From the NCBI GenBank assembly GCA_965116495.1, contig OZ220696.1, forward strand, positions 2,624,001-2,688,000: a DNA stretch of 64,000 nucleotides, in the 5' to 3' direction. Positions 1 through 64,000 of this stretch are shown one piece after another. This DNA comes from Gammaproteobacteria bacterium (GTDB taxonomy: Bacteria; Pseudomonadota; Gammaproteobacteria; Eutrophobiales; Eutrophobiaceae). The notes beneath the pieces were generated by a model. That model was not told the DNA's origin. It worked only from the letters and a program-made list of their open reading frames with translations, and did not search any database. The translations under genes were made by a program, and so were the position numbers. Position 1 is the first letter of the stretch. The number at the start of each line of letters is the position of its first letter.

Positions 1-295
1 ATACAATGTCAGATGTACAAGCCAAACCATTATTTAAATTTTTACTCAGTTGTTCCGAAATACGTCTTGGCATCTCAAGACGCAGGTTTTCCGGTTTTAT
101 CCTGCCCAGGTCCAATTCAAGTTTATCAATTTGATACTCCACGTCAGAACCGGCCAGCTTTGAGAAGTGTTCATCCAGTAATTGTTCGATCTGTCTTCGA
201 TAAATATTAATAACGTCATGTTCCAACTGTTTGGCTTGCGCTCCTGAATGAAAATGCAAACTGAAAGTCAGCTTCTTGATAATGTGCTTTTGCAT
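1..295 (-). CDS. eCIS tape measure protein (Afp14-like), N-terminal part; runs off window
   Basis: Not in ORF track. Manual translation from ATG at 295: MQKHIIKKLTFSLHF...YQIDKLELDLGRI. The HII...IDxLELDLG pattern is typical of CIS tape measure N-termini; follows the Afp12-like gene. Confidence 0.8.
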   Translation of the reverse strand, partial: MQKHIIKKLTFSLHFHSGAQAKQLEHDVINIYRRQIEQLLDEHFSKLAGSDVEYQIDKLELDLGRIKPENLRLEMPRRISEQLSKNLNNGLACTSDIV

Positions 296-325
296 TTTGT
301 TCCTGTGGTTAATCTTGTTCCCAAT

Positions 326-3154
326 CTATAGACTCGCATCCCCCCCTGCGCCTGGCGTATCATCCTGGAGAGGTTTTTCAAGAGTGTTCTCTTGACTGGG
401 ACTCTCCCAAACAGCAACATTTTCATCAATAGCCTGAGGAGCTTCTATGGCACTATGTTGAACCAGCCATCCGAGTAATTTACTCGCTTTTAATGTGGTA
501 TCGATTTTTTGGCTGTTGGATTGCGGGGCCGCTTTAGCAGTCAGCCAAGCCTGGTAATCAACCTCGAATTGCTGCAAAACCGCATCTTCAAACCAGAACA
601 GGCATGGAGTGATATGGGCTGGCGTTTCTTTTTTGATTACCTCTGCTACCAGGCCACGAAACTGTTGTCCTCCGGCGCTGTCCTTGAAGCGCCCGATTGA
701 TCCCGGAAAAATAAAGCTTACCTGGCAAGAATATGGATCGGCGTGTACAGGATAACGATACCAACCGGTATCCGGACTATCCGTTGTGAATGCAGCTTGA
801 AACGGCACATCAATCTCAAATCCAGTCTGTTGTATATTGAATGCCTTATGCATACCGTTTAATTCGGAGGCGTCAGCGCCGGTGACGATGACTGCATCTC
901 CTTCTCCCAGCCCACGCAGCTGTGGTACGGTAAAGTACGTAGTATGATGAGTATCGTCAAGGTTACGCGTGCCCTGTTTGATTTGGTCAATTTCGTTCAG
1001 GAAGGAAATAACCTGATCACGCATTTGTACTTCCGACACCCAGTTGCCTGTTTCCAGTACCTGAGGGTCGGATGGTATTACATAGTCATCTGAAATATGA
1101 AAGGTGTGGGCATCAACAACCTGGACAGCATAGTTTGACACCTGGTAATTACCATGGGTGGTTTGCGTGAAGTTAACCACGTCATTATCTTTTAATCCAT
1201 GTTCCTCAGTGCCCTTGCATAATATTTCACCCGGGCCAGCAGCACCAAAGGTGATACGACCTTGCGGCAAATCCGGGCGCAACAAGATATGGTCAACCAG
1301 GTGAAATCCTTCTGCTGCCTGGTCAGAGGGATTTTTTGAAGATGCTAACGACCGGTGACTAACGTCCTGGATATCCAGTAGCCGGCTGATACGCTTTTTC
1401 AAACCCGCAACATCATCAGTACCAGCGCTATTGACATCCGTATAATCGAATCCTTTGGTGCGGTTCCGGCTCAAATCAGCATAATCCTGCAGAAACCGTT
1501 GCTTCGCGGGGATGACTTTAACAGCCGTTGAAATCCGCCCTGTTAAGTTGCCGTTATCTCCAGTAAGTGGATATAACGTAGCGGCTGATGTGAAGTCCTG
1601 TCCATGACGCGCTAACAGGTGATTGAGAACCCGGTTCATTCGGTCGGTGTCAATATCAGGCTCGGTCACTGTTGAAGCCAGCTTGGATGAGTAACCAGAA
1701 CCATACCCCGCAATGATGTCCTCAACCCCAGCCACGTCTGAGGATAACTCAGTGGTAAAATATGTGGGTGATGGTGATTCTGCTTCGGCAATACCTCTGT
1801 CCGGTCGAACTGCAAATAATTCTCTGGTATGAGCCAGTTGCACCAGGTAATTGAGCAGCAACTGGTCAAACACCATGAGATAAGCTTGTAGCTGTTTTGC
1901 CTGGGCTTGACGCAGTTCACTCGCCGAATCGGATAAACCATGTCTTCCTACTCCGTAATTGCCGGGCAATTCGTTTTGCACGGAAACAAAATCTGTCAGG
2001 CTCCTGTACCTTCCTGCAGGGGGACTTAAATCCTGAGATATAATCGGATCTATTACGGTTTTTCTTTCCCGAGCCTGGTAAGCTTCTACCTTCCTGATAA
2101 CAATGTCTTTGTTGGGCAACACCGTCGCCGTACCCTCATGGGTGGAAAAAGTTACATCATTATCGTCGAAAAATTGTACAAGCGGCTTCAATACCGGTTT
2201 GGTATTGGCCGGGTCACTGATTTTTAATATCCAGTCTACGGGTGATTGCCGGCCTTGAGAAAGGCGCACCTTCTTAACCGCAGCGATACCGTCAATATCC
2301 AGTAACAAGGTTATGATGTCAGCGGTGTGGAGTTCCGTCCCGCGTTGGAATCTCAATAATTCATCATCATCCAAAAAGCCATGATCCAATACAGGTCCCT
2401 TAAAAATATCCTCAACCCTGTGGCCTGACGCCAGTCTTTCATCCAGCGTATAAAATTCAGGCGTAGGTGACAAATAATGATTTAAAGCAATGTAGACATC
2501 AGCCAAAATTTCATTAACGTCTGCATCATGATGGATTTCAATACCTGCCTTTATGGTAATTTCATCGTTGACAAGAACGCGAACCTCCGAAAAATCTTCG
2601 CCCACGTTACGAAATTGATGAAGCCGTTTCTTTACCCGCTCAATTACGGTATCCCCTTGCTCACTGCCGTCCAACTCGAGTAGTACCCGGTATAATCCGT
2701 TCAACGTACGAAGATGATCAGTTTCTGCGGTAGTAACAGGAAAGCTGAGTGATGCGGTAGCAGGATCATAGGCTACTGGAATCTCACAGGATTCGGCCTT
2801 TTCCAGCCATGCGTTCTTTACCCCGTTGATATCGATCAACAGTTTACGGTAGTCGATTGCGGTCTGTGGATTGACAGGCAGGATTTCTCCGGCGGAAAAG
2901 AATTGTTTGGCGGTAGCGTGACTGTCCGGGTTCTTAGCCAACAGGTCCTGCATATCAAACCCGAGGCGATAACTCAGGTCCGTTATGGCATAACAAAGGC
3001 TTTCCAACAAGGTTATTCCGGGGTCCGTTACATTATGGTCGGTCCAGACTTGTCCCGCTAACCTGGTGATAAGTTGTTGTCCTTCATTACGCAACCGTGT
3101 GTAATCCATCCCGGGTTCGAGCGGATCGTTGGTGATTGTTATTGGGTCTGACAT
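326..3154 (-). CDS. eCIS baseplate protein (Afp12-like)
   Basis: WTDHNVTDPGITLLE, QAKQLQAYLMVFDQLL, EGFHLVDHILLRP, DPYSCQVSFIFP and ETPAHI motifs; context. Confidence 0.88.
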   Translation of the reverse strand: MSDPITITNDPLEPGMDYTRLRNEGQQLITRLAGQVWTDHNVTDPGITLLESLCYAITDLSYRLGFDMQDLLAKNPDSHATAKQFFSAGEILPVNPQTAIDYRKLLIDINGVKNAWLEKAESCEIPVAYDPATASLSFPVTTAETDHLRTLNGLYRVLLELDGSEQGDTVIERVKKRLHQFRNVGEDFSEVRVLVNDEITIKAGIEIHHDADVNEILADVYIALNHYLSPTPEFYTLDERLASGHRVEDIFKGPVLDHGFLDDDELLRFQRGTELHTADIITLLLDIDGIAAVKKVRLSQGRQSPVDWILKISDPANTKPVLKPLVQFFDDNDVTFSTHEGTATVLPNKDIVIRKVEAYQARERKTVIDPIISQDLSPPAGRYRSLTDFVSVQNELPGNYGVGRHGLSDSASELRQAQAKQLQAYLMVFDQLLLNYLVQLAHTRELFAVRPDRGIAEAESPSPTYFTTELSSDVAGVEDIIAGYGSGYSSKLASTVTEPDIDTDRMNRVLNHLLARHGQDFTSAATLYPLTGDNGNLTGRISTAVKVIPAKQRFLQDYADLSRNRTKGFDYTDVNSAGTDDVAGLKKRISRLLDIQDVSHRSLASSKNPSDQAAEGFHLVDHILLRPDLPQGRITFGAAGPGEILCKGTEEHGLKDNDVVNFTQTTHGNYQVSNYAVQVVDAHTFHISDDYVIPSDPQVLETGNWVSEVQMRDQVISFLNEIDQIKQGTRNLDDTHHTTYFTVPQLRGLGEGDAVIVTGADASELNGMHKAFNIQQTGFEIDVPFQAAFTTDSPDTGWYRYPVHADPYSCQVSFIFPGSIGRFKDSAGGQQFRGLVAEVIKKETPAHITPCLFWFEDAVLQQFEVDYQAWLTAKAAPQSNSQKIDTTLKASKLLGWLVQHSAIEAPQAIDENVAVWESPSQENTLEKPLQDDTPGAGGDASL

Positions 3155-3211
3155 ATTTGGTTTTTACCCCGGTACATTAGGAAACCCATATCGGTTTTGG
3201 GCTCTCTTTAC

Positions 3212-3478
3212 TTATTTATCTTCGAATATCTGCTCATCCGGTGAAACCGGAATACGAACTTCGGCTGTTTCCTCGACTAAATCGCTCGGCGTCTGCTGGT
3301 CAGCTTGAAATGAGATCTCTTTGAGTACCATAATGGCCCCCTGAATTCGAAAAAGTGTCTCTCTCAATTCCATCCTTTCTCGTTCCATCCTTATCAACTT
3401 GGCATTGCCTTGTTCAAACTCCTGATTCAGTTCTGCAAGTCGTTTATTTATTTGTTCAGGCATAAGTCGATCAATCAA
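3212..3478 (-). CDS. small coiled-coil protein associated with eCIS fibre gene
   Basis: 88 aa heptad pattern ending LRETLFRIQGAIMVLKEI; directly downstream of the fibre gene. Confidence 0.6.
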   Translation of the reverse strand: MIDRLMPEQINKRLAELNQEFEQGNAKLIRMERERMELRETLFRIQGAIMVLKEISFQADQQTPSDLVEETAEVRIPVSPDEQIFEDK

Positions 3479-3504
3479 TATATGGGGAAAACAGCTGACT
3501 GACG

Positions 3505-4383
3505 CTATTGATATTGGAGCGCAAATGTATAGAAAACACCATTTGTTTCATCAACTTCATACCTTTTTACCAGCAGTCCTACTACAACCTTATTTTCAGG
3601 TACCTCAATAGCATACTCTCTAGGGTTTTCGCCTTGGTGATCACCCTCGAACTCTGTTTTATCTATCTCCCCAGCAAGTGACAGACTCCCTGCTGTAATA
3701 CTTCCGGAGACGGTAAGATTTCCATCGACCTGGGCTTCGCTTGTAACGCGTAGACTACCTGCTACGTGAAGTGTATCGGTTTGATCGGCATCACTACCAA
3801 TCGAGACATTGCCGCTATCATGGATCATCAACCCATCTGCGCCGCCGGCATTGCACAGCATCAAGCCACCACTGTCTCGCGCGCGGACTTCATCAGTTGC
3901 CACATGTTGGGCACCTCCAATGGTCAGAGTGCCATCTACAGTTGTATCGCCCATTGCATGCAGTGTATCGGTTATACTCAAGTTGCCTCGCGTTGACAGA
4001 TTTCCCCCTGTCTCTATATTGCCGTCAACCTTCAGACTATTTGGCCCCGGGTCAGTAGTTTCAGTATTACCGATATATACACCGCCTTTGACTGCCAGTT
4101 GTGCTGTCGGATTGGTAAAACCGGCTCCTATTCCAACATTTCCGTGTACAAATAATCCGTTGCCCGGCGCGCTATCGTTATTCGGTGATACGGTGACACT
4201 CCCTTTGACAGACAACCTTGACGGCGGGTTGCTATGGCCCAAACCCAGGTTGCCACCCTCATCAAATATGCCGTTATGCGCCAGGTTGAGACTTGAATCA
4301 ATCAGGTCAGCAAACTGTTCCTGCGTCGGTCTGGCGCCTGTCTTAAAATAGCCCTTTAATGTTGTTCTGTTTTGTTGAGACAT
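3505..4383 (-). CDS. eCIS tail fibre (Afp13-like), short
   Basis: N-terminus RTTLKGYFKTGARPTQEQFADLIDS is the typical eCIS fibre anchor; GNVGIG/LxVxG shaft repeats follow. Confidence 0.85.
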   Translation of the reverse strand: MSQQNRTTLKGYFKTGARPTQEQFADLIDSSLNLAHNGIFDEGGNLGLGHSNPPSRLSVKGSVTVSPNNDSAPGNGLFVHGNVGIGAGFTNPTAQLAVKGGVYIGNTETTDPGPNSLKVDGNIETGGNLSTRGNLSITDTLHAMGDTTVDGTLTIGGAQHVATDEVRARDSGGLMLCNAGGADGLMIHDSGNVSIGSDADQTDTLHVAGSLRVTSEAQVDGNLTVSGSITAGSLSLAGEIDKTEFEGDHQGENPREYAIEVPENKVVVGLLVKRYEVDETNGVFYTFALQYQ

Positions 4384-4489
4384 TTGATATTACTCCCGAA
4401 GAAAAATGGCGAATTACAATTACATCAGGACAGTGGGTACTATTGCCGTCCCGTTACAAGCCTGCTTGCAGGAACAACGTTTTTCGATA

Positions 4490-7400
4490 TCAGGGAACGA
4501 TGAAATCCACGTCCACTGCCATATAGCCAATCCCGCTGAACTGTATGGCTTCAAATTCATCCGTAACCACGTCAATAAAATGGTTTGCTGAAGAAATAAG
4601 AATCGAATCGGGGAAACGGGTTTCAACTACATCCTGGTCCAGTGGAGATAGCTGCTGCCTGCCAACGGAACCCTCGCTATCCCGGTTGATAAGAACGTGA
4701 TCGATCAATGTCACATTACCGACAAAATCTACATAGGACAGATTTGTAATAAAGCGGATCAATGATGACCGGTGAAGGGTGCCCCCGAATGTGACGTCTG
4801 CCTGGTTATTATAGGCCCATGGAGACAGATAGTTGATTATATCCTGATTTAATTGTCTGATATAAAACCCCTCACTTCCTTTTTGTTTGAATTTTAACGT
4901 TACCCGGTACCTGATTTCTTCATAACGTGGATTAACCACATCAACATCAACAAACGGGGAAACCCTGTCGTGCAAATAACCTGCAATTCGCCTGCGTAAT
5001 TTTTGTGAAACCTTCGGCCGCAAGGGGAAAACCGGTGTCTGGCCGGCGAGGTTTGGGACAACGACCAGTTTTACCTTCGCAGCTCCCGGATCATTTTCCT
5101 GCGCGGTCTGATTCAGGCATTTTACTTTACAGATATCAGGGAATTGTTCCAATACCAAACGCTCATAATCCCACATAGTGATTGCACGATCTTTATGCCG
5201 GAGCCTTTCACTGACTCGTCTTAAAAACTGCGCATAATCTTCCTGCCCTTTACCTCCAAAAGAGCTATAAGGCTGATTGACTGTATCGATAGCCGAGACC
5301 GGTGTTACCAGTTTTGTAATGCTGTTCGCCGGCAACGTCTCATTTAAATGTTCCGACGCCGGCGTCTGCAGAAGATGTGTCGCACTTACCGCCTGGGGGA
5401 TAATTGCGATTGCTTCAGGAAAGGCATTGACATTGTCCGGCACCCGTGCTCCAAACCAGTGAAAACCTTTTGGCATTAAGTTACTCGAGGAGGTCGCAGG
5501 AGGATGCGACTCGGTTGCATCAAGTGATGATGGAGGATGAAAGCGAATAATGCCCGTATTCAACATCCCGTTGGTACTATCAGACACGAATTCTTCGTCG
5601 TTGAACTTTATCCAGTTATCGTTACTCAGGTAATTCCAGCTCACCTCAGGTGGTTCAAGATCAGGGTTTTCATTTCCTTCATCCATTTGAAAAAGTAGTG
5701 AGAGTTCCTGTTTATCCTGTAGATCCTGTATGCCGATATACAGGTGGCCATTTTCACTGTATTGAGGTAACAGAAAATACCCCGCAGGATCACCGCGCTG
5801 GTCAGTCAATAAATTCGTTTTCAGCAGGTCCACCTGACCAAACGGATGTATTTGCAAGACTTGTATTGGAACGCCTGGTTGGCCTGCTTTGGTAAAATCA
5901 ACCGTACTGGTGCAGGAGTAATTTACGGACACGTGCCTGAGCTGTGGAATGTATGGCTGGTTAATCTGTTCCTGTGCTCCGAGATTTTGCGGCGCCACCA
6001 GATAGGCGTCTTGCAAGAAAGTGGAATTCGCGCCGGTCAACTCCAGTTTAAAATATCGATCCCAATCGAACGGATCATCCGACTCCGTACTTGCCAAATC
6101 CATATCATAATAGCCGTCAGAAAGGGTGGCGAAATTATACGAGATACTACTGGTTGAATTAAGAGTAGCTTCCGGCGTCTCAGAGTTAAATAACTTTTCA
6201 GGTTCAATAGAGCTGAACATTCGACTATCAAATACTTTCAACTCTACTTCAAAATCATCATCAGCCACCTCAATAATCTCACCATTGATGTTTTTATAAC
6301 CCTGGTAGTGTCCCGTTTCGGAACTGAAACTTCCCGGTAGATTTATCCACTCGAGATGAAACGTGATCTCTTTCAAGCGCTTTTGGCTGATTTCATCATT
6401 AGCTATATAAAACCCGGCCAGGTGATGCGGATTGTGACCAAAAGGCGCAAATGTGCTTTTTGTATTTAGGACGTGATGGTCGTTTCGGACTGCCAGGTTT
6501 TGTACGCCTGTACCAATTCCGTCACCCACGCTGACATCCAGAGTCAACTGTTGCAGTTGTAGCTCTTGAAGCTTCGTATAATACAGGTTGTTTTGAGTAC
6601 TACCGTCCTCAATGATATCTTTTACCGACAGTCTTATTACCGGATGTGGCGACGTAAGGGGCTGAACCGGGCTGAAAGTTGATGTATCGACAACAGGCGC
6701 AAGCGTGGCAGGAGCAGATTCTTTCAACGTAATCTTCAACGTCAGTTTCTGTCCTGAGACAGAGAAGTCAGTCTCGATATCTTCACGTTCGGCGCCAAAC
6801 CATGGCAGGTCTGCTCCGCCGGTAAAATCTACCCTTAATCCCCCAGTCAGCGCATTACTTGTCTCTGCATTCAATCGATTTTTAAACGTGAAATGCAAGT
6901 TGATAATCCGTTTACCCTCTTTTAACAAAAGCAAAGACGAACTGACGGCAAAACCAAGGCGGAGGGATTTTGTATCGACTCTGGCGTCGGCAAAACTCTG
7001 ACTGGTCTCACCGAACGCTGAGAAACTATCAGGGAGATGAATCTTGTCGCGGGCAAAGACTGCCCTTGGCGCTAAACGTTGTACCTGAATACTGTTTAAT
7101 GAAGGAGCATAGCCCTCTTTGGCGCTTTGCGCTCGTTCCACGATTTCATAAACACGCTGCCAGGCCGGATCATTGAGGTTTGTGACACGTTGATGGGTAT
7201 CCATCATATATCGGAAATCATCGGCGCTCATGTACAATTGCTTGCTCACATACGCTTGCGCGTCGTCATACGCGCCATCACCGGGCGAAGAAGTCTGAAG
7301 CAACCCATTCACTGTATCCAGCGTTTGTCTGCTATCAGCCTGTATCACTTGGACAAATGGGGGCAATTGATTGGCTTCTCCAGCGCCAAAGACATACTCA

Positions 7401-8536
7401 TTCATAGCGATAAAGCCATTATTTTGGGCTTTTCCATTAATCTCTTTCAGCGTTTTCTGCCTTGTTTTTGTTTTGCATTTCAGGAAGGCGCTTTCTATGT
7501 AATCGTATGCCTGCCGCCATTCTTCAGCGCCGGGATGATTAACCGGGTTTTCATCCTGCTGCCTTTCATTAAGGCCCATCACATAGCTAAAGTCTTCAAC
7601 GCGGGCGAAATTCAGTTGATCCAGGATATAATTATAATCATCTTCGTGAGAAGCAAGGGCCGTCGCATAGTCAAGATCCTTGATATGATTATAAACAGTC
7701 TTTAAAGCGCCGAGATCGACAGACGTATCACTTGCAGTATTGTCAGGATAAAGAGGTAAATCGTCACCCTGGTTGGGGTAGCCTAACCCCCATTTCAACA
7801 CACTGAAAAAGTCTTCACCTGACTTAACTTCAGGATCCTGCGGCGCGACCGAGTTGTGGATTGACTTGAGATCAATGACCTTTCTCCGGACATGTAATGT
7901 ATTCACCCTGGCTAATACCGCACGATTTATAACGATATCATCATCCAGAGAATACTGCCGGGGCTTACCTGATCTGTCCTGACCCCCATCAAGTAAAGTG
8001 GACTTTTTCAACAGGTATTCCGTTTCACCATCGGCGAGTTCGAAAACTACATTAACCCGATCCGGCATTGCCGGTTTTTCTGTTAGTCGCAGCACATCGC
8101 GATAATAATAATCCAGGTGTCTGCGCGTCAGGTCGGTGAACTGTTGCCTGGCATACCCCAATAATTTTAAACAGACCAATAACAACACTCTATGGGGAGC
8201 AGAGTACAGACTGAGTTTCTGTGGGTCACCTGCATACTTGTCAGGGTTTTCCAGGTAATCGGCCATTTCGATGAGATATTGCTTCTCATCATCAGTCAAT
8301 CCTTCGTTATCGCGACTATGACCAGGAACTTGATCGCCTCCGAAAAAGAGCTTCCAATTACCTTCAGGATGATTACTGCTATTATAAAATTTCAGTTGCT
8401 CGGCGAATTTAAGGACAAATTTCAGCAAATCTTTTACTGAGCGTTCCTCAATACTGACATAACTCAGGTCCAACGCAGGAAGTTTACGGTCTTGCTGGCT
8501 GACGCCGTCACTAAATGTATTATCTTTTAAAATCAA
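4490..8536 (-). CDS. eCIS baseplate J/gp6-like protein (Afp11-like)
   Basis: RHLDYYYRDVLRL, RVSERLRHKDRAITMWDYERLVLEQFP and YLSPWA motifs; TTG start. Confidence 0.9.
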   Translation of the reverse strand: MILKDNTFSDGVSQQDRKLPALDLSYVSIEERSVKDLLKFVLKFAEQLKFYNSSNHPEGNWKLFFGGDQVPGHSRDNEGLTDDEKQYLIEMADYLENPDKYAGDPQKLSLYSAPHRVLLLVCLKLLGYARQQFTDLTRRHLDYYYRDVLRLTEKPAMPDRVNVVFELADGETEYLLKKSTLLDGGQDRSGKPRQYSLDDDIVINRAVLARVNTLHVRRKVIDLKSIHNSVAPQDPEVKSGEDFFSVLKWGLGYPNQGDDLPLYPDNTASDTSVDLGALKTVYNHIKDLDYATALASHEDDYNYILDQLNFARVEDFSYVMGLNERQQDENPVNHPGAEEWRQAYDYIESAFLKCKTKTRQKTLKEINGKAQNNGFIAMNEYVFGAGEANQLPPFVQVIQADSRQTLDTVNGLLQTSSPGDGAYDDAQAYVSKQLYMSADDFRYMMDTHQRVTNLNDPAWQRVYEIVERAQSAKEGYAPSLNSIQVQRLAPRAVFARDKIHLPDSFSAFGETSQSFADARVDTKSLRLGFAVSSSLLLLKEGKRIINLHFTFKNRLNAETSNALTGGLRVDFTGGADLPWFGAEREDIETDFSVSGQKLTLKITLKESAPATLAPVVDTSTFSPVQPLTSPHPVIRLSVKDIIEDGSTQNNLYYTKLQELQLQQLTLDVSVGDGIGTGVQNLAVRNDHHVLNTKSTFAPFGHNPHHLAGFYIANDEISQKRLKEITFHLEWINLPGSFSSETGHYQGYKNINGEIIEVADDDFEVELKVFDSRMFSSIEPEKLFNSETPEATLNSTSSISYNFATLSDGYYDMDLASTESDDPFDWDRYFKLELTGANSTFLQDAYLVAPQNLGAQEQINQPYIPQLRHVSVNYSCTSTVDFTKAGQPGVPIQVLQIHPFGQVDLLKTNLLTDQRGDPAGYFLLPQYSENGHLYIGIQDLQDKQELSLLFQMDEGNENPDLEPPEVSWNYLSNDNWIKFNDEEFVSDSTNGMLNTGIIRFHPPSSLDATESHPPATSSSNLMPKGFHWFGARVPDNVNAFPEAIAIIPQAVSATHLLQTPASEHLNETLPANSITKLVTPVSAIDTVNQPYSSFGGKGQEDYAQFLRRVSERLRHKDRAITMWDYERLVLEQFPDICKVKCLNQTAQENDPGAAKVKLVVVPNLAGQTPVFPLRPKVSQKLRRRIAGYLHDRVSPFVDVDVVNPRYEEIRYRVTLKFKQKGSEGFYIRQLNQDIINYLSPWAYNNQADVTFGGTLHRSSLIRFITNLSYVDFVGNVTLIDHVLINRDSEGSVGRQQLSPLDQDVVETRFPDSILISSANHFIDVVTDEFEAIQFSGIGYMAVDVDFIVP

Positions 8537-8652
8537 TTTATTACCTTCACTTGTTATTTACCAAAAACAATTGGTTAATCAACCATCCGGCCACGAAACC
8601 GAATTCCGACAGAAGCAAGTATGATTGTAATACTCAGAAGGGGAGAGTTACT

Positions 8653-9072
8653 TCAGGTTACTGCATTTGCCTCATTGAGGTGAAACGGATAAACCAGGTT
8701 AAACCGGCTATTGGTGGTTTTGATCGTATATTCAATATTGATGTTCAGCAGGCCTGTGTCATTTTGATCCTGGAAAACATTGACATTGACCAGATTGACT
8801 CTCGGCTCGTATAACAAAATCGCATCAGTGACGCTGTTCCGGATCTTGGCAATCGTCCTTTGATCAATTGGTTCAAACAATAACCGGGCTAACCCGCAGC
8901 CGTATTCCGGCTGCATTAAACGTTCACCGATGTTTGTGGTGAGCAAGGCCTTCAGGCTTTGGGAAATATTTTCAGGACCTGACGCCAGCGCGGTTATCGC
9001 AGAAGCATCACCCTTGCTGAACTCCGGCGGGAATTGCCAACCGATACCCGAGAATTTATTTTCAGTTGTCAT
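8653..9072 (-). CDS. baseplate wedge gp25/GPW family (Afp9-like)
   Basis: GIGWQFPP, GERLMQPEYGCGL, YEPRV, NLVYPF motifs. Confidence 0.92.
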   Translation of the reverse strand: MTTENKFSGIGWQFPPEFSKGDASAITALASGPENISQSLKALLTTNIGERLMQPEYGCGLARLLFEPIDQRTIAKIRNSVTDAILLYEPRVNLVNVNVFQDQNDTGLLNINIEYTIKTTNSRFNLVYPFHLNEANAVT

Positions 9073-9084
9073 ATGTATTAACTA

Positions 9085-10902
9085 CTACTTCACATCCAGT
9101 TTGCCGGTTATGGAAACAGTCTGACTCTTCATATCTGTCGATTGCGTCTCAATGCCCAGTGACGCAGAACTATTCAGTTTGGTTTTTTTTGTGGTCAGGT
9201 CCAGAGATTCTTTCGTATCCAGCTTGGTTTTTTTTGTGGTCAGGTCCAAAGATTCTTTTGTATCCAGCTTGGTTTTTTTGACAGCCATTTCCAGGGTCTC
9301 CGCCGCTTGCAACTGTATATCTTTTTTTACCTCAACCGTAAGACTGCCCTCATCACCGCCAGTCAGTACAAGCCCGTTGCCGGCGGAAGCAACCATATCT
9401 ATTTCCGCCGGATCGGCAGATTTATCAAAACGCAGGCTCATATCTTCATCTATAATGAAACCCTTGAACTTGTATCCCATGCTGTCATCAATCACCTCAT
9501 CGGGCGGCTTGTTTTTCGGGTTATGCATTGATCCAAGGATGACCGGTTGACGAGGATCGTTATTGACAAACCCCAATATGACTTCATCATCGGGCTCAGG
9601 GTGAAAAAAGGCGCCGCGTCCTGCGCCGGCGTCGACTTTGCCCAATCTTGCCAGGACGATATTGTCTGTATCACCGTTAGCGTCCGCCGTAGAAGAAAAC
9701 GCGGGTATCAATACCGGGATCCGGAATTTTCCTGCCTGATCTTTACTGAATTCCTGGACAATTCCAACCTGCAAACCGTGGATACCCGGCACCAGACCAG
9801 CCGCATCAACGTCCACCATAGTACGGATATGCTGTAACCAACCTGCTGATAACCCGAATTGGACATGGGTTTGCCAGCCTTCTGCGCTGAGCTGGTGGCG
9901 TGTAGCAGAAACAATCGTCCTGCCGTTAAACCGCTCATTCAATCCTTTAAATTCTATGGTATCTCCCGGTTTCAGCCCGGCCGTACCCGGAAGAGTGAGC
10001 GTGCCCCGGTACAGTGACAACAGAGATTGCCGCAGCCTGGCGCTGGCCCAGGATTCAACTTCTGCCGCATCGATATCCACTAATGACTGCAACCTGACTT
10101 CCGGTATACCTAGGGCCTGGGCCAACTCGGCCGGAGTCAGGTCTCCTTGCTCCAGCCCCGTTGCCTGGGATTGTTCTGCCTGTAAGGATTGTTGTTCCGT
10201 CAGGTCCCAGCCGGATGTTGTAAGTGCAGGTATTTGATCCAGGATACTGATTTCCATATCAAATGAGTAGTAACTTTCTATAGAAAAATCCAGTGTAAAA
10301 TCAGCTGCCGGCTTGGCCTCGGGCGTTATGACAGATAGACGATTATCATCACAAAGCACCCAGCGTCCATTTGCTGCGGCGCGGGACAACATGAAATCCC
10401 AATCAACACAGTAATACTGCACCATTTCGCTGCTGTGCTGATAATCACCCATGTCAATGGAACCAGGTTCAACTTTGTCGTAAGAGCTGATAATGTTTTC
10501 GACGATTTGTGTGTCCGTCATTTTTTCCGGATAGACAACATTTCGGCGAACCCTGGTCATGCCAATTGCAGGTGCTTTAAAGGTTAAAGTCAAATATGCC
10601 CCTTTAATCGACATCCTGATACGATGCTTGACCAGAATCCCTTTAAATACCTGTTTATCCACGCTTCGGGATTGCTCCAGGTAACCCAACCTGATTTCAA
10701 ACTCGTTCCCTGGTTTAAAAAATTCCGCATCACTGATATCGAGAAAGAGCAGGCCGGTGGACGAGTTGCCGGAATCCAGGATGGTAACCTGCGCCGAAGT
10801 AATCTTATTCACTATCTTGTCGATATCGACTGACATGACTTCATAACGAGCATCCATCTCTTTTCCATCGCTCAGGATGGTGACAACCGGCGCGCCTGGC
10901 AT
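9085..10902 (-). CDS. VgrG-like spike/hub (Afp8-like)
   Basis: QYYCVDWDFMLSRA, GLQVGIV, GRGAFFHPEPDDEVILGFVNNDPRQPVILGSMHN. Confidence 0.92.
   Translation of the reverse strand: MPGAPVVTILSDGKEMDARYEVMSVDIDKIVNKITSAQVTILDSGNSSTGLLFLDISDAEFFKPGNEFEIRLGYLEQSRSVDKQVFKGILVKHRIRMSIKGAYLTLTFKAPAIGMTRVRRNVVYPEKMTDTQIVENIISSYDKVEPGSIDMGDYQHSSEMVQYYCVDWDFMLSRAAANGRWVLCDDNRLSVITPEAKPAADFTLDFSIESYYSFDMEISILDQIPALTTSGWDLTEQQSLQAEQSQATGLEQGDLTPAELAQALGIPEVRLQSLVDIDAAEVESWASARLRQSLLSLYRGTLTLPGTAGLKPGDTIEFKGLNERFNGRTIVSATRHQLSAEGWQTHVQFGLSAGWLQHIRTMVDVDAAGLVPGIHGLQVGIVQEFSKDQAGKFRIPVLIPAFSSTADANGDTDNIVLARLGKVDAGAGRGAFFHPEPDDEVILGFVNNDPRQPVILGSMHNPKNKPPDEVIDDSMGYKFKGFIIDEDMSLRFDKSADPAEIDMVASAGNGLVLTGGDEGSLTVEVKKDIQLQAAETLEMAVKKTKLDTKESLDLTTKKTKLDTKESLDLTTKKTKLNSSASLGIETQSTDMKSQTVSITGKLDVK
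9177..9280. repeat. 45-bp tandem repeat (~2.3 copies) in spike C-terminus
   Basis: Encodes KKTKLDTKESLDLTT twice plus KKTKL; T7-T8 runs on + strand in each unit. Confidence 0.9.
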
Positions 10903-10907
10903 ACTGC

Positions 10908-11669
10908 TTAATTCTCTAATCGCGGAATTTGAATGGTACTGCCTTGTCTCAACTTCCTGAAATTGTCATAGCCATTGACCCGGGCCAAGTGAAGATAATA
11001 GGTGGGGTCACCGTAAATATTCTTTGCCAATTGGGGCAGGGTATCACTGCTTTTCACAGTGAGGAAGCGAGTCAGGTCGGGCGATGAGGTGCCTTCTTCC
11101 GCCTTGCGTTTTTTCACTGATTTGTCCTCTACCAGGCTCAGGCGCACCTCGGCCCGCAACGGGTCCCCATTACGGGCAAATAATGTATAGGTGATATCCA
11201 CTGACTCCAGGAAACATTCAAATCCGTTGATACGACTGCCCCAGGTTACCTTCAGGTAATGTGACTGGTGTAGATCACCCTTATATTTCTGGATTAAATT
11301 CAACAACTCGGTCAACCGGGCATTGAGATCTTTGCCGGCATCGGCTACCGCATTATCCAGCGCCCCGATGCCGCTGGAAAGTGGTGTGCCAAACCCTGCC
11401 GCAGCCGCTTTCGTCACACCATAACTGGTGATGCCGGTATCATCCAGTACCAGTGTAAACTCCAGGGTTGTCGGACTGGACAGGATATATTTGTTTGCGC
11501 GGCCACTCGTTATCAGCCCTTGCAGGTGGGAATTAATATTTTTGTAATTCTGCGAAAACGACTCCGGATTAAACATCGCCTCAAATTGTCCTGCAAGCTT
11601 CGTCCGTTCTTCATTATCGAAAGCTTCGATCAATAACTTTTGCAGTTTAAAAGGATTAGGTAATGCCAT
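10908..11669 (-). CDS. tube initiator / LysM protein (Afp7-like)
   Basis: MFNPESF, YTLFARNGDPLRAEV, SSPDLT and C-terminal LysM-like DTLPQLAKNIYGDP. Confidence 0.9.
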   Translation of the reverse strand: MALPNPFKLQKLLIEAFDNEERTKLAGQFEAMFNPESFSQNYKNINSHLQGLITSGRANKYILSSPTTLEFTLVLDDTGITSYGVTKAAAAGFGTPLSSGIGALDNAVADAGKDLNARLTELLNLIQKYKGDLHQSHYLKVTWGSRINGFECFLESVDITYTLFARNGDPLRAEVRLSLVEDKSVKKRKAEEGTSSPDLTRFLTVKSSDTLPQLAKNIYGDPTYYLHLARVNGYDNFRKLRQGSTIQIPRLEN

Positions 11670-11675
11670 TTTTAT

Positions 11676-11828
11676 TTACCTGACGTCGTCTTCGCTTGTA
11701 TGGACGATATTCAATACCTGTTCGACTGTTTCCTGGATGAGTTCATTTTTTACAGTCTGGGGGAGCAGTTCATCCTTCCTGTTGTCGATCACGGCCTTGA
11801 TGATCAACTCTTTTACTACCACGGCCAT
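11676..11828 (-). CDS. small eCIS protein (Afp6/DUF5908-like), 50 aa
   Basis: Below ORF-track cutoff; MAVVVKELIIKAVID...ELIQETVEQVLNIV, in the Afp6 position between tube and Afp7. Confidence 0.8.
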   Translation of the reverse strand: MAVVVKELIIKAVIDNRKDELLPQTVKNELIQETVEQVLNIVHTSEDDVR

Positions 11829-11830
11829 AC

Positions 11831-12289
11831 TCAGACTCTCACACTTTGAAAACGGGTATATGCCAGTTCCATCGTGTCAATAACCACATCATTGTTGTTG
11901 CCACTCAGGTCGGAGGTGGCCCATTTGACGGGATAGGCTTTGAGAAACAACCAACTGGCTCCAAGGGTAGGAAAACCGTGAGTGTCCAGTAATGTCACCA
12001 CCACATTGGACGGAGAAAATTTTAACGTGCTCATGGCCGTATTAAATTCAATATTCAGCGGTGAACCGACTATAAGACCCCGAGTCAGAACAAGGTTGCC
12101 ATAATTAACGCGATCAGGCAGTCGATGCGTGAATAAATTCTGTCCGCCCTCTCTAACGTCTGATGTTGATATATCCGCAGAGATACCGGAAACGCTTTGA
12201 AAACGCAGGTCTAACGGGTTAGGCACAGCGCCGCCAATAAGGAAAAACACGCCAAAGCGATAATCGACATGGAATCGGGGTTCGACCAT
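11831..12289 (-). CDS. tail tube protein, T4 gp19 family (Afp5-like)
   Basis: FQSVSGIS, REGGQN, YGNLVLTRG, AYPVKW, IDTMELAY. Confidence 0.92.
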   Translation of the reverse strand: MVEPRFHVDYRFGVFFLIGGAVPNPLDLRFQSVSGISADISTSDVREGGQNLFTHRLPDRVNYGNLVLTRGLIVGSPLNIEFNTAMSTLKFSPSNVVVTLLDTHGFPTLGASWLFLKAYPVKWATSDLSGNNNDVVIDTMELAYTRFQSVRV

Positions 12290-12453
12290 GATTAGCTCCT
12301 GTAGGTATCAGTTGCAATCCCACTAAACCGGGGGTGAGGACCTGCTTTTATGAACCAGGGATCTGCAGCAGGAAGTTACGGCCCTTCCTGCTACTCACCA
12401 CTGATTAAATTTGATAGCGCAATATGAACATTGCACTTGATTTTTCATTGCGA

Positions 12454-12900
12454 TCAGAAATCAACAGTAACCTGGTCGGCAATGATGTTGATGGTCTCAA
12501 TGCTGATCTCATTACTTGAACCGCTGAAATCCGGAACGCTCATGCTGGTTGGGAAACAATTAAACACTTTCCAGGTAACAATGGGGTTTTCTCCGGCGTC
12601 ATCAGTGAGGCTTATGGTCAGGTCTTTTTTCTCGACCACATTGAGATTGATGCTCTTGAGCCAATCGTACAACTGACTGGCCTGCCTGACGACACCCCTG
12701 CTCATGGTAACGGAGATTTCATCAACCTGTCTGCCAGGCATACGTATAATGCCCGAACCATCATAATAGGTAATGTTTTGTACACCATAATCGCCCACGT
12801 TGACATCCTGAAAACGATACTGGTCACCACCCAGGTCAACGGTGTATCGATAAGCAGGTACGGGAAAGTCATTGATAATATCTTGTGCAGTAGTTGCCAT
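12454..12900 (-). CDS. major tail tube protein, gp19 family (Afp1-like)
   Basis: PVPAYRY, KKDLTISLTD, TWKVFNCFP, SNEISIE. Confidence 0.92.
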   Translation of the reverse strand: MATTAQDIINDFPVPAYRYTVDLGGDQYRFQDVNVGDYGVQNITYYDGSGIIRMPGRQVDEISVTMSRGVVRQASQLYDWLKSINLNVVEKKDLTISLTDDAGENPIVTWKVFNCFPTSMSVPDFSGSSNEISIETINIIADQVTVDF

Positions 12901-12925
12901 GATTTAATTTCCTCTTGATTTAGCT

Positions 12926-12953
12926 AAAAACACAGGCGCTTCCAGGAAGCGCC
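12926..12953 (-). terminator. possible internal terminator/hairpin before tube gene
   Basis: GGCGCTTCC-t-GGAAGCGCC followed by TGTGTTTTT on minus strand. Confidence 0.45.
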
Positions 12954-13077
12954 CATCCAACAACAGTGTGATGTTAAATTAATCGGTTTCTGACAGGCAG
13001 TGACGAACTGCCTGAACCAATTCATGATCAGTGATGAATACAGCTTACGCAGAATTATTTTCCCCGGGCTTTGCTAT

Positions 13078-14697
13078 TCAGGCTTCTCGCAGGAGATGAG
13101 TGATCGTCATGGCAACGAATTCTGCCGGTCTTACCGCTGCTATACCTACGGAAATATTCAAACGCCCCTCGAGAATGTCCCTGTCATCCATTGTTTCTCC
13201 CAGGCCTGCTCTTACGAAATAGGCTTCTTCAGCGGTTGAGCCATTCAACGCGCCGACGGACCAAAGCTCATCAAGATAAGCGATAAGCATGGTTTTAATC
13301 TTTAACCAGGTGAAGGCATTATTAGGCTCGAAAACAGAAAAGGCAGTGGACCTTCTGACGTCACTCTCTACCTTGATAAACAATCGTCTGACTGAAATAT
13401 AACGCCACTCTTTACTATTACCGTCAAGTGTCCTCGCTCCCCAGATGAGCGTTCCCTTGTTGGTAAAACTTCGAACAGCATTGATGGACTTGCCATCCGG
13501 CGAAACATTAAGACTTTCCTGATCCGCATTATTAATATGTTCAACCGGACCGGTGACGTCACTGATAATCACATTGGCAGGGGCCTTCCACGGACCCGAT
13601 CCAATATCCGTTTTCGAGTATGCCGCGGCAACAACGCCGCTTGGAGGAAGTATCAGTTTATCCTGGCTGAGAGCGCTCACGACATTATCGTAAACAGGCG
13701 GATTATCAATTTTAATCCTGACTTCGCCCAGCTTGGCAAGCTCTTGATCGTACTTAAAATCCGCCACCTGTTGTGACAGAAAAACCGACCCTGTTCCTGC
13801 AACTTCGATGTGAAAGTTTCCGCGCTCACCGACTTTCTGCCAGGCCTCAATGATGGTGGAAGGCGCCGACCCTGAACCTGTCCCAACAGCCAGTGTTATA
13901 TTATTTTCATCTACTCTGATAGAGGGTATATCTGTCTGTCCGCCCACAGTGTCAGTAATAGTAATAGTCGCCCCAGCACTGGACGGGCCGGCATAAGTCA
14001 CGCGGATATTGTTTCTTTTTTCGAATAACCCGTAACTATGTCTTACAGACACCTGCATTTCATCATGAGGATGGCTGAATGTCGTGTTCAGGTAGGGATA
14101 ATAGGCAGATCCATAACTGAGATTATCGACACCGATATGCTTCCTGAAGGCCGTAACGTCGTTATTTTGTACATCCAGGATAACAAAGCGATTTTTCAGC
14201 TCGTTGCACTGCGCTAATGCGGATTTACAAAGCGTGTAATAATCAGCATCACTTAAATTAACAGCATCTGTTAATACGATGAGTGTCGGTCCTTCTTCAT
14301 TCTTCAGAACAGACAATGCATTAACGAAATGGTCCATGCTGATCGATGCTGAGTAACTCCCTACCGATAAGATATAACAGTTACCGCCTCCATTTCTGAA
14401 ATACAAATCAATACTTCGGTATAAATGGTTGGATGTTTCTGTACCAGTAATTTTTACTACTGTACCTTCCAGATCAACACAAACTTCAGCGTTGTGGTAC
14501 TTTGCGCCGCCGAAATACGATTCATAGTCAAGTAGTGAACCTACCGGGGTCAGAACATTCGTCAGATTGTTGCCGTGAATATCAATCGCTTTTTCCGTAT
14601 AACCGATGAACACGGGTAGAGCCGTTGCGCCGGAGTCTATTGATAACGGCTGAACGGTTTGTTCTTCCAAATAACTGTTTGGGGTGCTGAATGACAA
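13078..14697 (-). CDS. contractile tail sheath protein 3
   Basis: PVFIGYT, YFRNGGGNCYILSVG, WKAPAN, WGARTL, AAVRPAEF; TTG start. Confidence 0.93.
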   Translation of the reverse strand: MSFSTPNSYLEEQTVQPLSIDSGATALPVFIGYTEKAIDIHGNNLTNVLTPVGSLLDYESYFGGAKYHNAEVCVDLEGTVVKITGTETSNHLYRSIDLYFRNGGGNCYILSVGSYSASISMDHFVNALSVLKNEEGPTLIVLTDAVNLSDADYYTLCKSALAQCNELKNRFVILDVQNNDVTAFRKHIGVDNLSYGSAYYPYLNTTFSHPHDEMQVSVRHSYGLFEKRNNIRVTYAGPSSAGATITITDTVGGQTDIPSIRVDENNITLAVGTGSGSAPSTIIEAWQKVGERGNFHIEVAGTGSVFLSQQVADFKYDQELAKLGEVRIKIDNPPVYDNVVSALSQDKLILPPSGVVAAAYSKTDIGSGPWKAPANVIISDVTGPVEHINNADQESLNVSPDGKSINAVRSFTNKGTLIWGARTLDGNSKEWRYISVRRLFIKVESDVRRSTAFSVFEPNNAFTWLKIKTMLIAYLDELWSVGALNGSTAEEAYFVRAGLGETMDDRDILEGRLNISVGIAAVRPAEFVAMTITHLLREA

Positions 14698-15438
14698 TTA
14701 TTATTCCCTCATTAAAAAATATTCGCCCAGGCTCCTGGCAATATGCATTGTTAAAATCCTGGTTTCGAAATTCGCCTGGAAAAGAAACTGGGAGTACTAC
14801 GACTCCTGCAGTTTATGGGTAAAGGTGAAGACCACAAATTCCGCCGGACGTACCGCTGCCGCACCGACTGTAACGTTCAGGCGGCCCTCCAGAATATCCT
14901 GCTCATCCATCGTCTCACCCAAGCCAACCCGGACAAAGAAGGCCTCATCCGCGGTAGCGCCCGCCAAGCCCCCATCCTGCCAGAGCCTGGTCAGGTAACT
15001 TTCAACCTGGGTCCGTAATTTGGTCCAGGTGATGGCGTTATTCGGTTCAAACACGGCATAGGAAGTAGCCCGCCTGATGTCGCTCTCCATCTGGATAAAT
15101 AAGCGCCTGACCGGAATATAGCGCCATTCGTTGCTGTTGCCGGCCAGGGTGCGGGCGCCCCACACCAGTGTGCCTTTGCCATTGAAGGCGCGAATCGCAT
15201 TGATCGATTTGCCGGCCGTTGCATCGACGTTTAAACCTGCTTGTTCACTGTTACTGATTTTGACTGAAGGTTCAGTAACGGCATTCAAACTGACATTAGC
15301 GGGCGCCTTCCAGGAGCCGATGGAATGGTCAACAGCAGCTATCACACCTGCAATTGCTGCACTGGGTGGCATTGTTACTGTCTGTCGGGATAAAAGTGAC
15401 GAAATATTATGGTAATGATCCGATGTTTGAGCACCTAA

Positions 15439-17525
15439 CCCAAGTTTACCAATCTAAAAAATAAATCGTTATATGTCAATGGGTTAGATTGACATAATTC
15501 CGCTTATGGCACTACATTCGCGCCATGTTGCGGACGCTGTACTCAGACGATCTCTTTCTGCGTACCGCCGGGTGGTCCACGAATTCCCAAGGCGTCCAGG
15601 ATGGCCTGTTGCGGCGGTTCCGGACGGGTGGCCTTGCGCACGTGCACGGTACGTCCGTCTTTGCGCCGGACCGTGGCGGTCACCCGCTGACGGGCGCCGA
15701 GGATGCGCCGCAGCGTGGTCCAACTTGCGTTGCGGCAGGATTCATCGCCGTGCGCGGCCAGACGACGGCGGACCACCTGGACCAGTTGGTAGGCGATGAC
15801 GGTGATGAACAAGTGGCCCTCGGCGCGCCGGGGACTCTGGTGATAGATGGGGCGCAATCCCAGCTCGGATTTCAAGGCGCGGAACACTGCTTCGATGTCG
15901 GTGAGCAGGGTGTAGGTCTGCCACAGCCGCGCCTCATCCCAGTCGGTGAGGTTGCTGCGCAGGCAATAGATGCCGGGGTGGGTGAGCATCGAGCCGGTGA
16001 CCGGCTGGCGCTGCCAGCGTACGGCCACGGCCCGTTGGCCCTTGGCATCGGTGTCGACCTCGATGGTATAGTGCTGGCCGATGCCGTGGCTGCGGGCTTT
16101 CAAGCGTCCGATACGTTCCCGGACGTAGCCTGGCTGCTTGCGCGTACGCGGCCGGGACAGGCCCTCGTGCAGCGCGCTGAGGCCCTGCTCAAAGCGCGCC
16201 ATGAAGCGTTCGGCGATGGCGCGCTCTTTCTCGGCCCGCGCCGCCGAGTAACAGTACAGGCGCACCTCACCGGCCTTGGCATCGGCCACCTGCTCCAGTT
16301 GGACCGTCTCGCCCCCACGGGTACGATGGGCCAGGGCGGCGTCCACGTCGAACCGGCGCTGTTGTTCCCGGCTCACCACGATGTAACGGTAGTCGTTATC
16401 CTTGAGCCAGGTGACCTGCGCCTCGGTGGCGATGCCCCGGTCGAGAATGACCAAGGCCCCCGGCGGGGTCTTGAGCGCCTCCAGCATCCCGGCCAGGGTG
16501 GTCTCCTCGCGCACGTTGCCGGCAAACACCCGTGAACGGCGCACGAAGCCGCTCGCATCGAGCACCAGCCCCAGGGTGAGCAGCTTGCAGTCGCTGCGTT
16601 TCTCTTTCGAATGGCCGCGCTGCGCCAGCGGCTGCCCGTGGGCCTCGCCCTCGTAGTAGGTGTTGGTCAGGTCATACAGGGTGACCGTCGGCGCCAGGTC
16701 AAACAAGTCCATGGCCTGCGCGAACAGGTGTGTCTCAATGACCGCACGGTGTTTGAGCAGCGCATCGGAAGCCCGGTACAACTGCATGGCGCCCATGCGT
16801 TCGAAGTTCACGTCCAGCAACTCGCCCAGGGCACTGCGCTCGCATAACCAGGCATGGGTGGCCCGCTCCGAGGCCGGGCACGCCAGCCGGCCCACGATGG
16901 AGCCGATGGTGGCGGCGCGCAGGGATGCATTGACGCCCTGTGCCGCGAGTAACTCGTCCAGCCCCACCTGTGCCAGGGCCCACAACCCCACCTGCTCCAC
17001 GCCCACGCTGCGCGGGCGGGTCAAGGCCAGCGAGTCCAGATCGACTGCCATCCACGCCGGCGCCGTTCCCGTCTCGTCCGGTCGAGACCGGGCCAGCAGT
17101 TGGGCGCTAATCTGTTGTGCCGCACTCTCCACGCCGGCGGGCAGGCTCGCCAGCAGCGACGTCTGGCCCTGGCGCAACGCCTCAATACGTTGGCACAGGG
17201 TCGGCCAGTGTTGTTTGTCGATAGCAAACTCGCTGCCGAGGTTCAGCAGGGTGCGTTGGCGCACCTTGGTGCCCGCGCGCTCACTGTGCACCAGGCGGTG
17301 GGAGTAATAGGCCTGGCCGTCGGTACGGCGGGTGAGGGTACGGCGGATGAACATAGGGGGAGAGGATACCGCTCTACCACACCGATGTCAATATAAATAT
17401 TCATATTATGGCACTACAATGGCCAGACAACCCGTCACTCACCAAAAATCAATGCGTTACGATGACGAACCCGGCAGAAAATAGCAACATCCAACTAAAT
17501 GCCAGTGAATCTTGGTAAACTTGGG
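15439..17525 (-). mobile_element. IS1634-family insertion sequence
   Basis: Perfect 14-bp terminal IRs CCCAAGTTTACCAA (15439-15452) / TTGGTAAACTTGGG (17512-17525); CTAA duplicated at 15435-15438 and 17526-17529; visibly GC-richer than flanks. Confidence 0.9.
15543..17354 (-). CDS. IS1634-family DDE transposase
   Basis: YDLTNTYYEG, GHSKEKRSD, ILDRGI, IEAVFRALKSELGLRPIYH. Confidence 0.9.
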   Translation of the reverse strand: MFIRRTLTRRTDGQAYYSHRLVHSERAGTKVRQRTLLNLGSEFAIDKQHWPTLCQRIEALRQGQTSLLASLPAGVESAAQQISAQLLARSRPDETGTAPAWMAVDLDSLALTRPRSVGVEQVGLWALAQVGLDELLAAQGVNASLRAATIGSIVGRLACPASERATHAWLCERSALGELLDVNFERMGAMQLYRASDALLKHRAVIETHLFAQAMDLFDLAPTVTLYDLTNTYYEGEAHGQPLAQRGHSKEKRSDCKLLTLGLVLDASGFVRRSRVFAGNVREETTLAGMLEALKTPPGALVILDRGIATEAQVTWLKDNDYRYIVVSREQQRRFDVDAALAHRTRGGETVQLEQVADAKAGEVRLYCYSAARAEKERAIAERFMARFEQGLSALHEGLSRPRTRKQPGYVRERIGRLKARSHGIGQHYTIEVDTDAKGQRAVAVRWQRQPVTGSMLTHPGIYCLRSNLTDWDEARLWQTYTLLTDIEAVFRALKSELGLRPIYHQSPRRAEGHLFITVIAYQLVQVVRRRLAAHGDESCRNASWTTLRRILGARQRVTATVRRKDGRTVHVRKATRPEPPQQAILDALGIRGPPGGTQKEIV

Positions 17526-18370
17526 CTAAGTTACCGCTTAGCCCAGCGCCGGAAACTGTTACTGAACTGTCCGTATAACGATAGCGCAGTGTTGTCTTCA
17601 AGCAGGGATAATAGGCCGCCCCGTAATTCAAATTGTTAATTCCGACACTATTACTTCTGAAATTCCCGTCATCATTTTTTGGAATCTTACTTCCTGCTGG
17701 TTTTTGATAAACGTCCATCAGCGCAAACCGATCCTGTAATGCAGCACAATGCGCCAAGGCGTGATCGCAAACCAATTTATAATCACCGTATGCATCTTCG
17801 AGAATTTCCGCAGTCGTTTCACTACCCTTAAGGGATGCTGGCTCAACTACCAGCCCCACGGCATCGACAGGGACGATCAGAGTTGGTCCATCTTCAGCCT
17901 TTAGTTTATCGATACCAGCGTTAATGGCTGCTGCTGTTTTGTCACTTGCCGTGGTTGTTCCGCCGTTGCTGCCTACGGATACGATGTAACAATCACCGCC
18001 GCCATTAGCGCAGAAAAGTTGCAGGCTGTGATACATTTGATACTTCAGAGCAGGAGAGTCAACCGTATAAGTAGGAGGGGTACTCTGCGCATTCACGCTA
18101 ACATTAAATTCTGTTTTCTCCGCGAAGCCAAACAGGCTTTCATACTCGCGCATGGAACGGATCCGGGTCGGCACATTGGCCAAATCATTTCCATCAGCGT
18201 CTACAGCTATATCGGTATAGCCGATAAAGGCGGGCACGGCAGTATCGGCTGTGACGACTGATGGGGGCAAAACGGATTTTTCCTGAATATATACGTCAGG
18301 TGTTTTAAAAGTCATTGTAGAGTCCTCATGTTGAACAAAATAAAGAAATGTGTAGTCGTATGTACGTTTA

Positions 18371-19762
18371 CTACGCCTCCTGCAATTTATGAGTAAAGGT
18401 GAAGACCACAAATTCTGCCGGACGCACCGCTGCCGCACCGACTGTAACGTTCAGGCGGCCCTCCAGAATATCCTGCTCATCCATCGTCTCACCCAAGCCT
18501 ACCCGGACAAAGAAAGCTTCAGCCGGGCTCGCTCCCGACAAGCCCCCATCCTGCCAGAGCTTGGTCAGGTAACTTTCCACCTGGGTCCGTAATTTGGTCC
18601 AGGTAATGGCATTGTTCGGTTCAAACACGGCATAGGAAGTAGCTCGTTTGATGTCGCTCTCCATCTGGATAAACAACCGCCTGACCGGAATATAACGCCA
18701 TTCGTTACTGTTGCCGGCAAGGGTGCGGGCGCCCCATACCAATGTGCCTTTGCCATTGAAGGCGCGAATCGCATTGATCGATTTACCGGATGTTGCATCG
18801 ACATTCAGGGTGGCCTGTACATCGTTGTCCAGTTTAACGACAGGAGCAGTTACAGCGTTCAGACTAAGGTTGGCCGGCGCCTTCCAAACTCCGCGCTCAT
18901 TGTCTGTCGTAACTATCGCGCCTGCTAGCGCTGCGCTGGGAGGAAGCGTTACTCTTTGTCTGTCAAGTAAATCTTTGACTGCGCGATAACGAGCTGGCTT
19001 GTAATTTTCATTTTTACTGTCGTCGTTATTTGTCGGAGTATCGAGAACACTCAGGTCAATATCTGCAGGTTTTGGTCCTTTACCGTTATAAATGGTAACT
19101 TTTACTGCATTTGTGCCGGAATCAACATAATGATAAGGAAAGTTGGTGTCGAGATTAGGATAATACGCGGCGCCGTAATTTAAGTAATTTGAACCAATCG
19201 CCGTTCTGAACGTTTCGGGATCACTACCATCCATGTCAATGATGGCGAAACGGTCCTGCGTCTTGCTACATTGAGTGAGCATGTCCTGAACATAGGCATG
19301 ATAAGATCCTGTCTTGGCTGCATCTCCGGGCAACAACAGCGTAGGCTCATCTTCTTTTTCCAATAACTTCAAGCCGGCTTTTAATTTTATGTATGCCGGA
19401 ATTTTAGTTTGGTATGAACCAACGGAAACTATATAACAAGCGCCCCCGCCATTCGCAAAATAAAGTTGCATGGAATGATACATAAGATGGGTCAATCCTG
19501 GATTCTGCTTAATACTTATAACTTCTGTATCTGGATTTATCTCTACTTTAAATTTGGTTTCTACTGCCTGACCAAACTTGTTTTCATACTCGCGCATTGA
19601 AGTGATACGAGTCGGCACATTAGTCAGGCTCTTGCCATTACTGTCTTTGGCTTTCTCGGTATAACCTACAAAGGCAGGTATTGCCGAAGCGCCCGTCACG
19701 ACTGAAGGGGGAAGAGTGGATTTCTCTACCGTATAAACATGCGGAGTTTTATAGTCAACCAT
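18371..19762 (-). CDS. contractile tail sheath protein 1 (first structural gene)
   Basis: KTPHVY, PAFVGYT, FANGGG, GVWKAPAN, WGARTL, VRPAEF; GAGGA RBS. Confidence 0.95.
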   Translation of the reverse strand: MVDYKTPHVYTVEKSTLPPSVVTGASAIPAFVGYTEKAKDSNGKSLTNVPTRITSMREYENKFGQAVETKFKVEINPDTEVISIKQNPGLTHLMYHSMQLYFANGGGACYIVSVGSYQTKIPAYIKLKAGLKLLEKEDEPTLLLPGDAAKTGSYHAYVQDMLTQCSKTQDRFAIIDMDGSDPETFRTAIGSNYLNYGAAYYPNLDTNFPYHYVDSGTNAVKVTIYNGKGPKPADIDLSVLDTPTNNDDSKNENYKPARYRAVKDLLDRQRVTLPPSAALAGAIVTTDNERGVWKAPANLSLNAVTAPVVKLDNDVQATLNVDATSGKSINAIRAFNGKGTLVWGARTLAGNSNEWRYIPVRRLFIQMESDIKRATSYAVFEPNNAITWTKLRTQVESYLTKLWQDGGLSGASPAEAFFVRVGLGETMDEQDILEGRLNVTVGAAAVRPAEFVVFTFTHKLQEA

Positions 19763-19796
19763 TGTTAAATCCTCATAAATTTCAAATTAAAGGCAT

Positions 19797-19828
19797 AAAA
19801 AAACCCAGGCCGGGGTCCCGGCCTGGGT
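19797..19828 (-). terminator. strong intrinsic terminator immediately upstream of sheath 1
   Basis: ACCCAGGCCGGG/CCCGGCCTGGGT perfect IR followed by T7 on minus strand, 35 bp before the ATG. Confidence 0.88.
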
Positions 19829-19868
19829 CTGTCTTGGTCATGTGTCTTTGTGAAGACACACTCATGTC

Positions 19869-19924
19869 AGTATAGTGGTAATTTATAGTTTTCTATTTGA
19901 ACAGCGTCAAGAACTAATTTACCA
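19869..19924 (-). promoter_or_regulatory. promoter-like element P2 with upstream box and -10-like pause hexamer
   Basis: TGGTAAATT-agttc-TTGACG-N17-TATAAA-ttaccac-TATACT. Confidence 0.7.
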
Positions 19925-20258
19925 GGCATACAAGATTACTGTATTCCTTCACTTTCTACTGAAATTGTTGAATGCTCAATCCGGACGCATTATTACCAGC
20001 ATTAACGTAAGTTGTATCCTTTCGTTCAAACAATGCCCATATATTTTCTACCAGAACAAAAAGGACATATCCGTATCAAATAACAAATTTGACGGGGCAG
20101 GATATGCCCAACCAGATCGACTGTGATCCAATGCCCCTGGTCGGCGGAGCTATCCGGAAGGAGGTATGTGCAGGAGAAAGAACTCCGCCGTAAAACTGAC
20201 TCTACGCCATTGAAACAAAATCAGAACTGGTCTGGATCATGCAGATATTCATCAAACA

Positions 20259-20516
20259 TCACCTAATACGGCATGCTGTCCAGGCCTGATCCCATACTTG
20301 CAGTGCTTCCCGGCACTGCGCGTGAACCAGTACCGCATCCTGCCAGGCACGTAACAGGTCGCGCAGTGTCTCCCCATCATCAGGCATTGCCGGACATTCC
20401 ATTGCAGGTTTCCGGGGTGGACACACTTCCACCTTGGTTTCAACTACCGTACGAGGCAACCCTCCACACCCGGCCAGCAGCAGTAACATCACGGTAACCG
20501 ACAATCGATAGGGCAT
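20259..20516 (-). CDS. putative o-spanin (Rz1-like lipoprotein)
   Basis: Lipobox LLAGC, Pro/Cys-rich periplasmic part; overlaps the 3' end of the upstream gene. Confidence 0.75.
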   Translation of the reverse strand: MPYRLSVTVMLLLLAGCGGLPRTVVETKVEVCPPRKPAMECPAMPDDGETLRDLLRAWQDAVLVHAQCREALQVWDQAWTACRIR

Positions 20517-20836
20517 GTTACCCCCTCCCCCGCTGCCTCAATCTCATCAATGGTACGCTGCTCCTGCTCGGCCAGGTCTCGCACCTTTGCCACCCGCTGC
20601 TCGGCCTGTGTCTTCGCTTTCTCAAGAGCAGCTATTGCAATTCTTTGTCGTTTATTAGCCTTGAGGTTTTCTTCGTTAATGCGCATTAATTGCCGCATCT
20701 CTGCCTCCGCCCTCCCAGCGTATTTAATTGTGCGCACTATGTATGCAAGAGCGCCCGTGCAAACCATTGCCGTGATAGCGAGGGTCAGCAAGCCGGTGGC
20801 AGTGCGTCTTGCAAATGGGGCAGCGAAAAACATCAT
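20489..20836 (-). CDS. putative i-spanin (Rz-like)
   Basis: Single N-terminal TM helix, long coiled coil, C-terminal Cys; paired with the lipoprotein. Confidence 0.72.
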   Translation of the reverse strand: MMFFAAPFARRTATGLLTLAITAMVCTGALAYIVRTIKYAGRAEAEMRQLMRINEENLKANKRQRIAIAALEKAKTQAEQRVAKVRDLAEQEQRTIDEIEAAGEGVTCPIDCRLP

Positions 20837-21102
20837 ACTTCAGTGTGTCGCTTCCTGCTGATCTCGTCAATCGTGCCTCTGAGGTACGCCAGGTCCTCTC
20901 TCAGCTCTGAACGGCCGGCGGCGGTCTTGGCTTTTTCGCTGTCCATCCTCATATCCAATTCCTTCCAGGATTTATCCATCCTGGCGTCTATTCGGCTATC
21001 CATATCAATAATGTCCTGTTCTGTGTTCTCGACTTTTTCGACCAGTTCGGTCAATCGCCACATCCATACGAGTGTGTTGATTATTCGGCCGAAAGATTTC
21101 AT
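20833..21102 (-). CDS. hypothetical coiled-coil protein in lysis cassette
   Basis: 89 aa; ATGA overlaps with both neighbours. Confidence 0.6.
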   Translation of the reverse strand: MKSFGRIINTLVWMWRLTELVEKVENTEQDIIDMDSRIDARMDKSWKELDMRMDSEKAKTAAGRSELREDLAYLRGTIDEISRKRHTEV

Positions 21103-21431
21103 TTTTTGGCCTCCTCAAAGTACTTGACGTATTGGTTTACCCTGCGACCTTTCCAAAAATAAAAAACCCCGGTATCAGACCTGGTCAACCAGACCACATC
21201 CGGTAACGGGGCTTTTTTACGACAGATTTCTACCGGCGGTTTTCCCCATTTTCCCAGGTACTGGCCGCAGACAGCGTAACTTGCTGCCTGCGCTGGTGCG
21301 CAACCGACAAATGCGATCAGGAGTGGCACGGCGATGATCTTGTACCCTGCCAACAAGGGCATCTCACCGTCATAATTAACCACAAATAAATAAAAGAGAA
21401 GACATGTTGCAACAATTATTGCCAATGTCAC
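21099..21431 (-). CDS. hypothetical membrane/exported protein in lysis cassette
   Basis: Likely GTG start overlapping the endolysin stop (GTGA); two hydrophobic segments and a lipobox-like FVGC. Confidence 0.5.
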   Translation of the reverse strand: MTLAIIVATCLLFYLFVVNYDGEMPLLAGYKIIAVPLLIAFVGCAPAQAASYAVCGQYLGKWGKPPVEICRKKAPLPDVVWLTRSDTGVFYFWKGRRVNQYVKYFEEAKK

Positions 21432-21976
21432 TGCATTTTCCGGCGTACCATGGCGATTCGCCATACATACTGTATAGTCTCCCGACTGTAGTGACCGGTG
21501 ACCAGATACAGGTAAGGCGCTATACCGTCCCAACAGCGTTCTCCGCCGGACAGTTCCTGGGCTTTCAGGATATTGCCGTTCCCGGCATTGTAACCGGCCT
21601 GCCCCATTGTCCGTCGGCACTCTTGTGTCCTGTCAAATATCCAGAAATCCATCGACTGGGCCATGTAGCGAGCGCCCATGATGATGTTGTATCTGGCCTC
21701 GAAGACATTGCCATCCACCTGGCTCTGACGCTGCAGATCTGCCAGGGTTGTCGGCATGATCTGCATAACGCCTTGAGCGCCGACTGGTGAAACCGCAGTG
21801 GTCACCAGCGAGCTCTCGGCTATTCCCTGCGCTTTCAACCAGCACCAGTCCTGTTGTTCTGGCGGCCAGTAGTACATGACAGCAACTCGAAAGTGTTTAT
21901 CAAATGCCTGGGTATAACCGGGCGCGTGGCATTGAGCCGCGAACAGAGAAAGCATTAATACAGCGGCTGCGCTCAT
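21428..21976 (-). CDS. SLT-domain lytic transglycosylase (endolysin) with N-terminal hydrophobic signal
   Basis: AES catalytic Glu, AVSPVGAQGVMQIMPTT, YNAG, ETIQYV. Confidence 0.9.
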   Translation of the reverse strand: MSAAAVLMLSLFAAQCHAPGYTQAFDKHFRVAVMYYWPPEQQDWCWLKAQGIAESSLVTTAVSPVGAQGVMQIMPTTLADLQRQSQVDGNVFEARYNIIMGARYMAQSMDFWIFDRTQECRRTMGQAGYNAGNGNILKAQELSGGERCWDGIAPYLYLVTGHYSRETIQYVWRIAMVRRKMQ

Positions 21977-22425
21977 CCGAGAGGCGTTCCCATATTTGCT
22001 ATCAGGTAGAATATAGCTATGGCGACGCCGGCCGTGCAGATGGCGAATGCGATGGCCAGTTCGCCGTCACCTTGTTTTGTTGTTTTGCCTTCTCTCCATG
22101 CGTCTGCCATATCGTCAAGCTCATCAAGAAATGGAAATACCAGCTTGCGCACGGATTCGATACGTATGAGGACATATAACACTATCAAGCTGACAGCGAG
22201 ACCGGATAATCCCCATACCAACTGATTCAAAAGGTGGTTGACCTGCAAAATCCAGGTTTTGAAAAACCCGGTCGGATCGTAATATATGCCGGCGATAAGC
22301 GCTGCAATCAGCGCGAGTGACAGCAATGTGTATTTGCTCAGCAACCACTTGATGCTGTTAACTACAAATCGAAACACGGCTTCAAACCCTTTGCCGCAGG
22401 CAAGATATATGTTCTCTTCTTTCAT
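21973..22425 (-). CDS. putative holin (about 3 TM helices)
   Basis: Three hydrophobic segments, RKLVFPFLD loop; coupled by ATGA to the endolysin. Confidence 0.6.
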   Translation of the reverse strand: MKEENIYLACGKGFEAVFRFVVNSIKWLLSKYTLLSLALIAALIAGIYYDPTGFFKTWILQVNHLLNQLVWGLSGLAVSLIVLYVLIRIESVRKLVFPFLDELDDMADAWREGKTTKQGDGELAIAFAICTAGVAIAIFYLIANMGTPLG

Positions 22426-22583
22426 CTCAGGTCAACTCCACTGCCATCAATATTGAATGTACTTATTATTAAGGAAGCTCTGATCAAGTCCGTCCGGGAC
22501 TTGTGTTTTCTTTAGCTCCAGGCCATACATCACGGCCTTGGGATTGGTGATAATCTCCGACTGCCCGTCGAAGTCCGCACAGG

Positions 22584-23039
22584 CTATCGGCCCATCAGGT
22601 GCTTCTGTATAAGGAGTAAAGTGCTGTTAATCTGCTTGAGTTCGCCCGCTTGTGAGGCCGAGGATTGAACTACCTCATTGATACGATTGTTAATGCTGGC
22701 AATCACACCAGACAGATTCAATTCTTTCATTTCCGCTTCCAATACCGCCAGTTTCTTGGCATTATCAAGCGCTGCAGAGCGATCCGGCATGTCTGACTTT
22801 TTAAGATAGTCGCGTTCCAGGATAAGTGGTAGCTCGCTTAATTTTGACAGACTATCCAACTCAGCAAGCATCCTCTCCAGTCTCTGGCCTTGCTCGGATA
22901 CACGAACCTCAGTCTCCTCGATCACCTTCTGGTTTGCCGTAGACCTGCTGGTAATGTATGTATATATAGCTGATGCAGAGGCAATCACTACCGAGGAAAT
23001 AAATAAGTACAGATCAATCTTCTCGACGTACTCGACCAT
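22584..23039 (-). CDS. membrane-anchored coiled-coil phage protein (DUF2730-like)
   Basis: N-terminal TM, coiled coil, C-terminal GELKQINSTLLLIQKHL recalling proteins in Mu-like lysis regions. Confidence 0.5.
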   Translation of the reverse strand: MVEYVEKIDLYLFISSVVIASASAIYTYITSRSTANQKVIEETEVRVSEQGQRLERMLAELDSLSKLSELPLILERDYLKKSDMPDRSAALDNAKKLAVLEAEMKELNLSGVIASINNRINEVVQSSASQAGELKQINSTLLLIQKHLMGR

Positions 23040-23163
23040 AATTGATAAATAGCTCAGAGACTCGTTGTACTGACACCGACCAAACCTTACTTGTTATCTC
23101 ATCCGCTGCATTATCGTGAGTCTCAGCGTTGGCAAAGCAAATCATCGGAAATAATCGCTTTGT

Positions 23164-23541
23164 TTATGACCATTTCCCTAACAACCAGTACTTTGCCATT
23201 CTCAAGTATTCATGAAATGTGACACGGCTCATATTCAACTCGTCTGCCTTTTGCATCACACTGCCGGACTGCAAATAATATTTCATAACCACTTCTTTTA
23301 ATTTCACCGGCATCTCACAAATTGCTTGTTCGGTCTTTTCCGCTTCTTTATCGTCTGGTAACCTCGTCTGAAATCCCTGGTAGACATATGCCCCTTCCCG
23401 CCGCAATTTGTTCTCCCTGGTTTCAGTGGGGAACCCCAGTCCAAAATTGCGTCTGACCCTGGCCCAGCGAGCCCAATGGCTTAAACTTATTTCTATGAAG
23501 GCCGTGGGATCTACAGCTTTCGTTGACTGACGTTGTTTCAT
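23164..23541 (-). CDS. phage antitermination protein Q-like
   Basis: 125 aa; LSHWARW..GLGFP N-terminus and C-terminal HTH-like YYLQSGSVMQKADELNMSRVTFHEYLRMAKYWLLG; upstream of lysis genes. Confidence 0.75.
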   Translation of the reverse strand: MKQRQSTKAVDPTAFIEISLSHWARWARVRRNFGLGFPTETRENKLRREGAYVYQGFQTRLPDDKEAEKTEQAICEMPVKLKEVVMKYYLQSGSVMQKADELNMSRVTFHEYLRMAKYWLLGKWS

Positions 23542-23542
23542 G

Positions 23543-23788
23543 TCAACACATCAGCCTTAAGTAACGTATTCCATCTAACTGAGCCTTCAGACTATTGAGT
23601 GTCTGTTTTGCGCGTTTTTGCTCCACTTCATCTAAATAGGGAAAATAAGCTTTAATCAACTCAATATCAAAACACCTCAGCTCATATATATCATTAATTG
23701 ATATATTCCTACTCGGGACTGATAAAGCCTCGCCCCGGAATAGTATTTTCATCTGTTCATTAAGAATGTGATTTACTTTTTTGTGCAT
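23543..23788 (-). CDS. hypothetical protein (81 aa) coupled to Q
   Basis: GGGAGA RBS; stop 1 bp before the Q start. Confidence 0.6.
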   Translation of the reverse strand: MHKKVNHILNEQMKILFRGEALSVPSRNISINDIYELRCFDIELIKAYFPYLDEVEQKRAKQTLNSLKAQLDGIRYLRLMC

Positions 23789-23844
23789 ATTTCATTCTCC
23801 CATCTTATTATTTATATAACTTTTATTAATTAAATGATTGCGCC

Positions 23845-23872
23845 AAAAAAAACCCGCAAATTCAGGTGCGGG
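23845..23872 (-). terminator. intrinsic terminator upstream of orf81-Q
   Basis: CCCGCA-N8-TGCGGG followed by T8 on minus strand. Confidence 0.75.
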
Positions 23873-23937
23873 ATTCCTACTAAATGAGGAAAAATTGTAA
23901 ATTTAATATTCTAAATAATTCGTTATCATAAATATTT

Positions 23938-23998
23938 ATTCTATCTCAACGGTAATTTATAAACTGTTGTTCAAATTACTGCAACTATGAATTTACCA
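23938..23998 (-). promoter_or_regulatory. promoter-like element P1
   Basis: TGGTAAATT-catag-TTGCAG-N17-TATAAA-ttaccgt-TGAGATAGAAT. Confidence 0.68.
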
Positions 23999-24067
23999 AG
24001 GCCTGGCCGGCAGGGGATATTTCTTTATTCAAACATGTACCATCGTCACGAGAAAGACAATTATTTC

Positions 24068-24123
24068 ATCGTATAGACATTTTATAGGTTATCGTCTGAA
24101 CAACTGCAAGTAAAAATTTACCA
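24068..24123 (-). promoter_or_regulatory. promoter-like element P0
   Basis: TGGTAAATT-tttac-TTGCAG-N17-TATAAA-atgtcta-TACGAT. Confidence 0.68.
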
Positions 24124-24255
24124 GTAGATCTCAGGTCATGGGTTCTTGGCACGATAAGGAAAGTCGAAAAAGGCACTCATTGGAATACCGCCTGGCAAAA
24201 CACATACCGAGAAATTGGTGGGAAGAAACCTGAATGCGCAAAGAAAGTCTGCCCA

Positions 24256-24555
24256 ATGAAAGCGGCTGAAACGTTGTATGAACTTGGTCGGATCCGTGGT
24301 GGAAACAAATCTTTCAAAAATTTACCATTAAGGGAAGTAGTAGATAACTATTCGAAAAATGGCGCATATGCTGTTTTGGCTATTGAGTGCTTATCTCAAG
24401 ACCCGGGCATTTCCTTGACTACCCTATGGTCTCAAATTCAAGACAATATTATGAACGAATTGGGGGTAGAACCTGCCAGAAGTAATCAGCGAGGGCCAAC
24501 GGTAGCCTATAAACTCTGGCATCTCGGACAGATTAGCGGTAGCGAATCTGAATAA
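24256..24555 (+). CDS. hypothetical protein (possibly DUF6979-like; frame open from ~24100 without a clear start)
   Basis: Upstream in-frame KKVCP and internal KNGAYAVLAIE resemble that family. Confidence 0.35.
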   Translation: MKAAETLYELGRIRGGNKSFKNLPLREVVDNYSKNGAYAVLAIECLSQDPGISLTTLWSQIQDNIMNELGVEPARSNQRGPTVAYKLWHLGQISGSESE

Positions 24556-24565
24556 TTTGCTGTTA

Positions 24566-24894
24566 CTAAGGCGATACTTGGCCATCCCGTCTGGCCTCTT
24601 CCCATATCTCATCCACTGTCATATCAGTGAATCCGCTGTTTTCAGCCGCCATCAAGCGGCGGCGTATGGCTTCAATCCCGCTTTCCATTTCACGGGCTTT
24701 ACGCAAGGCATCGTTTACCACTTTGGTATGCAGGTATGCGGTTTCTTCATAAGACTGAAAGTCTTCCATGCTCATAACAACGGCGGCTTGCCATTCTGCC
24801 TTGTTATTAACACAGGTTCATGGTCATCATTTACCTTATCCAGGATGCCGGCCAAATGGTTCCGAAATGTTGTGTAACTCAGTGTTTCCATCAT
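24566..24894 (-). pseudogene. frameshifted YefM/Phd antitoxin fused to ParD-like antitoxin tail
   Basis: METLSYTTFRNHLAGILDKVNDDHEPVLITRQNGK, then a 1-nt frameshift near 24785 to VVMSMEDFQSYEETAYL, then an unrelated tail. Confidence 0.75.
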
Positions 24895-25054
24895 CTTTAC
24901 CTCATTCATCAGGGTTCATTCTACCCTGACCTTAGCGCGTAAAACATTATCAGGGATTGATGGTAACATAATCCTTGTCGAGAGCCGTAAGGTTGGAACC
25001 TGACCGGTGATACTATTGGCGCCCTGATTAAACAAACAGATATTACGATGAACT

Positions 25055-26161
25055 ATGGCTAAGTTGGAAAGCCTCACTGTAGGTGGCTTCAAGTCGATCC
25101 GTTCACTTGAAGATTTCAAGCCTGGACGTCTGAATGTCCTTATCGGGGCGAATGGCGCTGGCAAGAGTAATTTCATCAGCTTGTTCCACATGCTGGCTCG
25201 CGTTGTAGAGAAGCGCCTTCAAGTTTATATTGCTGAACAGGATGGCCCCGATGCCTTACTTTTTGGCGGCAGAAAACGAACTGGACGTATAGAAATCATG
25301 TTGTCTTTTGGTGGGGACGACAACGCTGGCTTAACCGGCAGGAACTCCTATAGTTTCTCCCTTGTTCCAACAGGAAATCGCCTTATATTCGACCAGGAAG
25401 GACGACACTTCGGAAATAGCGTTGCGATTGATTTAGGCAGCGGTCATGATGAATCAAAACTGGAAATCCTGGATGGAGAAGTGGAGGATAGGTTTGCTCG
25501 CTATATATGTTCAGCGATTGCCGAATGGCGTGTTTACCACTTTCACGACACCAGCACAGTGGCGCCAATTCGCCAATTGCAGGCAGTACGCGATAACCTT
25601 TTGCTCAAATCCAGCGGGGATAATCTGGGACCATATTTGCGCCAGTTGCGTGAACAATATCCGGACCACCACCTTAAAATTGTGGAAGCGGTTCAGCTTG
25701 CAGCGCCATTCTTTGGGGATTTTATCTATCGCAAGGATATAGAAAATGTGGAGTTGGAATGGTTTCAAGCGGATGATCCTGACACGGTATTGGGGCCACG
25801 CCAACTTTCAGACGGGACCCTGCGTTTCATCTGCCTCGCAACGTTGCTCCTCCAGCCGGCACAACTGCAACCTGAAGTTATTCTCATCGACGAACCGGAG
25901 TTGGGTTTGCATCCTTATGCGCTTACCTTGCTCGCGGAGATGTTACAACAGGCCAGTGATGCTCGACAGATTATTGTCTCAACACAATCTGCGGACCTTA
26001 TCAGTCATCTTGATCCTGAAGATGTTGTGGTAGTAAATCGCAAGGATGGAGCGTCAACTTTCGAGAGATTAGACGAAGATGAACTAAGCAATTGGTTGGA
26101 AGACTACGCCCTTGGCGAGTTGTGGAAGATGAACATATTCGGCGGCAGGCCCGCGGGATGA
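25055..26161 (+). CDS. AAA_21/ABC-type ATPase
   Basis: Walker A GANGAGKS, signature LSDGT, Walker B IDEPELGLHP, STQS. Confidence 0.92.
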   Translation: MAKLESLTVGGFKSIRSLEDFKPGRLNVLIGANGAGKSNFISLFHMLARVVEKRLQVYIAEQDGPDALLFGGRKRTGRIEIMLSFGGDDNAGLTGRNSYSFSLVPTGNRLIFDQEGRHFGNSVAIDLGSGHDESKLEILDGEVEDRFARYICSAIAEWRVYHFHDTSTVAPIRQLQAVRDNLLLKSSGDNLGPYLRQLREQYPDHHLKIVEAVQLAAPFFGDFIYRKDIENVELEWFQADDPDTVLGPRQLSDGTLRFICLATLLLQPAQLQPEVILIDEPELGLHPYALTLLAEMLQQASDARQIIVSTQSADLISHLDPEDVVVVNRKDGASTFERLDEDELSNWLEDYALGELWKMNIFGGRPAG

Positions 26162-26223
26162 TGGAAATAATAATCGTCTGTGAAGGCCAGACTGAAGAAG
26201 CTTTCGTAAATAATATCCTGAGA

Positions 26224-27554
26224 CACTGCTGTCCCAAGAAAATCGTGTTGATGTAATATAACGTATTCATTTTATTAGTAAAACAGCGATTTTTAACGGG
26301 CATCGATTAAAACTGCCTCCGGTGGCTGATAATACCCTCCTGATTTTCATCTCTATCAGGAGGAACCCTCATGCCGTCCGGTCACTATGTCTTTTCTCAG
26401 GTCATGGCCCATTTGCCCATGAAACCCTTCCGCCGTTGCGTGCAACATTATCACGGCAATCGTTACATCAAATCGTTTACCTGTCTCGACCAGTTCCTCT
26501 GCATGGCCTTTGCCCAACTCACCTACCGTGAGAGCTTGCGCGATATCGAGGTCTGCCTGCGGGCGCACCGGGACAAACTCTATCACATGGGGCTGCGCGG
26601 CGGCATGGCCCGCAATACCCTTGCCCATGCCAACCGGCAACGCGACTGGCGCCTCTACGCCGACTTCGCCCACGCCCTCATCCGCCTGGCCCGACCCCTG
26701 TATGCCGACGAGGACCTGGGGCTGGAACTCGACAATACCGTCTATGCCCTCGACTCCTCCACCATCGACCTGTGTCTGTCCGTGTTCCCCTGGGCCCGCT
26801 TCCGCCAAACCAAGTCAGCGGTCAAACTGCATACCTTGCTGGACTTGCGCGGCAATATCCCCACCTTTATCCATCTCTCCGACGGTAAACTGCACGATGT
26901 CAACGTCCTCGACCTCCTCCTCCCCGAGCCCGGCGCCTGCTACGTCATGGACCGCGCCTACCTGGATTTCCAACGCCTGTTTGCCCTGACGATGGCCGCC
27001 GCCTTCTTCGTTATCCGGGCCAAGTCCAATACTCGCTACCGCCGCCGTTATTCCCGACCCGTTGATAAATCAACCGGCCTGCTGTGTGACCAGACCATCG
27101 TCCTGACCGGTGTCCACACCGCCACCCACTACCCGCAACCCCTGCGACGCATCAAATACCGCGACCCGCAAACACACAAGACGTTCGCTTTCCTCACCAA
27201 CCACTTTGCCTTGCCCGCACACACCATCACCGAATTGTATCGCTACCGCTGGCAGGTCGAATTGTTCTTCAAATGGATTAAACAACACCTGCGTATCAAA
27301 GCATTCTTCGGCACCTCGGAGAATGCCGTCAAAACCCAAATCTGGGTCGCCGTCAGTGTCTATGTCCTGGTGGCGCTCATTAAAAAGCGTCTTCATCTCT
27401 CCACAGAACTCTACACAATGTTACAGATTTTAAGCCTGACCCTGTTTGAAAAAGTACCCTTATATCAATTACTTACTCAGAGCGATTACAAAACAGACCA
27501 CCGTGATATACTTAACCAATTGAATCTATTCGATTAATTCTTGGGACACTAATG
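26224..27554 (+). mobile_element. IS4-family insertion sequence
   Basis: Imperfect IRs CACTGCTGTCCCAAGAA / TTCTTGGGACACTAATG; 9-bp target duplication ATCCTGAGA (26215-26223, 27555-27563). Confidence 0.92.
26371..27537 (+). CDS. IS4-family transposase (DUF4372 + DDE)
   Basis: LDSSTIDL, MDRAY, YRYRWQVELFFKWIKQHL. Confidence 0.95.
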   Translation: MPSGHYVFSQVMAHLPMKPFRRCVQHYHGNRYIKSFTCLDQFLCMAFAQLTYRESLRDIEVCLRAHRDKLYHMGLRGGMARNTLAHANRQRDWRLYADFAHALIRLARPLYADEDLGLELDNTVYALDSSTIDLCLSVFPWARFRQTKSAVKLHTLLDLRGNIPTFIHLSDGKLHDVNVLDLLLPEPGACYVMDRAYLDFQRLFALTMAAAFFVIRAKSNTRYRRRYSRPVDKSTGLLCDQTIVLTGVHTATHYPQPLRRIKYRDPQTHKTFAFLTNHFALPAHTITELYRYRWQVELFFKWIKQHLRIKAFFGTSENAVKTQIWVAVSVYVLVALIKKRLHLSTELYTMLQILSLTLFEKVPLYQLLTQSDYKTDHRDILNQLNLFD

Positions 27555-28191
27555 ATCCTGAGACAACACTTCACACACCACGATATATTTGTGCAGCCCA
27601 GGCTCATCGCGACATCCCAGCGTGCAAAAGGCGGGGCGCTAAGCCGCCAACGGGTGCTGCGCTTTCTTCGCAATACCCTCTTAGAACGGCGCGATACTTA
27701 CGTTACAACATTCTTCGATTTGTATGCCTTGCGATCGGATTTTCCAGGCCTGTCTGAAGCTGCTGCACACTCAGATCCTATCGAACGAGCTACAGCCATA
27801 GAAGTCAGATTCCAGGAGGCCGTCCTGGAAGAAGCGAAATGCCTCCCAGGCCGTTTCCTTCCCCACATTCAGCCTTATGAGTTCGAGTCTCTGTTATTCT
27901 CAGACATTGGGCGCTTCAGCGAAGCAGAGTCAGCTTGGCAACCGTTTGTCAGTCAACTGGAGGCTGCCAGACAGTCGGCTGTTACCCCGGAACATATCAA
28001 TGACGGGTTTGAAACACATCCATCTGCCCGCCTCCAAAGTCTCCTCCGTCCCCGGTACAACAAGGTTCGCCATGGCGTTGGCGTATCCAACCGCATTGGT
28101 CTGGAGCGCATTCGTACCGAGTGTAATCATTTTGACAACTGGATTGCGCGCATGGAAGCCCTCCCGCCATTGTGACCGATAGAATAATGTC

Positions 28192-31317
<3,126 letters not shown>

Positions 31318-31343
31318 TCTATCACCTGTATATCCCACTCATC

Positions 31344-33359
31344 CTATTTATCCACCAGTCGTAACAACTCTACCCCCTCTTCCACCATATCACCCGCCCG
31401 GTAGTGTAGTCCCTGCACTGTGCCGTCACGGGGTGCGATGATTGTGTGTTCTATCTTCATGGCTTCCAGTACCAGCAGGGTGGCGCCTTGCTTGACCTGT
31501 TGTTCTTCGCTCACCATGACTTCGATGATGGTGCCGGGCATGGGGGAGATGAGGTTGCCGGTTACTTCCTCTTCGGTGGCATAGCCGCTGTCCGTTACCT
31601 GCTGCAGGCGGCAGGTACCGGCGGCGGCGAAGATGATCAGTTGTTCATGATCTTCGACCACGTGGACCTGCCGTTGTGTCCCGCCCAGGGTGGCTGCCAG
31701 CGCGCCGTGCGCGTCCAGGTTGCCGGAGGCGTGCAGGGTCCGCTCTCCTGCGTGGATGAGGTATGCGTGTCCGGACTGTTCCTGTTTGTCGTCGGTAACA
31801 GTGACTCTCACCTGGTGCTCTGTCAAACCGTCGTGGAACGTGAAGCAGTCTGCTTCGACCAGGTTGGGGCACCAACCGTCGGTTGCCCACCAGGGAGAAG
31901 CCGGGTCGTTCGATAATAACGCCTCCCGGTGAGTGTGGGCTGCGCGTTGCAACACCCGGTACAGTGCGGCCAGAGCGAGACTATCCGGGCCAGCCGGGGT
32001 CTTGTCCGGAACCAGGTCGGCCAGGTGGCGATCTATGAAACCGGTGTCGAAATTCGCCGTGTGGAACTTTTCATGGGCGATGATCGAGGTGAGAAAGTCG
32101 ATATTTGTGGTCACACCGGCCACCCGGGTACTGCTTAATGCTTCCAGCATACGGCGCAGACACTCCTTGCGGTCACTGCCATGGACTATGAGTTTCGCGA
32201 TCAGCGGATCATAATGCACGGAGATAGTGTCGCCTTCCCGCACGCCGGTATCCACCCGTACCTGTGGCGTTTCGGTGGGGAAGCGCAGGTAGCTTAGGCT
32301 GCCGGTTGCGGGCAGGAAGCCGTGCTCCGGGTCTTCCGCGTAGATACGAGCCTCCAGCGCATGGCCGTCGATGGCAAGCTGGTCCTGGTTTGCCGGCAGG
32401 CGTTCGCCCGCGGCGACCCGCAGTTGCCATTCGACCAGGTCCCGGCCGGTGATGAATTCGGTCACCGGATGTTCGACCTGAAGACGGGTGTTCATTTCCA
32501 TGAAATAAAACGTGCCGTCCGAATCGACGATGAACTCGACCGTACCGGCCCCGGTGTAATCGATGGCCCTGGCTGCGCTGATTGCGGCATCGCCCATTGC
32601 GCTGCGCGTTGCATCCGTCATGCCGGGCGCCGGGGCTTCTTCCAGTACCTTTTGATGGCGCCGCTGGATCGAGCAGTCCCGTTCAAACAGGTGTACCGCA
32701 TTGCCTTGGTTGTCGCAGAAGATCTGTATCTCGATGTGCCGGGGCTGTTCCAGGTATTTTTCCAGTAGCATCTTCTCGTCATTGAACGCGCCCAGCGCTT
32801 CCCGCTTTGCCGAACGCAGCGCTTCGCTGAATTCTGCCGCGCTGTTCACTACCCGCATGCCCCTGCCGCCGCCACCCGCCGATGCCTTGAGCATGACCGG
32901 AAAACCGATTTTTTCCGCCTCGTCCAGGAGGAACGCTTCCTCCTGGTTGTCGCCGTGGTAGCCGGGGACAAGGGGGATGCCGGCCTGCTGCATGATGGTT
33001 TTGGCCGCGCCTTTGGATCCCATGGACTCGATTGCCCGGGGCGATGGACCGATGAAGGTGATACCGGCGCCCCCGCAGGCTGCGGCAAAACCGGCATTCT
33101 CCGAGAGGAAACCGTAGCCTGGATGGATCGCCTCCGCGCCGGTGCGTTCAGCCGCGCCAATCAGTTTTTCCACTGCCAGGTAACTGTCCCGGGCCGGCGC
33201 AGGCCCGATGGAGACGGCTTCATCGGCCATGCTTACATGGCGAGCATCAATGTCTGCCTTGGAATAAACCGCAACCGTCCCGACACCCAGCCGTTTTGCG
33301 GTATGGACAATGCGACATGCGATCTCACCGCGGTTGGCGATTAATATTTTATTAAACAA
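31344..33359 (-). CDS. liuD: 3-methylcrotonyl-CoA carboxylase biotin subunit
   Basis: ANRGEIA, HPGYGFLSEN, EMNTRLQVEHPVTE, EAMK biotin site; operon context. Confidence 0.9.
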   Translation of the reverse strand: MFNKILIANRGEIACRIVHTAKRLGVGTVAVYSKADIDARHVSMADEAVSIGPAPARDSYLAVEKLIGAAERTGAEAIHPGYGFLSENAGFAAACGGAGITFIGPSPRAIESMGSKGAAKTIMQQAGIPLVPGYHGDNQEEAFLLDEAEKIGFPVMLKASAGGGGRGMRVVNSAAEFSEALRSAKREALGAFNDEKMLLEKYLEQPRHIEIQIFCDNQGNAVHLFERDCSIQRRHQKVLEEAPAPGMTDATRSAMGDAAISAARAIDYTGAGTVEFIVDSDGTFYFMEMNTRLQVEHPVTEFITGRDLVEWQLRVAAGERLPANQDQLAIDGHALEARIYAEDPEHGFLPATGSLSYLRFPTETPQVRVDTGVREGDTISVHYDPLIAKLIVHGSDRKECLRRMLEALSSTRVAGVTTNIDFLTSIIAHEKFHTANFDTGFIDRHLADLVPDKTPAGPDSLALAALYRVLQRAAHTHREALLSNDPASPWWATDGWCPNLVEADCFTFHDGLTEHQVRVTVTDDKQEQSGHAYLIHAGERTLHASGNLDAHGALAATLGGTQRQVHVVEDHEQLIIFAAAGTCRLQQVTDSGYATEEEVTGNLISPMPGTIIEVMVSEEQQVKQGATLLVLEAMKIEHTIIAPRDGTVQGLHYRAGDMVEEGVELLRLVDK

Positions 33360-33362
33360 TGG

Positions 33363-34151
33363 TCATTTCAACCAGGTCGGTTTACGCTTTTCCAGGAACG
33401 CGGATAAGCCCTCCTTGCCCTCCTCGGATGCGCGTATATCGGCAATGCTCTCGCTGGTCTGTTGCAGGAGTTCCCGGGTTACCGGCTTGCCCGCTACGTC
33501 AAACACCAGTTGTTTTGCCGCTTTCACCGCTTTGGAACTGTTGGCCAGTATGAGATCGATGGTCTTTTCCACGGCCTCATCCAGTGCGGATTCATCCATG
33601 ACCTCGGATATCAAGCCGATCTCTTTTGCCCGTCCGGCGCTGAAACGTTCCGCAGTCTGGAAATAGCGGCGCGCCTGTTTTTCGCCGATTGCGCGTATCA
33701 CGTAGGGGCTGATTGTAGCGGGTATCAAGCCGAGTTTTACCTCGCTGAACGCAAACACGGCGTTGTCGGCGGCCAGGGCTATATCACAACATGCTACCAG
33801 GCCGCAGCCACCGCCCATGGCCGCACCCTGCACTCTGGCAATGGTGGGAACGGGGAGGAAATTGAGCCGGAACAGCAACTCTGCCAGAGCGTTCGCATCC
33901 CGGACATTTTCAGTGCGGGTGTACCCGGCCATGCGTTTCATCCAGTCCAGATCGGCGCCGGCGGAGAAATTCCTGCCGGTGGAGCGCAATACCATCAGCT
34001 TGCAGTCCCGGTCCGTGCGGATTTCGTCCAGGACACTGCTCAATTCAGAAATAAAATCCTCGTTAAAGGCATTGTGTTTATCGGGACGGTTCAGGGTAAC
34101 CGTGGTTACGCCCCGTTTATCGGTACTACAGGTGATATATGTGTAAGTCAT
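33363..34151 (-). CDS. liuC: methylglutaconyl-CoA hydratase
   Basis: Crotonase motifs FSAGADL, FSEVKLGLIPATISPY; likely start at ATG 34151. Confidence 0.88.
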   Translation of the reverse strand: MTYTYITCSTDKRGVTTVTLNRPDKHNAFNEDFISELSSVLDEIRTDRDCKLMVLRSTGRNFSAGADLDWMKRMAGYTRTENVRDANALAELLFRLNFLPVPTIARVQGAAMGGGCGLVACCDIALAADNAVFAFSEVKLGLIPATISPYVIRAIGEKQARRYFQTAERFSAGRAKEIGLISEVMDESALDEAVEKTIDLILANSSKAVKAAKQLVFDVAGKPVTRELLQQTSESIADIRASEEGKEGLSAFLEKRKPTWLK

Positions 34152-34221
34152 GTCATTCAGCGTATCGGTGTCTATACATTCCCAATTCCCGATATTTGGG
34201 GTCACCCCAAAATATCCCAGT

Positions 34222-35829
34222 TCACATGCGGAACAAACCGAAACGGGTGTCCTCCAGAGGTGCGTTCAGGGCGGCGGAAATGCCCAGTCCCAGGACCCGG
34301 CGGGTATCCCGCGGCGCGATAATCCCGTCGTCCCACAAACGGGCGCTGGCGTAATAAGGATGCCCCTGGGTTTCGTATTGTTCACGTATCGGTGCTTTAA
34401 ACGCTTCCTGTTCCGCCTCGGGCCAGTCCTCGCCTTTTGCCGCCAGATTGTCAAGCCTCACCTGCGCCAGTACATTGGCCGCCTGTTCGCCACCCATCAC
34501 GGAAATGCGGGCGTTGGGCCACATCCACAAAAAGCGGGGGTCGTACGCGCGACCGCACATGCCGTAGTTGCCGGCGCCGAAACTGCCGCCGATGATCACG
34601 GTGAACTTCGGCGTCCTGGTCGTTGCCACCGCGGTGACCATCTTAGCGCCGTCCTTGGCAATACCGCCGGCCTCGTATTTCTGTCCCACCATGAACCCGG
34701 TAATGTTTTGCAGAAAAATGAGAGGAATAGTTCTCTGGCTACACAGTTCGATGAAATGTGTGCCTTTCAGGGCCGATTCGGAAAATAAAATACCGTTATT
34801 GGCGACAATACCGACGGGGTAACCGTAAATATGGGCAAAACCACAAACCAGGGTGGAACCGTACAGGGGTTTGAATTCGGCAAATTCGCTGCCGTCAATG
34901 ATACGAGCAATGACCTCGCGTACGTCAAACGGCTTGCGTGTATCCGGGGGAATCACCCCGTCTATTTCGTCGATTGCATATGCAGGTTCAACCGTTTCCC
35001 TGATATCCAGGCCGATATGCTTACGGGTATTAAAGTGGTCAACTGATCGTCTTGCCAGGTCCAGGGCATGCTGATCGTTCAAAGCATAATGATCCGTTAC
35101 GCCCGACTCGCGTGAATGCACGTCGGCGCCACCCAGTTCTTCCGCACTGACCACCTCGCCCGTCGCCGCCTTGACCAGCGGCGGGCCGCCCAGAAATATC
35201 GTCCCCTGGTGCCTGACGATGATGCTCTCATCGGACATGGCCGGCACATAGGCGCCGCCCGCGGTACAGGAACCCATGACCACGGCAAGCTGGGGGATGC
35301 CCCTGGCCGACATGTTGGCCTGGTTGTAGAAACTGCGGCCGAAATGGTCCCGGTCCGGGAAGACTTCATCCTGTTTCGGCAGAAACGCGCCGCCTGAATC
35401 CACCAGGTAGATACAGGGGAGGTGATTCATCAAGGCGATTTCCTGGGCGCGCAGGTGTTTTTTTACCGTCATCGGGTAATAAGTGCCGCCTTTGACGGTG
35501 GCGTCATTTGCCACGATCAGGCATTCCCTACCTGCTACGCGGCCGATACCTGTAATAATCCCTGCGGCCGGTACGGCATTGTCATACATGCCCCACGCGG
35601 CCAGTTGGGACAGTTCCAGAAAAGGCGAGCCCGGGTCGCACAGGCGTCTGATACGATCCCGGGGGAGCAGTTTGCCGCGGGACAGGTGCTTCTCCCGGGC
35701 TTTTTCATCTCCACCCAGAGCCACGATACCGACCTTCTCATTCAGGTCATCGACCAGGGACTGCATGGCCGCGGAATTGGCCTTGAACTCGCTGGAATCG
35801 GGTTTCAGAGATGTTTCCAGAACGGTCAT
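34222..35829 (-). CDS. liuB: 3-methylcrotonyl-CoA carboxylase carboxyltransferase subunit
   Basis: [36 protein letters not shown]. Confidence 0.95.
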
Positions 35830-35835
35830 GAACGG

Positions 35836-37008
35836 TCAGGCTGATTCTTCGAAAAGTTCGCGGCCGATGAGCATGCGCCTGATTTCGCTGGTGCCGGCGC
35901 CGATTTCGTACAGTTTTGCATCGCGCAGCAGTCGGCCGGCAGGGAACTCGTTGATATAGCCGTTACCACCCAGTGCCTGGATAGCTTCCAGGGCCATCCA
36001 GGTTGCTTTTTCCGCCGCGTAAAGAATGGCGCCGGCGGCGTCTTTGCGGGCCGTTTCCCCCCGGTCACAGGCCGCAGCGACCGCGTAGACATACGCGCGG
36101 CATGCATTCATGGTGGTGTACATATCGGCGATCTTCCCCTGCATCAGTTGAAACTCACCAATAGGCCGGTTGAACTGCTTGCGTTCATGAACATAGGGTA
36201 TGACCGCGTCCATACAGGCCTGCATGATGCCCAGCGGGCCGCCGGCGAGTACGGCCCGCTCGTAGTCCAGCCCGCTCATCAGCACCTTGACGCCTTCGTT
36301 GACCTTACCCAGGACATTTTCTTCAGGGACTTCACAGTCCTCAAATACCAGTTCACAGGTGTTGGAACCCCGCATGCCCAGTTTATCCAGCTTCTGTGCC
36401 GTAGAGAAACCGGCGAAACCGTTCTCTATGATAAACGCGGTGATGCCGCGCGCGCGCGCATCGGGGTCTGTCTTTGCATATACAACCAGGGTGTGCGCAT
36501 CGGGTCCGTTGGTAATCCACATCTTGGTACCGTTAAGTATGTATTTCTCACCTTTCCTTTCTGCCCGCAAACGCATACCCACCACGTCGGAACCGGCGCC
36601 TGTCTCGGACATGGCCAGTGCGCCAGTATGGGCACCGCTGATCAACCCGGGCAGATATTTTCGTTTTTGCCCCTCATTGCCGTTACGGCGTATCTGGTTG
36701 ACACAGAGATTGGAATGGGCGCCGTAAGACAGACCCACGGATGCGGAAGCCCGGCTGATCTCCTCCATGGCAACCACGTGTTCCAGGTACCCCATGCCTG
36801 TGCCCCCGTATTCCTCCTCAGCCGTAATGCCCAGTAATCCCATCTCGCCTAATTTGCCCCAGAGTTGCGCAGGAAATTCATTGGTTTTATCAATTTCGGC
36901 CGCCAGTGGAGCGATTTCCATTTGCGCAAAGTCATGTACGGATTCACGTAGCATGACGGCGGTATCGCCAAGGTTAAAGTTCAATCCAGGGTAATCGGTA
37001 GTCATCAT
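35836..37008 (-). CDS. liuA: isovaleryl-CoA dehydrogenase
   Basis: [35 protein letters not shown]. Confidence 0.95.
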
Positions 37009-37022
37009 AAAACCTAAGTTTC

Positions 37023-37038
37023 TTTACGTTAACGTCAA
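37023..37038. promoter_or_regulatory. LiuR operator
   Basis: Palindrome TTTACGTTAACGTCAA upstream of liuA. Confidence 0.8.
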
Positions 37039-37058
37039 ATATATCATACAGGAGAGAC

Positions 37059-37439
37059 TCAACTGGTATTTTCCATCAGCTTGTCCAGGCACTTCTTCTC
37101 GACCTCATCCATCTGCTTGAGGGTAGCTTCCACGGCATTCATTTTTTCCAGTAAAGCGCTCCTGTGTTCAGTGATTTTCTGACACAGGCGTATCAGTTGC
37201 TGGGTGTTATCCGATTGCGAAGGATCATACATATCTATGATATCACGGCATTCTTCCAGGGAAAACCCGAGTTGCTTCCCGCGCAGGGTGAGTAGCAGAC
37301 GAGTCTTGTCACGGTCAGAATATATACGCGTCTGGCCCCGCTTGGCTGGCGCCAGTAACCCTTTGCTCTCGTAGAAACGCAGAGCCCTGGGGGTAACATC
37401 AAACTGCTCAGCAAGGTTTTGTATGGAATAGCAGGACAC
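37059..37439 (-). CDS. liuR: MerR-family regulator
   Basis: FDVTPRALRFYE, LRGKQLGFSL; upstream of liuA. Confidence 0.88.
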   Translation of the reverse strand: MSCYSIQNLAEQFDVTPRALRFYESKGLLAPAKRGQTRIYSDRDKTRLLLTLRGKQLGFSLEECRDIIDMYDPSQSDNTQQLIRLCQKITEHRSALLEKMNAVEATLKQMDEVEKKCLDKLMENTS

Positions 37440-37457
37440 TGGTGAACCCCAAATTAA

Positions 37458-37473
37458 CTTACGTTAACGTCAA
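37458..37473. promoter_or_regulatory. LiuR operator (autoregulation)
   Basis: CTTACGTTAACGTCAA upstream of liuR. Confidence 0.78.
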
Positions 37474-37521
37474 CTTTAGCTATAAAAGTTGAAAAGATCA
37501 AGGTGAAAAACGCCAATTAAT

Positions 37522-37599
37522 GGGGGCGGAATAGAATTCCGTCCCCTTGCGCGTTGCATACCGGGGGCAACACACCGGGACAGAATTGATTCTGTCCCC
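37522..37599. repeat. two REP-like palindromes (GGGGACAGAAT...ATTCTGTCCCC family)
   Basis: 37522-37546 and 37577-37599; third copy at 63906-63930. Confidence 0.75.
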
Positions 37600-37613
37600 T
37601 TTTCCCAGGGTGG

Positions 37614-38174
37614 CTAACTTTTTTCGGTAGCGACACCCAGGATAATGGCTGTAGAGCAATGATAAATCGTGCTGTTCTCCGTGCCGACGCACCAGTTGAT
37701 GTCGTTATTGGAGAATGCGCGATATGGGGGTTTGTCTCCCACGTTATTGTTACACAGGCAACGGCTGCAAGATGTCTTGCCGCAGCAGTCGTTGTAGGAA
37801 ATGATGTAATTCAGGTTGTCCGCCGGATTTTTGCAGGTGCCTATCCAGGTCATGGGGGACATCTTTGTTCCCGGGGGGCAGGAATTGTGTGTGCCGCCGC
37901 AACAACTGCAAAGGAAACCGTCGATGGCACAGTAGCGCCAGTAATCGCAGGAAGCCGGGTCACCCGGGTCTGCGTCAGGGTTACCACTGGTTTGCGGCGC
38001 AACCCCGTGATACCCACTGCCGTCAGCGCCGCCCGCGGCCCGGGCTACCGGCAACAGGGGGAGAGCCGCGCCGCCGGCCAGAGTCAGACCTATGCGCTTC
38101 AACAGGTGCCGGCGCGAGGTGTTGCCGGCAACCCGGCGGGCGAATCTTTCAGTAATTTTATCGAACCAATACAT
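37614..38174 (-). CDS. TTQ amine dehydrogenase small subunit (MauA/AauA family)
   Basis: Tat motif SRRHLL, CDYWRYCAIDGFLCSCCGG, YNDCCG, NDINWC. Confidence 0.93.
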   Translation of the reverse strand: MYWFDKITERFARRVAGNTSRRHLLKRIGLTLAGGAALPLLPVARAAGGADGSGYHGVAPQTSGNPDADPGDPASCDYWRYCAIDGFLCSCCGGTHNSCPPGTKMSPMTWIGTCKNPADNLNYIISYNDCCGKTSCSRCLCNNNVGDKPPYRAFSNNDINWCVGTENSTIYHCSTAIILGVATEKS

Positions 38175-38256
38175 TTAGCCTGCCCTTAGCGTTATTTTGA
38201 TCCTGGTCTCAGCGGCCTGATATTTTCGTGTATGTACGGGGTCAGGTCGCACATTA

Positions 38257-39405
38257 TCATCTTGACGCATGGAGAATAAAAGGCGTTTCAAAAGCCCTGC
38301 CGCCGATAAGGCGCAGCCATTCACCGCTATCAGCGGAATAAACGTCCAGATCCATATTACCGTTAGTCACAACCAGGTAAGGTTGCTCCCCCTGGGTTAC
38401 TTCTATGGAGACGCCCCATTCTTTCAAGCTGATGCGCTCAACACGCTTGTTGGCATCCACGTCATAAATCCAGATCTCGCTGCCGCCGCCTTTATGGGAT
38501 CCGTCTTCCCCGTCAGGGTGCATGAGCACGAACAAGCGTCCGCTCGCTTCATGGGCTGTAGTAATCTGCCAGCCGCCCGGACGCCAGTTATCCTGACGGT
38601 CCTCATCCTGCAGTAACGACCAGCCTGCCTGTATGGCAGGATCTGCTGCGTTCATGTCAACAGGATGCACCATGCCCTTGAAGGACGGAAAATAATATAC
38701 CCCGGCTATGACTGCCGGTTTGGCAAAAATCGGGTCGATGTCGGCGTCGAAGAACGCGTCGGTGCGTTCCTGCCTGGTCATCCTGCCGTTTTCATCCAGG
38801 TGGGTGACCAGCATTGTGTTATCACCGCACAGGCTGCCGAAGCTGCGCTGTCCTGACGGGTAGATCATACTGCAACCGGCCAGGAAGATTTCAGCCAGGA
38901 ACGCGCGTTGTTCGATATCGATAACACTGACGGAGGTACCCGGAGTGAAATTGTACAGCAGCAGGAAATTTTCATTATCCAGGAACTGCAGCGTGTTCTT
39001 GTGGGTGACAATCATGCTGCGCTTGGCGTCGGGCAGGACTATCTCGCCTATAGGGGCGAGATTGACCTTGTCATAGATGCTGATCAAATCCGTCTTCTCA
39101 CCGCGCAGACGCCGGGAATATATTGATTCCGCCACGTACATTTCCGGTCTGGTCGTTGCGGCGATAAAGGACGGAAAGTGGGATGAGGGGATGGAGCCTT
39201 TGTAATTACGGTTTTCGGCCGCCACGTCGACCAGGACTACCTTGGCGTCAAGCAGCGAGAAAAAATTGGTGTCATGGGCATACACCCAGGTGTCGGGGTA
39301 GCTTGACGGCAGTGTTTCCACGTTGGGAATTGATTCTGCCGGTAATTCAGCCAGAGATACCGTCGAGATAAAAACCAGCATCAGGCCGAAAATGGCGCGT
39401 TTCAT
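38257..39405 (-). CDS. amine dehydrogenase large subunit (MauB/AauB family)
   Basis: Signal peptide from MKRAIF; beta-propeller with NFTPGTSVSVID, WRPGGWQ, GSHK. Confidence 0.9.
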   Translation of the reverse strand: MKRAIFGLMLVFISTVSLAELPAESIPNVETLPSSYPDTWVYAHDTNFFSLLDAKVVLVDVAAENRNYKGSIPSSHFPSFIAATTRPEMYVAESIYSRRLRGEKTDLISIYDKVNLAPIGEIVLPDAKRSMIVTHKNTLQFLDNENFLLLYNFTPGTSVSVIDIEQRAFLAEIFLAGCSMIYPSGQRSFGSLCGDNTMLVTHLDENGRMTRQERTDAFFDADIDPIFAKPAVIAGVYYFPSFKGMVHPVDMNAADPAIQAGWSLLQDEDRQDNWRPGGWQITTAHEASGRLFVLMHPDGEDGSHKGGGSEIWIYDVDANKRVERISLKEWGVSIEVTQGEQPYLVVTNGNMDLDVYSADSGEWLRLIGGRAFETPFILHASR

Positions 39406-39448
39406 ATTTGTCTCCCCGAATTTGCTAAATTGAATACCCGGCAGTAGG

Positions 39449-39545
39449 TATGTAGGTATGGGGTCAGGTCGCACAATGCACACCAGTGATTCGTCTCATT
39501 CCCGGCCTGATACTCACTCACGTGTGCATTGTGCGACCTGACCCC
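39449..39545. repeat. inverted pair of GGGGTCAGGTCGCACAATGCACA REP-like elements
   Basis: ~39460-39482 and reverse copy ~39523-39544; single direct copy at ~38238-38253. Confidence 0.8.
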
Positions 39546-39639
39546 ACACCCGCATACATACTCGCCGGGTGCTTTGTTAGTATACCATTAAAAGTTATAG
39601 GACAAGCTGCCCCCTACCCAGCGCGGCCGACCGTAAACT

Positions 39640-40017
39640 GAACTCAAATTCTGGATTGATGACCTGAATACCCCGGAAACTACCTCATTCTTCCCGGAAC
39701 TCTGGGCATTGGGGAACCATGACCCCTATATTGCCGAGTTGATCGATGACCTGTACGCAAAGGCCAGGTTGCCGTTGAACGAACTGATCCCGCAAATCAA
39801 CCCGACCCTGACCAGGAAAGAGGCGGAGCGGATGGCATTGTACATGTGCGCGGCGATGGAAGGCCTGACCGTCTTCGTGGGAAATGACAAGTCCTGGTCC
39901 AACCAGATCGAGGAGATAAAACGGATCACCATCAGGAACTTCATGACGATGATCAAGAACACGGCCGGCAAGCGTAAGCAAAGTAAGCGGGATGACGCGA
40001 CTGAACAGCCTTTATGA
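39640..40017 (+). pseudogene. TetR-family regulator C-terminal fragment
   Basis: FFPELWALGNHDPY...AAMEGLTVF; no HTH or start upstream. Confidence 0.55.
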
Positions 40018-40084
40018 CTTGCCTTCTCAACCATCTGTGACACACTACGCACCTTCAATAGTGGCAACATAAGGGATTCAGGAC

Positions 40085-41455
40085 ATGACCGACTCAACCA
40101 AATACCTGTTACAGGAAGCCGACATACCCACAGCCTGGTACAACATCGCCGCGGATTTACCCGAACCGCCGCCGCCGGTATTGCATCCCGGGACCGGTCA
40201 ACCCATCACGCCGGATGATCTCGCCCCGCTGTTTCCGATGGCCGTGGTTGAGCAGGAAGTCAGCAGCGAACGTTATATCGATATACCGGACCCGGTGAGG
40301 GATATTCTCAAGCAATGGCGGCCATCACCACTGTACCGGGCGCGCCGGCTGGAACAGGCCCTGGATACGCCTGCGCGGATTTATTACAAGTACGAGGGTG
40401 TGAGTCCGGCCGGGTCCCATAAGCCCAATACCGCGGTGGCCCAGGCATTTTACTCGAAACAGGAGGGAGTAAAGCGCATCACCACGGAAACGGGCGCCGG
40501 CCAGTGGGGGTCGGCGCTGGCATTGGCCGGTGCATTTTTTGACCTGGAGATTGAGGTGTATATGGTGAAGGTGAGCTTTAACCAGAAACCCTACCGGCGC
40601 GCCTTCATGGAAAGTTTCGGCGCCACCTGTATTGCCAGTCCCAGTGATACTACGCAAGCGGGCCGGGCCGTACTTGCGGAAAATCCCGACAGTACCGGCA
40701 GTCTCGGCATCGCCATCAGTGAGGCGGTGGAACGCGCGGTACAGCGGGACGATACCCGCTATGCCCTCGGCAGCGTGCTGAACCACGTCCTGCTGCACCA
40801 GACGGTCATCGGCCAGGAGACCATGAAACAACTGGATATGGCCGGCGACTATCCCGATATCATCGTCGGCTGTACCGGCGGAGGCAGTAATTTCGCCGGC
40901 ATCGCGTTTCCCTTCCTGGGAGAAAAACTGCGCGGCGGGCAGGACGTACATATCGTCGCGGTCGAACCGGCCAACTGCCCGACCCTGACCAAGGGTAAGT
41001 ACGCGTATGATTTCGGCGACACCGGACATCTCACCCCGCTGGTCAAGATGCATACGCTGGGCTCGAAATTTGTCCCACCTGGATTTCACGCAGGCGGCCT
41101 GCGTTATCACGGTATGGGACCGCTGGTAAGTCAGGTAGCCGAGCTTGGCCTGGTACACCCGCGTTCCTATCCGCAGTCTGCCTGTTTTGATGCGGGGGTG
41201 CAGTTTGCCAAGGCGGAGGGGATTCTCCCTGCGCCGGAAGCGAATCACGCAGTTGTCGCCGCTATCGAGGAAGCAGAAAAATGCAGGGAAGAGGGCGTCA
41301 GCAAGGCGATTTTATTCAACCTGTGCGGCCACGGGCATTTCGACATGCAGGCGTACATGGACTATTTTGCGGGCAAACTGTACGACCAGGAATATTCCGA
41401 GGAAGAACTCGCGATGGCCCTGGCCGGCCTGCCCTCGGTGGCAGCCGCCGCCTGA
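40085..41455 (+). CDS. trpB2: TrpB2-type PLP enzyme (tryptophan synthase beta-like)
   Basis: GSHKPNTA, ETGAGQWG, GGGSNF, HAGGLRYHG, LCGHGHFD. Confidence 0.93.
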   Translation: MTDSTKYLLQEADIPTAWYNIAADLPEPPPPVLHPGTGQPITPDDLAPLFPMAVVEQEVSSERYIDIPDPVRDILKQWRPSPLYRARRLEQALDTPARIYYKYEGVSPAGSHKPNTAVAQAFYSKQEGVKRITTETGAGQWGSALALAGAFFDLEIEVYMVKVSFNQKPYRRAFMESFGATCIASPSDTTQAGRAVLAENPDSTGSLGIAISEAVERAVQRDDTRYALGSVLNHVLLHQTVIGQETMKQLDMAGDYPDIIVGCTGGGSNFAGIAFPFLGEKLRGGQDVHIVAVEPANCPTLTKGKYAYDFGDTGHLTPLVKMHTLGSKFVPPGFHAGGLRYHGMGPLVSQVAELGLVHPRSYPQSACFDAGVQFAKAEGILPAPEANHAVVAAIEEAEKCREEGVSKAILFNLCGHGHFDMQAYMDYFAGKLYDQEYSEEELAMALAGLPSVAAAA

Positions 41456-41456
41456 A

Positions 41457-42293
41457 GTGAATACAACCTCTTCTGCCGAACGACAATCCGGACACGATAT
41501 CGTCATTGTCGGCGGCGGGGTTGCCGGCATCCACCTGGCAACAAAACTGGGACGGGCTTTTCGTTCTGACCCGGATGTTTCGGTCAGGCTCGTCGATGCT
41601 GCGCTGACCCACGTCTGGAAACCTTCACTGCATGAATTTGCGGCAGGTTCCCGCGGCATCGGAGATGACGAGGTCAGTTTCCTGTCGCACTCGGTGAGGA
41701 ATAACTACGAATTCCGTCTCGGGCACCTCGCCGGGGTGGACACTGAAAAGCAAGCTGTCACACTCAACGCCGTCACTGATAACGCCGGAAAACCCATCGC
41801 TCCGAGACGCACTTTGGCTTACGACACACTCGTTCTGGCCATCGGCAGCGTCTGCTCCGATATGGGTGTGCCGGGCGTCGCTGAAAACTGTCTGTTCCTG
41901 GACAATCGAAGGCAGGCGCAAAGTCTGCACCGCGAACTACTGAACCTCTGTTTGCGCTATGACAGCGGTGCGTTGCCGGACGGCGTTAATTCAATCGATA
42001 TCGCCATAGTAGGAGGCGGCGCCACAGGCGTGGAGCTGGCGGCCGAATTGCGCGAGGCAACGCATAGCGGGCTCGACACTCTGGTACCCTCCGGGCGTGT
42101 CCACATCAGCGTTATCGAAGCAAGCGACCGGCTGGTGCCGGGTTTGCCGGAACGTCTGTCGAACGCGGTGCGGCGCGAGCTTGAGAAGCTCGATATCAAC
42201 GTGTTATTGAACAGCAGCGTAACCGGTGTAACTCAACAAAGTATCATGCTGAATGATGACCGGAACATCGATGCGCATTTTAGGCAAGAGTAA
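41457..42293 (+). pseudogene. type II NADH dehydrogenase-like FAD oxidoreductase, 3'-truncated
   Basis: IVIVGGGVAG, HVWKPSLHE, IVGGGATGVELAAEL; ends before the WAAG motif and C-terminal domain. Confidence 0.8.
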
Positions 42294-42449
42294 AACGACT
42301 TGTTACGGCATCTACCTGGGTGACCGGACGGCTCTCTGGGATGATATCCGGGTCATGCCGGTCATTGATCTTCTCAAGGAGCTTTGGGGTGGGGAGATTC
42401 TTCAGTAACTGAGTATGCCCTAGGTAACCAGTGAATCGCAGGTTAGCGG

Positions 42450-42740
42450 TCACCTCTCCTTCCAATAAATAGGTTTTCTTCGATTATGAGCAATGGCAAT
42501 AATCAGGATATGATCGTTTTCGATTGTGTATATTATTGAATAAGGAAAACGTGAGACCAGACTCCGATGAAAATTCCCCTGGATAGTTTGCCCGATTTCA
42601 GGGTGTGCTCGGATCCGGTCAATCGAACGCTGAATATCGTCGAGATAATCCATTCCGAGACCAGGGAATTGTTCTTCATAGAACAGCGCTGCTTCGGTCA
42701 TCTCTACTTCCGCAGGGAGTAGATACCGGTAGTTGATCAC
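42450..42740 (-). CDS. RelE/ParE-family toxin
   Basis: GLGMDYLDD, RFPYSIIY, IAIAHNRRKPIYW. Confidence 0.88.
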   Translation of the reverse strand: MINYRYLLPAEVEMTEAALFYEEQFPGLGMDYLDDIQRSIDRIRAHPEIGQTIQGNFHRSLVSRFPYSIIYTIENDHILIIAIAHNRRKPIYWKER

Positions 42741-42967
42741 TTGAGGCGTTGACGCGCTCGCTGCATTGCTTCGTGCCCCGGAACTACCTTGACTTTGCCC
42801 TGTTGGTAAGCTTTATAACGACGCTCCACTTCCTCAATCCATAATTTTTCTGAGGCTTCGTCATCCACATCATCCAAATCTTCAATCAAAGAACGAACTA
42901 GGTAAGCTTTTTCCTTTGTACTCAAGAAGTGAATTTCCTTTTCTATTCTTTCAATTTCAGTAGTCAT
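42737..42967 (-). CDS. addiction-module antitoxin component
   Basis: LSTKEKAYLV, WIEEVERRY; coupled to toxin. Confidence 0.85.
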   Translation of the reverse strand: MTTEIERIEKEIHFLSTKEKAYLVRSLIEDLDDVDDEASEKLWIEEVERRYKAYQQGKVKVVPGHEAMQRARQRLK

Positions 42968-43106
42968 GCTCCGATTATACCAACTTCTGTAGCAAAATAT
43001 TTCTGGAACTGTACATTACTAGCCTGCCTTATAACTATAAACGATCCTGGGATACTGCTTACGAGAGCATAACCTGTGGGAAATATGGGACAGTGCGAGA
43101 ATACGA

Positions 43107-44681
43107 TTGATGAATGACCACGACATAATGAAAGAGACACTTTTTGAACTCTCTGAAGATGCTCTCTACGTGGCAAACGGTGGGCATACTTTTACGCGTG
43201 AAGGTGTCATTGGGATTTGTGCGTCCCACCTCAGTGAAAAAAAGAGCAATCACTCGGATGACTATGAGTGCGCAGATAAGGATTTGATCTCCGAGATTCG
43301 GAAAAGTGAGATAGCAGTTTATGACAGGAAAAAGAGTCGCCTTGTAGAAGATGCTAATCAGGAGGAAGAGATCAGTCACGATTATGACGGACGCTTTGCC
43401 TGGGAATTACTCCAGAATGCAGATGACGTGATGGGTTCCACAGGGCGCCAACCTGCGGAATTGATCGGTACCAAGGGGTTGGGATTTAAATCTGTTCTGG
43501 AAATTACTGAAGAACCGGAAATCCAGTCGGATCCATTTAACTTCAGATTTTCTCCCTACGAGACACGGAGACTTTTGAAACGTGAGGGTATTCACCATGA
43601 CCCACCACGACTGACATTTCGCATTCCGCACTCCTGTGAACCGACAGGTAAGGTGTGCGAGTTACTTGATGTGGGCTACAGCACTGTCGTTCGGCTCCCG
43701 TTCCGGGATGAAGTAGCTCGGGAAAAAGCAAAAAAGGTACTGAAAAATCTTGACCCCTGCTTTCTTCTGCTCAGCCAGCAAATTGAAACTGTTCGCATAA
43801 TTCAAGATGGAGTAGAGCAGGTTTTCAGGATTCGGCGGGGTACTCAGGGGCTTTCTGAAGGGCGGGTTGTACTTGAGACTCCCAGCGGTCAAAAGGAATG
43901 GCAACGCTGGGTAACAACTCAAGACATTGATGAAACCAAACGTTTAACAGTTGCTGTTGCTATTCCTCTGAACGAGCACGGAGAAGCTGTTCTCCATACC
44001 AATGAATTACCTCTTCACGTCTTTTTCCCAACGGAAGAACAATCAGGCGTAAAAGCTCTGATTCACGCATCGTTTGACTTGCAACAAAATCGGAAGCATC
44101 TTCGCCAAGGAAATCATGACGAAGTAATACTGGTTCATTTCGGTGACTTATTAAAAAGAGTGATCCTTGATATACCCGCGCAAACAGTACTAAAAGTTTT
44201 CGGCACAATCGACCAGCCTGAGGAAGATGACGGGAAGCCAATAGAAAAAATCAAAAAGGCAATGTGGGAAAAAATGCGGACAACGCCTTTTGTACCTGTC
44301 TTGGGCGGTGAACGAGCATGTCCGCCAGACAGTACATGCTGGAAAGACAAACTCGGTCAAGTGCTGCGGGGGGACGAAAAGGAAATACAACAAGCAGCTC
44401 TGGTTACACCTGCTCTCTCCGATTTTTCCGACGTCTTGAAAAAGCTAGGGGCCTCAGAAATTAAGGATAGTCAATTCGTTCATCTCCTTCATTATTGTCA
44501 CAACGAAGCACTTGATGACTGTATTTCTTCATTTCATGTTTTGCTGGAAGGTGGTTTGACCAAGGTTCAGGAAGACAATGATGAAGAGACCCTGAACCTG
44601 CTCCGCCAAGTTCCTTGTTGGTGGACGGAAGATGGAGAAGCACGGCAACTTGACGCTATGAGTCCCGACGAATTGTGTTAA
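43107..44681 (+). CDS. sacsin-like GHKL ATPase N-terminal protein (probably truncated)
   Basis: FAWELLQNADD, IGTKGLGFKSV, FFPT, IHASFDLQQNRK. Confidence 0.75.
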   Translation: MMNDHDIMKETLFELSEDALYVANGGHTFTREGVIGICASHLSEKKSNHSDDYECADKDLISEIRKSEIAVYDRKKSRLVEDANQEEEISHDYDGRFAWELLQNADDVMGSTGRQPAELIGTKGLGFKSVLEITEEPEIQSDPFNFRFSPYETRRLLKREGIHHDPPRLTFRIPHSCEPTGKVCELLDVGYSTVVRLPFRDEVAREKAKKVLKNLDPCFLLLSQQIETVRIIQDGVEQVFRIRRGTQGLSEGRVVLETPSGQKEWQRWVTTQDIDETKRLTVAVAIPLNEHGEAVLHTNELPLHVFFPTEEQSGVKALIHASFDLQQNRKHLRQGNHDEVILVHFGDLLKRVILDIPAQTVLKVFGTIDQPEEDDGKPIEKIKKAMWEKMRTTPFVPVLGGERACPPDSTCWKDKLGQVLRGDEKEIQQAALVTPALSDFSDVLKKLGASEIKDSQFVHLLHYCHNEALDDCISSFHVLLEGGLTKVQEDNDEETLNLLRQVPCWWTEDGEARQLDAMSPDELC

Positions 44682-45760
44682 ATAAAGTGATGAATATCCA
44701 ATTGCCTAAAGAGGTGTTAATCAAGGCTGTCACAGGCTTGACATTAAAACTCTCCAAGAGCGGGCAGGCGTTAGGTAACTGTCCCGTCCTCTCATGGAAG
44801 GATGAAGAAACAGGACAAATATTGGTTGATACCGAAAATAAATGGCGTGCTCTTGCCCACGCATTAGCACATCGTCTGGACAGACAATACGCAAAGTATG
44901 TAAACGTTCTCGAAGTTTACTTATCAGATGACAGCGACGAAAGTGTTTATGCTCGCGCCCGCGACGCTGGTATTCCCGAAGAGGCGCTGCAAGAAGTGGA
45001 AAACAGTTTTTCATCGCTGCCCGAGACTGAGCCACCAGTAGAGAAAGGAGAGGTAGGAGGCGAAGCTACGGACGATATGGGCAATGGAAGCCCGGCATAT
45101 TCATCCAGACACGATGATGCTACAAGTCAGACCACGGTAAGCGGCAATAGCGGAACTGCAGAAACCGGGATCATTTCAGACTCCAGAGATAAGCCAAAAA
45201 AAGCACGTCAGCACTCAGCAAACGACGAAGGCAGAAAAAGTGACCCGCGTCCTGAAACCGGATTAGACGCTGAGAAATGGCTTGAAAACCGATTGCTCGA
45301 AATTTGGCCACAAAAAGTAAAGAAAGTACACGAAGGCAGGGATTTCACCATTTCATTTGATAGGAAAACGATACATATCGAGGCAAAACACGTCGAGACC
45401 CGGCCGGGAAGTATCCACTGGTCCCAGAGACAATATGATAGATGTAAAAAAGAGAAACCGAATTACTTTATTGCGCTACTGAGTCCAGGAGAGAACGATA
45501 ATAATCAATATGCCATACACTGGATTTGGAACCCATTAGAACGCCTGAAGAAATTGAATAGAAAAGTGACTTGGAGTGGAAAAAGCAAGCCGATGTCACT
45601 CCTGGAGGACAGTTGGGAAATAGAATCTACGAATCCTAAGACACTGGATGCGAAGAATTTCGATATTGAGATAGCGCTAGCCGCTGATGTGTTTGACTCT
45701 GACAATCAGGATGATGCCAACCTGGAGAAACTAAAGGGCAAGCTTAATACGGATGGATGA
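44675..45760 (+). CDS. C-terminal fragment with DUF3883-like PD-(D/E)xK domain
   Basis: GLDAEKW...GRDF...IHIEAK...WSQRQY. Confidence 0.55.
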   Translation: MLNKVMNIQLPKEVLIKAVTGLTLKLSKSGQALGNCPVLSWKDEETGQILVDTENKWRALAHALAHRLDRQYAKYVNVLEVYLSDDSDESVYARARDAGIPEEALQEVENSFSSLPETEPPVEKGEVGGEATDDMGNGSPAYSSRHDDATSQTTVSGNSGTAETGIISDSRDKPKKARQHSANDEGRKSDPRPETGLDAEKWLENRLLEIWPQKVKKVHEGRDFTISFDRKTIHIEAKHVETRPGSIHWSQRQYDRCKKEKPNYFIALLSPGENDNNQYAIHWIWNPLERLKKLNRKVTWSGKSKPMSLLEDSWEIESTNPKTLDAKNFDIEIALAADVFDSDNQDDANLEKLKGKLNTDG

Positions 45761-45812
45761 AAATCAAGGGTGGGCATTCGGGTTCCGTATCCCCTTGCTG
45801 CTCGTCAATACC

Positions 45813-46118
45813 TTACTGCAATTTTGTCCCTTGTAGTTCTGAAAGGAAATCTTTTTTGGCTGGCGCCGTATTCTCTCCGACTTGTGACTGGTTATATTGC
45901 TCTTGTTGACGTAACCAGCTTGCTGCACTCCCACCAAAAGTTTTGGAGAGTCGGTGGGCCATTTCTGAAGAAATATCGTTATGGCCGTTCAACAGCCGGG
46001 ACAGGGAATTACAGCTTACACCTAGAATTCGGGCAGCTTCCTCCACAGATATACCCCGCGGGTCAATACAAAGCTCCTTGATTACTTCGCCCGGATGAGG
46101 CGGATTTTTCATCGGCAT
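45813..46118 (-). CDS. higA: HigA-family antitoxin
   Basis: [29 protein letters not shown]. Confidence 0.9.
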
Positions 46119-46130
46119 AGCACCACCATT

Positions 46131-46196
46131 CTAATGATAATCAATCAAATCCACGTCCGTAACATTCTCATCAAAGCGAAATACAACCCGCCAGTT
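46131..46196 (-). pseudogene. HigB toxin C-terminal remnant
   Basis: NWRVVFRFDENVTDVDLIDYH* immediately upstream of higA. Confidence 0.75.
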
Positions 46197-46347
46197 ATTG
46201 GAGTCATTATACGAACTCATTGCGTTATTAGTTACCTGCGTATCCAATTCTTGGTTAGGAATTCCAGTATCTGTTAGGCTAAGACTATCTGGCTGATACT
46301 TTAAACAGATTGCAACCGAAATATTATTTTATTTCCAGTCGTCGCTG

Positions 46348-46935
46348 ATGGCCGACAATTTACAAAAATCTTCGGTAGAGCAAAGCTTCGCAGAGAACGA
46401 AAGTGCGCTGAAACGCTTTCTTGAGCGTTACTTCTACAGTACACATGATATTGAAGATATATTGCAAGACGCCTTTCTACAAACGTGGATCATCGAAAAA
46501 AAGCAAAAAATTCAAGCGCCTAAATCCTATCTGTTCAAAGTAGCCAGAAATATTGCCTTGAAGGAGTTGAAAAAAAAGTCCAGGCAAATTACTACCTATA
46601 TAGAGGAATTTAACCCCGAGGAACTCGTATGTAATGAAACTTTCATAGAAAATGAGGTTGATTTAAATGAAAGACTGATCCTTTTTGAGAAAGCACTCGC
46701 GACATTACCACCTCGTTGCAGAAATGTCTTTGTGCTACGGAAGGTATTTGGCCTCTCTCAAAAAGAAATTGCACGGCGCATGGATATCTCTGTAAGCACG
46801 GTAGAAAAGCATATTATCAACGGCATACAACGCTGTAACGCTTATATGAATACGCACGGCACTGACGATCTGTTTGGGTCGGCAAAGCGTAACAACCCTG
46901 AAAGTACGATGGACAGTGTGAAAGAAGCGAAATGA
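46348..46935 (+). CDS. ECF sigma factor (FecI-like)
   Basis: DIEDILQDAF, YLFKVARN, LPPRCRNVF, SQKEIA, TVEKHI. Confidence 0.92.
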   Translation: MADNLQKSSVEQSFAENESALKRFLERYFYSTHDIEDILQDAFLQTWIIEKKQKIQAPKSYLFKVARNIALKELKKKSRQITTYIEEFNPEELVCNETFIENEVDLNERLILFEKALATLPPRCRNVFVLRKVFGLSQKEIARRMDISVSTVEKHIINGIQRCNAYMNTHGTDDLFGSAKRNNPESTMDSVKEAK

Positions 46936-47990
46936 AAAATCTCGTTGAATTTCCGGACCACAAAACCATTGAAGCGGAGGCTGCCGCCTGGATTGCTCGA
47001 CTGGACCGTGGCGGGTTGTCTGAGGAAGAATGCGTTGCGGTACGCGATTGGATTGGTCGCAGCCCGGAGCACTATGCGACAATAAGCCGGTTTGCCGGTA
47101 TCTGGGACGATTTGGACGGCCTTGCTGAAATCCTGGACGAGATGAAACCGCATCCATCAATCCGGGAGGTCCACCGTGGACCACAACCCATAATTCGGTT
47201 TACAACGGCAAGAGTGGGGGTGGTTGCCTCGGTCATCATTGCAATCGTTATCGGCGTTCTTTTCAGCAACGGCGAGAATTTTCGGACGGTTACCACTCCT
47301 GCGTCATCATGGCACGCCGCTTACCTGACAGCTATAGGTGAGCGGCAAACTGTTACTCTTCGGGACGGTTCCCGGGTACTGTTGAATACGGATACAGTCA
47401 TCAATATCGATTTCGATGACCGACAGCGGAAGGTACGTCTGGTTAAAGGCGAAGCCCTGTTCGAAATCATCCATAACCAAACTCGTCCGTTCCTGGTCTA
47501 CGCGGGCATGAATGTTATTCGCGCGGTCGGCACGGCATTTGTCGTCAAACTGATAAAGGACGAAATCGAAGTGACCATACAGGAGGGACGGGTCGAACTC
47601 AAGTCAATTAAGGATGATACGCAAAACCGCGTGGGAAATGAATTGACCATCGCCTCTGCCGTGATCGATGCCGGTCAAACTGTGAAAGTCAATAAGGAAA
47701 TCCAGACCTTACAGGAAATTGAAACAGAAGAAATAGACCGGAAGCTGGCCTGGCGAAATGGATTAATCATTTTCAGTGGCGAACCGCTGGATCAGGTTAT
47801 TGAAGAAATAAGCCGCTATACTCCCGTCAAATTTGTCATTGCTGAACCTGACCTTAACATGCTTCGTATAGGCGGCCGCTTCAAAATCGGCGAAACCGAT
47901 GCCATGCTCGAAGTTCTGGATACAGGTTTTGGTGTCAACGTCAATCGGGTAAGCAATGACTTGATTTATCTAACTGCTGACTCCCAGTAG
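46932..47990 (+). CDS. FecR-family anti-sigma sensor
   Basis: EAAAWIARL, TM, LRDGSRVLLNTDT, AVGTAF, AWRNG. Confidence 0.92.
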   Translation: MKNLVEFPDHKTIEAEAAAWIARLDRGGLSEEECVAVRDWIGRSPEHYATISRFAGIWDDLDGLAEILDEMKPHPSIREVHRGPQPIIRFTTARVGVVASVIIAIVIGVLFSNGENFRTVTTPASSWHAAYLTAIGERQTVTLRDGSRVLLNTDTVINIDFDDRQRKVRLVKGEALFEIIHNQTRPFLVYAGMNVIRAVGTAFVVKLIKDEIEVTIQEGRVELKSIKDDTQNRVGNELTIASAVIDAGQTVKVNKEIQTLQEIETEEIDRKLAWRNGLIIFSGEPLDQVIEEISRYTPVKFVIAEPDLNMLRIGGRFKIGETDAMLEVLDTGFGVNVNRVSNDLIYLTADSQ

Positions 47991-48204
47991 TCAAACTATC
48001 GTAATTCGTCATGGACTGTACCGACCCTTATTATCGTAATATTCCTTTCAAAAGTTAGTGTTTCAATCTCACTCTTAGAAATCACAAAAAAATTAAAATT
48101 CCTATGGAGGAATTTCTGCTTTCATGTCTCTTAACATGTGGAGACGGCGAAAAAAGAATGATTGTTTTCATAAACCGGTCTCCCGAAAGAAGAGAAGGAC
48201 GTTA

Positions 48205-50724
48205 ATGGAAAGCAGAGCGTTGCGACGATTACTCGCAACGGTCTTCATTTCGGTTATTGTTATATGTGCCGCATCTACGCTGACAGCCGGTGAGCAGACA
48301 TTTTTGTTTAATGTGCCCAGGTCATCCGCTGATGTTGCGATTAACATCATTGCAGAACAGGCAGATGCGCAGGTCCTTTTCCCATTCGATAAAGTCAAGT
48401 CAATTGAAGCGAACGGCCTCCACGGCGAGTATACGCTGGTTGAGGCGCTGAGATTGGCCTTGGAAGGCACCGGATTGTCCGCCGACTTCACCGATAGTGG
48501 AGCCATCATGGTGACGTTCACTCCGGACCAGTCGAAACTGAACGAGGAGGGTACCGCACCCATGAAAAAAGAACGAAAATCGACTCTGTTGTCAAAAGCA
48601 GCATTATTCTTATTCGGTACCCTGACTTCTGAGGGAGCCATTTCACAGGATACTGTGACAGACCCGGAAGCTCTCGTGTTGGAAGAAGTGATAGTCACCG
48701 CCCAATTGCGTGAGCAGAATCTCCAGGACGTCCCGGTATCGGTAACGGCGTTCAGTGGCGAGGACTTGGAGGATTTCCGTCTGTTTTCTTTACAGGATAT
48801 AGCGCGTTTTACCCCGGGATTTACCGGTTCCAGCTTCAACAACTCAAACCCGATTTTTGCGGTGCGCGGCGCTAATAATACGTTCTCTCAGGCCGGGGCA
48901 AGCAAACCGGTGGGGGTATTTATTGATGAGGTATTCATCCCCAGGAACAGTGCCGCCAACTTTGATTTGTTCGACCTGGAGCAGGTTGCCGTCCTGCGTG
49001 GGCCACAGGGCACCTTATTTGGTAGAAACGTCACCGGCGGCGCCCTGCAAATCACGACGTCCAAACCCTCTCTGGAGAAACCGGAGTTAAAGCTGAAATT
49101 GGGTGGCGGAAACTTGGATTACATCGAAGCTGCCGGGTTGGGTAGTGTGCCTTTGTCTGATAATGCTGCTGGGAAAGTCTCTTTCAGCTACAAAAACAGG
49201 GAGGGTTACATCACGGACCGGTTTAACGGCCATGATTATAATGATATCGAGACCCTCAGCATTCGTGGTCAGTTGCTTTTTGAGGTATCGGATGAACTTG
49301 AAGTAATCGCCTCCGTTGATTACACCAAGGATGATACGAACAGCCGTGGTTACACCCTGGTTTCAAATTCGGCCGGGACGGATTTTTCCGATAACGACGG
49401 CGATATTGAGACCGCGGAACTGGATCTGCCACAGGATTTTGACCGGGAAATCTGGGGGGTGTCGTTACGCGCATATTGGGATTTGGCGCCGGGCACGGTG
49501 TCATCTATTACGGCATACAGGGAATCCGATGCAACGGAGTTCTACAGCCTGGGCGCAGGCGCTGTTGCCTTGCCGACTGTATCGACCCAATTTATTAAAA
49601 ATGAAATTGATGAACCGAAAATGTTCAGCCAGGAGTTGCGTTTTGTCAGCACCAAGGGGGACATATTCGATTATATTCTTGGCTTTTACTATTACACCGA
49701 GGATACGGATCGCGTCGTTGACGACCTGCTGCTTGGAATCAGCGGGTTTGTGACTTTTGTTGACCGCAGCTTTGATGTCAACGTCGACACGGAAAGTTAT
49801 GCTTTTTATGCTGATGCGACAATTCACCTTTTCGATACGGTCGATATAAGTTTCGGTGGTCGCTATACCAATGAAGATAAGGAAGTCACTGTCAACTTTA
49901 CAGACAAGCGCAGGGCTACAAATAATTTTCTGGTAGCGCCACAGGCTGATTTCGATGAGTTTACGACTCGAGTCGCCATTAACTGGGGTGCTACGGAAAA
50001 TATCAACCTGTTTGCCAGCCGTACTGAAGGGTTTACCGCCGGTGGCTTCAACACGGAGACGAATTCGGCAACGGCAATCAACCTTGGTTTCAACCCCGAA
50101 ACGATTACCGCTTACGAGGTAGGCGCAAAGACTCGCTGGCTTGACGACAGCCTGACTTTCAACATCACCGGTTTTATCCAGGATTTTGAAGATAAGCAGG
50201 AAGGTTTTTTCAATGTCGCCGAGCGGTTTTTCAGCATCTTTAATGCCTCGGAAGCGAGTATGGATGGCGTTGAAATTGAAGCTGTCTGGTATCCGACGGA
50301 TGGATTGGCGTTGAATTTCAGTTATTCCTGGCTTGAGACGGAGTATGAACGGTTTGTGATACCCGGGGGCGCCGATTTTACCGGGAACCGGTTACAGACC
50401 GCACCGGAAAATACGGTTTCTGCCGGGTTTAATTTTCGACATCCCATTAAAGATATGGGGAATTTATTGCTTAACGCCAGCTATGCATGGCAGGATGATT
50501 ACTTTACCGGCGCCAGTAACAGCCCGAATTTCCTGATTGACAGTTACGGCCTGGTTAATGCAAGTGTCGGCTTTGAAACCAGTGATGGGCGCTGGCGTAT
50601 CAAGCTCTGGGGCAACAATCTCTCGGATAAGGAATACGTATTGATTCGCGGGACCAGTGGCGCAATTGGCGAATACTATGGGGCGCCGATTACCTATGGC
50701 ACCACGCTGACATTCAATTACTGA
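48205..50724 (+). CDS. TonB-dependent receptor with N-terminal signalling (STN) domain
   Basis: Signal peptide, STN-like domain, LEEVIVTAQ TonB box, VLRGPQGTLFGRN, terminal aromatic residue. Confidence 0.93.
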   Translation: MESRALRRLLATVFISVIVICAASTLTAGEQTFLFNVPRSSADVAINIIAEQADAQVLFPFDKVKSIEANGLHGEYTLVEALRLALEGTGLSADFTDSGAIMVTFTPDQSKLNEEGTAPMKKERKSTLLSKAALFLFGTLTSEGAISQDTVTDPEALVLEEVIVTAQLREQNLQDVPVSVTAFSGEDLEDFRLFSLQDIARFTPGFTGSSFNNSNPIFAVRGANNTFSQAGASKPVGVFIDEVFIPRNSAANFDLFDLEQVAVLRGPQGTLFGRNVTGGALQITTSKPSLEKPELKLKLGGGNLDYIEAAGLGSVPLSDNAAGKVSFSYKNREGYITDRFNGHDYNDIETLSIRGQLLFEVSDELEVIASVDYTKDDTNSRGYTLVSNSAGTDFSDNDGDIETAELDLPQDFDREIWGVSLRAYWDLAPGTVSSITAYRESDATEFYSLGAGAVALPTVSTQFIKNEIDEPKMFSQELRFVSTKGDIFDYILGFYYYTEDTDRVVDDLLLGISGFVTFVDRSFDVNVDTESYAFYADATIHLFDTVDISFGGRYTNEDKEVTVNFTDKRRATNNFLVAPQADFDEFTTRVAINWGATENINLFASRTEGFTAGGFNTETNSATAINLGFNPETITAYEVGAKTRWLDDSLTFNITGFIQDFEDKQEGFFNVAERFFSIFNASEASMDGVEIEAVWYPTDGLALNFSYSWLETEYERFVIPGGADFTGNRLQTAPENTVSAGFNFRHPIKDMGNLLLNASYAWQDDYFTGASNSPNFLIDSYGLVNASVGFETSDGRWRIKLWGNNLSDKEYVLIRGTSGAIGEYYGAPITYGTTLTFNY

Positions 50725-50835
50725 GGTAGTGACAACGTACGCAACTGCTGTACTTTTATATCGGTAGAGGCAATTATTCCGGGATATTCTCTGTTCCGAT
50801 TCTATTTTTGTCTGTCATACCGGTAAACTTATGCC

Positions 50836-52410
50836 ATGTCTTTCCGTAAAAGCAGGTTTTCGCGCAGACAACTGCTTGAATATGCCTCGATGCTCGCTGT
50901 GGGTTCTTTCTTCTGCCCTGCGAGACAGACATATGCAAACCGAGCCATAAATTTTACCGATTATCCATTTAAACTCGGAGTCGCATCCGGTGACCCTGTC
51001 TCAGAGGGGATTGTGTTGTGGACCCGCCTGGCGCCTGAGCCGTATGATTTAATCGCACTGCCACAACAATCGATCCCGGTTGCCTGGCAGGTAGCAGAAG
51101 ATGAGAAAATGCGCAAGGTGGTGCAGTCGGGAACCAGCTTTGCCCATGCGGAGCACGCTCACTCCGTGCACGTGGAAGTTCACGGCCTCAAACCTGACAG
51201 GGAATATTTCTATTGTTTCATTGCAGGAAAAGAAAAGAGCCCGGTAGGCAGGACGCGTACCTTACCGCTGATGGGGAAGCGCCTGCAGGATTTTCGTTTT
51301 GCATTTGCCTCCTGCCAGGATTTTACCAACGGCTATTTTGCGGCTTATCACGATATGGTCCGCCAGGACCCCCAACTCATTGTCCACACCGGCGATTATA
51401 TCTATGAAAGTATTTATAAAGATGGGGTGCGTCGTATTCCCGTGCCCGTTGCCATAACGCTGGACGATTACCGACTCCTGCACGCCTGTTATAAACTGGA
51501 CCCCCATTTACAAGAAGCACATGCCGCGGCGCCCTGGTTGCTGATCTGGGATGATCATGAAGTGGAAAACGACTGGGGCGGCAATTACTCTGAAAGTATT
51601 TCCGACCCGGAAAGATTCCTGAAACGGAAAACAGCAGCGATTAAGGCCTATTGCGAACATCTGCCGCTTCGCCTGTCAACCAGGAGACAGCGTAGCGGGG
51701 TGCGCATTCACCAACGTACGGTCATCGGAGACCTGATTGAATTTAATCTGTTGGATTGTCGCCAATACCGCGACCAACCACCGTGCCAGGATGAGACCGG
51801 CCAGGCGCCCATTCAGTTCAGGCACTGCGCTGAAGCGCTGTCCCATGATCGTTCCATGCTGGGCCTGAAACAGGAAGATTGGCTAAGACAAGGATTCGGA
51901 CACTCAGGCGCAAAATGGAATACATTGGTGCAATCAACTTATATGGCGCCGTTCGATTATGTACAAGGCGCAGATACCGGCTACAAAACCGATGGCTGGG
52001 ACGGCTATGCCGCCTCACGCCAGCGAATTCTTGACATGATAGTAAATAAGCACGTCGAAAACCCGGTTAGCATAGGCGGTGAGATTCATGCATTTTATGC
52101 CGGTGTAGTGAATGCCGATGCCTTTGACTTCGATTCTCCGCCGGCACTCAGTGAGGTGCTCTGTACGTCGATCTCATCTGGTGGTGGTGGCGATCAGCGC
52201 TATACCAAAACGCTGGACCTGTTCTCCGAAAACCCTTTTGCCCGCTTTTTTGAGAACAGGGTTCGAGGTTACACGCTGTGTAATGTAAATCATCGGCGCT
52301 GGCATACGGCATTGCGGGCAATAGAGGATGTACAGGACCCGACTTCACCAGGCTCAGCCCTCAAGGAACTGGTGATAGAGGCGGGGAAGGTTGAGGTGTC
52401 ACCTGTATGA
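50836..52410 (+). CDS. phoD: alkaline phosphatase D (Tat-exported)
   Basis: SRRQLL, FKLGVASGDP, GDYIYE, WDDHEVEND, DGWDGY. Confidence 0.93.
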   Translation: MSFRKSRFSRRQLLEYASMLAVGSFFCPARQTYANRAINFTDYPFKLGVASGDPVSEGIVLWTRLAPEPYDLIALPQQSIPVAWQVAEDEKMRKVVQSGTSFAHAEHAHSVHVEVHGLKPDREYFYCFIAGKEKSPVGRTRTLPLMGKRLQDFRFAFASCQDFTNGYFAAYHDMVRQDPQLIVHTGDYIYESIYKDGVRRIPVPVAITLDDYRLLHACYKLDPHLQEAHAAAPWLLIWDDHEVENDWGGNYSESISDPERFLKRKTAAIKAYCEHLPLRLSTRRQRSGVRIHQRTVIGDLIEFNLLDCRQYRDQPPCQDETGQAPIQFRHCAEALSHDRSMLGLKQEDWLRQGFGHSGAKWNTLVQSTYMAPFDYVQGADTGYKTDGWDGYAASRQRILDMIVNKHVENPVSIGGEIHAFYAGVVNADAFDFDSPPALSEVLCTSISSGGGGDQRYTKTLDLFSENPFARFFENRVRGYTLCNVNHRRWHTALRAIEDVQDPTSPGSALKELVIEAGKVEVSPV

Positions 52411-52733
52411 TTCATTTGCCCTGCCAATACAAAATAAACATCCCTGTTTAAAGTCTCTCCCAGGGGGCAGGCGTTGCACCACTACCAGTCAAGACCGCCA
52501 CTATGCCAGGTGAGATTATTTATGCGTGTCAACTATGAAACAGAACCACTCTCCCCCGAGCGAGGAGAACAAACACAGGATCACCAGGCGGCAATAACCA
52601 ATAAAACGTCTGCCGGAGGGACCAACCCCATCTACCCAGGTGATATCCCTGGTAGTGGCGATAGTGCAATAGAACAGGTTGTCAATAAGCCAAAGTTTGA
52701 CATCTGATGTGTAGTTAACTAGCATCATGCATC

Positions 52734-52970
52734 ATGCGTACTACCATCAACATTGCAACGCCGATTCTCGAGGAACTGAGGAAGATCCAGAGTAAGGAGG
52801 GTGGTTCCCTCGGGCAGATTGTTTCCAGGCTGCTGGCTGGCGCACTTAAGGCGCAGCAGCCTCAAGTGAGTGAACCCAGACCCGATTGGGTCAGTAAGCC
52901 AATGCGCGCGCGAGTAGACCTTGCTGACAAGGATTCCGTCTACGCGCTCCTTGACGAAGATTCTCCTTGA
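52734..52970 (+). CDS. VapB-like antitoxin
   Basis: MRTTINI RHH-like start; coupled to PIN toxin. Confidence 0.8.
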   Translation: MRTTINIATPILEELRKIQSKEGGSLGQIVSRLLAGALKAQQPQVSEPRPDWVSKPMRARVDLADKDSVYALLDEDSP

Positions 52971-53404
52971 GCTACACCATCGACGCCAATATCCTGCTCT
53001 ACGCCTCAGATCGGACATCGCCGTTCCATGTGGCAGCAGCAGACTTCCTGCGCAACCGTTCGGATGACCCGGAGATCTTATGTCTGACATGGCCGACCAT
53101 TATGGGCTATATCAGACTGGCGACCCATCCGAGAATATTCGATGACCCCATGAGTCCGCGAGAGGCAATCGACAATATTGCCCGCTTGATGCAGATGCCG
53201 CGCTGTCGCGTTGTGGTGGAGAATGAGGATTTTCTGACCAGCTTTCGCGAAATCGTTGCCGGGGTTACAACCCGTGGGAATCTCGTGCCTGACGCGCACC
53301 TTGCCGCTATGATGCGCGTCCACGATATTCGTACTATTTATACACACGACCGGGATTTTCTAAAGTTCGCTTTCCTGAAGGTCATCGACCCGGTCGCTCG
53401 ATAA
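52967..53404 (+). CDS. VapC PIN-domain toxin
   Basis: [26 protein letters not shown]. Confidence 0.9.
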
Positions 53405-53411
53405 CTGCCAG

Positions 53412-55103
53412 ATGGATACACGAATCAGCTTTGTCAGCGGCACCGGCAACAAACCGCTGATTTACCGGACAATCGGCAATGCCTTGCAGATGACCGCGGA
53501 GACGTTCCCGGAGCAGGAAGCCCTGGTCGTCTGCCACCAGGACATCCGCTGGACCTACCAGGAACTGAACCGGCGGGTGGATGATTTTGCTGCCGGCTTG
53601 ATCGCACTGGGTTTTGAACCCGGAGACCGGATCGGTATCTGGGCGCCCAACTGTGCCGAATGGGTGCTCACCCAGTTTGCCACGGCCAGGGCGGGCCTTA
53701 TCCTGGTCAACATCAATCCTGCTTATCGCACCCATGAACTCGAATACGCCTTGAACAAGGTAGCCTGCAAGGGGCTGGTGACTGCCTCCCGGTTCAAGAG
53801 CAGTGATTATCTTGCCATGTTGACGGAACTGGCGCCGGAATTGATTTCAGCCTCACCGGGGCAGTTATCCTCCCGCAGGTTGCCCCACCTGAAGACAGTC
53901 ATACGGTTGGGCGACGAGGTATCTCCCGGCTGTCACAACTTCGATACTCTATCGGCGCTGGCCGGCAGCACCGAAAAACAGCGAGTGACTGCGCTTGCTT
54001 CGCTGCTGCAACCCGATGACGCCATTAATATCCAGTTCACCAGCGGCACGACCGGCTCACCAAAAGGGGCGACCCTGACCCATTTCAATATCCTCAACAA
54101 CGGTTATTTCGTGGGTGAAGCAATGAGAGTCACGGAACAGGACAGGGTCTGTATCCCGGTGCCGTTTTATCATTGCTTCGGCATGGTGCTGGGCAACCTG
54201 AACTGTATCACCCATGGCGCTGCCATGGTCATACCCAATGACGGTTTCGACCCCGCCCTGACCCTGGCGACGGTGGATGCAGAGAAATGTACGGCCTTGT
54301 ACGGCGTTCCCACCATGTTTATCGCCGAACTGGACCTGCCGGACTTTTCCGGTTATGACCTGACCAGCCTGCGTACCGGTATCATGGCCGGGTCTTCCTG
54401 TCCAATCGAAGTGATGAAACGGGTTGTTGCCGAGATGAACATGAGCGAGATAACCATCGCTTACGGCATGACGGAGACCAGTCCGGTCAGTTTCCAGAGC
54501 AGCACTGATGATCCGCTGGAGCGCCGGGTATCCACCGTAGGCCGCGTGCATCCCCATGTACAGGTCAAGATCATCGATCAGGCGGGGCGCACGGTACCCG
54601 TTGGTGAAAAGGGAGAACTGTGCACCCGGGGTTACAACGTCATGCCAGGTTACTGGGACGACCCGGACAGGACCGGGGAAGCCATTGACACAGCCGGCTG
54701 GATGCATACCGGCGACTTGGCCGTTCTCGACATGGAAGGTTATTGCAATATTGTCGGGCGCGTGAAAGACATGGTGATTCGCGGAGGGGAGAATATCTAC
54801 CCGCGCGAGGTCGAGGAATTCCTGTATAGCCATGAAAAGATCCAGGACGTAACCGTATTCGGTGTGCCGGATCATAAATACGGAGAGCAACTGTGTGCCT
54901 GGATTAAACTGAAGCAGGGACAGGAGGCCGACGCGGCAGAGATCAAGGCGTTCTGCAAAAACAGGATTGCCCACAACAAGGTGCCGCACTACGTCCGGTT
55001 TGTCGACGAGTTCCCCATGACAGTCACCGGCAAGGTGCAGAAGTTCATCATGCGTGACCGGATGAGCGAGGAGTTGGAGCTGACGGTACAGGAAACCGCG
55101 TGA
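53412..55103 (+). CDS. AMP-binding acyl-CoA synthetase
   Basis: [32 protein letters not shown]. Confidence 0.93.
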
Positions 55104-55115
55104 GCGGCTTACAGA

Positions 55116-56561
55116 CTATTCCGCCAGTCTCGCCGTCAGTAATTGGTTGACCTGTTTCGGGTTGGCCTTGCCTCTGGATTTTTTCATTACCTGCCCCACG
55201 AAATAGCCGATCATTTTCCCCCGTTTATCCGCTGCGGCATTGCGGTACTGTTGCACTTGCGCGTCGTTTCCGGCAATGACCTCATCCACCAGCCTGCCTA
55301 TTTCAGCGCTGTCGGTAAGCTGTTTCAGCCCCTGTTTTTCTATGATGTCGTCGACAGCGCCCTCACCCTCCCATAAGGCCTCGAATACCTGCCTGGCGAT
55401 TTTGTTTGAGATGGTGCCATCGACAATGCGCGTTACGAGTCCTGCCAGCATTTTTGCGCTCACGTTAGCGTCATTGATGCCGATATTATTCCGGTTCAGG
55501 GCAGCGCCCAATTCACCCATGATCCAGTTTGCAACCAGTTTGGCTTCACCCTGGGCGGCGCTCAGGGCAGCCTCAAAATAATCAGCCGTCTCCCTGTTCG
55601 CGACCAGGTAGCCGCTGTCATATTCCGACAGGCCAAATTCTTCCATGAAACGCTGCTGTTTCTGTTCCGGCAACTCCGGCAGTTGTTGCCTGACGGCTTC
55701 GATGTAGTCATCATCAATCACTACGGGAGGCAGGTCAGGGTCCGGGAAGTAGCGGTAATCGTTCGCCTCTTCCTTGCCTCGCATCGAGCGGGTTTCATTT
55801 TTATCGGGGTCGAACAAACGGGTCTCCTGCACTACCTCATTACCTGATTCGACCAGATCGATTTGCCTGCTTATCTCGTGGTTTATCGCCTGTTCGACAA
55901 AGCGGAAGGAGTTGATATTCTTTACCTCTGCCCGGGTTCCCAACCTGGTTTCACCTGCGGGCCTGATCGATACGTTGGCATCGCAGCGGAATGAACCCTC
56001 CTGCATGTTCCCGTCGGAGATCTCCAGGTAACGAACCAGGGAGTGGATTTTTTTCATGAATGCAACCGCTTCCCCGGCGGAACGCAAATCCGGTTCCGAA
56101 ACTATCTCAACCAGCGGCGCACCGGCGCGATTCAGATCAATAGCGGTAAAACCGGAGAAACCTTCATGGATGGATTTGCCGGCATCTTCCTCCAGGTGCG
56201 CCCGGGTAATACCTATCTCCCTGGTTATGCCGTCATGCCGGATATGTAATTTACCCGCGCTGACGATTGGCAATTCATACTGGCTGATCTGGTAGCCTTT
56301 GGGGAGATCGGGGTAAAAATAATTTTTCCTGGCAAATACGGACCGTTTTGCAATGGTTGCATCAATTGCAAGGCCGAATTTGACCGCCATGCGTATCACT
56401 TCTTCATTGCTGACCGGCAATACGCCGGGAAGTCCCAGGTCAACGGCACATGCCAGGGTATTGGCGGTTGCGCCGAACCGGTTGGCCGCGCCCGAGAATA
56501 TTTTACTCTGCGTAGCCAACTGCACGTGTATTTCAAGGCCAATAACGGATTCCCATTGCAT
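55116..56561 (-). CDS. gatB: Asp/Glu-tRNA amidotransferase subunit B
   Basis: [36 protein letters not shown]. Confidence 0.97.
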
Positions 56562-58018
56562 TATTGCTGCAGACCCTCCGGTACCTGTTTATGCCAGTCA
56601 GTCATCAACTGGTACTGGTGTGCAACATTCAACAGCCTGGCTTCATGGAAATAATTGCCGATGAGCTGCATGCCGATCGGCAGGCCGTTACTGAACCCAG
56701 CAGGGATTGATATGGCCGGCAACCCGGCGAGATTGACGGATACGGTATAAATATCGGACAGGTACATTGAGATCGGATCGTCGATTCGGGAACCCAGGGG
56801 AAATGCCGGCGACGGTGTCGTAGGGGTCACGATTACGTCAACCTGGTCCAGGGCGGCGCGGAACTCATCCCGCAACAGGCGCCTCAAGCGCTGTGCCTTG
56901 AGATAATACGCATCGTAGTATCCTGCAGACAATACATAAGTCCCAGTCATGATCCTGCGCTTGACCTCACTGCCGAACCCCTCACCGCGGGAGCGGCAAA
57001 ACAGGTCATTGATATCCCCGGGGGTTTCACAGCGATGGCCGAAGCGCACGCCGTCGTAACGGGACAGGTTTGAAGAGCATTCAGCCGAGGCTATCACGTA
57101 GTAAACCGGTATGGACAACCCGGTATGGGGTAATTCCATGTCGATAATCGACGCGCCCGCCTGTTCAAATAAATTCAATGCGGCGCTGAGCGCGTCGGTA
57201 ACGGGCTGTTCCAGTTCGGAGGAGAAGTATTCCTTTGGCAGACCGATTTTCAGCCCCTTGATTTCGTTGTTTAGCGCCTCCAGGTAATTATCGACCCTGA
57301 CATTGGCGCTGGTTGCGTCTTTCGGGTCGAACCCGGCCAGGGCAGCCAGCAACATAGCCGCGTCCTGTGCGGTCTGCGTGATGGGGCCACCCTGGTCCAG
57401 GCTGGAGGCATAGGCGATCATGCCGTAACGGGATACCCGTCCATAAGTCGGTTTCAGCCCTGTTACGCCGCATAATGCCGCAGGTTGCCTGATCGACCCT
57501 CCCGTATCCGTTGCAGTCGCCGCCGGCACCAGTCTGGCGCTGACTGCGCAGGCCGACCCGCCTGAAGAACCGCCCGGCACCCGGTCAGTATCCCACGGAT
57601 TTTTGACGGGACCGTAAAAACTGGTTTCGTTGGAAGACCCCATGGCAAACTCATCCATGTTGGTCTTTCCCATCATGATACTGCCGGCTGAATTGAGCCT
57701 GTCAGTTACGGTGGCGTTGTAGGGGGCAATAAAGTTGTCCAGTATTTTTGATGCACAACTGGTTTTGAATCCCGCAGTACAAAAAATATCCTTGTTGGCT
57801 ATGGGCAGGCCGGTCAGGGGGCCGGCCTCGCCCGCGGCGATCAGCCTGTCTGCCTCGCCAGCCTGCTCAAGCGCATAATCGGGGAACAATGAAATGAAAC
57901 AGTTCAGGTCGCCGTTGAATTGTTCAGCCCGGTCCAGACAGGATTTGACAAGCTCCGTGCTGCTTATCTCCTGCCCGTGCAGCAAGCGGGATAATTCCGC
58001 GAGCGTATAACCAAACAT
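56561..58018 (-). CDS. gatA: Asp/Glu-tRNA amidotransferase subunit A
   Basis: [30 protein letters not shown]. Confidence 0.97.
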
Positions 58019-58036
58019 GAAAAAGACTATCTCTCG

Positions 58037-58324
58037 CTATTCAACGAATTTGGGCACTACGTAATAACCGTCCTCTGTCAGGGGGGCGATGTTCTGAAAG
58101 TCGTCCCGCTGGTTTTCCTCACTGACCATGTCAGGACGTAGCCGTGTATCGATTTCCAGCGGATGTGCCAGTGGTTCAATAACAGATGTGTCTACGACCT
58201 GCATTTGTTCCACCAGGGCAAGGATATCGGCCAGGTCTTTTGCATAGCCGGCTATCGCCTGATCTTCTATGGTCAACCTTGCCAGCCAGGCAATATTTCG
58301 TATCTCTGTTTTGTCAAGCGGCAT
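58037..58324 (-). CDS. gatC: Asp/Glu-tRNA amidotransferase subunit C
   Basis: IAWLARL, LRPD, YVVPK. Confidence 0.95.
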   Translation of the reverse strand: MPLDKTEIRNIAWLARLTIEDQAIAGYAKDLADILALVEQMQVVDTSVIEPLAHPLEIDTRLRPDMVSEENQRDDFQNIAPLTEDGYYVVPKFVE

Positions 58325-58428
58325 AAAAGTCCGAATTTTGTTGAACTAACCGCAATCTACCATATTTCCCGGCTTGCCCAAAATACACGTCACTGTTAAA
58401 GTTATGTTTTTTATATGGGCCGGCAAAA

Positions 58429-59478
58429 ATGTTAAACAGGTTAAGAGGGTTTTTCTCCAGCGATTTGTCCATAGATCTGGGTACCGCCAATACCCTGATT
58501 TATGTGCGCGGCAAAGGTATCGTTTTAGACCAGCCTTCTGTGGTCGCGGTAGGGAAGACCGAGCATGGCGCAGTCAACCTGAAAGCTATCCGGGCCGTCG
58601 GTAGCGCGGCCAAGAACATGCTTGGGCGGACTCCTGAGCATATCAAGGCAATCAGGCCATTGAAGGACGGTGTGATCGCTGATTTCACCCTGACCGAAAA
58701 AATGCTGCAGTATTTTATTCATTCCGTCCATGGCGACACTTTTTTCAAACCCAGTCCCAGGGTATTAATCTGTGTGCCTTGCGGTTCGACCCAGGTGGAG
58801 AAAAGGGCAATTCGCGAATCCGCCCTGGGCGCGGGCGCCAGAAAGGTGTACCTGATAGAAGAGCCCATGGCTGCGGCCATGGGTGCAGGAATGCCGGTCG
58901 GTGATGCAAGCGGCTCAATGATTCTGGATATTGGCGGCGGCACAACCGAGGTTGCCGTGATTTCCCTGAACGGTATCGTTTATTCGGCTTCGGTAAGGAT
59001 CGGCGGTGATAAATTCGATGAAGCCATCATAAATTACATACGGCGGAATTACGGTACCCTGATCGGCGAAGCTACCGCCGAAAACATCAAGAAGAAGATA
59101 GGTTGCGCTTTTCCGCCGGATGAGGTCAGTGAAATGGAAATCAGGGGACGCAACCTGGCTGAAGGTATCCCCCGCAGCTTTACGATAAGCAGCAATGAAA
59201 TACTGGAAGCACTGCAGGAGACGTTGTCAGGTATCATCGAAGCGGTTAAGGACGCCCTGGAAAAAACCCCACCCGAACTGGGTTCCGACGTGGTCGAACG
59301 CGGCATTGTACTGACCGGCGGCGGCGCATTGTTACGGGATCTCGACCAACTGTTGATGAAGGAAATCGGATTGTCTGTTATTGTTGCCGAAGATCCCTTG
59401 ACCTGCGTTGTGCGCGGCGGCGGTCGTTTCCTTGAACTGCTTGACGAATTTGGTGACGAGATCCTGGTTTTTGAATAA
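58429..59478 (+). CDS. mreB: rod shape-determining protein MreB
   Basis: [24 protein letters not shown]. Confidence 0.97.
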
Positions 59479-59501
59479 CCTTCAACGAGGAGCAGCGGTC
59501 T

Positions 59502-60356
59502 ATTAACACATTATTTGTAAAAAGCCTCTCATCACATGTCAAGATTATAATCTTTGTAATGGCTTCGATAGTCTTGATGGTGGTCGACCACAAGAATGAA
59601 CACGTGGAAATTGTGCGGGCCACCATATCAAGTGTTGTTTATCCGCTCCAGTACGCTGCGAGTTTGACCGCTGATCTGCCACGACAAATTTCATTATTGC
59701 TGGTATCCAGAAAAACGTTACAGGAAGAGAACGAAAAACTGCGCCTGGAACAACTGCGCCTGTATTCCAAGCTGCAACGGGTTGCAACACTGGAAGAGGA
59801 AAACCGGCGCCTGAGAACATTGCTGGAGTCATCAGTCGAGTTTTATGAACGGGTGCTGGTGGCGGAACTGGTCGGTGTTGAGCTGGAACCTTTCCGCCAG
59901 CAGATAATCATCAATAAGGGGTTGACTCACGGCGTGTTCAACGGCCAGCCAGTGGTGGATTCGGGCGGTATCATGGGTCAGACAATCCACGTATCTCCGT
60001 TTTCAAGTACCGTACTTTTAATCACCGACCCGACCCATTCGATACCCGTATTGATAAATCGTAACGGACTACGCTCCGTCGCGGTCGGTCTCGGTCAGGA
60101 TAACGTCCTGTCACTGGAACACATTCCGGTTAATGCCGACATCAAGGAGGGAGACCTGCTCGTCTCATCCGGTCTTGGCCGGATATTCCCCAGGGGCTAT
60201 CCGGTAGGAATCGTGTCAAGCATCTCCCGTATACCGGGTGAATTTTTTTCAACCGTGATGGTAACACCCAGTGCAAAGTTCGGTGAGAGCCGGGAGGCAT
60301 TATTACTCTGGCCGGACCAGTCAACTAATGCAACTTCTGACGTCGCAATGAATTAA
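59502..60356 (+). CDS. mreC: rod shape-determining protein MreC (probable ATT start; first ATG at 59559)
   Basis: ENRRLRTLL, SSGLGRIFPRGYPVG; GAGGAG 9 nt before an in-frame ATT. Confidence 0.9.
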   Translation: MNTLFVKSLSSHVKIIIFVMASIVLMVVDHKNEHVEIVRATISSVVYPLQYAASLTADLPRQISLLLVSRKTLQEENEKLRLEQLRLYSKLQRVATLEEENRRLRTLLESSVEFYERVLVAELVGVELEPFRQQIIINKGLTHGVFNGQPVVDSGGIMGQTIHVSPFSSTVLLITDPTHSIPVLINRNGLRSVAVGLGQDNVLSLEHIPVNADIKEGDLLVSSGLGRIFPRGYPVGIVSSISRIPGEFFSTVMVTPSAKFGESREALLLWPDQSTNATSDVAMN

Positions 60357-60844
60357 TGCCTTTAGTCAAACACAACGGTGGATGGATAATCGCCGCCAGT
60401 TTCATTGTGGCGTTGCTGCTGACAACCATTCCGCTCCCGGGATGGTTGTCTGACTGGCGGCCGGCATGGGTTGTCATGATGTTGATTTACTGGTGCCTTG
60501 TGTTGCCCGAGCGGGTGGGTATCGGGATTGCCTGGCTGCTCGGGCTTATGCTGGATGTGCACACCGGGGCACTATTGGGTCAAAATGCCCTGGGACTGGC
60601 CGTAATTGCCTACGTGACGATACGACTGCACAAGCAGATCCGGATATACCCACCGCTGCAACAGTCCGTTCTCATCTGTTTTTACCTGTTATTATTCCAG
60701 TTTCTTGCCCTGTGGATACGCGGGATCGTCGGGGTCCCGCCACAGCATTGGACGTTCTGGGCGCCGGTCGTGAGCACTATGTTATTGTGGCCGATATTTT
60801 TTATTATTATGCGTGGTATACGCCGCAAATATAATGTATTTTGA
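60356..60844 (+). CDS. mreD: rod shape-determining protein MreD
   Basis: RPAW, AWLLGLMLD, LLGQNAL. Confidence 0.95.
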   Translation: MPLVKHNGGWIIAASFIVALLLTTIPLPGWLSDWRPAWVVMMLIYWCLVLPERVGIGIAWLLGLMLDVHTGALLGQNALGLAVIAYVTIRLHKQIRIYPPLQQSVLICFYLLLFQFLALWIRGIVGVPPQHWTFWAPVVSTMLLWPIFFIIMRGIRRKYNVF

Positions 60845-60887
60845 ATGGTAACCCGGAAAAAGACGCGCACCAAACCTTCTTCCCGGT

Positions 60888-62783
60888 GTGCGGAAATTCC
60901 TGAACTCACGCAGTTTGATGGCGGCACAAACCAAGAACAAAGGCCCGGACTGGACAATATATCTGGTTCATAGGCGGATCTATCTCACGGCCGCGCTTGT
61001 CCTGATCGTTACCGCGTTTATCCTGTTACAAATTATCAATTTACAAGTCGTCCAACACGACCATTTCACTACCCTGTCCAAGAGTAATCACATAAAGATC
61101 CTACCGGTCGTGCCTTCCCGGGGATTGATATTCAGCAGCGATGGTGTCCTGCTGGCCGATAATCGCCCCTCGTTCACCTTGGAGATTGTGCCTGAACGTG
61201 TTGCAGATGTAGATGCTCTAATCGAACATTTAAGCAGGCTCATTACAATCACTCCCGATGATATTCAGCGATTCAGGGAATTAAAAAAACGGACCCGCAG
61301 GTTTGAAGGTATTCCCCTCAGGTTACACCTGGACGACGAGGAAGTCGCGCTGACTTCAGTGAATCGGCACCTGCTTCCGGGAGTTGACGTCGTCGCCAGT
61401 CTGGGCCGTTACTATCCCCTGGCCAACAGTCTGTCACACACGATCGGTTACGTGGGAATGATAGATGAAGATGAGTTTGAAAAGCTTAATAAGTCGAATT
61501 ACAGAGGCACAAGCTATATCGGTAAATCAGGGATTGAGAAAGCTTACGAGGACCTGCTGCACGGTCACGTCGGTTACCAGCAGGTTGAGGTAAATGCCCA
61601 GGGAAGAAAAATCCGCGAAATTTACAAGGAGCCTCCCGAACCGAGTAAGGATCTGTACCTGACCATCGATGCTTCCCTGCAGATCCTTGCCGCGCAGGCT
61701 CTCACCGGCAGGCGCGGCGCCATTGCCGCCCTAGACACCAATTCCGGCGCGGTCCTGGTTTCCGCCAGCTCTCCCGGTTACGACCCCAACCTGTTTGTTG
61801 ACGGTATCGACAGGAAGATCTATGCCGACTTGCTGCAATCGAAAGATACGCCTTTATTGAACCGTACGTTGCAGGGCAAATACCCGCCCGGTTCGACGAT
61901 TAAACCAATGCTGGCCCTGGGAGGACTGAAGCTGGGCCTGCGCGAGCCCGAAAGCGAGACCTGGTGTCCGGGCTGGTATTCGCTGAGAGGGAGCACCCGC
62001 CGTTACCGGGACTGGAAAAAGCAGGGGCACGGTCATTTGGACATGGTCAATGCCATCTCCCAGTCCTGCGACGTGTATTTTTACGTCCTTGCCCGTGATA
62101 TGGGTATTGACTGGATCCACCAGACGCTGACGGACTTCGGTTTTGGCAAACCGACAGGCATTGATATCGGAGGCGAAGCAACAGGCCTGGTCCCCTCTAC
62201 ACAATGGAAACGCGAAGCATTGGGACAACCCTGGTATCCCGGTGAAACCCTGATTGCCGGGATAGGCCAGGGCGCCACCCTGGTAACGCCTATCCAGCTG
62301 GCTCTGGCAACGTCGGTCATCGCAAACCGGGGCAAGCTGGTGCGTCCCTACCTGTTGTCGGAAGCAAGGGATTCCTCAACAGGGCAGCAAGTGATCAGGA
62401 CACCAGCCCCTGAAGGCAGGCAGGTGGTATACGCCGGCATTGAGGAATGGGACGTGATTGTTCATTCGATGCAGGAGGTCGTACACGGTGAAAGAGGTAC
62501 TGCGCGAGGTTCCGGCGCAGGTACGGAATATCAATTTGCCGGAAAGACCGGTACGGCACAGGTGATAGCCATCGGACAGGACGAAGAATACGATGAAGAT
62601 GAGATACCGGAAGAATTCCAGGATCATGCTTTGTTTATTGCATTCGCCCCCGTTGAATCACCCGAGATTGCACTGGCCGTGATCGTTGAGAATGGCGGCG
62701 GCGGTTCAAAGACTGCAGCACCGATTGCCAGGGAATTGCTGGATCATTATTTCCGCAGGCGAAACAGGTTTGGAGCAGGATGA
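60888..62783 (+). CDS. mrdA: penicillin-binding protein 2 (start uncertain)
   Basis: PGSTIK, SCD, KTG motifs. Confidence 0.95.
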   Translation: MRKFLNSRSLMAAQTKNKGPDWTIYLVHRRIYLTAALVLIVTAFILLQIINLQVVQHDHFTTLSKSNHIKILPVVPSRGLIFSSDGVLLADNRPSFTLEIVPERVADVDALIEHLSRLITITPDDIQRFRELKKRTRRFEGIPLRLHLDDEEVALTSVNRHLLPGVDVVASLGRYYPLANSLSHTIGYVGMIDEDEFEKLNKSNYRGTSYIGKSGIEKAYEDLLHGHVGYQQVEVNAQGRKIREIYKEPPEPSKDLYLTIDASLQILAAQALTGRRGAIAALDTNSGAVLVSASSPGYDPNLFVDGIDRKIYADLLQSKDTPLLNRTLQGKYPPGSTIKPMLALGGLKLGLREPESETWCPGWYSLRGSTRRYRDWKKQGHGHLDMVNAISQSCDVYFYVLARDMGIDWIHQTLTDFGFGKPTGIDIGGEATGLVPSTQWKREALGQPWYPGETLIAGIGQGATLVTPIQLALATSVIANRGKLVRPYLLSEARDSSTGQQVIRTPAPEGRQVVYAGIEEWDVIVHSMQEVVHGERGTARGSGAGTEYQFAGKTGTAQVIAIGQDEEYDEDEIPEEFQDHALFIAFAPVESPEIALAVIVENGGGGSKTAAPIARELLDHYFRRRNRFGAG

Positions 62784-63871
62784 AAGAGGTCAGCTTCTCA
62801 CAGAGATTGCACATTGACGCACCCCTGTTGTTCGGGATCCTGGTGGTAAGCCTGATCGGATACGCGGTGTTGTACAGCGCCAGCGGGCAGGACGCGAATT
62901 TGATCTTTCGCCGTTCAATTCACCTGGCGGCAGCCCTGGTGGTGATGTTTGCCATTGCCCAGGTACCCCCCACCCGTTTATCCCACGTCTCTGTCTGGTT
63001 CTACCTCATCAGTCTCGGCCTGTTAATCCTGGTTTTATTTTTTGGCGAGACAGGGAAAGGCGCGCAGAGATGGTTAGGCTTTGGCCCGTTTCGCTTTCAA
63101 CCATCGGAACTGATGAAGCTGGCCCTGCCCATGGTGATTGCCCGTTATCTCACTGAACAACAACCGCCGCCCACTATCTCGAAGGTAATTGTGACATTGC
63201 TCTTTATCATCGTGCCCGTGTTTCTGGTAGCGAAGCAGCCGGATCTCGGCACGGCAATGCTGATCGCGGTCAGTGGCTTTGCTATCCTGTTCATTGCCGG
63301 GATCAGTTGGAAATTACTTGCGGGTTTTTCTGTGGTTGCATTGTCGTCTGCGCCGGTGATATGGAACCTGATGCACGATTATCAGAAAAAACGGGTACTG
63401 ACGTTTCTGGACCCGGAACAGGACCCGCTGGGTGCGGGGTATCACATTATACAGTCCAAAATAGCCATCGGCTCCGGCGGGTTGTACGGAAAAGGCTGGT
63501 TAAACGGAACCCAGTCACACCTGGAATTTTTACCTGAACGATCCACGGATTTCATTTTCGCGGTTTTTTGTGAAGAGTTCGGGCTGATAGGGGTATTGGT
63601 CCTGGTCACCATATACCTGTTCATCATTGCCAGGTGCCTGTATATTTCCATGCAATCACAAGACCTGTATGGAAAGTTGCTCGGTGTGGGTATCGTAACC
63701 AGTTTTTTTGTCTACATAGCCGTCAATATGGGGATGGTGTCAGGGCAATTGCCGGTCGTGGGTATACCCTTGCCGCTGATTAGCCATGGTGGTACATCCG
63801 TAATGACGATCATGGCGGGCTTCGGTATCCTCATGGCAATCCAGACCCATAGAAGACTACTGTCAAATTAA
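62780..63871 (+). CDS. rodA: rod shape-determining protein RodA
   Basis: FQPSE, QPDLGT, LPERSTDFIF, ISHGGT. Confidence 0.96.
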   Translation: MKEVSFSQRLHIDAPLLFGILVVSLIGYAVLYSASGQDANLIFRRSIHLAAALVVMFAIAQVPPTRLSHVSVWFYLISLGLLILVLFFGETGKGAQRWLGFGPFRFQPSELMKLALPMVIARYLTEQQPPPTISKVIVTLLFIIVPVFLVAKQPDLGTAMLIAVSGFAILFIAGISWKLLAGFSVVALSSAPVIWNLMHDYQKKRVLTFLDPEQDPLGAGYHIIQSKIAIGSGGLYGKGWLNGTQSHLEFLPERSTDFIFAVFCEEFGLIGVLVLVTIYLFIIARCLYISMQSQDLYGKLLGVGIVTSFFVYIAVNMGMVSGQLPVVGIPLPLISHGGTSVMTIMAGFGILMAIQTHRRLLSN

Positions 63872-63872
63872 T

Positions 63873-64000
63873 ATGAAATTCAAAACAGTTATTGCCGGCG
63901 CGACAGGGGACGGAATTCAATTCTGTCCCCATTGTCGAATTAATGTGAAATTCAGTATCGCTGTTATCGGTTGTGTTTTTCTGTTTTTCAGCCACGCCAG
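63873..64000 (+). CDS. start of an exported protein (mltB expected by synteny); runs off window
   Basis: Open frame from ATG 63873 or GTG 63945 with a signal-peptide-like stretch; identity inferred from position only. Confidence 0.4.
   Translation, partial: MKFKTVIAGATGDGIQFCPHCRINVKFSIAVIGCVFLFFSHA

What the first reader, a model, noticed from the sequence alone, without database searches (positions are those of the whole stretch)
1..24123. eCIS apparently run by a lambdoid-style late-gene circuit: Q antiterminator + phage lysis cassette + terminator-gated operons
Seen: one co-oriented block reading P0/P1 > terminator > orf81 > Q-like > DUF2730-like > holin-like > SLT endolysin > 2 unknown genes > spanin pair > P2 > terminator > sheath x3, tube x2, Afp6/7/8/9/11/13/12/14. 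No capsid, terminase, integrase or replication gene is visible. Known: Serratia Afp and Photorhabdus PVC expression depends on RfaH/NusG-type antiterminators. Q-type factors control lambdoid late genes, and related factors control P. aeruginosa AlpA lysis and Caulobacter GTA (GafZ). Inference: a domesticated prophage late module couples synthesis and lytic release of an injection particle. I do not know of a described Q-controlled eCIS, but cannot verify novelty without a search.
Basis: partly seen in the sequence, partly recalled or inferred. Interest (0 to 1): 0.92.

Follow-up and report, generated by a model that had tools for sequence, protein, structure and literature searches.

The report
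Phage Q-type switch for injection machine
A bacterial protein-injection machine sits behind a phage-type read-through regulator gene and a repeated promoter that carries the pause signal such regulators load on, so one virus-derived switch likely turns on the machine, its scattered cargo genes and, in some lineages, the cell-bursting genes that would release it.

Summary
Largely confirmed and extended. The 125-aa protein is a divergent Q21/AlpA-type factor (PHROG 79; 40 of 141 homologs hit PF06530; near full-length fold match to Q21, Z 7.7). Motif, Q-like gene and eCIS occur together in 4 of 23 genomes of the genus, and in relatives the motif also precedes orphan DUF4157 cargo genes. The lysis cassette is accessory: present in close relatives from five studies, missing in three congeners. 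Antiterminator plus lysis cassette plus eCIS is known (Afp/AnfA1); a Q21-type regulon is not described in the papers searched, though a published supplement lists an unremarked lambda-Q-family gene beside an Erwinia eCIS. The scan's earlier notes held no match. Function is untested.

The parts
24068..24123 (-). P0: TGGTAAA (24123-24117), -35 TTGCAG (24109-24104), spacer with TTGTTCAGACGA, -10 TATAAA (24086-24081), pause-type hexamer TACGAT (24073-24068). Also the outer edge of the conserved module
   Evidence: contigs of related strains X10, X11, X13 stop aligning at 24124
23938..23998 (-). P1: TGGTAAA, -35 TTGCAG (23984-23979), -10 TATAAA (23961-23956); hexamer at gap 7 is TGAGAT (fails NANNNT; TAGAAT follows at gap 12). 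Orthologous P1 in three congeners has TAGAGT
23844..23872 (-). T1: intrinsic-terminator-like hairpin plus T8, between P0/P1 and orf81
   Evidence: -13.4 kcal/mol; hairpin of different sequence at the same place in 3 of 3 congeners
23543..23788 (-). orf81, no known family; always directly before Q (stop, 1 base, ATG); candidate co-activator (inferred)
   Evidence: dN/dS 0.05-0.11 in 5 of 6 pairs, one saturated
23164..23541 (-). Q21/AlpA-type antiterminator candidate, 125 aa: N-terminal helix, flexible segment 32-64, sigma4-like helix-turn-helix
22584..23039 (-). orf151: N-terminal hydrophobic segment plus coiled coil; phrog_736 (unknown function) E 2e-6
21973..22425 (-). orf150: three hydrophobic segments, overlaps SLT start; holin by position and topology only
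   Evidence: no family hit
21428..21976 (-). SLT-family endolysin, 41% identical to Vibrio phage endolysins that lie between holin and I-spanin
20833..21431 (-). two unknown genes: orf110 (21431-21099, two hydrophobic segments) and orf89 (21102-20833)
20259..20836 (-). overlapping spanin-like pair: Rz-like 20836-20489, Rz1-like lipoprotein 20516-20259 (LLAGC)
   Evidence: (PF23793 E 3e-4, under cut-off)
19998..20053 (-). P2a: degenerate fourth copy (-35 TGGGCA, -10 TACAAC, pause-type AATGCT); better preserved in congeners, deleted in strain X13
19869..19924 (-). P2: TGGTAAA, -35 TTGACG (19910-19905), palindromic spacer CTGTTCAAATAG, -10 TATAAA (19887-19882), pause-type TATACT (19874-19869)
19795..19830 (-). 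T2: strong terminator-like hairpin plus T run, 78 nt after the -10 of P2 in all four genomes, with stem changes that keep pairing
18371..19762 (-). sheath 1 (closest solved: Anabaena All3325 7b5h, AlgoCIS 7adz; then Pvc3/Afp3)
14797..18315 (-). sheath 2, in two pieces (18315-17530 and 15435-14797) around the IS
   Evidence: intact 461-aa gene in 3 congeners; empty site in strain X10
15436..17529 (-). IS1634-family element, transposase 17354-15543
11676..14697 (-). sheath 3, tube (Afp1-like), tube (Afp5-like), DUF5908 (Afp6-like)
4490..11669 (-). Afp7 (CIS_tube/LysM), Afp8 (VgrG-like), Afp9 (gp25), Afp11 (Baseplate_J)
1..4383 (-). putative fibre (292 aa), orf88, Afp12-like (942 aa) and the start of the Afp14-like gene, assigned by position; the operon continues outside the window with sheath 4, Afp15 ATPase, spike tip, two Pvc16, a terminator-like hairpin, two DUF4157 genes, a metallophosphoesterase and a GT4 glycosyltransferase gene

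Best explanation
This is a complete eCIS gene set whose promoters carry a fixed-gap pause-type hexamer and are followed by terminator hairpins, and the adjacent Q21/AlpA-like protein likely loads on RNA polymerase paused there and would carry it through the terminators into the lysis, particle and cargo genes. Steps: (1) sigma70-type polymerase starts at P0/P1/P2 and normally stops at T1 and T2 (sequence shown, activity inferred). (2) It pauses at the NANNNT hexamer 7 nt behind the -10 box; Q binds the spacer element (consensus YTGTTYRAACAR, purine-purine-ACR half in about the position of the AlpA element) and forms the exit-channel ring (inferred from Q21/AlpA). (3) Because orf81-Q lie behind T1, the first Q molecules would make more Q: a positive feedback that would commit a few cells (inferred). 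(4) Q-loaded polymerase would read about 37 kb from P2 through a further hairpin into the cargo genes; in relatives orphan DUF4157 cargo genes have their own copies of the promoter (shown), so they likely fire together. (5) orf81 may be the partner activator that recognises TGGTARA, as GafY does for GafZ (weakest step). (6) In this clade a phage-type holin/SLT/spanin cassette sits in the Q unit and would lyse the producer; other lineages lack it.
For: Family: phrog_79 E 9e-6; 91 of 141 homologs hit phrog_79 and 40 of 141 PF06530; profile match to E. coli DLP12 QuuD, probability 93, E 3e-7 over 109 columns; ESM Atlas neighbours mostly viral, best named family PF06530 on 11% of members. Fold: Q21 (6jnx_P) Z 7.7, rmsd 5.8, 105 residues, model range 9-125; AlpA (7xyb_G) Z 5.9, 105 residues; sigma4 domains match mostly the C-terminal half; Q21 chains have the highest query TM-score of the listed Foldseek rows, 0.54-0.55. 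Pause element: not part of the search matrix, yet A at position 2 in 20 of 22 and T at position 6 in 22 of 22 sites; NANNNT at gap 7 in 27 of 30 sites, at most 3 of 30 at any other gap from 3 to 11, and in 9 of 9 further sites found near Pfam-defined cargo genes; background 306 of 5,358. NANNNT just behind the -10 box is the tested requirement of AlpA (PMC9371919) and BrrG (10.1101/2024.11.20.624540); a palindromic spacer element loads GafZ (PMC11150451). Terminators follow 17 of 22 sites. Co-occurrence: sheath, Q and the promoter pattern occur in the same 4 of 23 genomes of the genus. 11 of 14 PF13699 genes of the three relatives have a site upstream. Purifying selection on Q, dN/dS 0.05-0.08 in 5 of 6 pairs.
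Against: No experiment. The protein itself does not reach the PF06530 threshold; Foldseek gave no match with E <= 0.001, the Z of 7.7 is middling and tied with ECF sigma4 domains, and the would-be ring segment has pLDDT under 50. Window P1 lacks NANNNT at gap 7. The 8 distal promoters and 5 cargo-facing local ones have no terminator by my scan, so antitermination alone does not explain their control. T1 leader folding is not above shuffles. The four genomes and their sites are kin, so counts overstate independence; 2 of the 9 new sites score only 13.5-14 bits, the level of the best background hit. The lysis cassette is missing in 3 of 3 congeners. Sheath 2 is interrupted in this strain and tube 1 in G022, so these loci may not make particles.
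Confidence: 0.78

Rival explanations
1. The 125-aa protein is a sigma4-like initiation activator (alone or with orf81), not a processive antiterminator; the second hexamer is the real -10 box and the upstream elements are activator sites.
For: Top fold matches are sigma4 domains, Z 8.0-8.2; some homologs hit Sigma70_r4_2 (13 of 141); distal cargo promoters have no detectable terminator.
Against: The TTG-17-TATAAA geometry is conserved at all sites, and no -35-like box lies 17 nt before the second hexamer; strong terminators sit 78 nt behind P2 in all four genomes; Q21 itself superimposes on sigma4 with Z 6.4 (10.1101/651190); the N-terminal half aligns with Q proteins.
Confidence: 0.13
2. Q controls the particle and cargo genes, but the lysis cassette is a later passenger that is not needed, or not used, for release; the particle may act inside or stay attached to the producer.
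For: Cassette absent from three congeners, which keep everything else; closest solved sheaths are from Anabaena tCIS and AlgoCIS; some eCIS loci lack lysis genes (PMC10598620). Cassette G+C is 0.51 against 0.42 for orf81-Q and 0.47 for the eCIS.
Confidence: 0.25
3. Q plus lysis genes are a decayed prophage late region that happens to lie beside an eCIS.
For: Q and SLT relatives are mostly phage proteins; IS insertions and a defence-gene patch flank the block.
Against: Q keeps its place before the eCIS in genomes with different flanks and near-saturated synonymous sites; the same promoter precedes the sheath gene and distant cargo genes; no terminase or nearby integrase found.
Confidence: 0.03

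Closest known systems
Serratia entomophila Afp (pADAP) with AnfA1 and its upstream lysis cassette; Photorhabdus PVC with RfaH operator
   Same: Antiterminator gene, then holin/lysis genes, then the eCIS, all co-oriented (record NZ_CP082788; PMC6748792 and PMC12961389 passages).
   Different: AnfA1 is NusG/RfaH-type and uses an ops site; here the factor is Q21-type, no ops-like match lies in the promoter regions, and the sheath is closer to Anabaena/AlgoCIS than to Afp.
Pseudomonas aeruginosa AlpA (alpBCDE lysis and PA0807-0829)
   Same: Q21-like fold, binding element between -35 and -10, NANNNT pause, downstream terminator, prophage-derived lysis genes plus a second long operon (PMC7969949, PMC9371919 passages).
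   Different: AlpA is switched on by cleavage of the repressor AlpR; no repressor gene is seen here and Q lies behind its own terminator. The target is an injection machine with many dispersed cargo promoters.
Caulobacter GafY/GafZ and Bartonella BrrG (gene transfer agents)
   Same: Domesticated Q-like antiterminator controlling a phage-derived particle; GafZ has a palindromic spacer element and an upstream partner gene whose product activates about 18 further promoters (PMC11150451); BrrG needs a NANNNT element.
   Different: Those particles package DNA; this one is a headless protein injector. GafZ and BrrG each have one reported target, here the spacer and pause elements occur at all sites. 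orf81 shows no similarity to any family.
Lambdoid Q-pR'-tR' late cassette (phage 21 Q, DLP12 QuuD)
   Same: Q gene followed by lysis genes and tail genes; promoter, pause element, terminator (10.1101/651190; profile match).
   Different: In phages Q precedes pR' and there is one late promoter; here Q follows P0/P1 and T1, there are 4 local and up to several distal promoters, and no head, packaging or integration genes were found.
Erwinia oleae eCIS row in Geller et al. 2021, supplementary file 12
   Same: Glyco_hydro_19, DUF2514, Antiterm (PF03589), small ORF, then afp1: a lambda-Q-family gene with lysis-type genes directly before an eCIS.
   Different: Different Q family (PF03589, 1 hit; PF06530 has 0 of 22,287 Pfam hits in eCIS loci); not mentioned in the main text (0 hits for 'antitermin'); I could not fetch or check that locus.

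Membership tests
eCIS (Afp/PVC/AlgoCIS type) | Sheath, tube, VgrG-like spike, gp25, baseplate J | tested here: met
eCIS (Afp/PVC/AlgoCIS type) | Afp15 AAA ATPase, Afp16/Pvc16 cap, spike tip, DUF4157 genes | tested here: met
   (outside the window)
eCIS (Afp/PVC/AlgoCIS type) | No head, packaging or integration genes in the locus | tested here: met
   (one terminase family and tyrosine integrases searched)
eCIS (Afp/PVC/AlgoCIS type) | All structural genes intact | tested here: not met
   sheath 2 split by IS1634 in this strain; intact in G014 and G015
eCIS (Afp/PVC/AlgoCIS type) | Particles are made, released and inject | not testable with these tools
   needs microscopy and assays
Q21/AlpA-type processive antiterminators | Sequence membership in PF06530 at curated cut-off | tested here: not met
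   but 40 of 141 homologs match and AlpA itself has no sequence homology to 21Q
Q21/AlpA-type processive antiterminators | Profile-level homology to Q proteins | tested here: met
   phrog_79 E 9e-6; QuuD probability 93
Q21/AlpA-type processive antiterminators | Fold: N-terminal helix, ring-forming loops, sigma4-like HTH | tested here: inconclusive
   Q21 Z 7.7 over 105 residues, tied with sigma4 domains; ring segment pLDDT < 50
Q21/AlpA-type processive antiterminators | NANNNT pause element just behind the -10 box of target promoters | tested here: met
   27 of 30 and 9 of 9 sites at gap 7; 3 of 4 in the window
Q21/AlpA-type processive antiterminators | Conserved element between -35 and -10 | tested here: met
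   spacer columns conserved at 82-95%; binding itself untested; the 12-mer alone is not rare in the genome (110 exact matches)
Q21/AlpA-type processive antiterminators | Terminator between promoter and target genes | tested here: inconclusive
   17 of 22 local sites, 0 of 8 distal sites by my hairpin scan
Q21/AlpA-type processive antiterminators | Factor-dependent, processive read-through | not testable with these tools
   needs reporter or in vitro transcription
Phage holin-endolysin-spanin lysis cassette | Endolysin | tested here: met
Phage holin-endolysin-spanin lysis cassette | Overlapping inner/outer spanin pair | tested here: met
   weak family hits, overlap, one hydrophobic segment plus coiled coil, lipobox-like LLAGC
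Phage holin-endolysin-spanin lysis cassette | Holin | tested here: inconclusive
   orf150 has three hydrophobic segments but no family hit
RfaH/AnfA1-controlled eCIS (Afp, PVC) | Linked NusG-family gene and ops site before the first structural gene | tested here: not met
   no NusG domain among the locus genes; no ops-like match between P0 and sheath 1

The most novel reading that the evidence does not exclude
A phage Q21-type antiterminator, paired with an unknown 81-aa co-activator, has become the self-amplifying master switch of a genome-wide eCIS regulon: it gates its own gene, the particle operon and dispersed cargo genes through one promoter with a built-in pause, so the promoter signature predicts cargo proteins of unknown families; Q-family factors were recruited to eCIS loci at least twice (Q21-type here, lambda-type in Erwinia oleae).
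Probability: 0.5. Interest if true: 0.82.

Novelty: new variant of a known kind. Interest (0 to 1): 0.7.

Why it matters
How eCIS loci are switched on is unknown for most loci; the regulators on record are RfaH/AnfA1, GerE and BTAD proteins (PMC8213781 passages). A Q-type switch would add a new class, would give a simple cause for production by a small committed subpopulation (Q behind its own terminator), and offers a defined inducer and a short testable promoter. The promoter also marks orphan cargo genes, including families without DUF4157 (three genes of one unknown family and a 629-aa gene), which are otherwise hard to assign to an eCIS. About 40 natural promoter variants give a ready data set for the geometry of Q loading and sigma-dependent pausing.

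Tried and rejected
No loci with a Q relative were found in viral contigs or metagenome contigs; phage records gave only weak partial hits; so the donor phage and its own late promoter could not be examined. Sequence searches of PDB with A1 and A4 found no Q protein, only weak sigma4 hits. Rfam gave 0 matches at E <= 1 in 1-26000. Four plasmid eCIS upstream regions showed NusG-type genes (2 of 4) or no annotated regulator. A LexA-type reading of the palindrome was rejected: no SOS-box pattern (recalled motif) in the locus. orf151 and the 193-aa gene of the congeners are not detectably related (E 0.023). One hit of the promoter pattern, identical in G000, G015, G016 and G022, lacks the pause hexamer and was set aside as chance. 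No RNA holder was listed. The structure prediction of orf81 did not finish, and the ESM Atlas gave no usable hit. The scan's earlier findings held nothing relevant. Literature searches found no paper that describes Q-type control of an eCIS; one search returned 0 papers. Supplementary files 13-15 of PMC8213781 were not searched and file 12 is cut; subscription papers are not covered.

Full report
Observation. Pfam confirms sheath, two tubes, DUF5908, CIS_tube, VgrG OB-fold, gp25 and Baseplate_J. The window is C1:2,624,001-2,688,000 of a 4.34-Mb single-contig genome; relatives are titled Gammaproteobacteria MAGs. Beyond base 1 the operon goes on with an Afp14-like gene, a fourth sheath, the Afp15 ATPase, a spike tip, two Pvc16 genes, two DUF4157 genes, a metallophosphoesterase and a GT4 glycosyltransferase gene. 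The closest solved sheaths are Anabaena All3325 and AlgoCIS (E about 1e-105 to 1e-109), ahead of Pvc3 and Afp3. Another sample of the same organism has the IS at the same place; a related strain has the empty site. No tyrosine integrase lies within 600 kb and Terminase_6N was not found in 4 of 4 genomes.

The regulator. The 125-aa protein hits phrog_79, 'anti-termination protein Q-like', at E 9e-6 but not PF06530. A profile search returned 575 proteins at E <= 0.001; of 141 aligned sequences (window protein, 11 first hits, 129 picked from the 150 listed), 91 hit phrog_79, 40 PF06530 and 13 Sigma70_r4_2. The profile aligns with E. coli QuuD over 109 columns at probability 93. The model (pLDDT 73.7) has a long first helix, a poorly predicted segment at 32-64 and a sigma4-like C-terminal half. 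Q21 aligns over 105 residues from 9 to 125 (Z 7.7, rmsd 5.8) and AlpA over 105 (Z 5.9), while sigma4 domains score Z 8 mostly on the C-terminal half; Foldseek gave no E <= 0.001, with Q21 chains highest in query TM-score among listed rows. The fold result alone is inconclusive; family plus fold point to a divergent Q21-type protein. Q and orf81 are under purifying selection (dN/dS 0.05-0.11 where not saturated).

The promoter is the strongest evidence. Aligning intergenic DNA of the window with three congeners shows one repeated element: TGGTARA, 7 nt, a TTG-type -35, a 17-nt spacer with near-palindromic YTGTTYRAACAR, TATAAA. A matrix from 10 sites of the relatives ranks the four window copies first in the whole genome, 23.5-45.9 bits against 13.4 for the next. 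The matrix ended at the -10 box, yet 7 nt further on lies a second -10-like hexamer: A at position 2 in 20 of 22 and T at position 6 in 22 of 22 sites, against 306 of 5,358 for TAYAAW hexamers genome-wide and 5 of 44 for generic promoter-like sites. In 30 sites NANNNT occurs 27 times at gap 7 and at most 3 times at any other gap from 3 to 11. This is the sigma-dependent pause element that all Q proteins need and that was shown by mutation for AlpA (PMC9371919, passages and section 12) and BrrG (10.1101/2024.11.20.624540, passages and section 8). The AlpA element GGGACG lies between -35 and -10 (PMC7969949, passages); by my count the conserved purine-purine-ACR half of the spacer here sits within one base of that distance from the pause hexamer (inference). 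GafZ loads on a near-perfect palindrome in the spacer (PMC11150451, passages). Terminator-like hairpins follow 17 of 22 sites; T2 lies 78 nt behind the -10 of P2 in all four genomes with stem changes that keep pairing. Against: window P1 has TGAGAT at gap 7, the T1 leader is not above shuffles, and the sites are related by descent.

Distribution and regulon. Sheath, Q (4 of 126 genomes of the family) and the promoter pattern occur in the same 4 of 23 genomes of the genus; a fifth genome has only the one chance hit; the reversed pattern gives 0. This is probably one inheritance, not four events. In the relatives 8 copies lie far from the locus: 5 precede genes that resemble the N-terminal part of the DUF4157 cargo proteins (3 strongly, 2 weakly), 3 precede an unknown family, and 7 have NANNNT at gap 7. 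Starting from Pfam instead (14 PF13699 genes in three relatives), 11 have a site upstream, and all 9 newly found sites carry the hexamer at gap 7 (two score only 13.5-14 bits, several are orthologs of each other). None of the 8 distal leaders has a terminator by my scan, which suggests a second layer such as an activator at TGGTARA; orf81, fixed one base before Q in all four genomes and sharing contig lengths with Q homologs in three more records, is the candidate, by analogy with GafY. In G000 itself there are no distal sites; its cargo genes follow a hairpin at the end of the operon with no promoter copy of their own, which fits processive read-through.

The lysis cassette. The SLT protein is 41% identical to Vibrio phage endolysins lying between holin and I-spanin; the spanin pair has weak family hits and the right overlap; the holin call rests on three hydrophobic segments. 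In G014, G015 and G022 the whole cassette is replaced by one 193-aa gene, and these genomes have only the two long housekeeping SLT genes and no orf150 match. On the other side, single contigs at about 94-95% identity span Q and the cassette in runs X11 and X17, one contig in X13 bridges cassette and sheath 1, and X7 and X10 cover it in pieces: five studies besides the possible source. Homologs of orf81, Q (82%) and SLT (62%) share a longest-contig length of 26,212, probably one contig, which I could not read. So the cassette is a stable accessory module of one clade; gain or loss was not resolved.

Mechanism. Most likely, polymerase starts at these promoters, pauses at the second hexamer and stops at T1 or T2; Q loads at the pause and carries it through. 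Since orf81-Q lie behind T1, Q would promote its own synthesis, a feedback absent from lambdoid phages, where Q precedes pR' (10.1101/651190, passages), and suited to committing a few cells. Gene content, motifs and co-occurrence are shown; pausing, loading, read-through, feedback, the role of orf81, lysis and particle production are inferred. This strain's particle may be defective because of the IS; G022 has tube 1 interrupted by an 8.6-kb insert.

Comparison and novelty. Antiterminator, lysis cassette and eCIS in a row is the known Afp layout, with a NusG-type factor (PMC6748792 and PMC12961389, passages). Domesticated Q-like factors are known for a lysis pathway (AlpA) and gene transfer agents (GafZ, BrrG). 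eCIS regulators listed by Geller et al. are RfaH, GerE and BTAD (PMC8213781, passages); their Pfam table has 0 PF06530 and 1 PF03589 among 22,287 hits in eCIS loci, the latter an Erwinia oleae locus with GH19, DUF2514 and Antiterm genes before afp1 (supplement files 4 and 12), not discussed in the text. A review (PMC10598620, passages) calls regulation of many loci unclear. Eight searches (listings only, apart from the papers named) found no description of Q-type control of an eCIS. Q was not linked to the eCIS in 17 other gammaproteobacterial genomes, so the arrangement is lineage-specific. Verdict: a new variant of a known kind, with unusually clear cis-regulatory evidence and a dispersed cargo regulon; interest 0.70.

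Noticed in passing
window 20050-20200 (-): A conserved non-coding stretch before P2a folds into three hairpins in all four genomes (consensus -44.5 kcal/mol, z -2.3 in the window), with one-sided but no two-sided changes among 39 pairs; no Rfam match; deleted in strain X13.
   Followed up: partly
window 22452-22504: A 35-50 bp repeat between orf151 and orf150 has about 25 further copies in the genome; one X3 contig joins an IS1634 end to this site, and related strains differ here.
   Followed up: partly
window 25055-31317 (+): HEC-01A/HEC-01B candidate defence pair, the B gene split by a transposase gene (26371-27537), followed by a type I restriction subunit without neighbouring M and S genes.
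   Followed up: partly
window 43107-45760 (+): Two frames that match parts of the defence protein TmtA, apparently a broken gene.
   Followed up: no
L028:15120-15701 (G014) and orthologs: A 193-aa protein (coiled coil, one hydrophobic segment, coiled coil) replaces the lysis cassette in three congeners; no family hit; might be an unknown release factor.
   Followed up: partly
L028:10196-12085, L075, L079, L092: Genes without DUF4157 under the same promoter: a 629-aa gene behind its own terminator and a family with an ETGRP...FVESEAR.YW motif; candidate cargo of unknown kind.
   Followed up: partly
L025-L026 (G022:C1 about 1,292,000-1,301,000): Tube 1 of G022 is interrupted by an 8.6-kb insert; three different loci of this family show mobile-element damage or tandem promoter copies.
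   Followed up: no
L031:5514-7469 and 2663-5335: The metallophosphoesterase and GT4 glycosyltransferase genes at the operon end share an N-terminal stretch with each other, which may be a second loading signal.
   Followed up: no
window 9152-9280: The VgrG-like gene ends in short tandem repeats (TTKKTKLDTKESLDL), and its length differs from the congeners (605 against 591 aa).
   Followed up: no

Follow-up and report, generated by a model that had tools for sequence, protein, structure and literature searches.

A candidate Q-type antitermination leader in front of the eCIS sheath operon of an uncultured gammaproteobacterium

The eCIS locus and the leader of its first sheath gene

The window analysed here, a stretch of 64,000 nucleotides, is part of the complete 4.34-Mb genome (G000) of an uncultured gammaproteobacterium. 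On its minus strand, a sheath gene heads a structural and cargo operon of about 37 kb that extends beyond the window start. This operon, read on one strand, is composed of sheath, tube, spike, baseplate, further sheath, ATPase-like and Pvc16-like genes, and of two cargo genes with an eCIS-core domain (PF13699), which are the two PF13699 genes of the cluster. The parts of an Afp/PVC-type eCIS could be assigned: sheath, two tubes, CIS tube initiator, VgrG, gp25, baseplate, AAA ATPase, Pvc16-like protein and eCIS-core cargo, of which the ATPase and the Pvc16-like ORFs were assigned by reading the sequence and the other core parts by Pfam matches. Upstream of the eCIS genes are a lysis-type cassette, a 125-aa Q-like gene and an 81-aa ORF, named orf81. 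The main features are:

12922-12957, approximate (-): internal terminator-like hairpin in the gap between sheath 3 and tube 1, -16.4 kcal/mol, T-rich tail
18371-19762 (-): first eCIS sheath gene, 463 aa (PF04984/PF17482), head of the operon
20259-23039 (-): lysis-type cassette (holin-like, SLT endolysin, Rz/Rz1-like), without a copy of the motif described below
23164-23541 (-): Q-like gene, 125 aa, predicted 21Q/AlpA fold (phrog_79, E 9e-6)
23543-23788 (-): orf81, 81 aa, conserved helical-hairpin protein, directly before the Q-like gene

The Q-like gene is followed by lysis-type, sheath, tube, spike, baseplate, ATPase and cargo genes, and preceded on its upstream side by toxin-antitoxin-like, ATPase and IS genes; no head, portal, terminase or replication genes lie alongside it. 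The locus is not a prophage late operon. The lysis-type cassette is found in G000 only: in three congeneric relatives (G014, G015 and G022) the equivalent place is taken by a single 193-aa ORF with no Pfam match, and a search with the G000 endolysin found no orthologue in these three genomes. The gap from the holin-like ORF to the gene after it (22470-22600, minus strand) contains three small hairpins (z -2.2). The second sheath gene of G000 is interrupted by a 603-aa DDE transposase gene (15543-17354, minus strand), which splits it into segments 17449-18315 and 14797-15420; sheath 2 is uninterrupted in all three relatives. Given this split gene, the G000 particle may be defective or may lack sheath 2. 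Operon-internal terminator-like hairpins occur after sheath 3 and also before the first cargo gene.

The region in front of the first sheath gene contains a presumed promoter, P2, and a leader with two hairpins:

19917-19924 (-): box I (TGGTAAAT), about -49 to -42, candidate site of an initiation regulator; GGTA invariant in 25/25 non-redundant motif sites
19905-19910 (-): -35-like hexamer TTGACG, its TTG nearly invariant across motif copies
19894-19903 (-): spacer element, family consensus TGTYYRRACA, about -28 to -19, candidate Q-binding element
19882-19887 (-): presumed -10 hexamer TATAAA, 17 bp from the -35 in all copies, with a non-consensus A as last base
19869-19874 (-): -10-like hexamer TATACT, predicted sigma-dependent pause element; in a rival role, the true -10
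19841-19860 (-): leader hairpin 1, 8-9 bp, a predicted fold; hairpins at a similar place in the relatives differ
19797-19830 (-): intrinsic terminator, 11-13-bp stem followed by T7
19797-19875 (-): predicted terminated leader RNA of about 79 nt, placed from the motif geometry

The features named in the original prediction are present base for base on the minus strand. With the predicted +1 placed at 19875, TATACT occupies +2 to +7 (19874-19869), 7 bp after TATAAA, so that a pause element is present in the sequence and pausing is predicted; the TACGAT proposed for the equivalent position of a further promoter copy, P0, is found at 24073-24068. In lambda pR', the -10-like pause element is located at +1 to +6. 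The 8-bp hairpin TGTGTCTT-N4-AAGACACA is located at 19841-19860 as described; its sequence is not conserved among orthologues, and we know of no counterpart of it in the Q mechanism. The GC stem before the sheath gene has 11 bp in the minimum-energy fold, whereas the centroid fold and the terminator scan both give 13 bp. The T7 tract spans 19803-19797, and 34 nt separate its last T from the sheath ATG at 19762. Between the terminator and this ATG there is no promoter-like pattern. The 87-nt leader folds at -37.2 kcal/mol with a z of -5.07 (0/200 shuffles were as good), and its 13-pair terminator is the top-listed of 23 terminator-like sites in the window segment 14000-24000. A constitutive leader RNA of about 80 nt, made when Q is absent, is plausible, at slightly below an even chance.

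A generic promoter scan did not report P2, because TATAAA has no final T. By inspection against the consensus sequences, a sigma54 promoter was ruled out by its spacing, and ECF and sigma28 promoters by consensus mismatch. Further upstream (20055-20125, minus strand), beyond a degenerate promoter copy, is an inverted repeat, ATATCC...TCAAAT...ATTTGA...GGATAT, that is kept in 4/4 genomes and is possibly a further regulator site. The host has lexA and recA. The SOS box CTG-N10-CAG is absent from the three control regions and from before lexA and recA; it may not be the box of this host, and SOS control of the locus may still apply. At 3154100-3154330 of the G000 chromosome no classical CTGT-N8-ACAG precedes lexA or recA, and an inverted repeat ACTGCTT..AAGCAGT lies before lexA; the G000 lineage may use another SOS box.

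A 60-bp motif, its terminators and its targets

P2 is one copy of a 60-bp motif, which is composed of a TGGTA box, TTG and TATAAA at a distance of 17 bp, a palindrome in the spacer between them, and a TAnnnT hexamer. A matrix trained on 15 sites from the three congeneric genomes only, with G000 left out, gave exactly four matches in the 4.34-Mb genome, all in the eCIS locus, with scores of 23.7 to 59.7; the best score in the reversed and complemented G000 sequence, used as control, was 1.3. This repetition, with four matches against a control maximum of 1.3, argues for the reality of the P2 promoter. The motif and its sub-blocks mark no other G000 gene above control scores. Two copies precede the sheath gene and two precede a terminator in front of the regulator operon, which consists of orf81 and the Q-like gene:

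24064-24123 (-): motif copy P0, upstream of the regulator operon, matrix match
23939-23998 (-): motif copy P1, upstream of the regulator operon, matrix match
23845-23872 (-): terminator between P0/P1 and the orf81-Q pair, from the terminator scan
19994-20053 (-): motif copy P2a, degenerate, 129 bp upstream of P2, score 34.3, conserved in 3/3 relatives

A pattern search allowing two mismatches found 12, 17 and 13 sites in G014, G015 and G022, respectively, and none in the controls of these genomes; in G000 it found four sites, one of them probably by chance, against one in its control. Iteration over the fetched loci yielded 52 distinct 60-mers, 25 of them non-redundant, with the consensus C-TGGTA(A)AT, N6, TTG, TGTYYRRACA in the spacer, TATAWA, N7, TAnnnT, G. 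The conserved spacer block, at -28 to -19, is palindromic and not a direct repeat, and it is a candidate Q-binding element. The spacing of TTGACG-17-TATAAA, from which the start site is predicted, is invariant. The presumed -10 ends with A in 50/52 copies and never with T, whereas T closes 146 of 310 intergenic TTG-17-TA sites of the host. The downstream hexamer keeps A2 and T6 in 47/52 copies; in the sheath promoter of the relatives the presumed -10 has decayed to CAATAA or CGATAA and TA(T/C)ACT is retained. Near-consensus TTGAC is found at 7/16 terminator-gated sites versus 1/36 terminator-less sites, and this association with terminators argues that TTG is a working -35. An RNA hairpin at +8 to +23, noticed post hoc across sites (z 3.3), was not among the top family-wise scores. 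In metagenome contigs (38 loci) and viral contigs (16 loci) the best matrix score was 15.8, mostly from AT-rich contigs, and was taken as chance.

A terminator follows within 330 nt of the motif at 16 of the 52 sites, all of which belong to the core locus, namely those before the regulator operon, the sheath gene and, in the relatives only, a 613-aa ORF. In each of seven strong leaders (7/7), the U-tract begins 72 nt after the predicted start (+72). Across these leaders 76 of 77 cells of the stem are paired, and three pairs are changed on both sides; 0/500 shuffles were as good in pairing and covariation, a significance that is inflated by the kinship of the leaders. The three congeneric genomes keep the leader terminator with compensatory changes and at the same distance from the motif, and before the structural genes it has an energy of -20 to -25 kcal/mol and a tract of T7 to T9. 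In the place of 23845-23872, the G022 and G015 leaders and the G014 sequence have a terminator of different sequence. The other 36 of the 52 distinct sites have no leader terminator; termination can therefore not be the whole of the control, and the notion of a lone pR' copy has to give way to that of a regulon element. In the relatives (L005:3557-7186), a motif-plus-terminator leader precedes the 613-aa ORF, which has no Pfam match; genes for an ECF sigma factor and a FecR-like protein come next, shortly before orf81-Q. No such 613-aa ORF was found in G000, where the ECF/FecR pair lies 22 kb off (window 46348-47990).

In G014, G015 and G022 the motif occurs at 12-17 sites per genome, most of which stand before scattered cargo-like genes and have no terminator. 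At 31 of the 36 sites without a terminator, the ORF that follows carries one of three peptide signatures, against 25 of 2000 random stretches; these signatures were defined post hoc and consist of a GNR motif shared with eCIS-core cargo, an HExxH core and an RPYxxFVE family. Moreover, 11 of the 15 PF13699 matches in G014, G015, G022 and a further genus genome, G001, have a motif on the same strand within 1.5 kb upstream, and the remaining four have one within 3-8.4 kb. The motif-marked ORFs would be injected cargo. The RPYxxFVE proteins, of 250-600 aa, lie behind motif copies in G014, G015 and G022 (L013, L027, L120, L121, L125, L126, L130, L139); two members scanned gave no Pfam match, and the family is a candidate for cargo without an eCIS-core domain. 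Four motif copies were also found in G016, G019 and G001, three genus genomes in which neither the Q-like gene nor the sheath was found. In G001 the copy stands before a fragment of an eCIS-core gene, and one of the G016 copies matches a cargo site elsewhere almost exactly; these copies may be remnants, with which both observations agree but which they do not prove.

The Q-like protein and its distant relatives

The Q-like gene is located 3.3 kb upstream of the leader. The protein itself gives no PF06530 match, and 41 of 125 aligned sequences of its family, which are the query, three orthologues and 121 of 150 homologues among the matches listed, match PF06530 at E ≤ 0.01. Its predicted model (pLDDT 78) can be described as an N-terminal helix, a flexible loop and a sigma-4-like helix-turn-helix. 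A Foldseek search with this model gave no match at E ≤ 0.001; Q21 was found at E 1.1 with a query TM-score of 0.53, the highest among the matches listed. Re-alignment of 300 chains with VIA placed Q21 first, with a Z of 9.4 and an rmsd of 5.0 over 97 residues in the range 9-125. Sigma-4 domains reached a Z of 8.3 over 59-68 residues, within about 1 Z unit of Q21, and among the top VIA rows residues 9-125 are covered only by Q21 chains. The protein likely belongs to the 21Q/AlpA family and is a putative antiterminator.

In the relatives the Q-like gene is kept at 77-78% identity. The Q-like gene, orf81 and the eCIS sheath are found in the same 4/23 genus genomes, a co-occurrence that counts as about one event because the four genomes are close kin. 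A search of the order for this Q subfamily found it in 4/126 genomes, the same four, and scans of metagenome contigs, viral contigs and phage records confirmed nothing. The 11 homologues of orf81 are all from close kin as well; orf81 had no Atlas match, a fold search gave generic helical-hairpin matches only, and its model shows no helix-turn-helix.

Distant Q-like homologues were found in 16/399 other genomes of the class, and many follow replication-type or DUF6475 genes. In G493 the homologue lies between a primase-like gene and the lysin and terminase of an intact prophage, the canonical position of Q. The surroundings were read widely in 12 genomes (19 of the 23 matches listed). In two of the 12 (G217 and G261) the Q-like gene is directly before eCIS sheath genes, and in one (G308) it is directly before an eCIS-core gene, which encodes a 1417-aa protein of eCIS-core plus Ulp1 protease. 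In G217, which belongs to another family, two TTG-17-TAGTAT promoters and a terminator precede the Q-like gene. These promoters have a common spacer and a -10-like TAAATT or CACAAT 5 nt after TAGTAT, in a sequence unlike the G000 motif; a count of this pattern would be circular because it was derived from the two sites, and the terminators are independent features. A complete unit of promoter, -10-like element and terminator was not seen before the sheath genes of G217 or G261. In the protein tree the eCIS-linked Q-like proteins of G217 and G261 are separate from the G000 group; because its deep forks are weak, we make no claim on the order of events.

In one G217 contig (L173:3379-5163, C85), a divergent pair of Q-like paralogues is flanked by ParA/ParB-like genes and the eCIS, and candidate paralogue pairs were seen on further contigs (P0003/P0180 and P0002/P0182). 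Six loci, L174 (G308:C61), L175, L177, L178, L182 and L183, are small elements that carry replication-type, DUF6475 and Q-like genes. Head and tail genes are absent from their vicinity, and effector-like or type IV secretion genes come after them; an integrase was seen in L174 and L175.

Proposed control of the operon and comparison with known systems

In the mechanism that we propose, transcription of the Afp/PVC-type eCIS operon would be halted by a promoter motif of sigma70 type together with a -10-like hexamer and a conserved terminator. RNA polymerase would start near 19875 and pause on TATACT. The Q21-like protein encoded at the locus would bind the spacer element and load onto the paused polymerase, which would then pass the leader terminator and the internal terminators over about 37 kb. 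Positive feedback is predicted because motif and terminator also precede orf81-Q, and single cells could then be either on or off. The weak -10 and the TGGTA box upstream of the -35 suggest that control is exerted at a second tier too, either initiation or escape from the pause, as in the Caulobacter gene transfer agent. We regard it as fairly probable that Q-type antitermination acts at the sheath leader and that the cassette works like 21Q/AlpA. The same motif is found before the sheath gene, the Q-like gene and, in the relatives, likely cargo genes, so syringe and payloads are likely switched on together by a borrowed phage antiterminator. The lambda-like control of the original prediction is partly supported, by a protein of predicted Q21 fold encoded upstream, a well-placed -10-like hexamer, a covarying terminator and the absence of an RfaH paralogue and of an ops site, but lambda does not give the complete picture. 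Activation of the promoter may be required, or the true -10 may be TAnnnT, because the presumed -10 ends in A, most sites have no terminator, box I is present and some motif copies occur in genomes where no Q-like gene was found.

If TAnnnT is the real -10 of a promoter without a -35, the upstream motif would mark where an activator binds, perhaps the Q-like protein by way of its sigma-4-like helix-turn-helix; the leader would measure about 66 nt and the terminator would be a second filter. This accords with the sigma70 signature A2/T6, which is found only in the downstream hexamer (47/52), often with G-rich bases after it, and with the decay of the first hexamer in the sheath promoter of the relatives, the dispensability of the terminator at most sites and the close structural match of sigma-4 domains to the Q-like protein. 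However, TTG and TATA keep a distance of exactly 17 bp in all copies and the quality of the -35 tracks the presence of a terminator, while the shifted frame contains no conserved -35 or pause element and an activator leaves passage of the strong terminator unexplained. The predicted 5' hairpins of several leaders begin at +5 or +6, upstream of the start that this reading requires, although the general hairpin at +8 to +23 is not family-wise significant. We consider this reading unlikely.

A separate DNA-binding regulator, either host-encoded or orf81, might instead act on box I or the spacer palindrome and control initiation across the regulon, with the Q-like protein dispensable or weakly acting and the terminator leaky. 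A palindromic spacer is typical of dimeric repressors and activators, while the 21Q site is a direct repeat, and motif copies occur in genomes where no Q-like gene was found. Against such a regulator, which we find quite improbable, are the failure of the motif and its sub-blocks to mark any other G000 gene above controls, the lack of a helix-turn-helix in orf81, the conservation of a terminator of -20 to -25 kcal/mol with T7-T9 before the structural genes, and the retention of the Q-like gene at 77-78% identity. The leader folds very stably into two hairpins, and regulatory RNAs can come from phage pR' leaders, according to the accessible part of PMC7547250; the leader could then be an independent small RNA gene or an RNA attenuator, with the structural genes expressed by upstream read-through or an RNA switch. 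This is very improbable, as Rfam gave no match in window 19500-24500, hairpin 1 differs among orthologues, the predicted leader structures include no alternative antiterminator fold and the conserved information sits in the promoter DNA. Among the readings weighed, Q-type control of the leader is the best, with a start site, a pause, Q binding and read-through that are all predicted from the sequence.

A wider reading would be that a phage Q was domesticated as a self-amplifying master switch of the eCIS and of a genome-wide cargo regulon, passing the terminators of the core operons and gating terminator-less cargo promoters by pause release; that the motif is an address tag for orphan payloads, including a family with neither Pfam match nor eCIS-core domain; and that Q-type control of eCIS recurs in other gammaproteobacterial families. 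We put this forward tentatively, as a proposal somewhat more apt to fail than to hold. If true, a Q-type switch with feedback would explain in concrete terms how few cells come to express the system, and would offer one gene by which a silent eCIS cluster could be induced. The motif also connects dispersed cargo genes with the syringe they belong to, a link that is usually difficult to make from sequence. Should Q gate promoters that have no terminator, anti-pausing activity would be a regulatory mechanism in its own right.

How most eCIS clusters get switched on is called unclear in the accessible text of PMC10598620. The regulators named in the available parts of the literature are RfaH/AnfA1, GerE and BTAD (PMC8213781; PMC12961389; 10.1101/549964), and the eCIS antitermination known from them is of the RfaH/AnfA1 type. 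Q-controlled eCIS was not found in the full-text literature searched, a coverage outside which most subscription journals and bioRxiv supplements fall, and the accessible text of PMC10598620, PMC4684702 and PMC13266070 has no passage with 'antitermin'. In the part of an eCIS census consulted (supplement file 4), PF06530 accounts for 0 and PF03589 for 1 of 22,287 domain hits (PMC8213781); such a census would miss the Q-like protein because it falls below PF06530.

The comparisons that follow draw on the available portions of the papers cited. RfaH/AnfA1-ops control of PVC and Afp concerns long eCIS operons that need processive antitermination, as here, and PVC operons are expressed in few cells (10.1101/549964; PMC8213781). 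In contrast to RfaH/AnfA1, the putative antiterminator here has a predicted phage Q fold and a leader terminator is present. No RfaH paralogue was found, with one PF02357 (NusG-family) gene in each of G000, G014, G015 and G022, and none of the four exact matches of ops, GGCGGTAG, falls in 19763-24300, so that the control regions have no ops site.

For its action Q depends on a binding element located between -35 and -10 and on a -10-like sequence that causes a pause; it then keeps terminator hairpins from forming (10.1101/651190; PMC6606751; PMC9371919). Like the lambdoid Q/pR' systems of the 21Q family (10.1101/651190; PMC6606751), the eCIS locus has a predicted Q-fold gene upstream of lysis and structural genes, and a presumed promoter whose spacer holds a conserved block, followed by a -10-like hexamer, the predicted pause element, among the first bases transcribed and by a terminator. 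Unlike them, it has no phage head or replication genes, the promoter directly after its Q gene has no motif, the Q gene itself is behind motif and terminator, and there are many distant targets in the relatives of G000. The spacer is palindromic whereas the 21Q site is a direct repeat, and there is an extra box upstream of the -35, a position for which no Q-binding element is described in the accessible parts of the literature examined. The position of the spacer block coincides with those of the AlpA-binding element, at -25 to -22 (PMC7969949), and of 21Q subsite 1, at -21 (PMC6606751). The -10-like element, 13 bp after the -10, is near that of PalpB, at -1 to +5 in the AlpA system (PMC7969949; PMC9371919).

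AlpA of Pseudomonas aeruginosa is a domesticated 21Q-fold antiterminator, as is proposed here, with an element between -35 and -10 and a leader terminator; it acts at more than one locus and controls lysis genes (PMC7969949; PMC9371919), and its system has CACGAT as -10-like sequence, compared with TACGAT at P0. However, it takes the loss of the AlpR repressor to turn alpA on, and no adjacent repressor gene was seen at the eCIS locus, whose predicted targets comprise an injection system and as many as 17 sites per genome, most of them lacking a terminator. GafYZ of the Caulobacter gene transfer agent differs in that GafZ is reported, in the available text, to have no sequence or structural similarity to Q or AlpA, and no GafY-like activator was identified at the eCIS locus, where orf81 is a candidate by position only. 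GafYZ activates about 18 dispersed promoters, including that of the regulator operon, and adds antitermination at the main cluster, and this two-tier logic for a phage-derived particle is the closest to that of the eCIS locus (PMC11150451).
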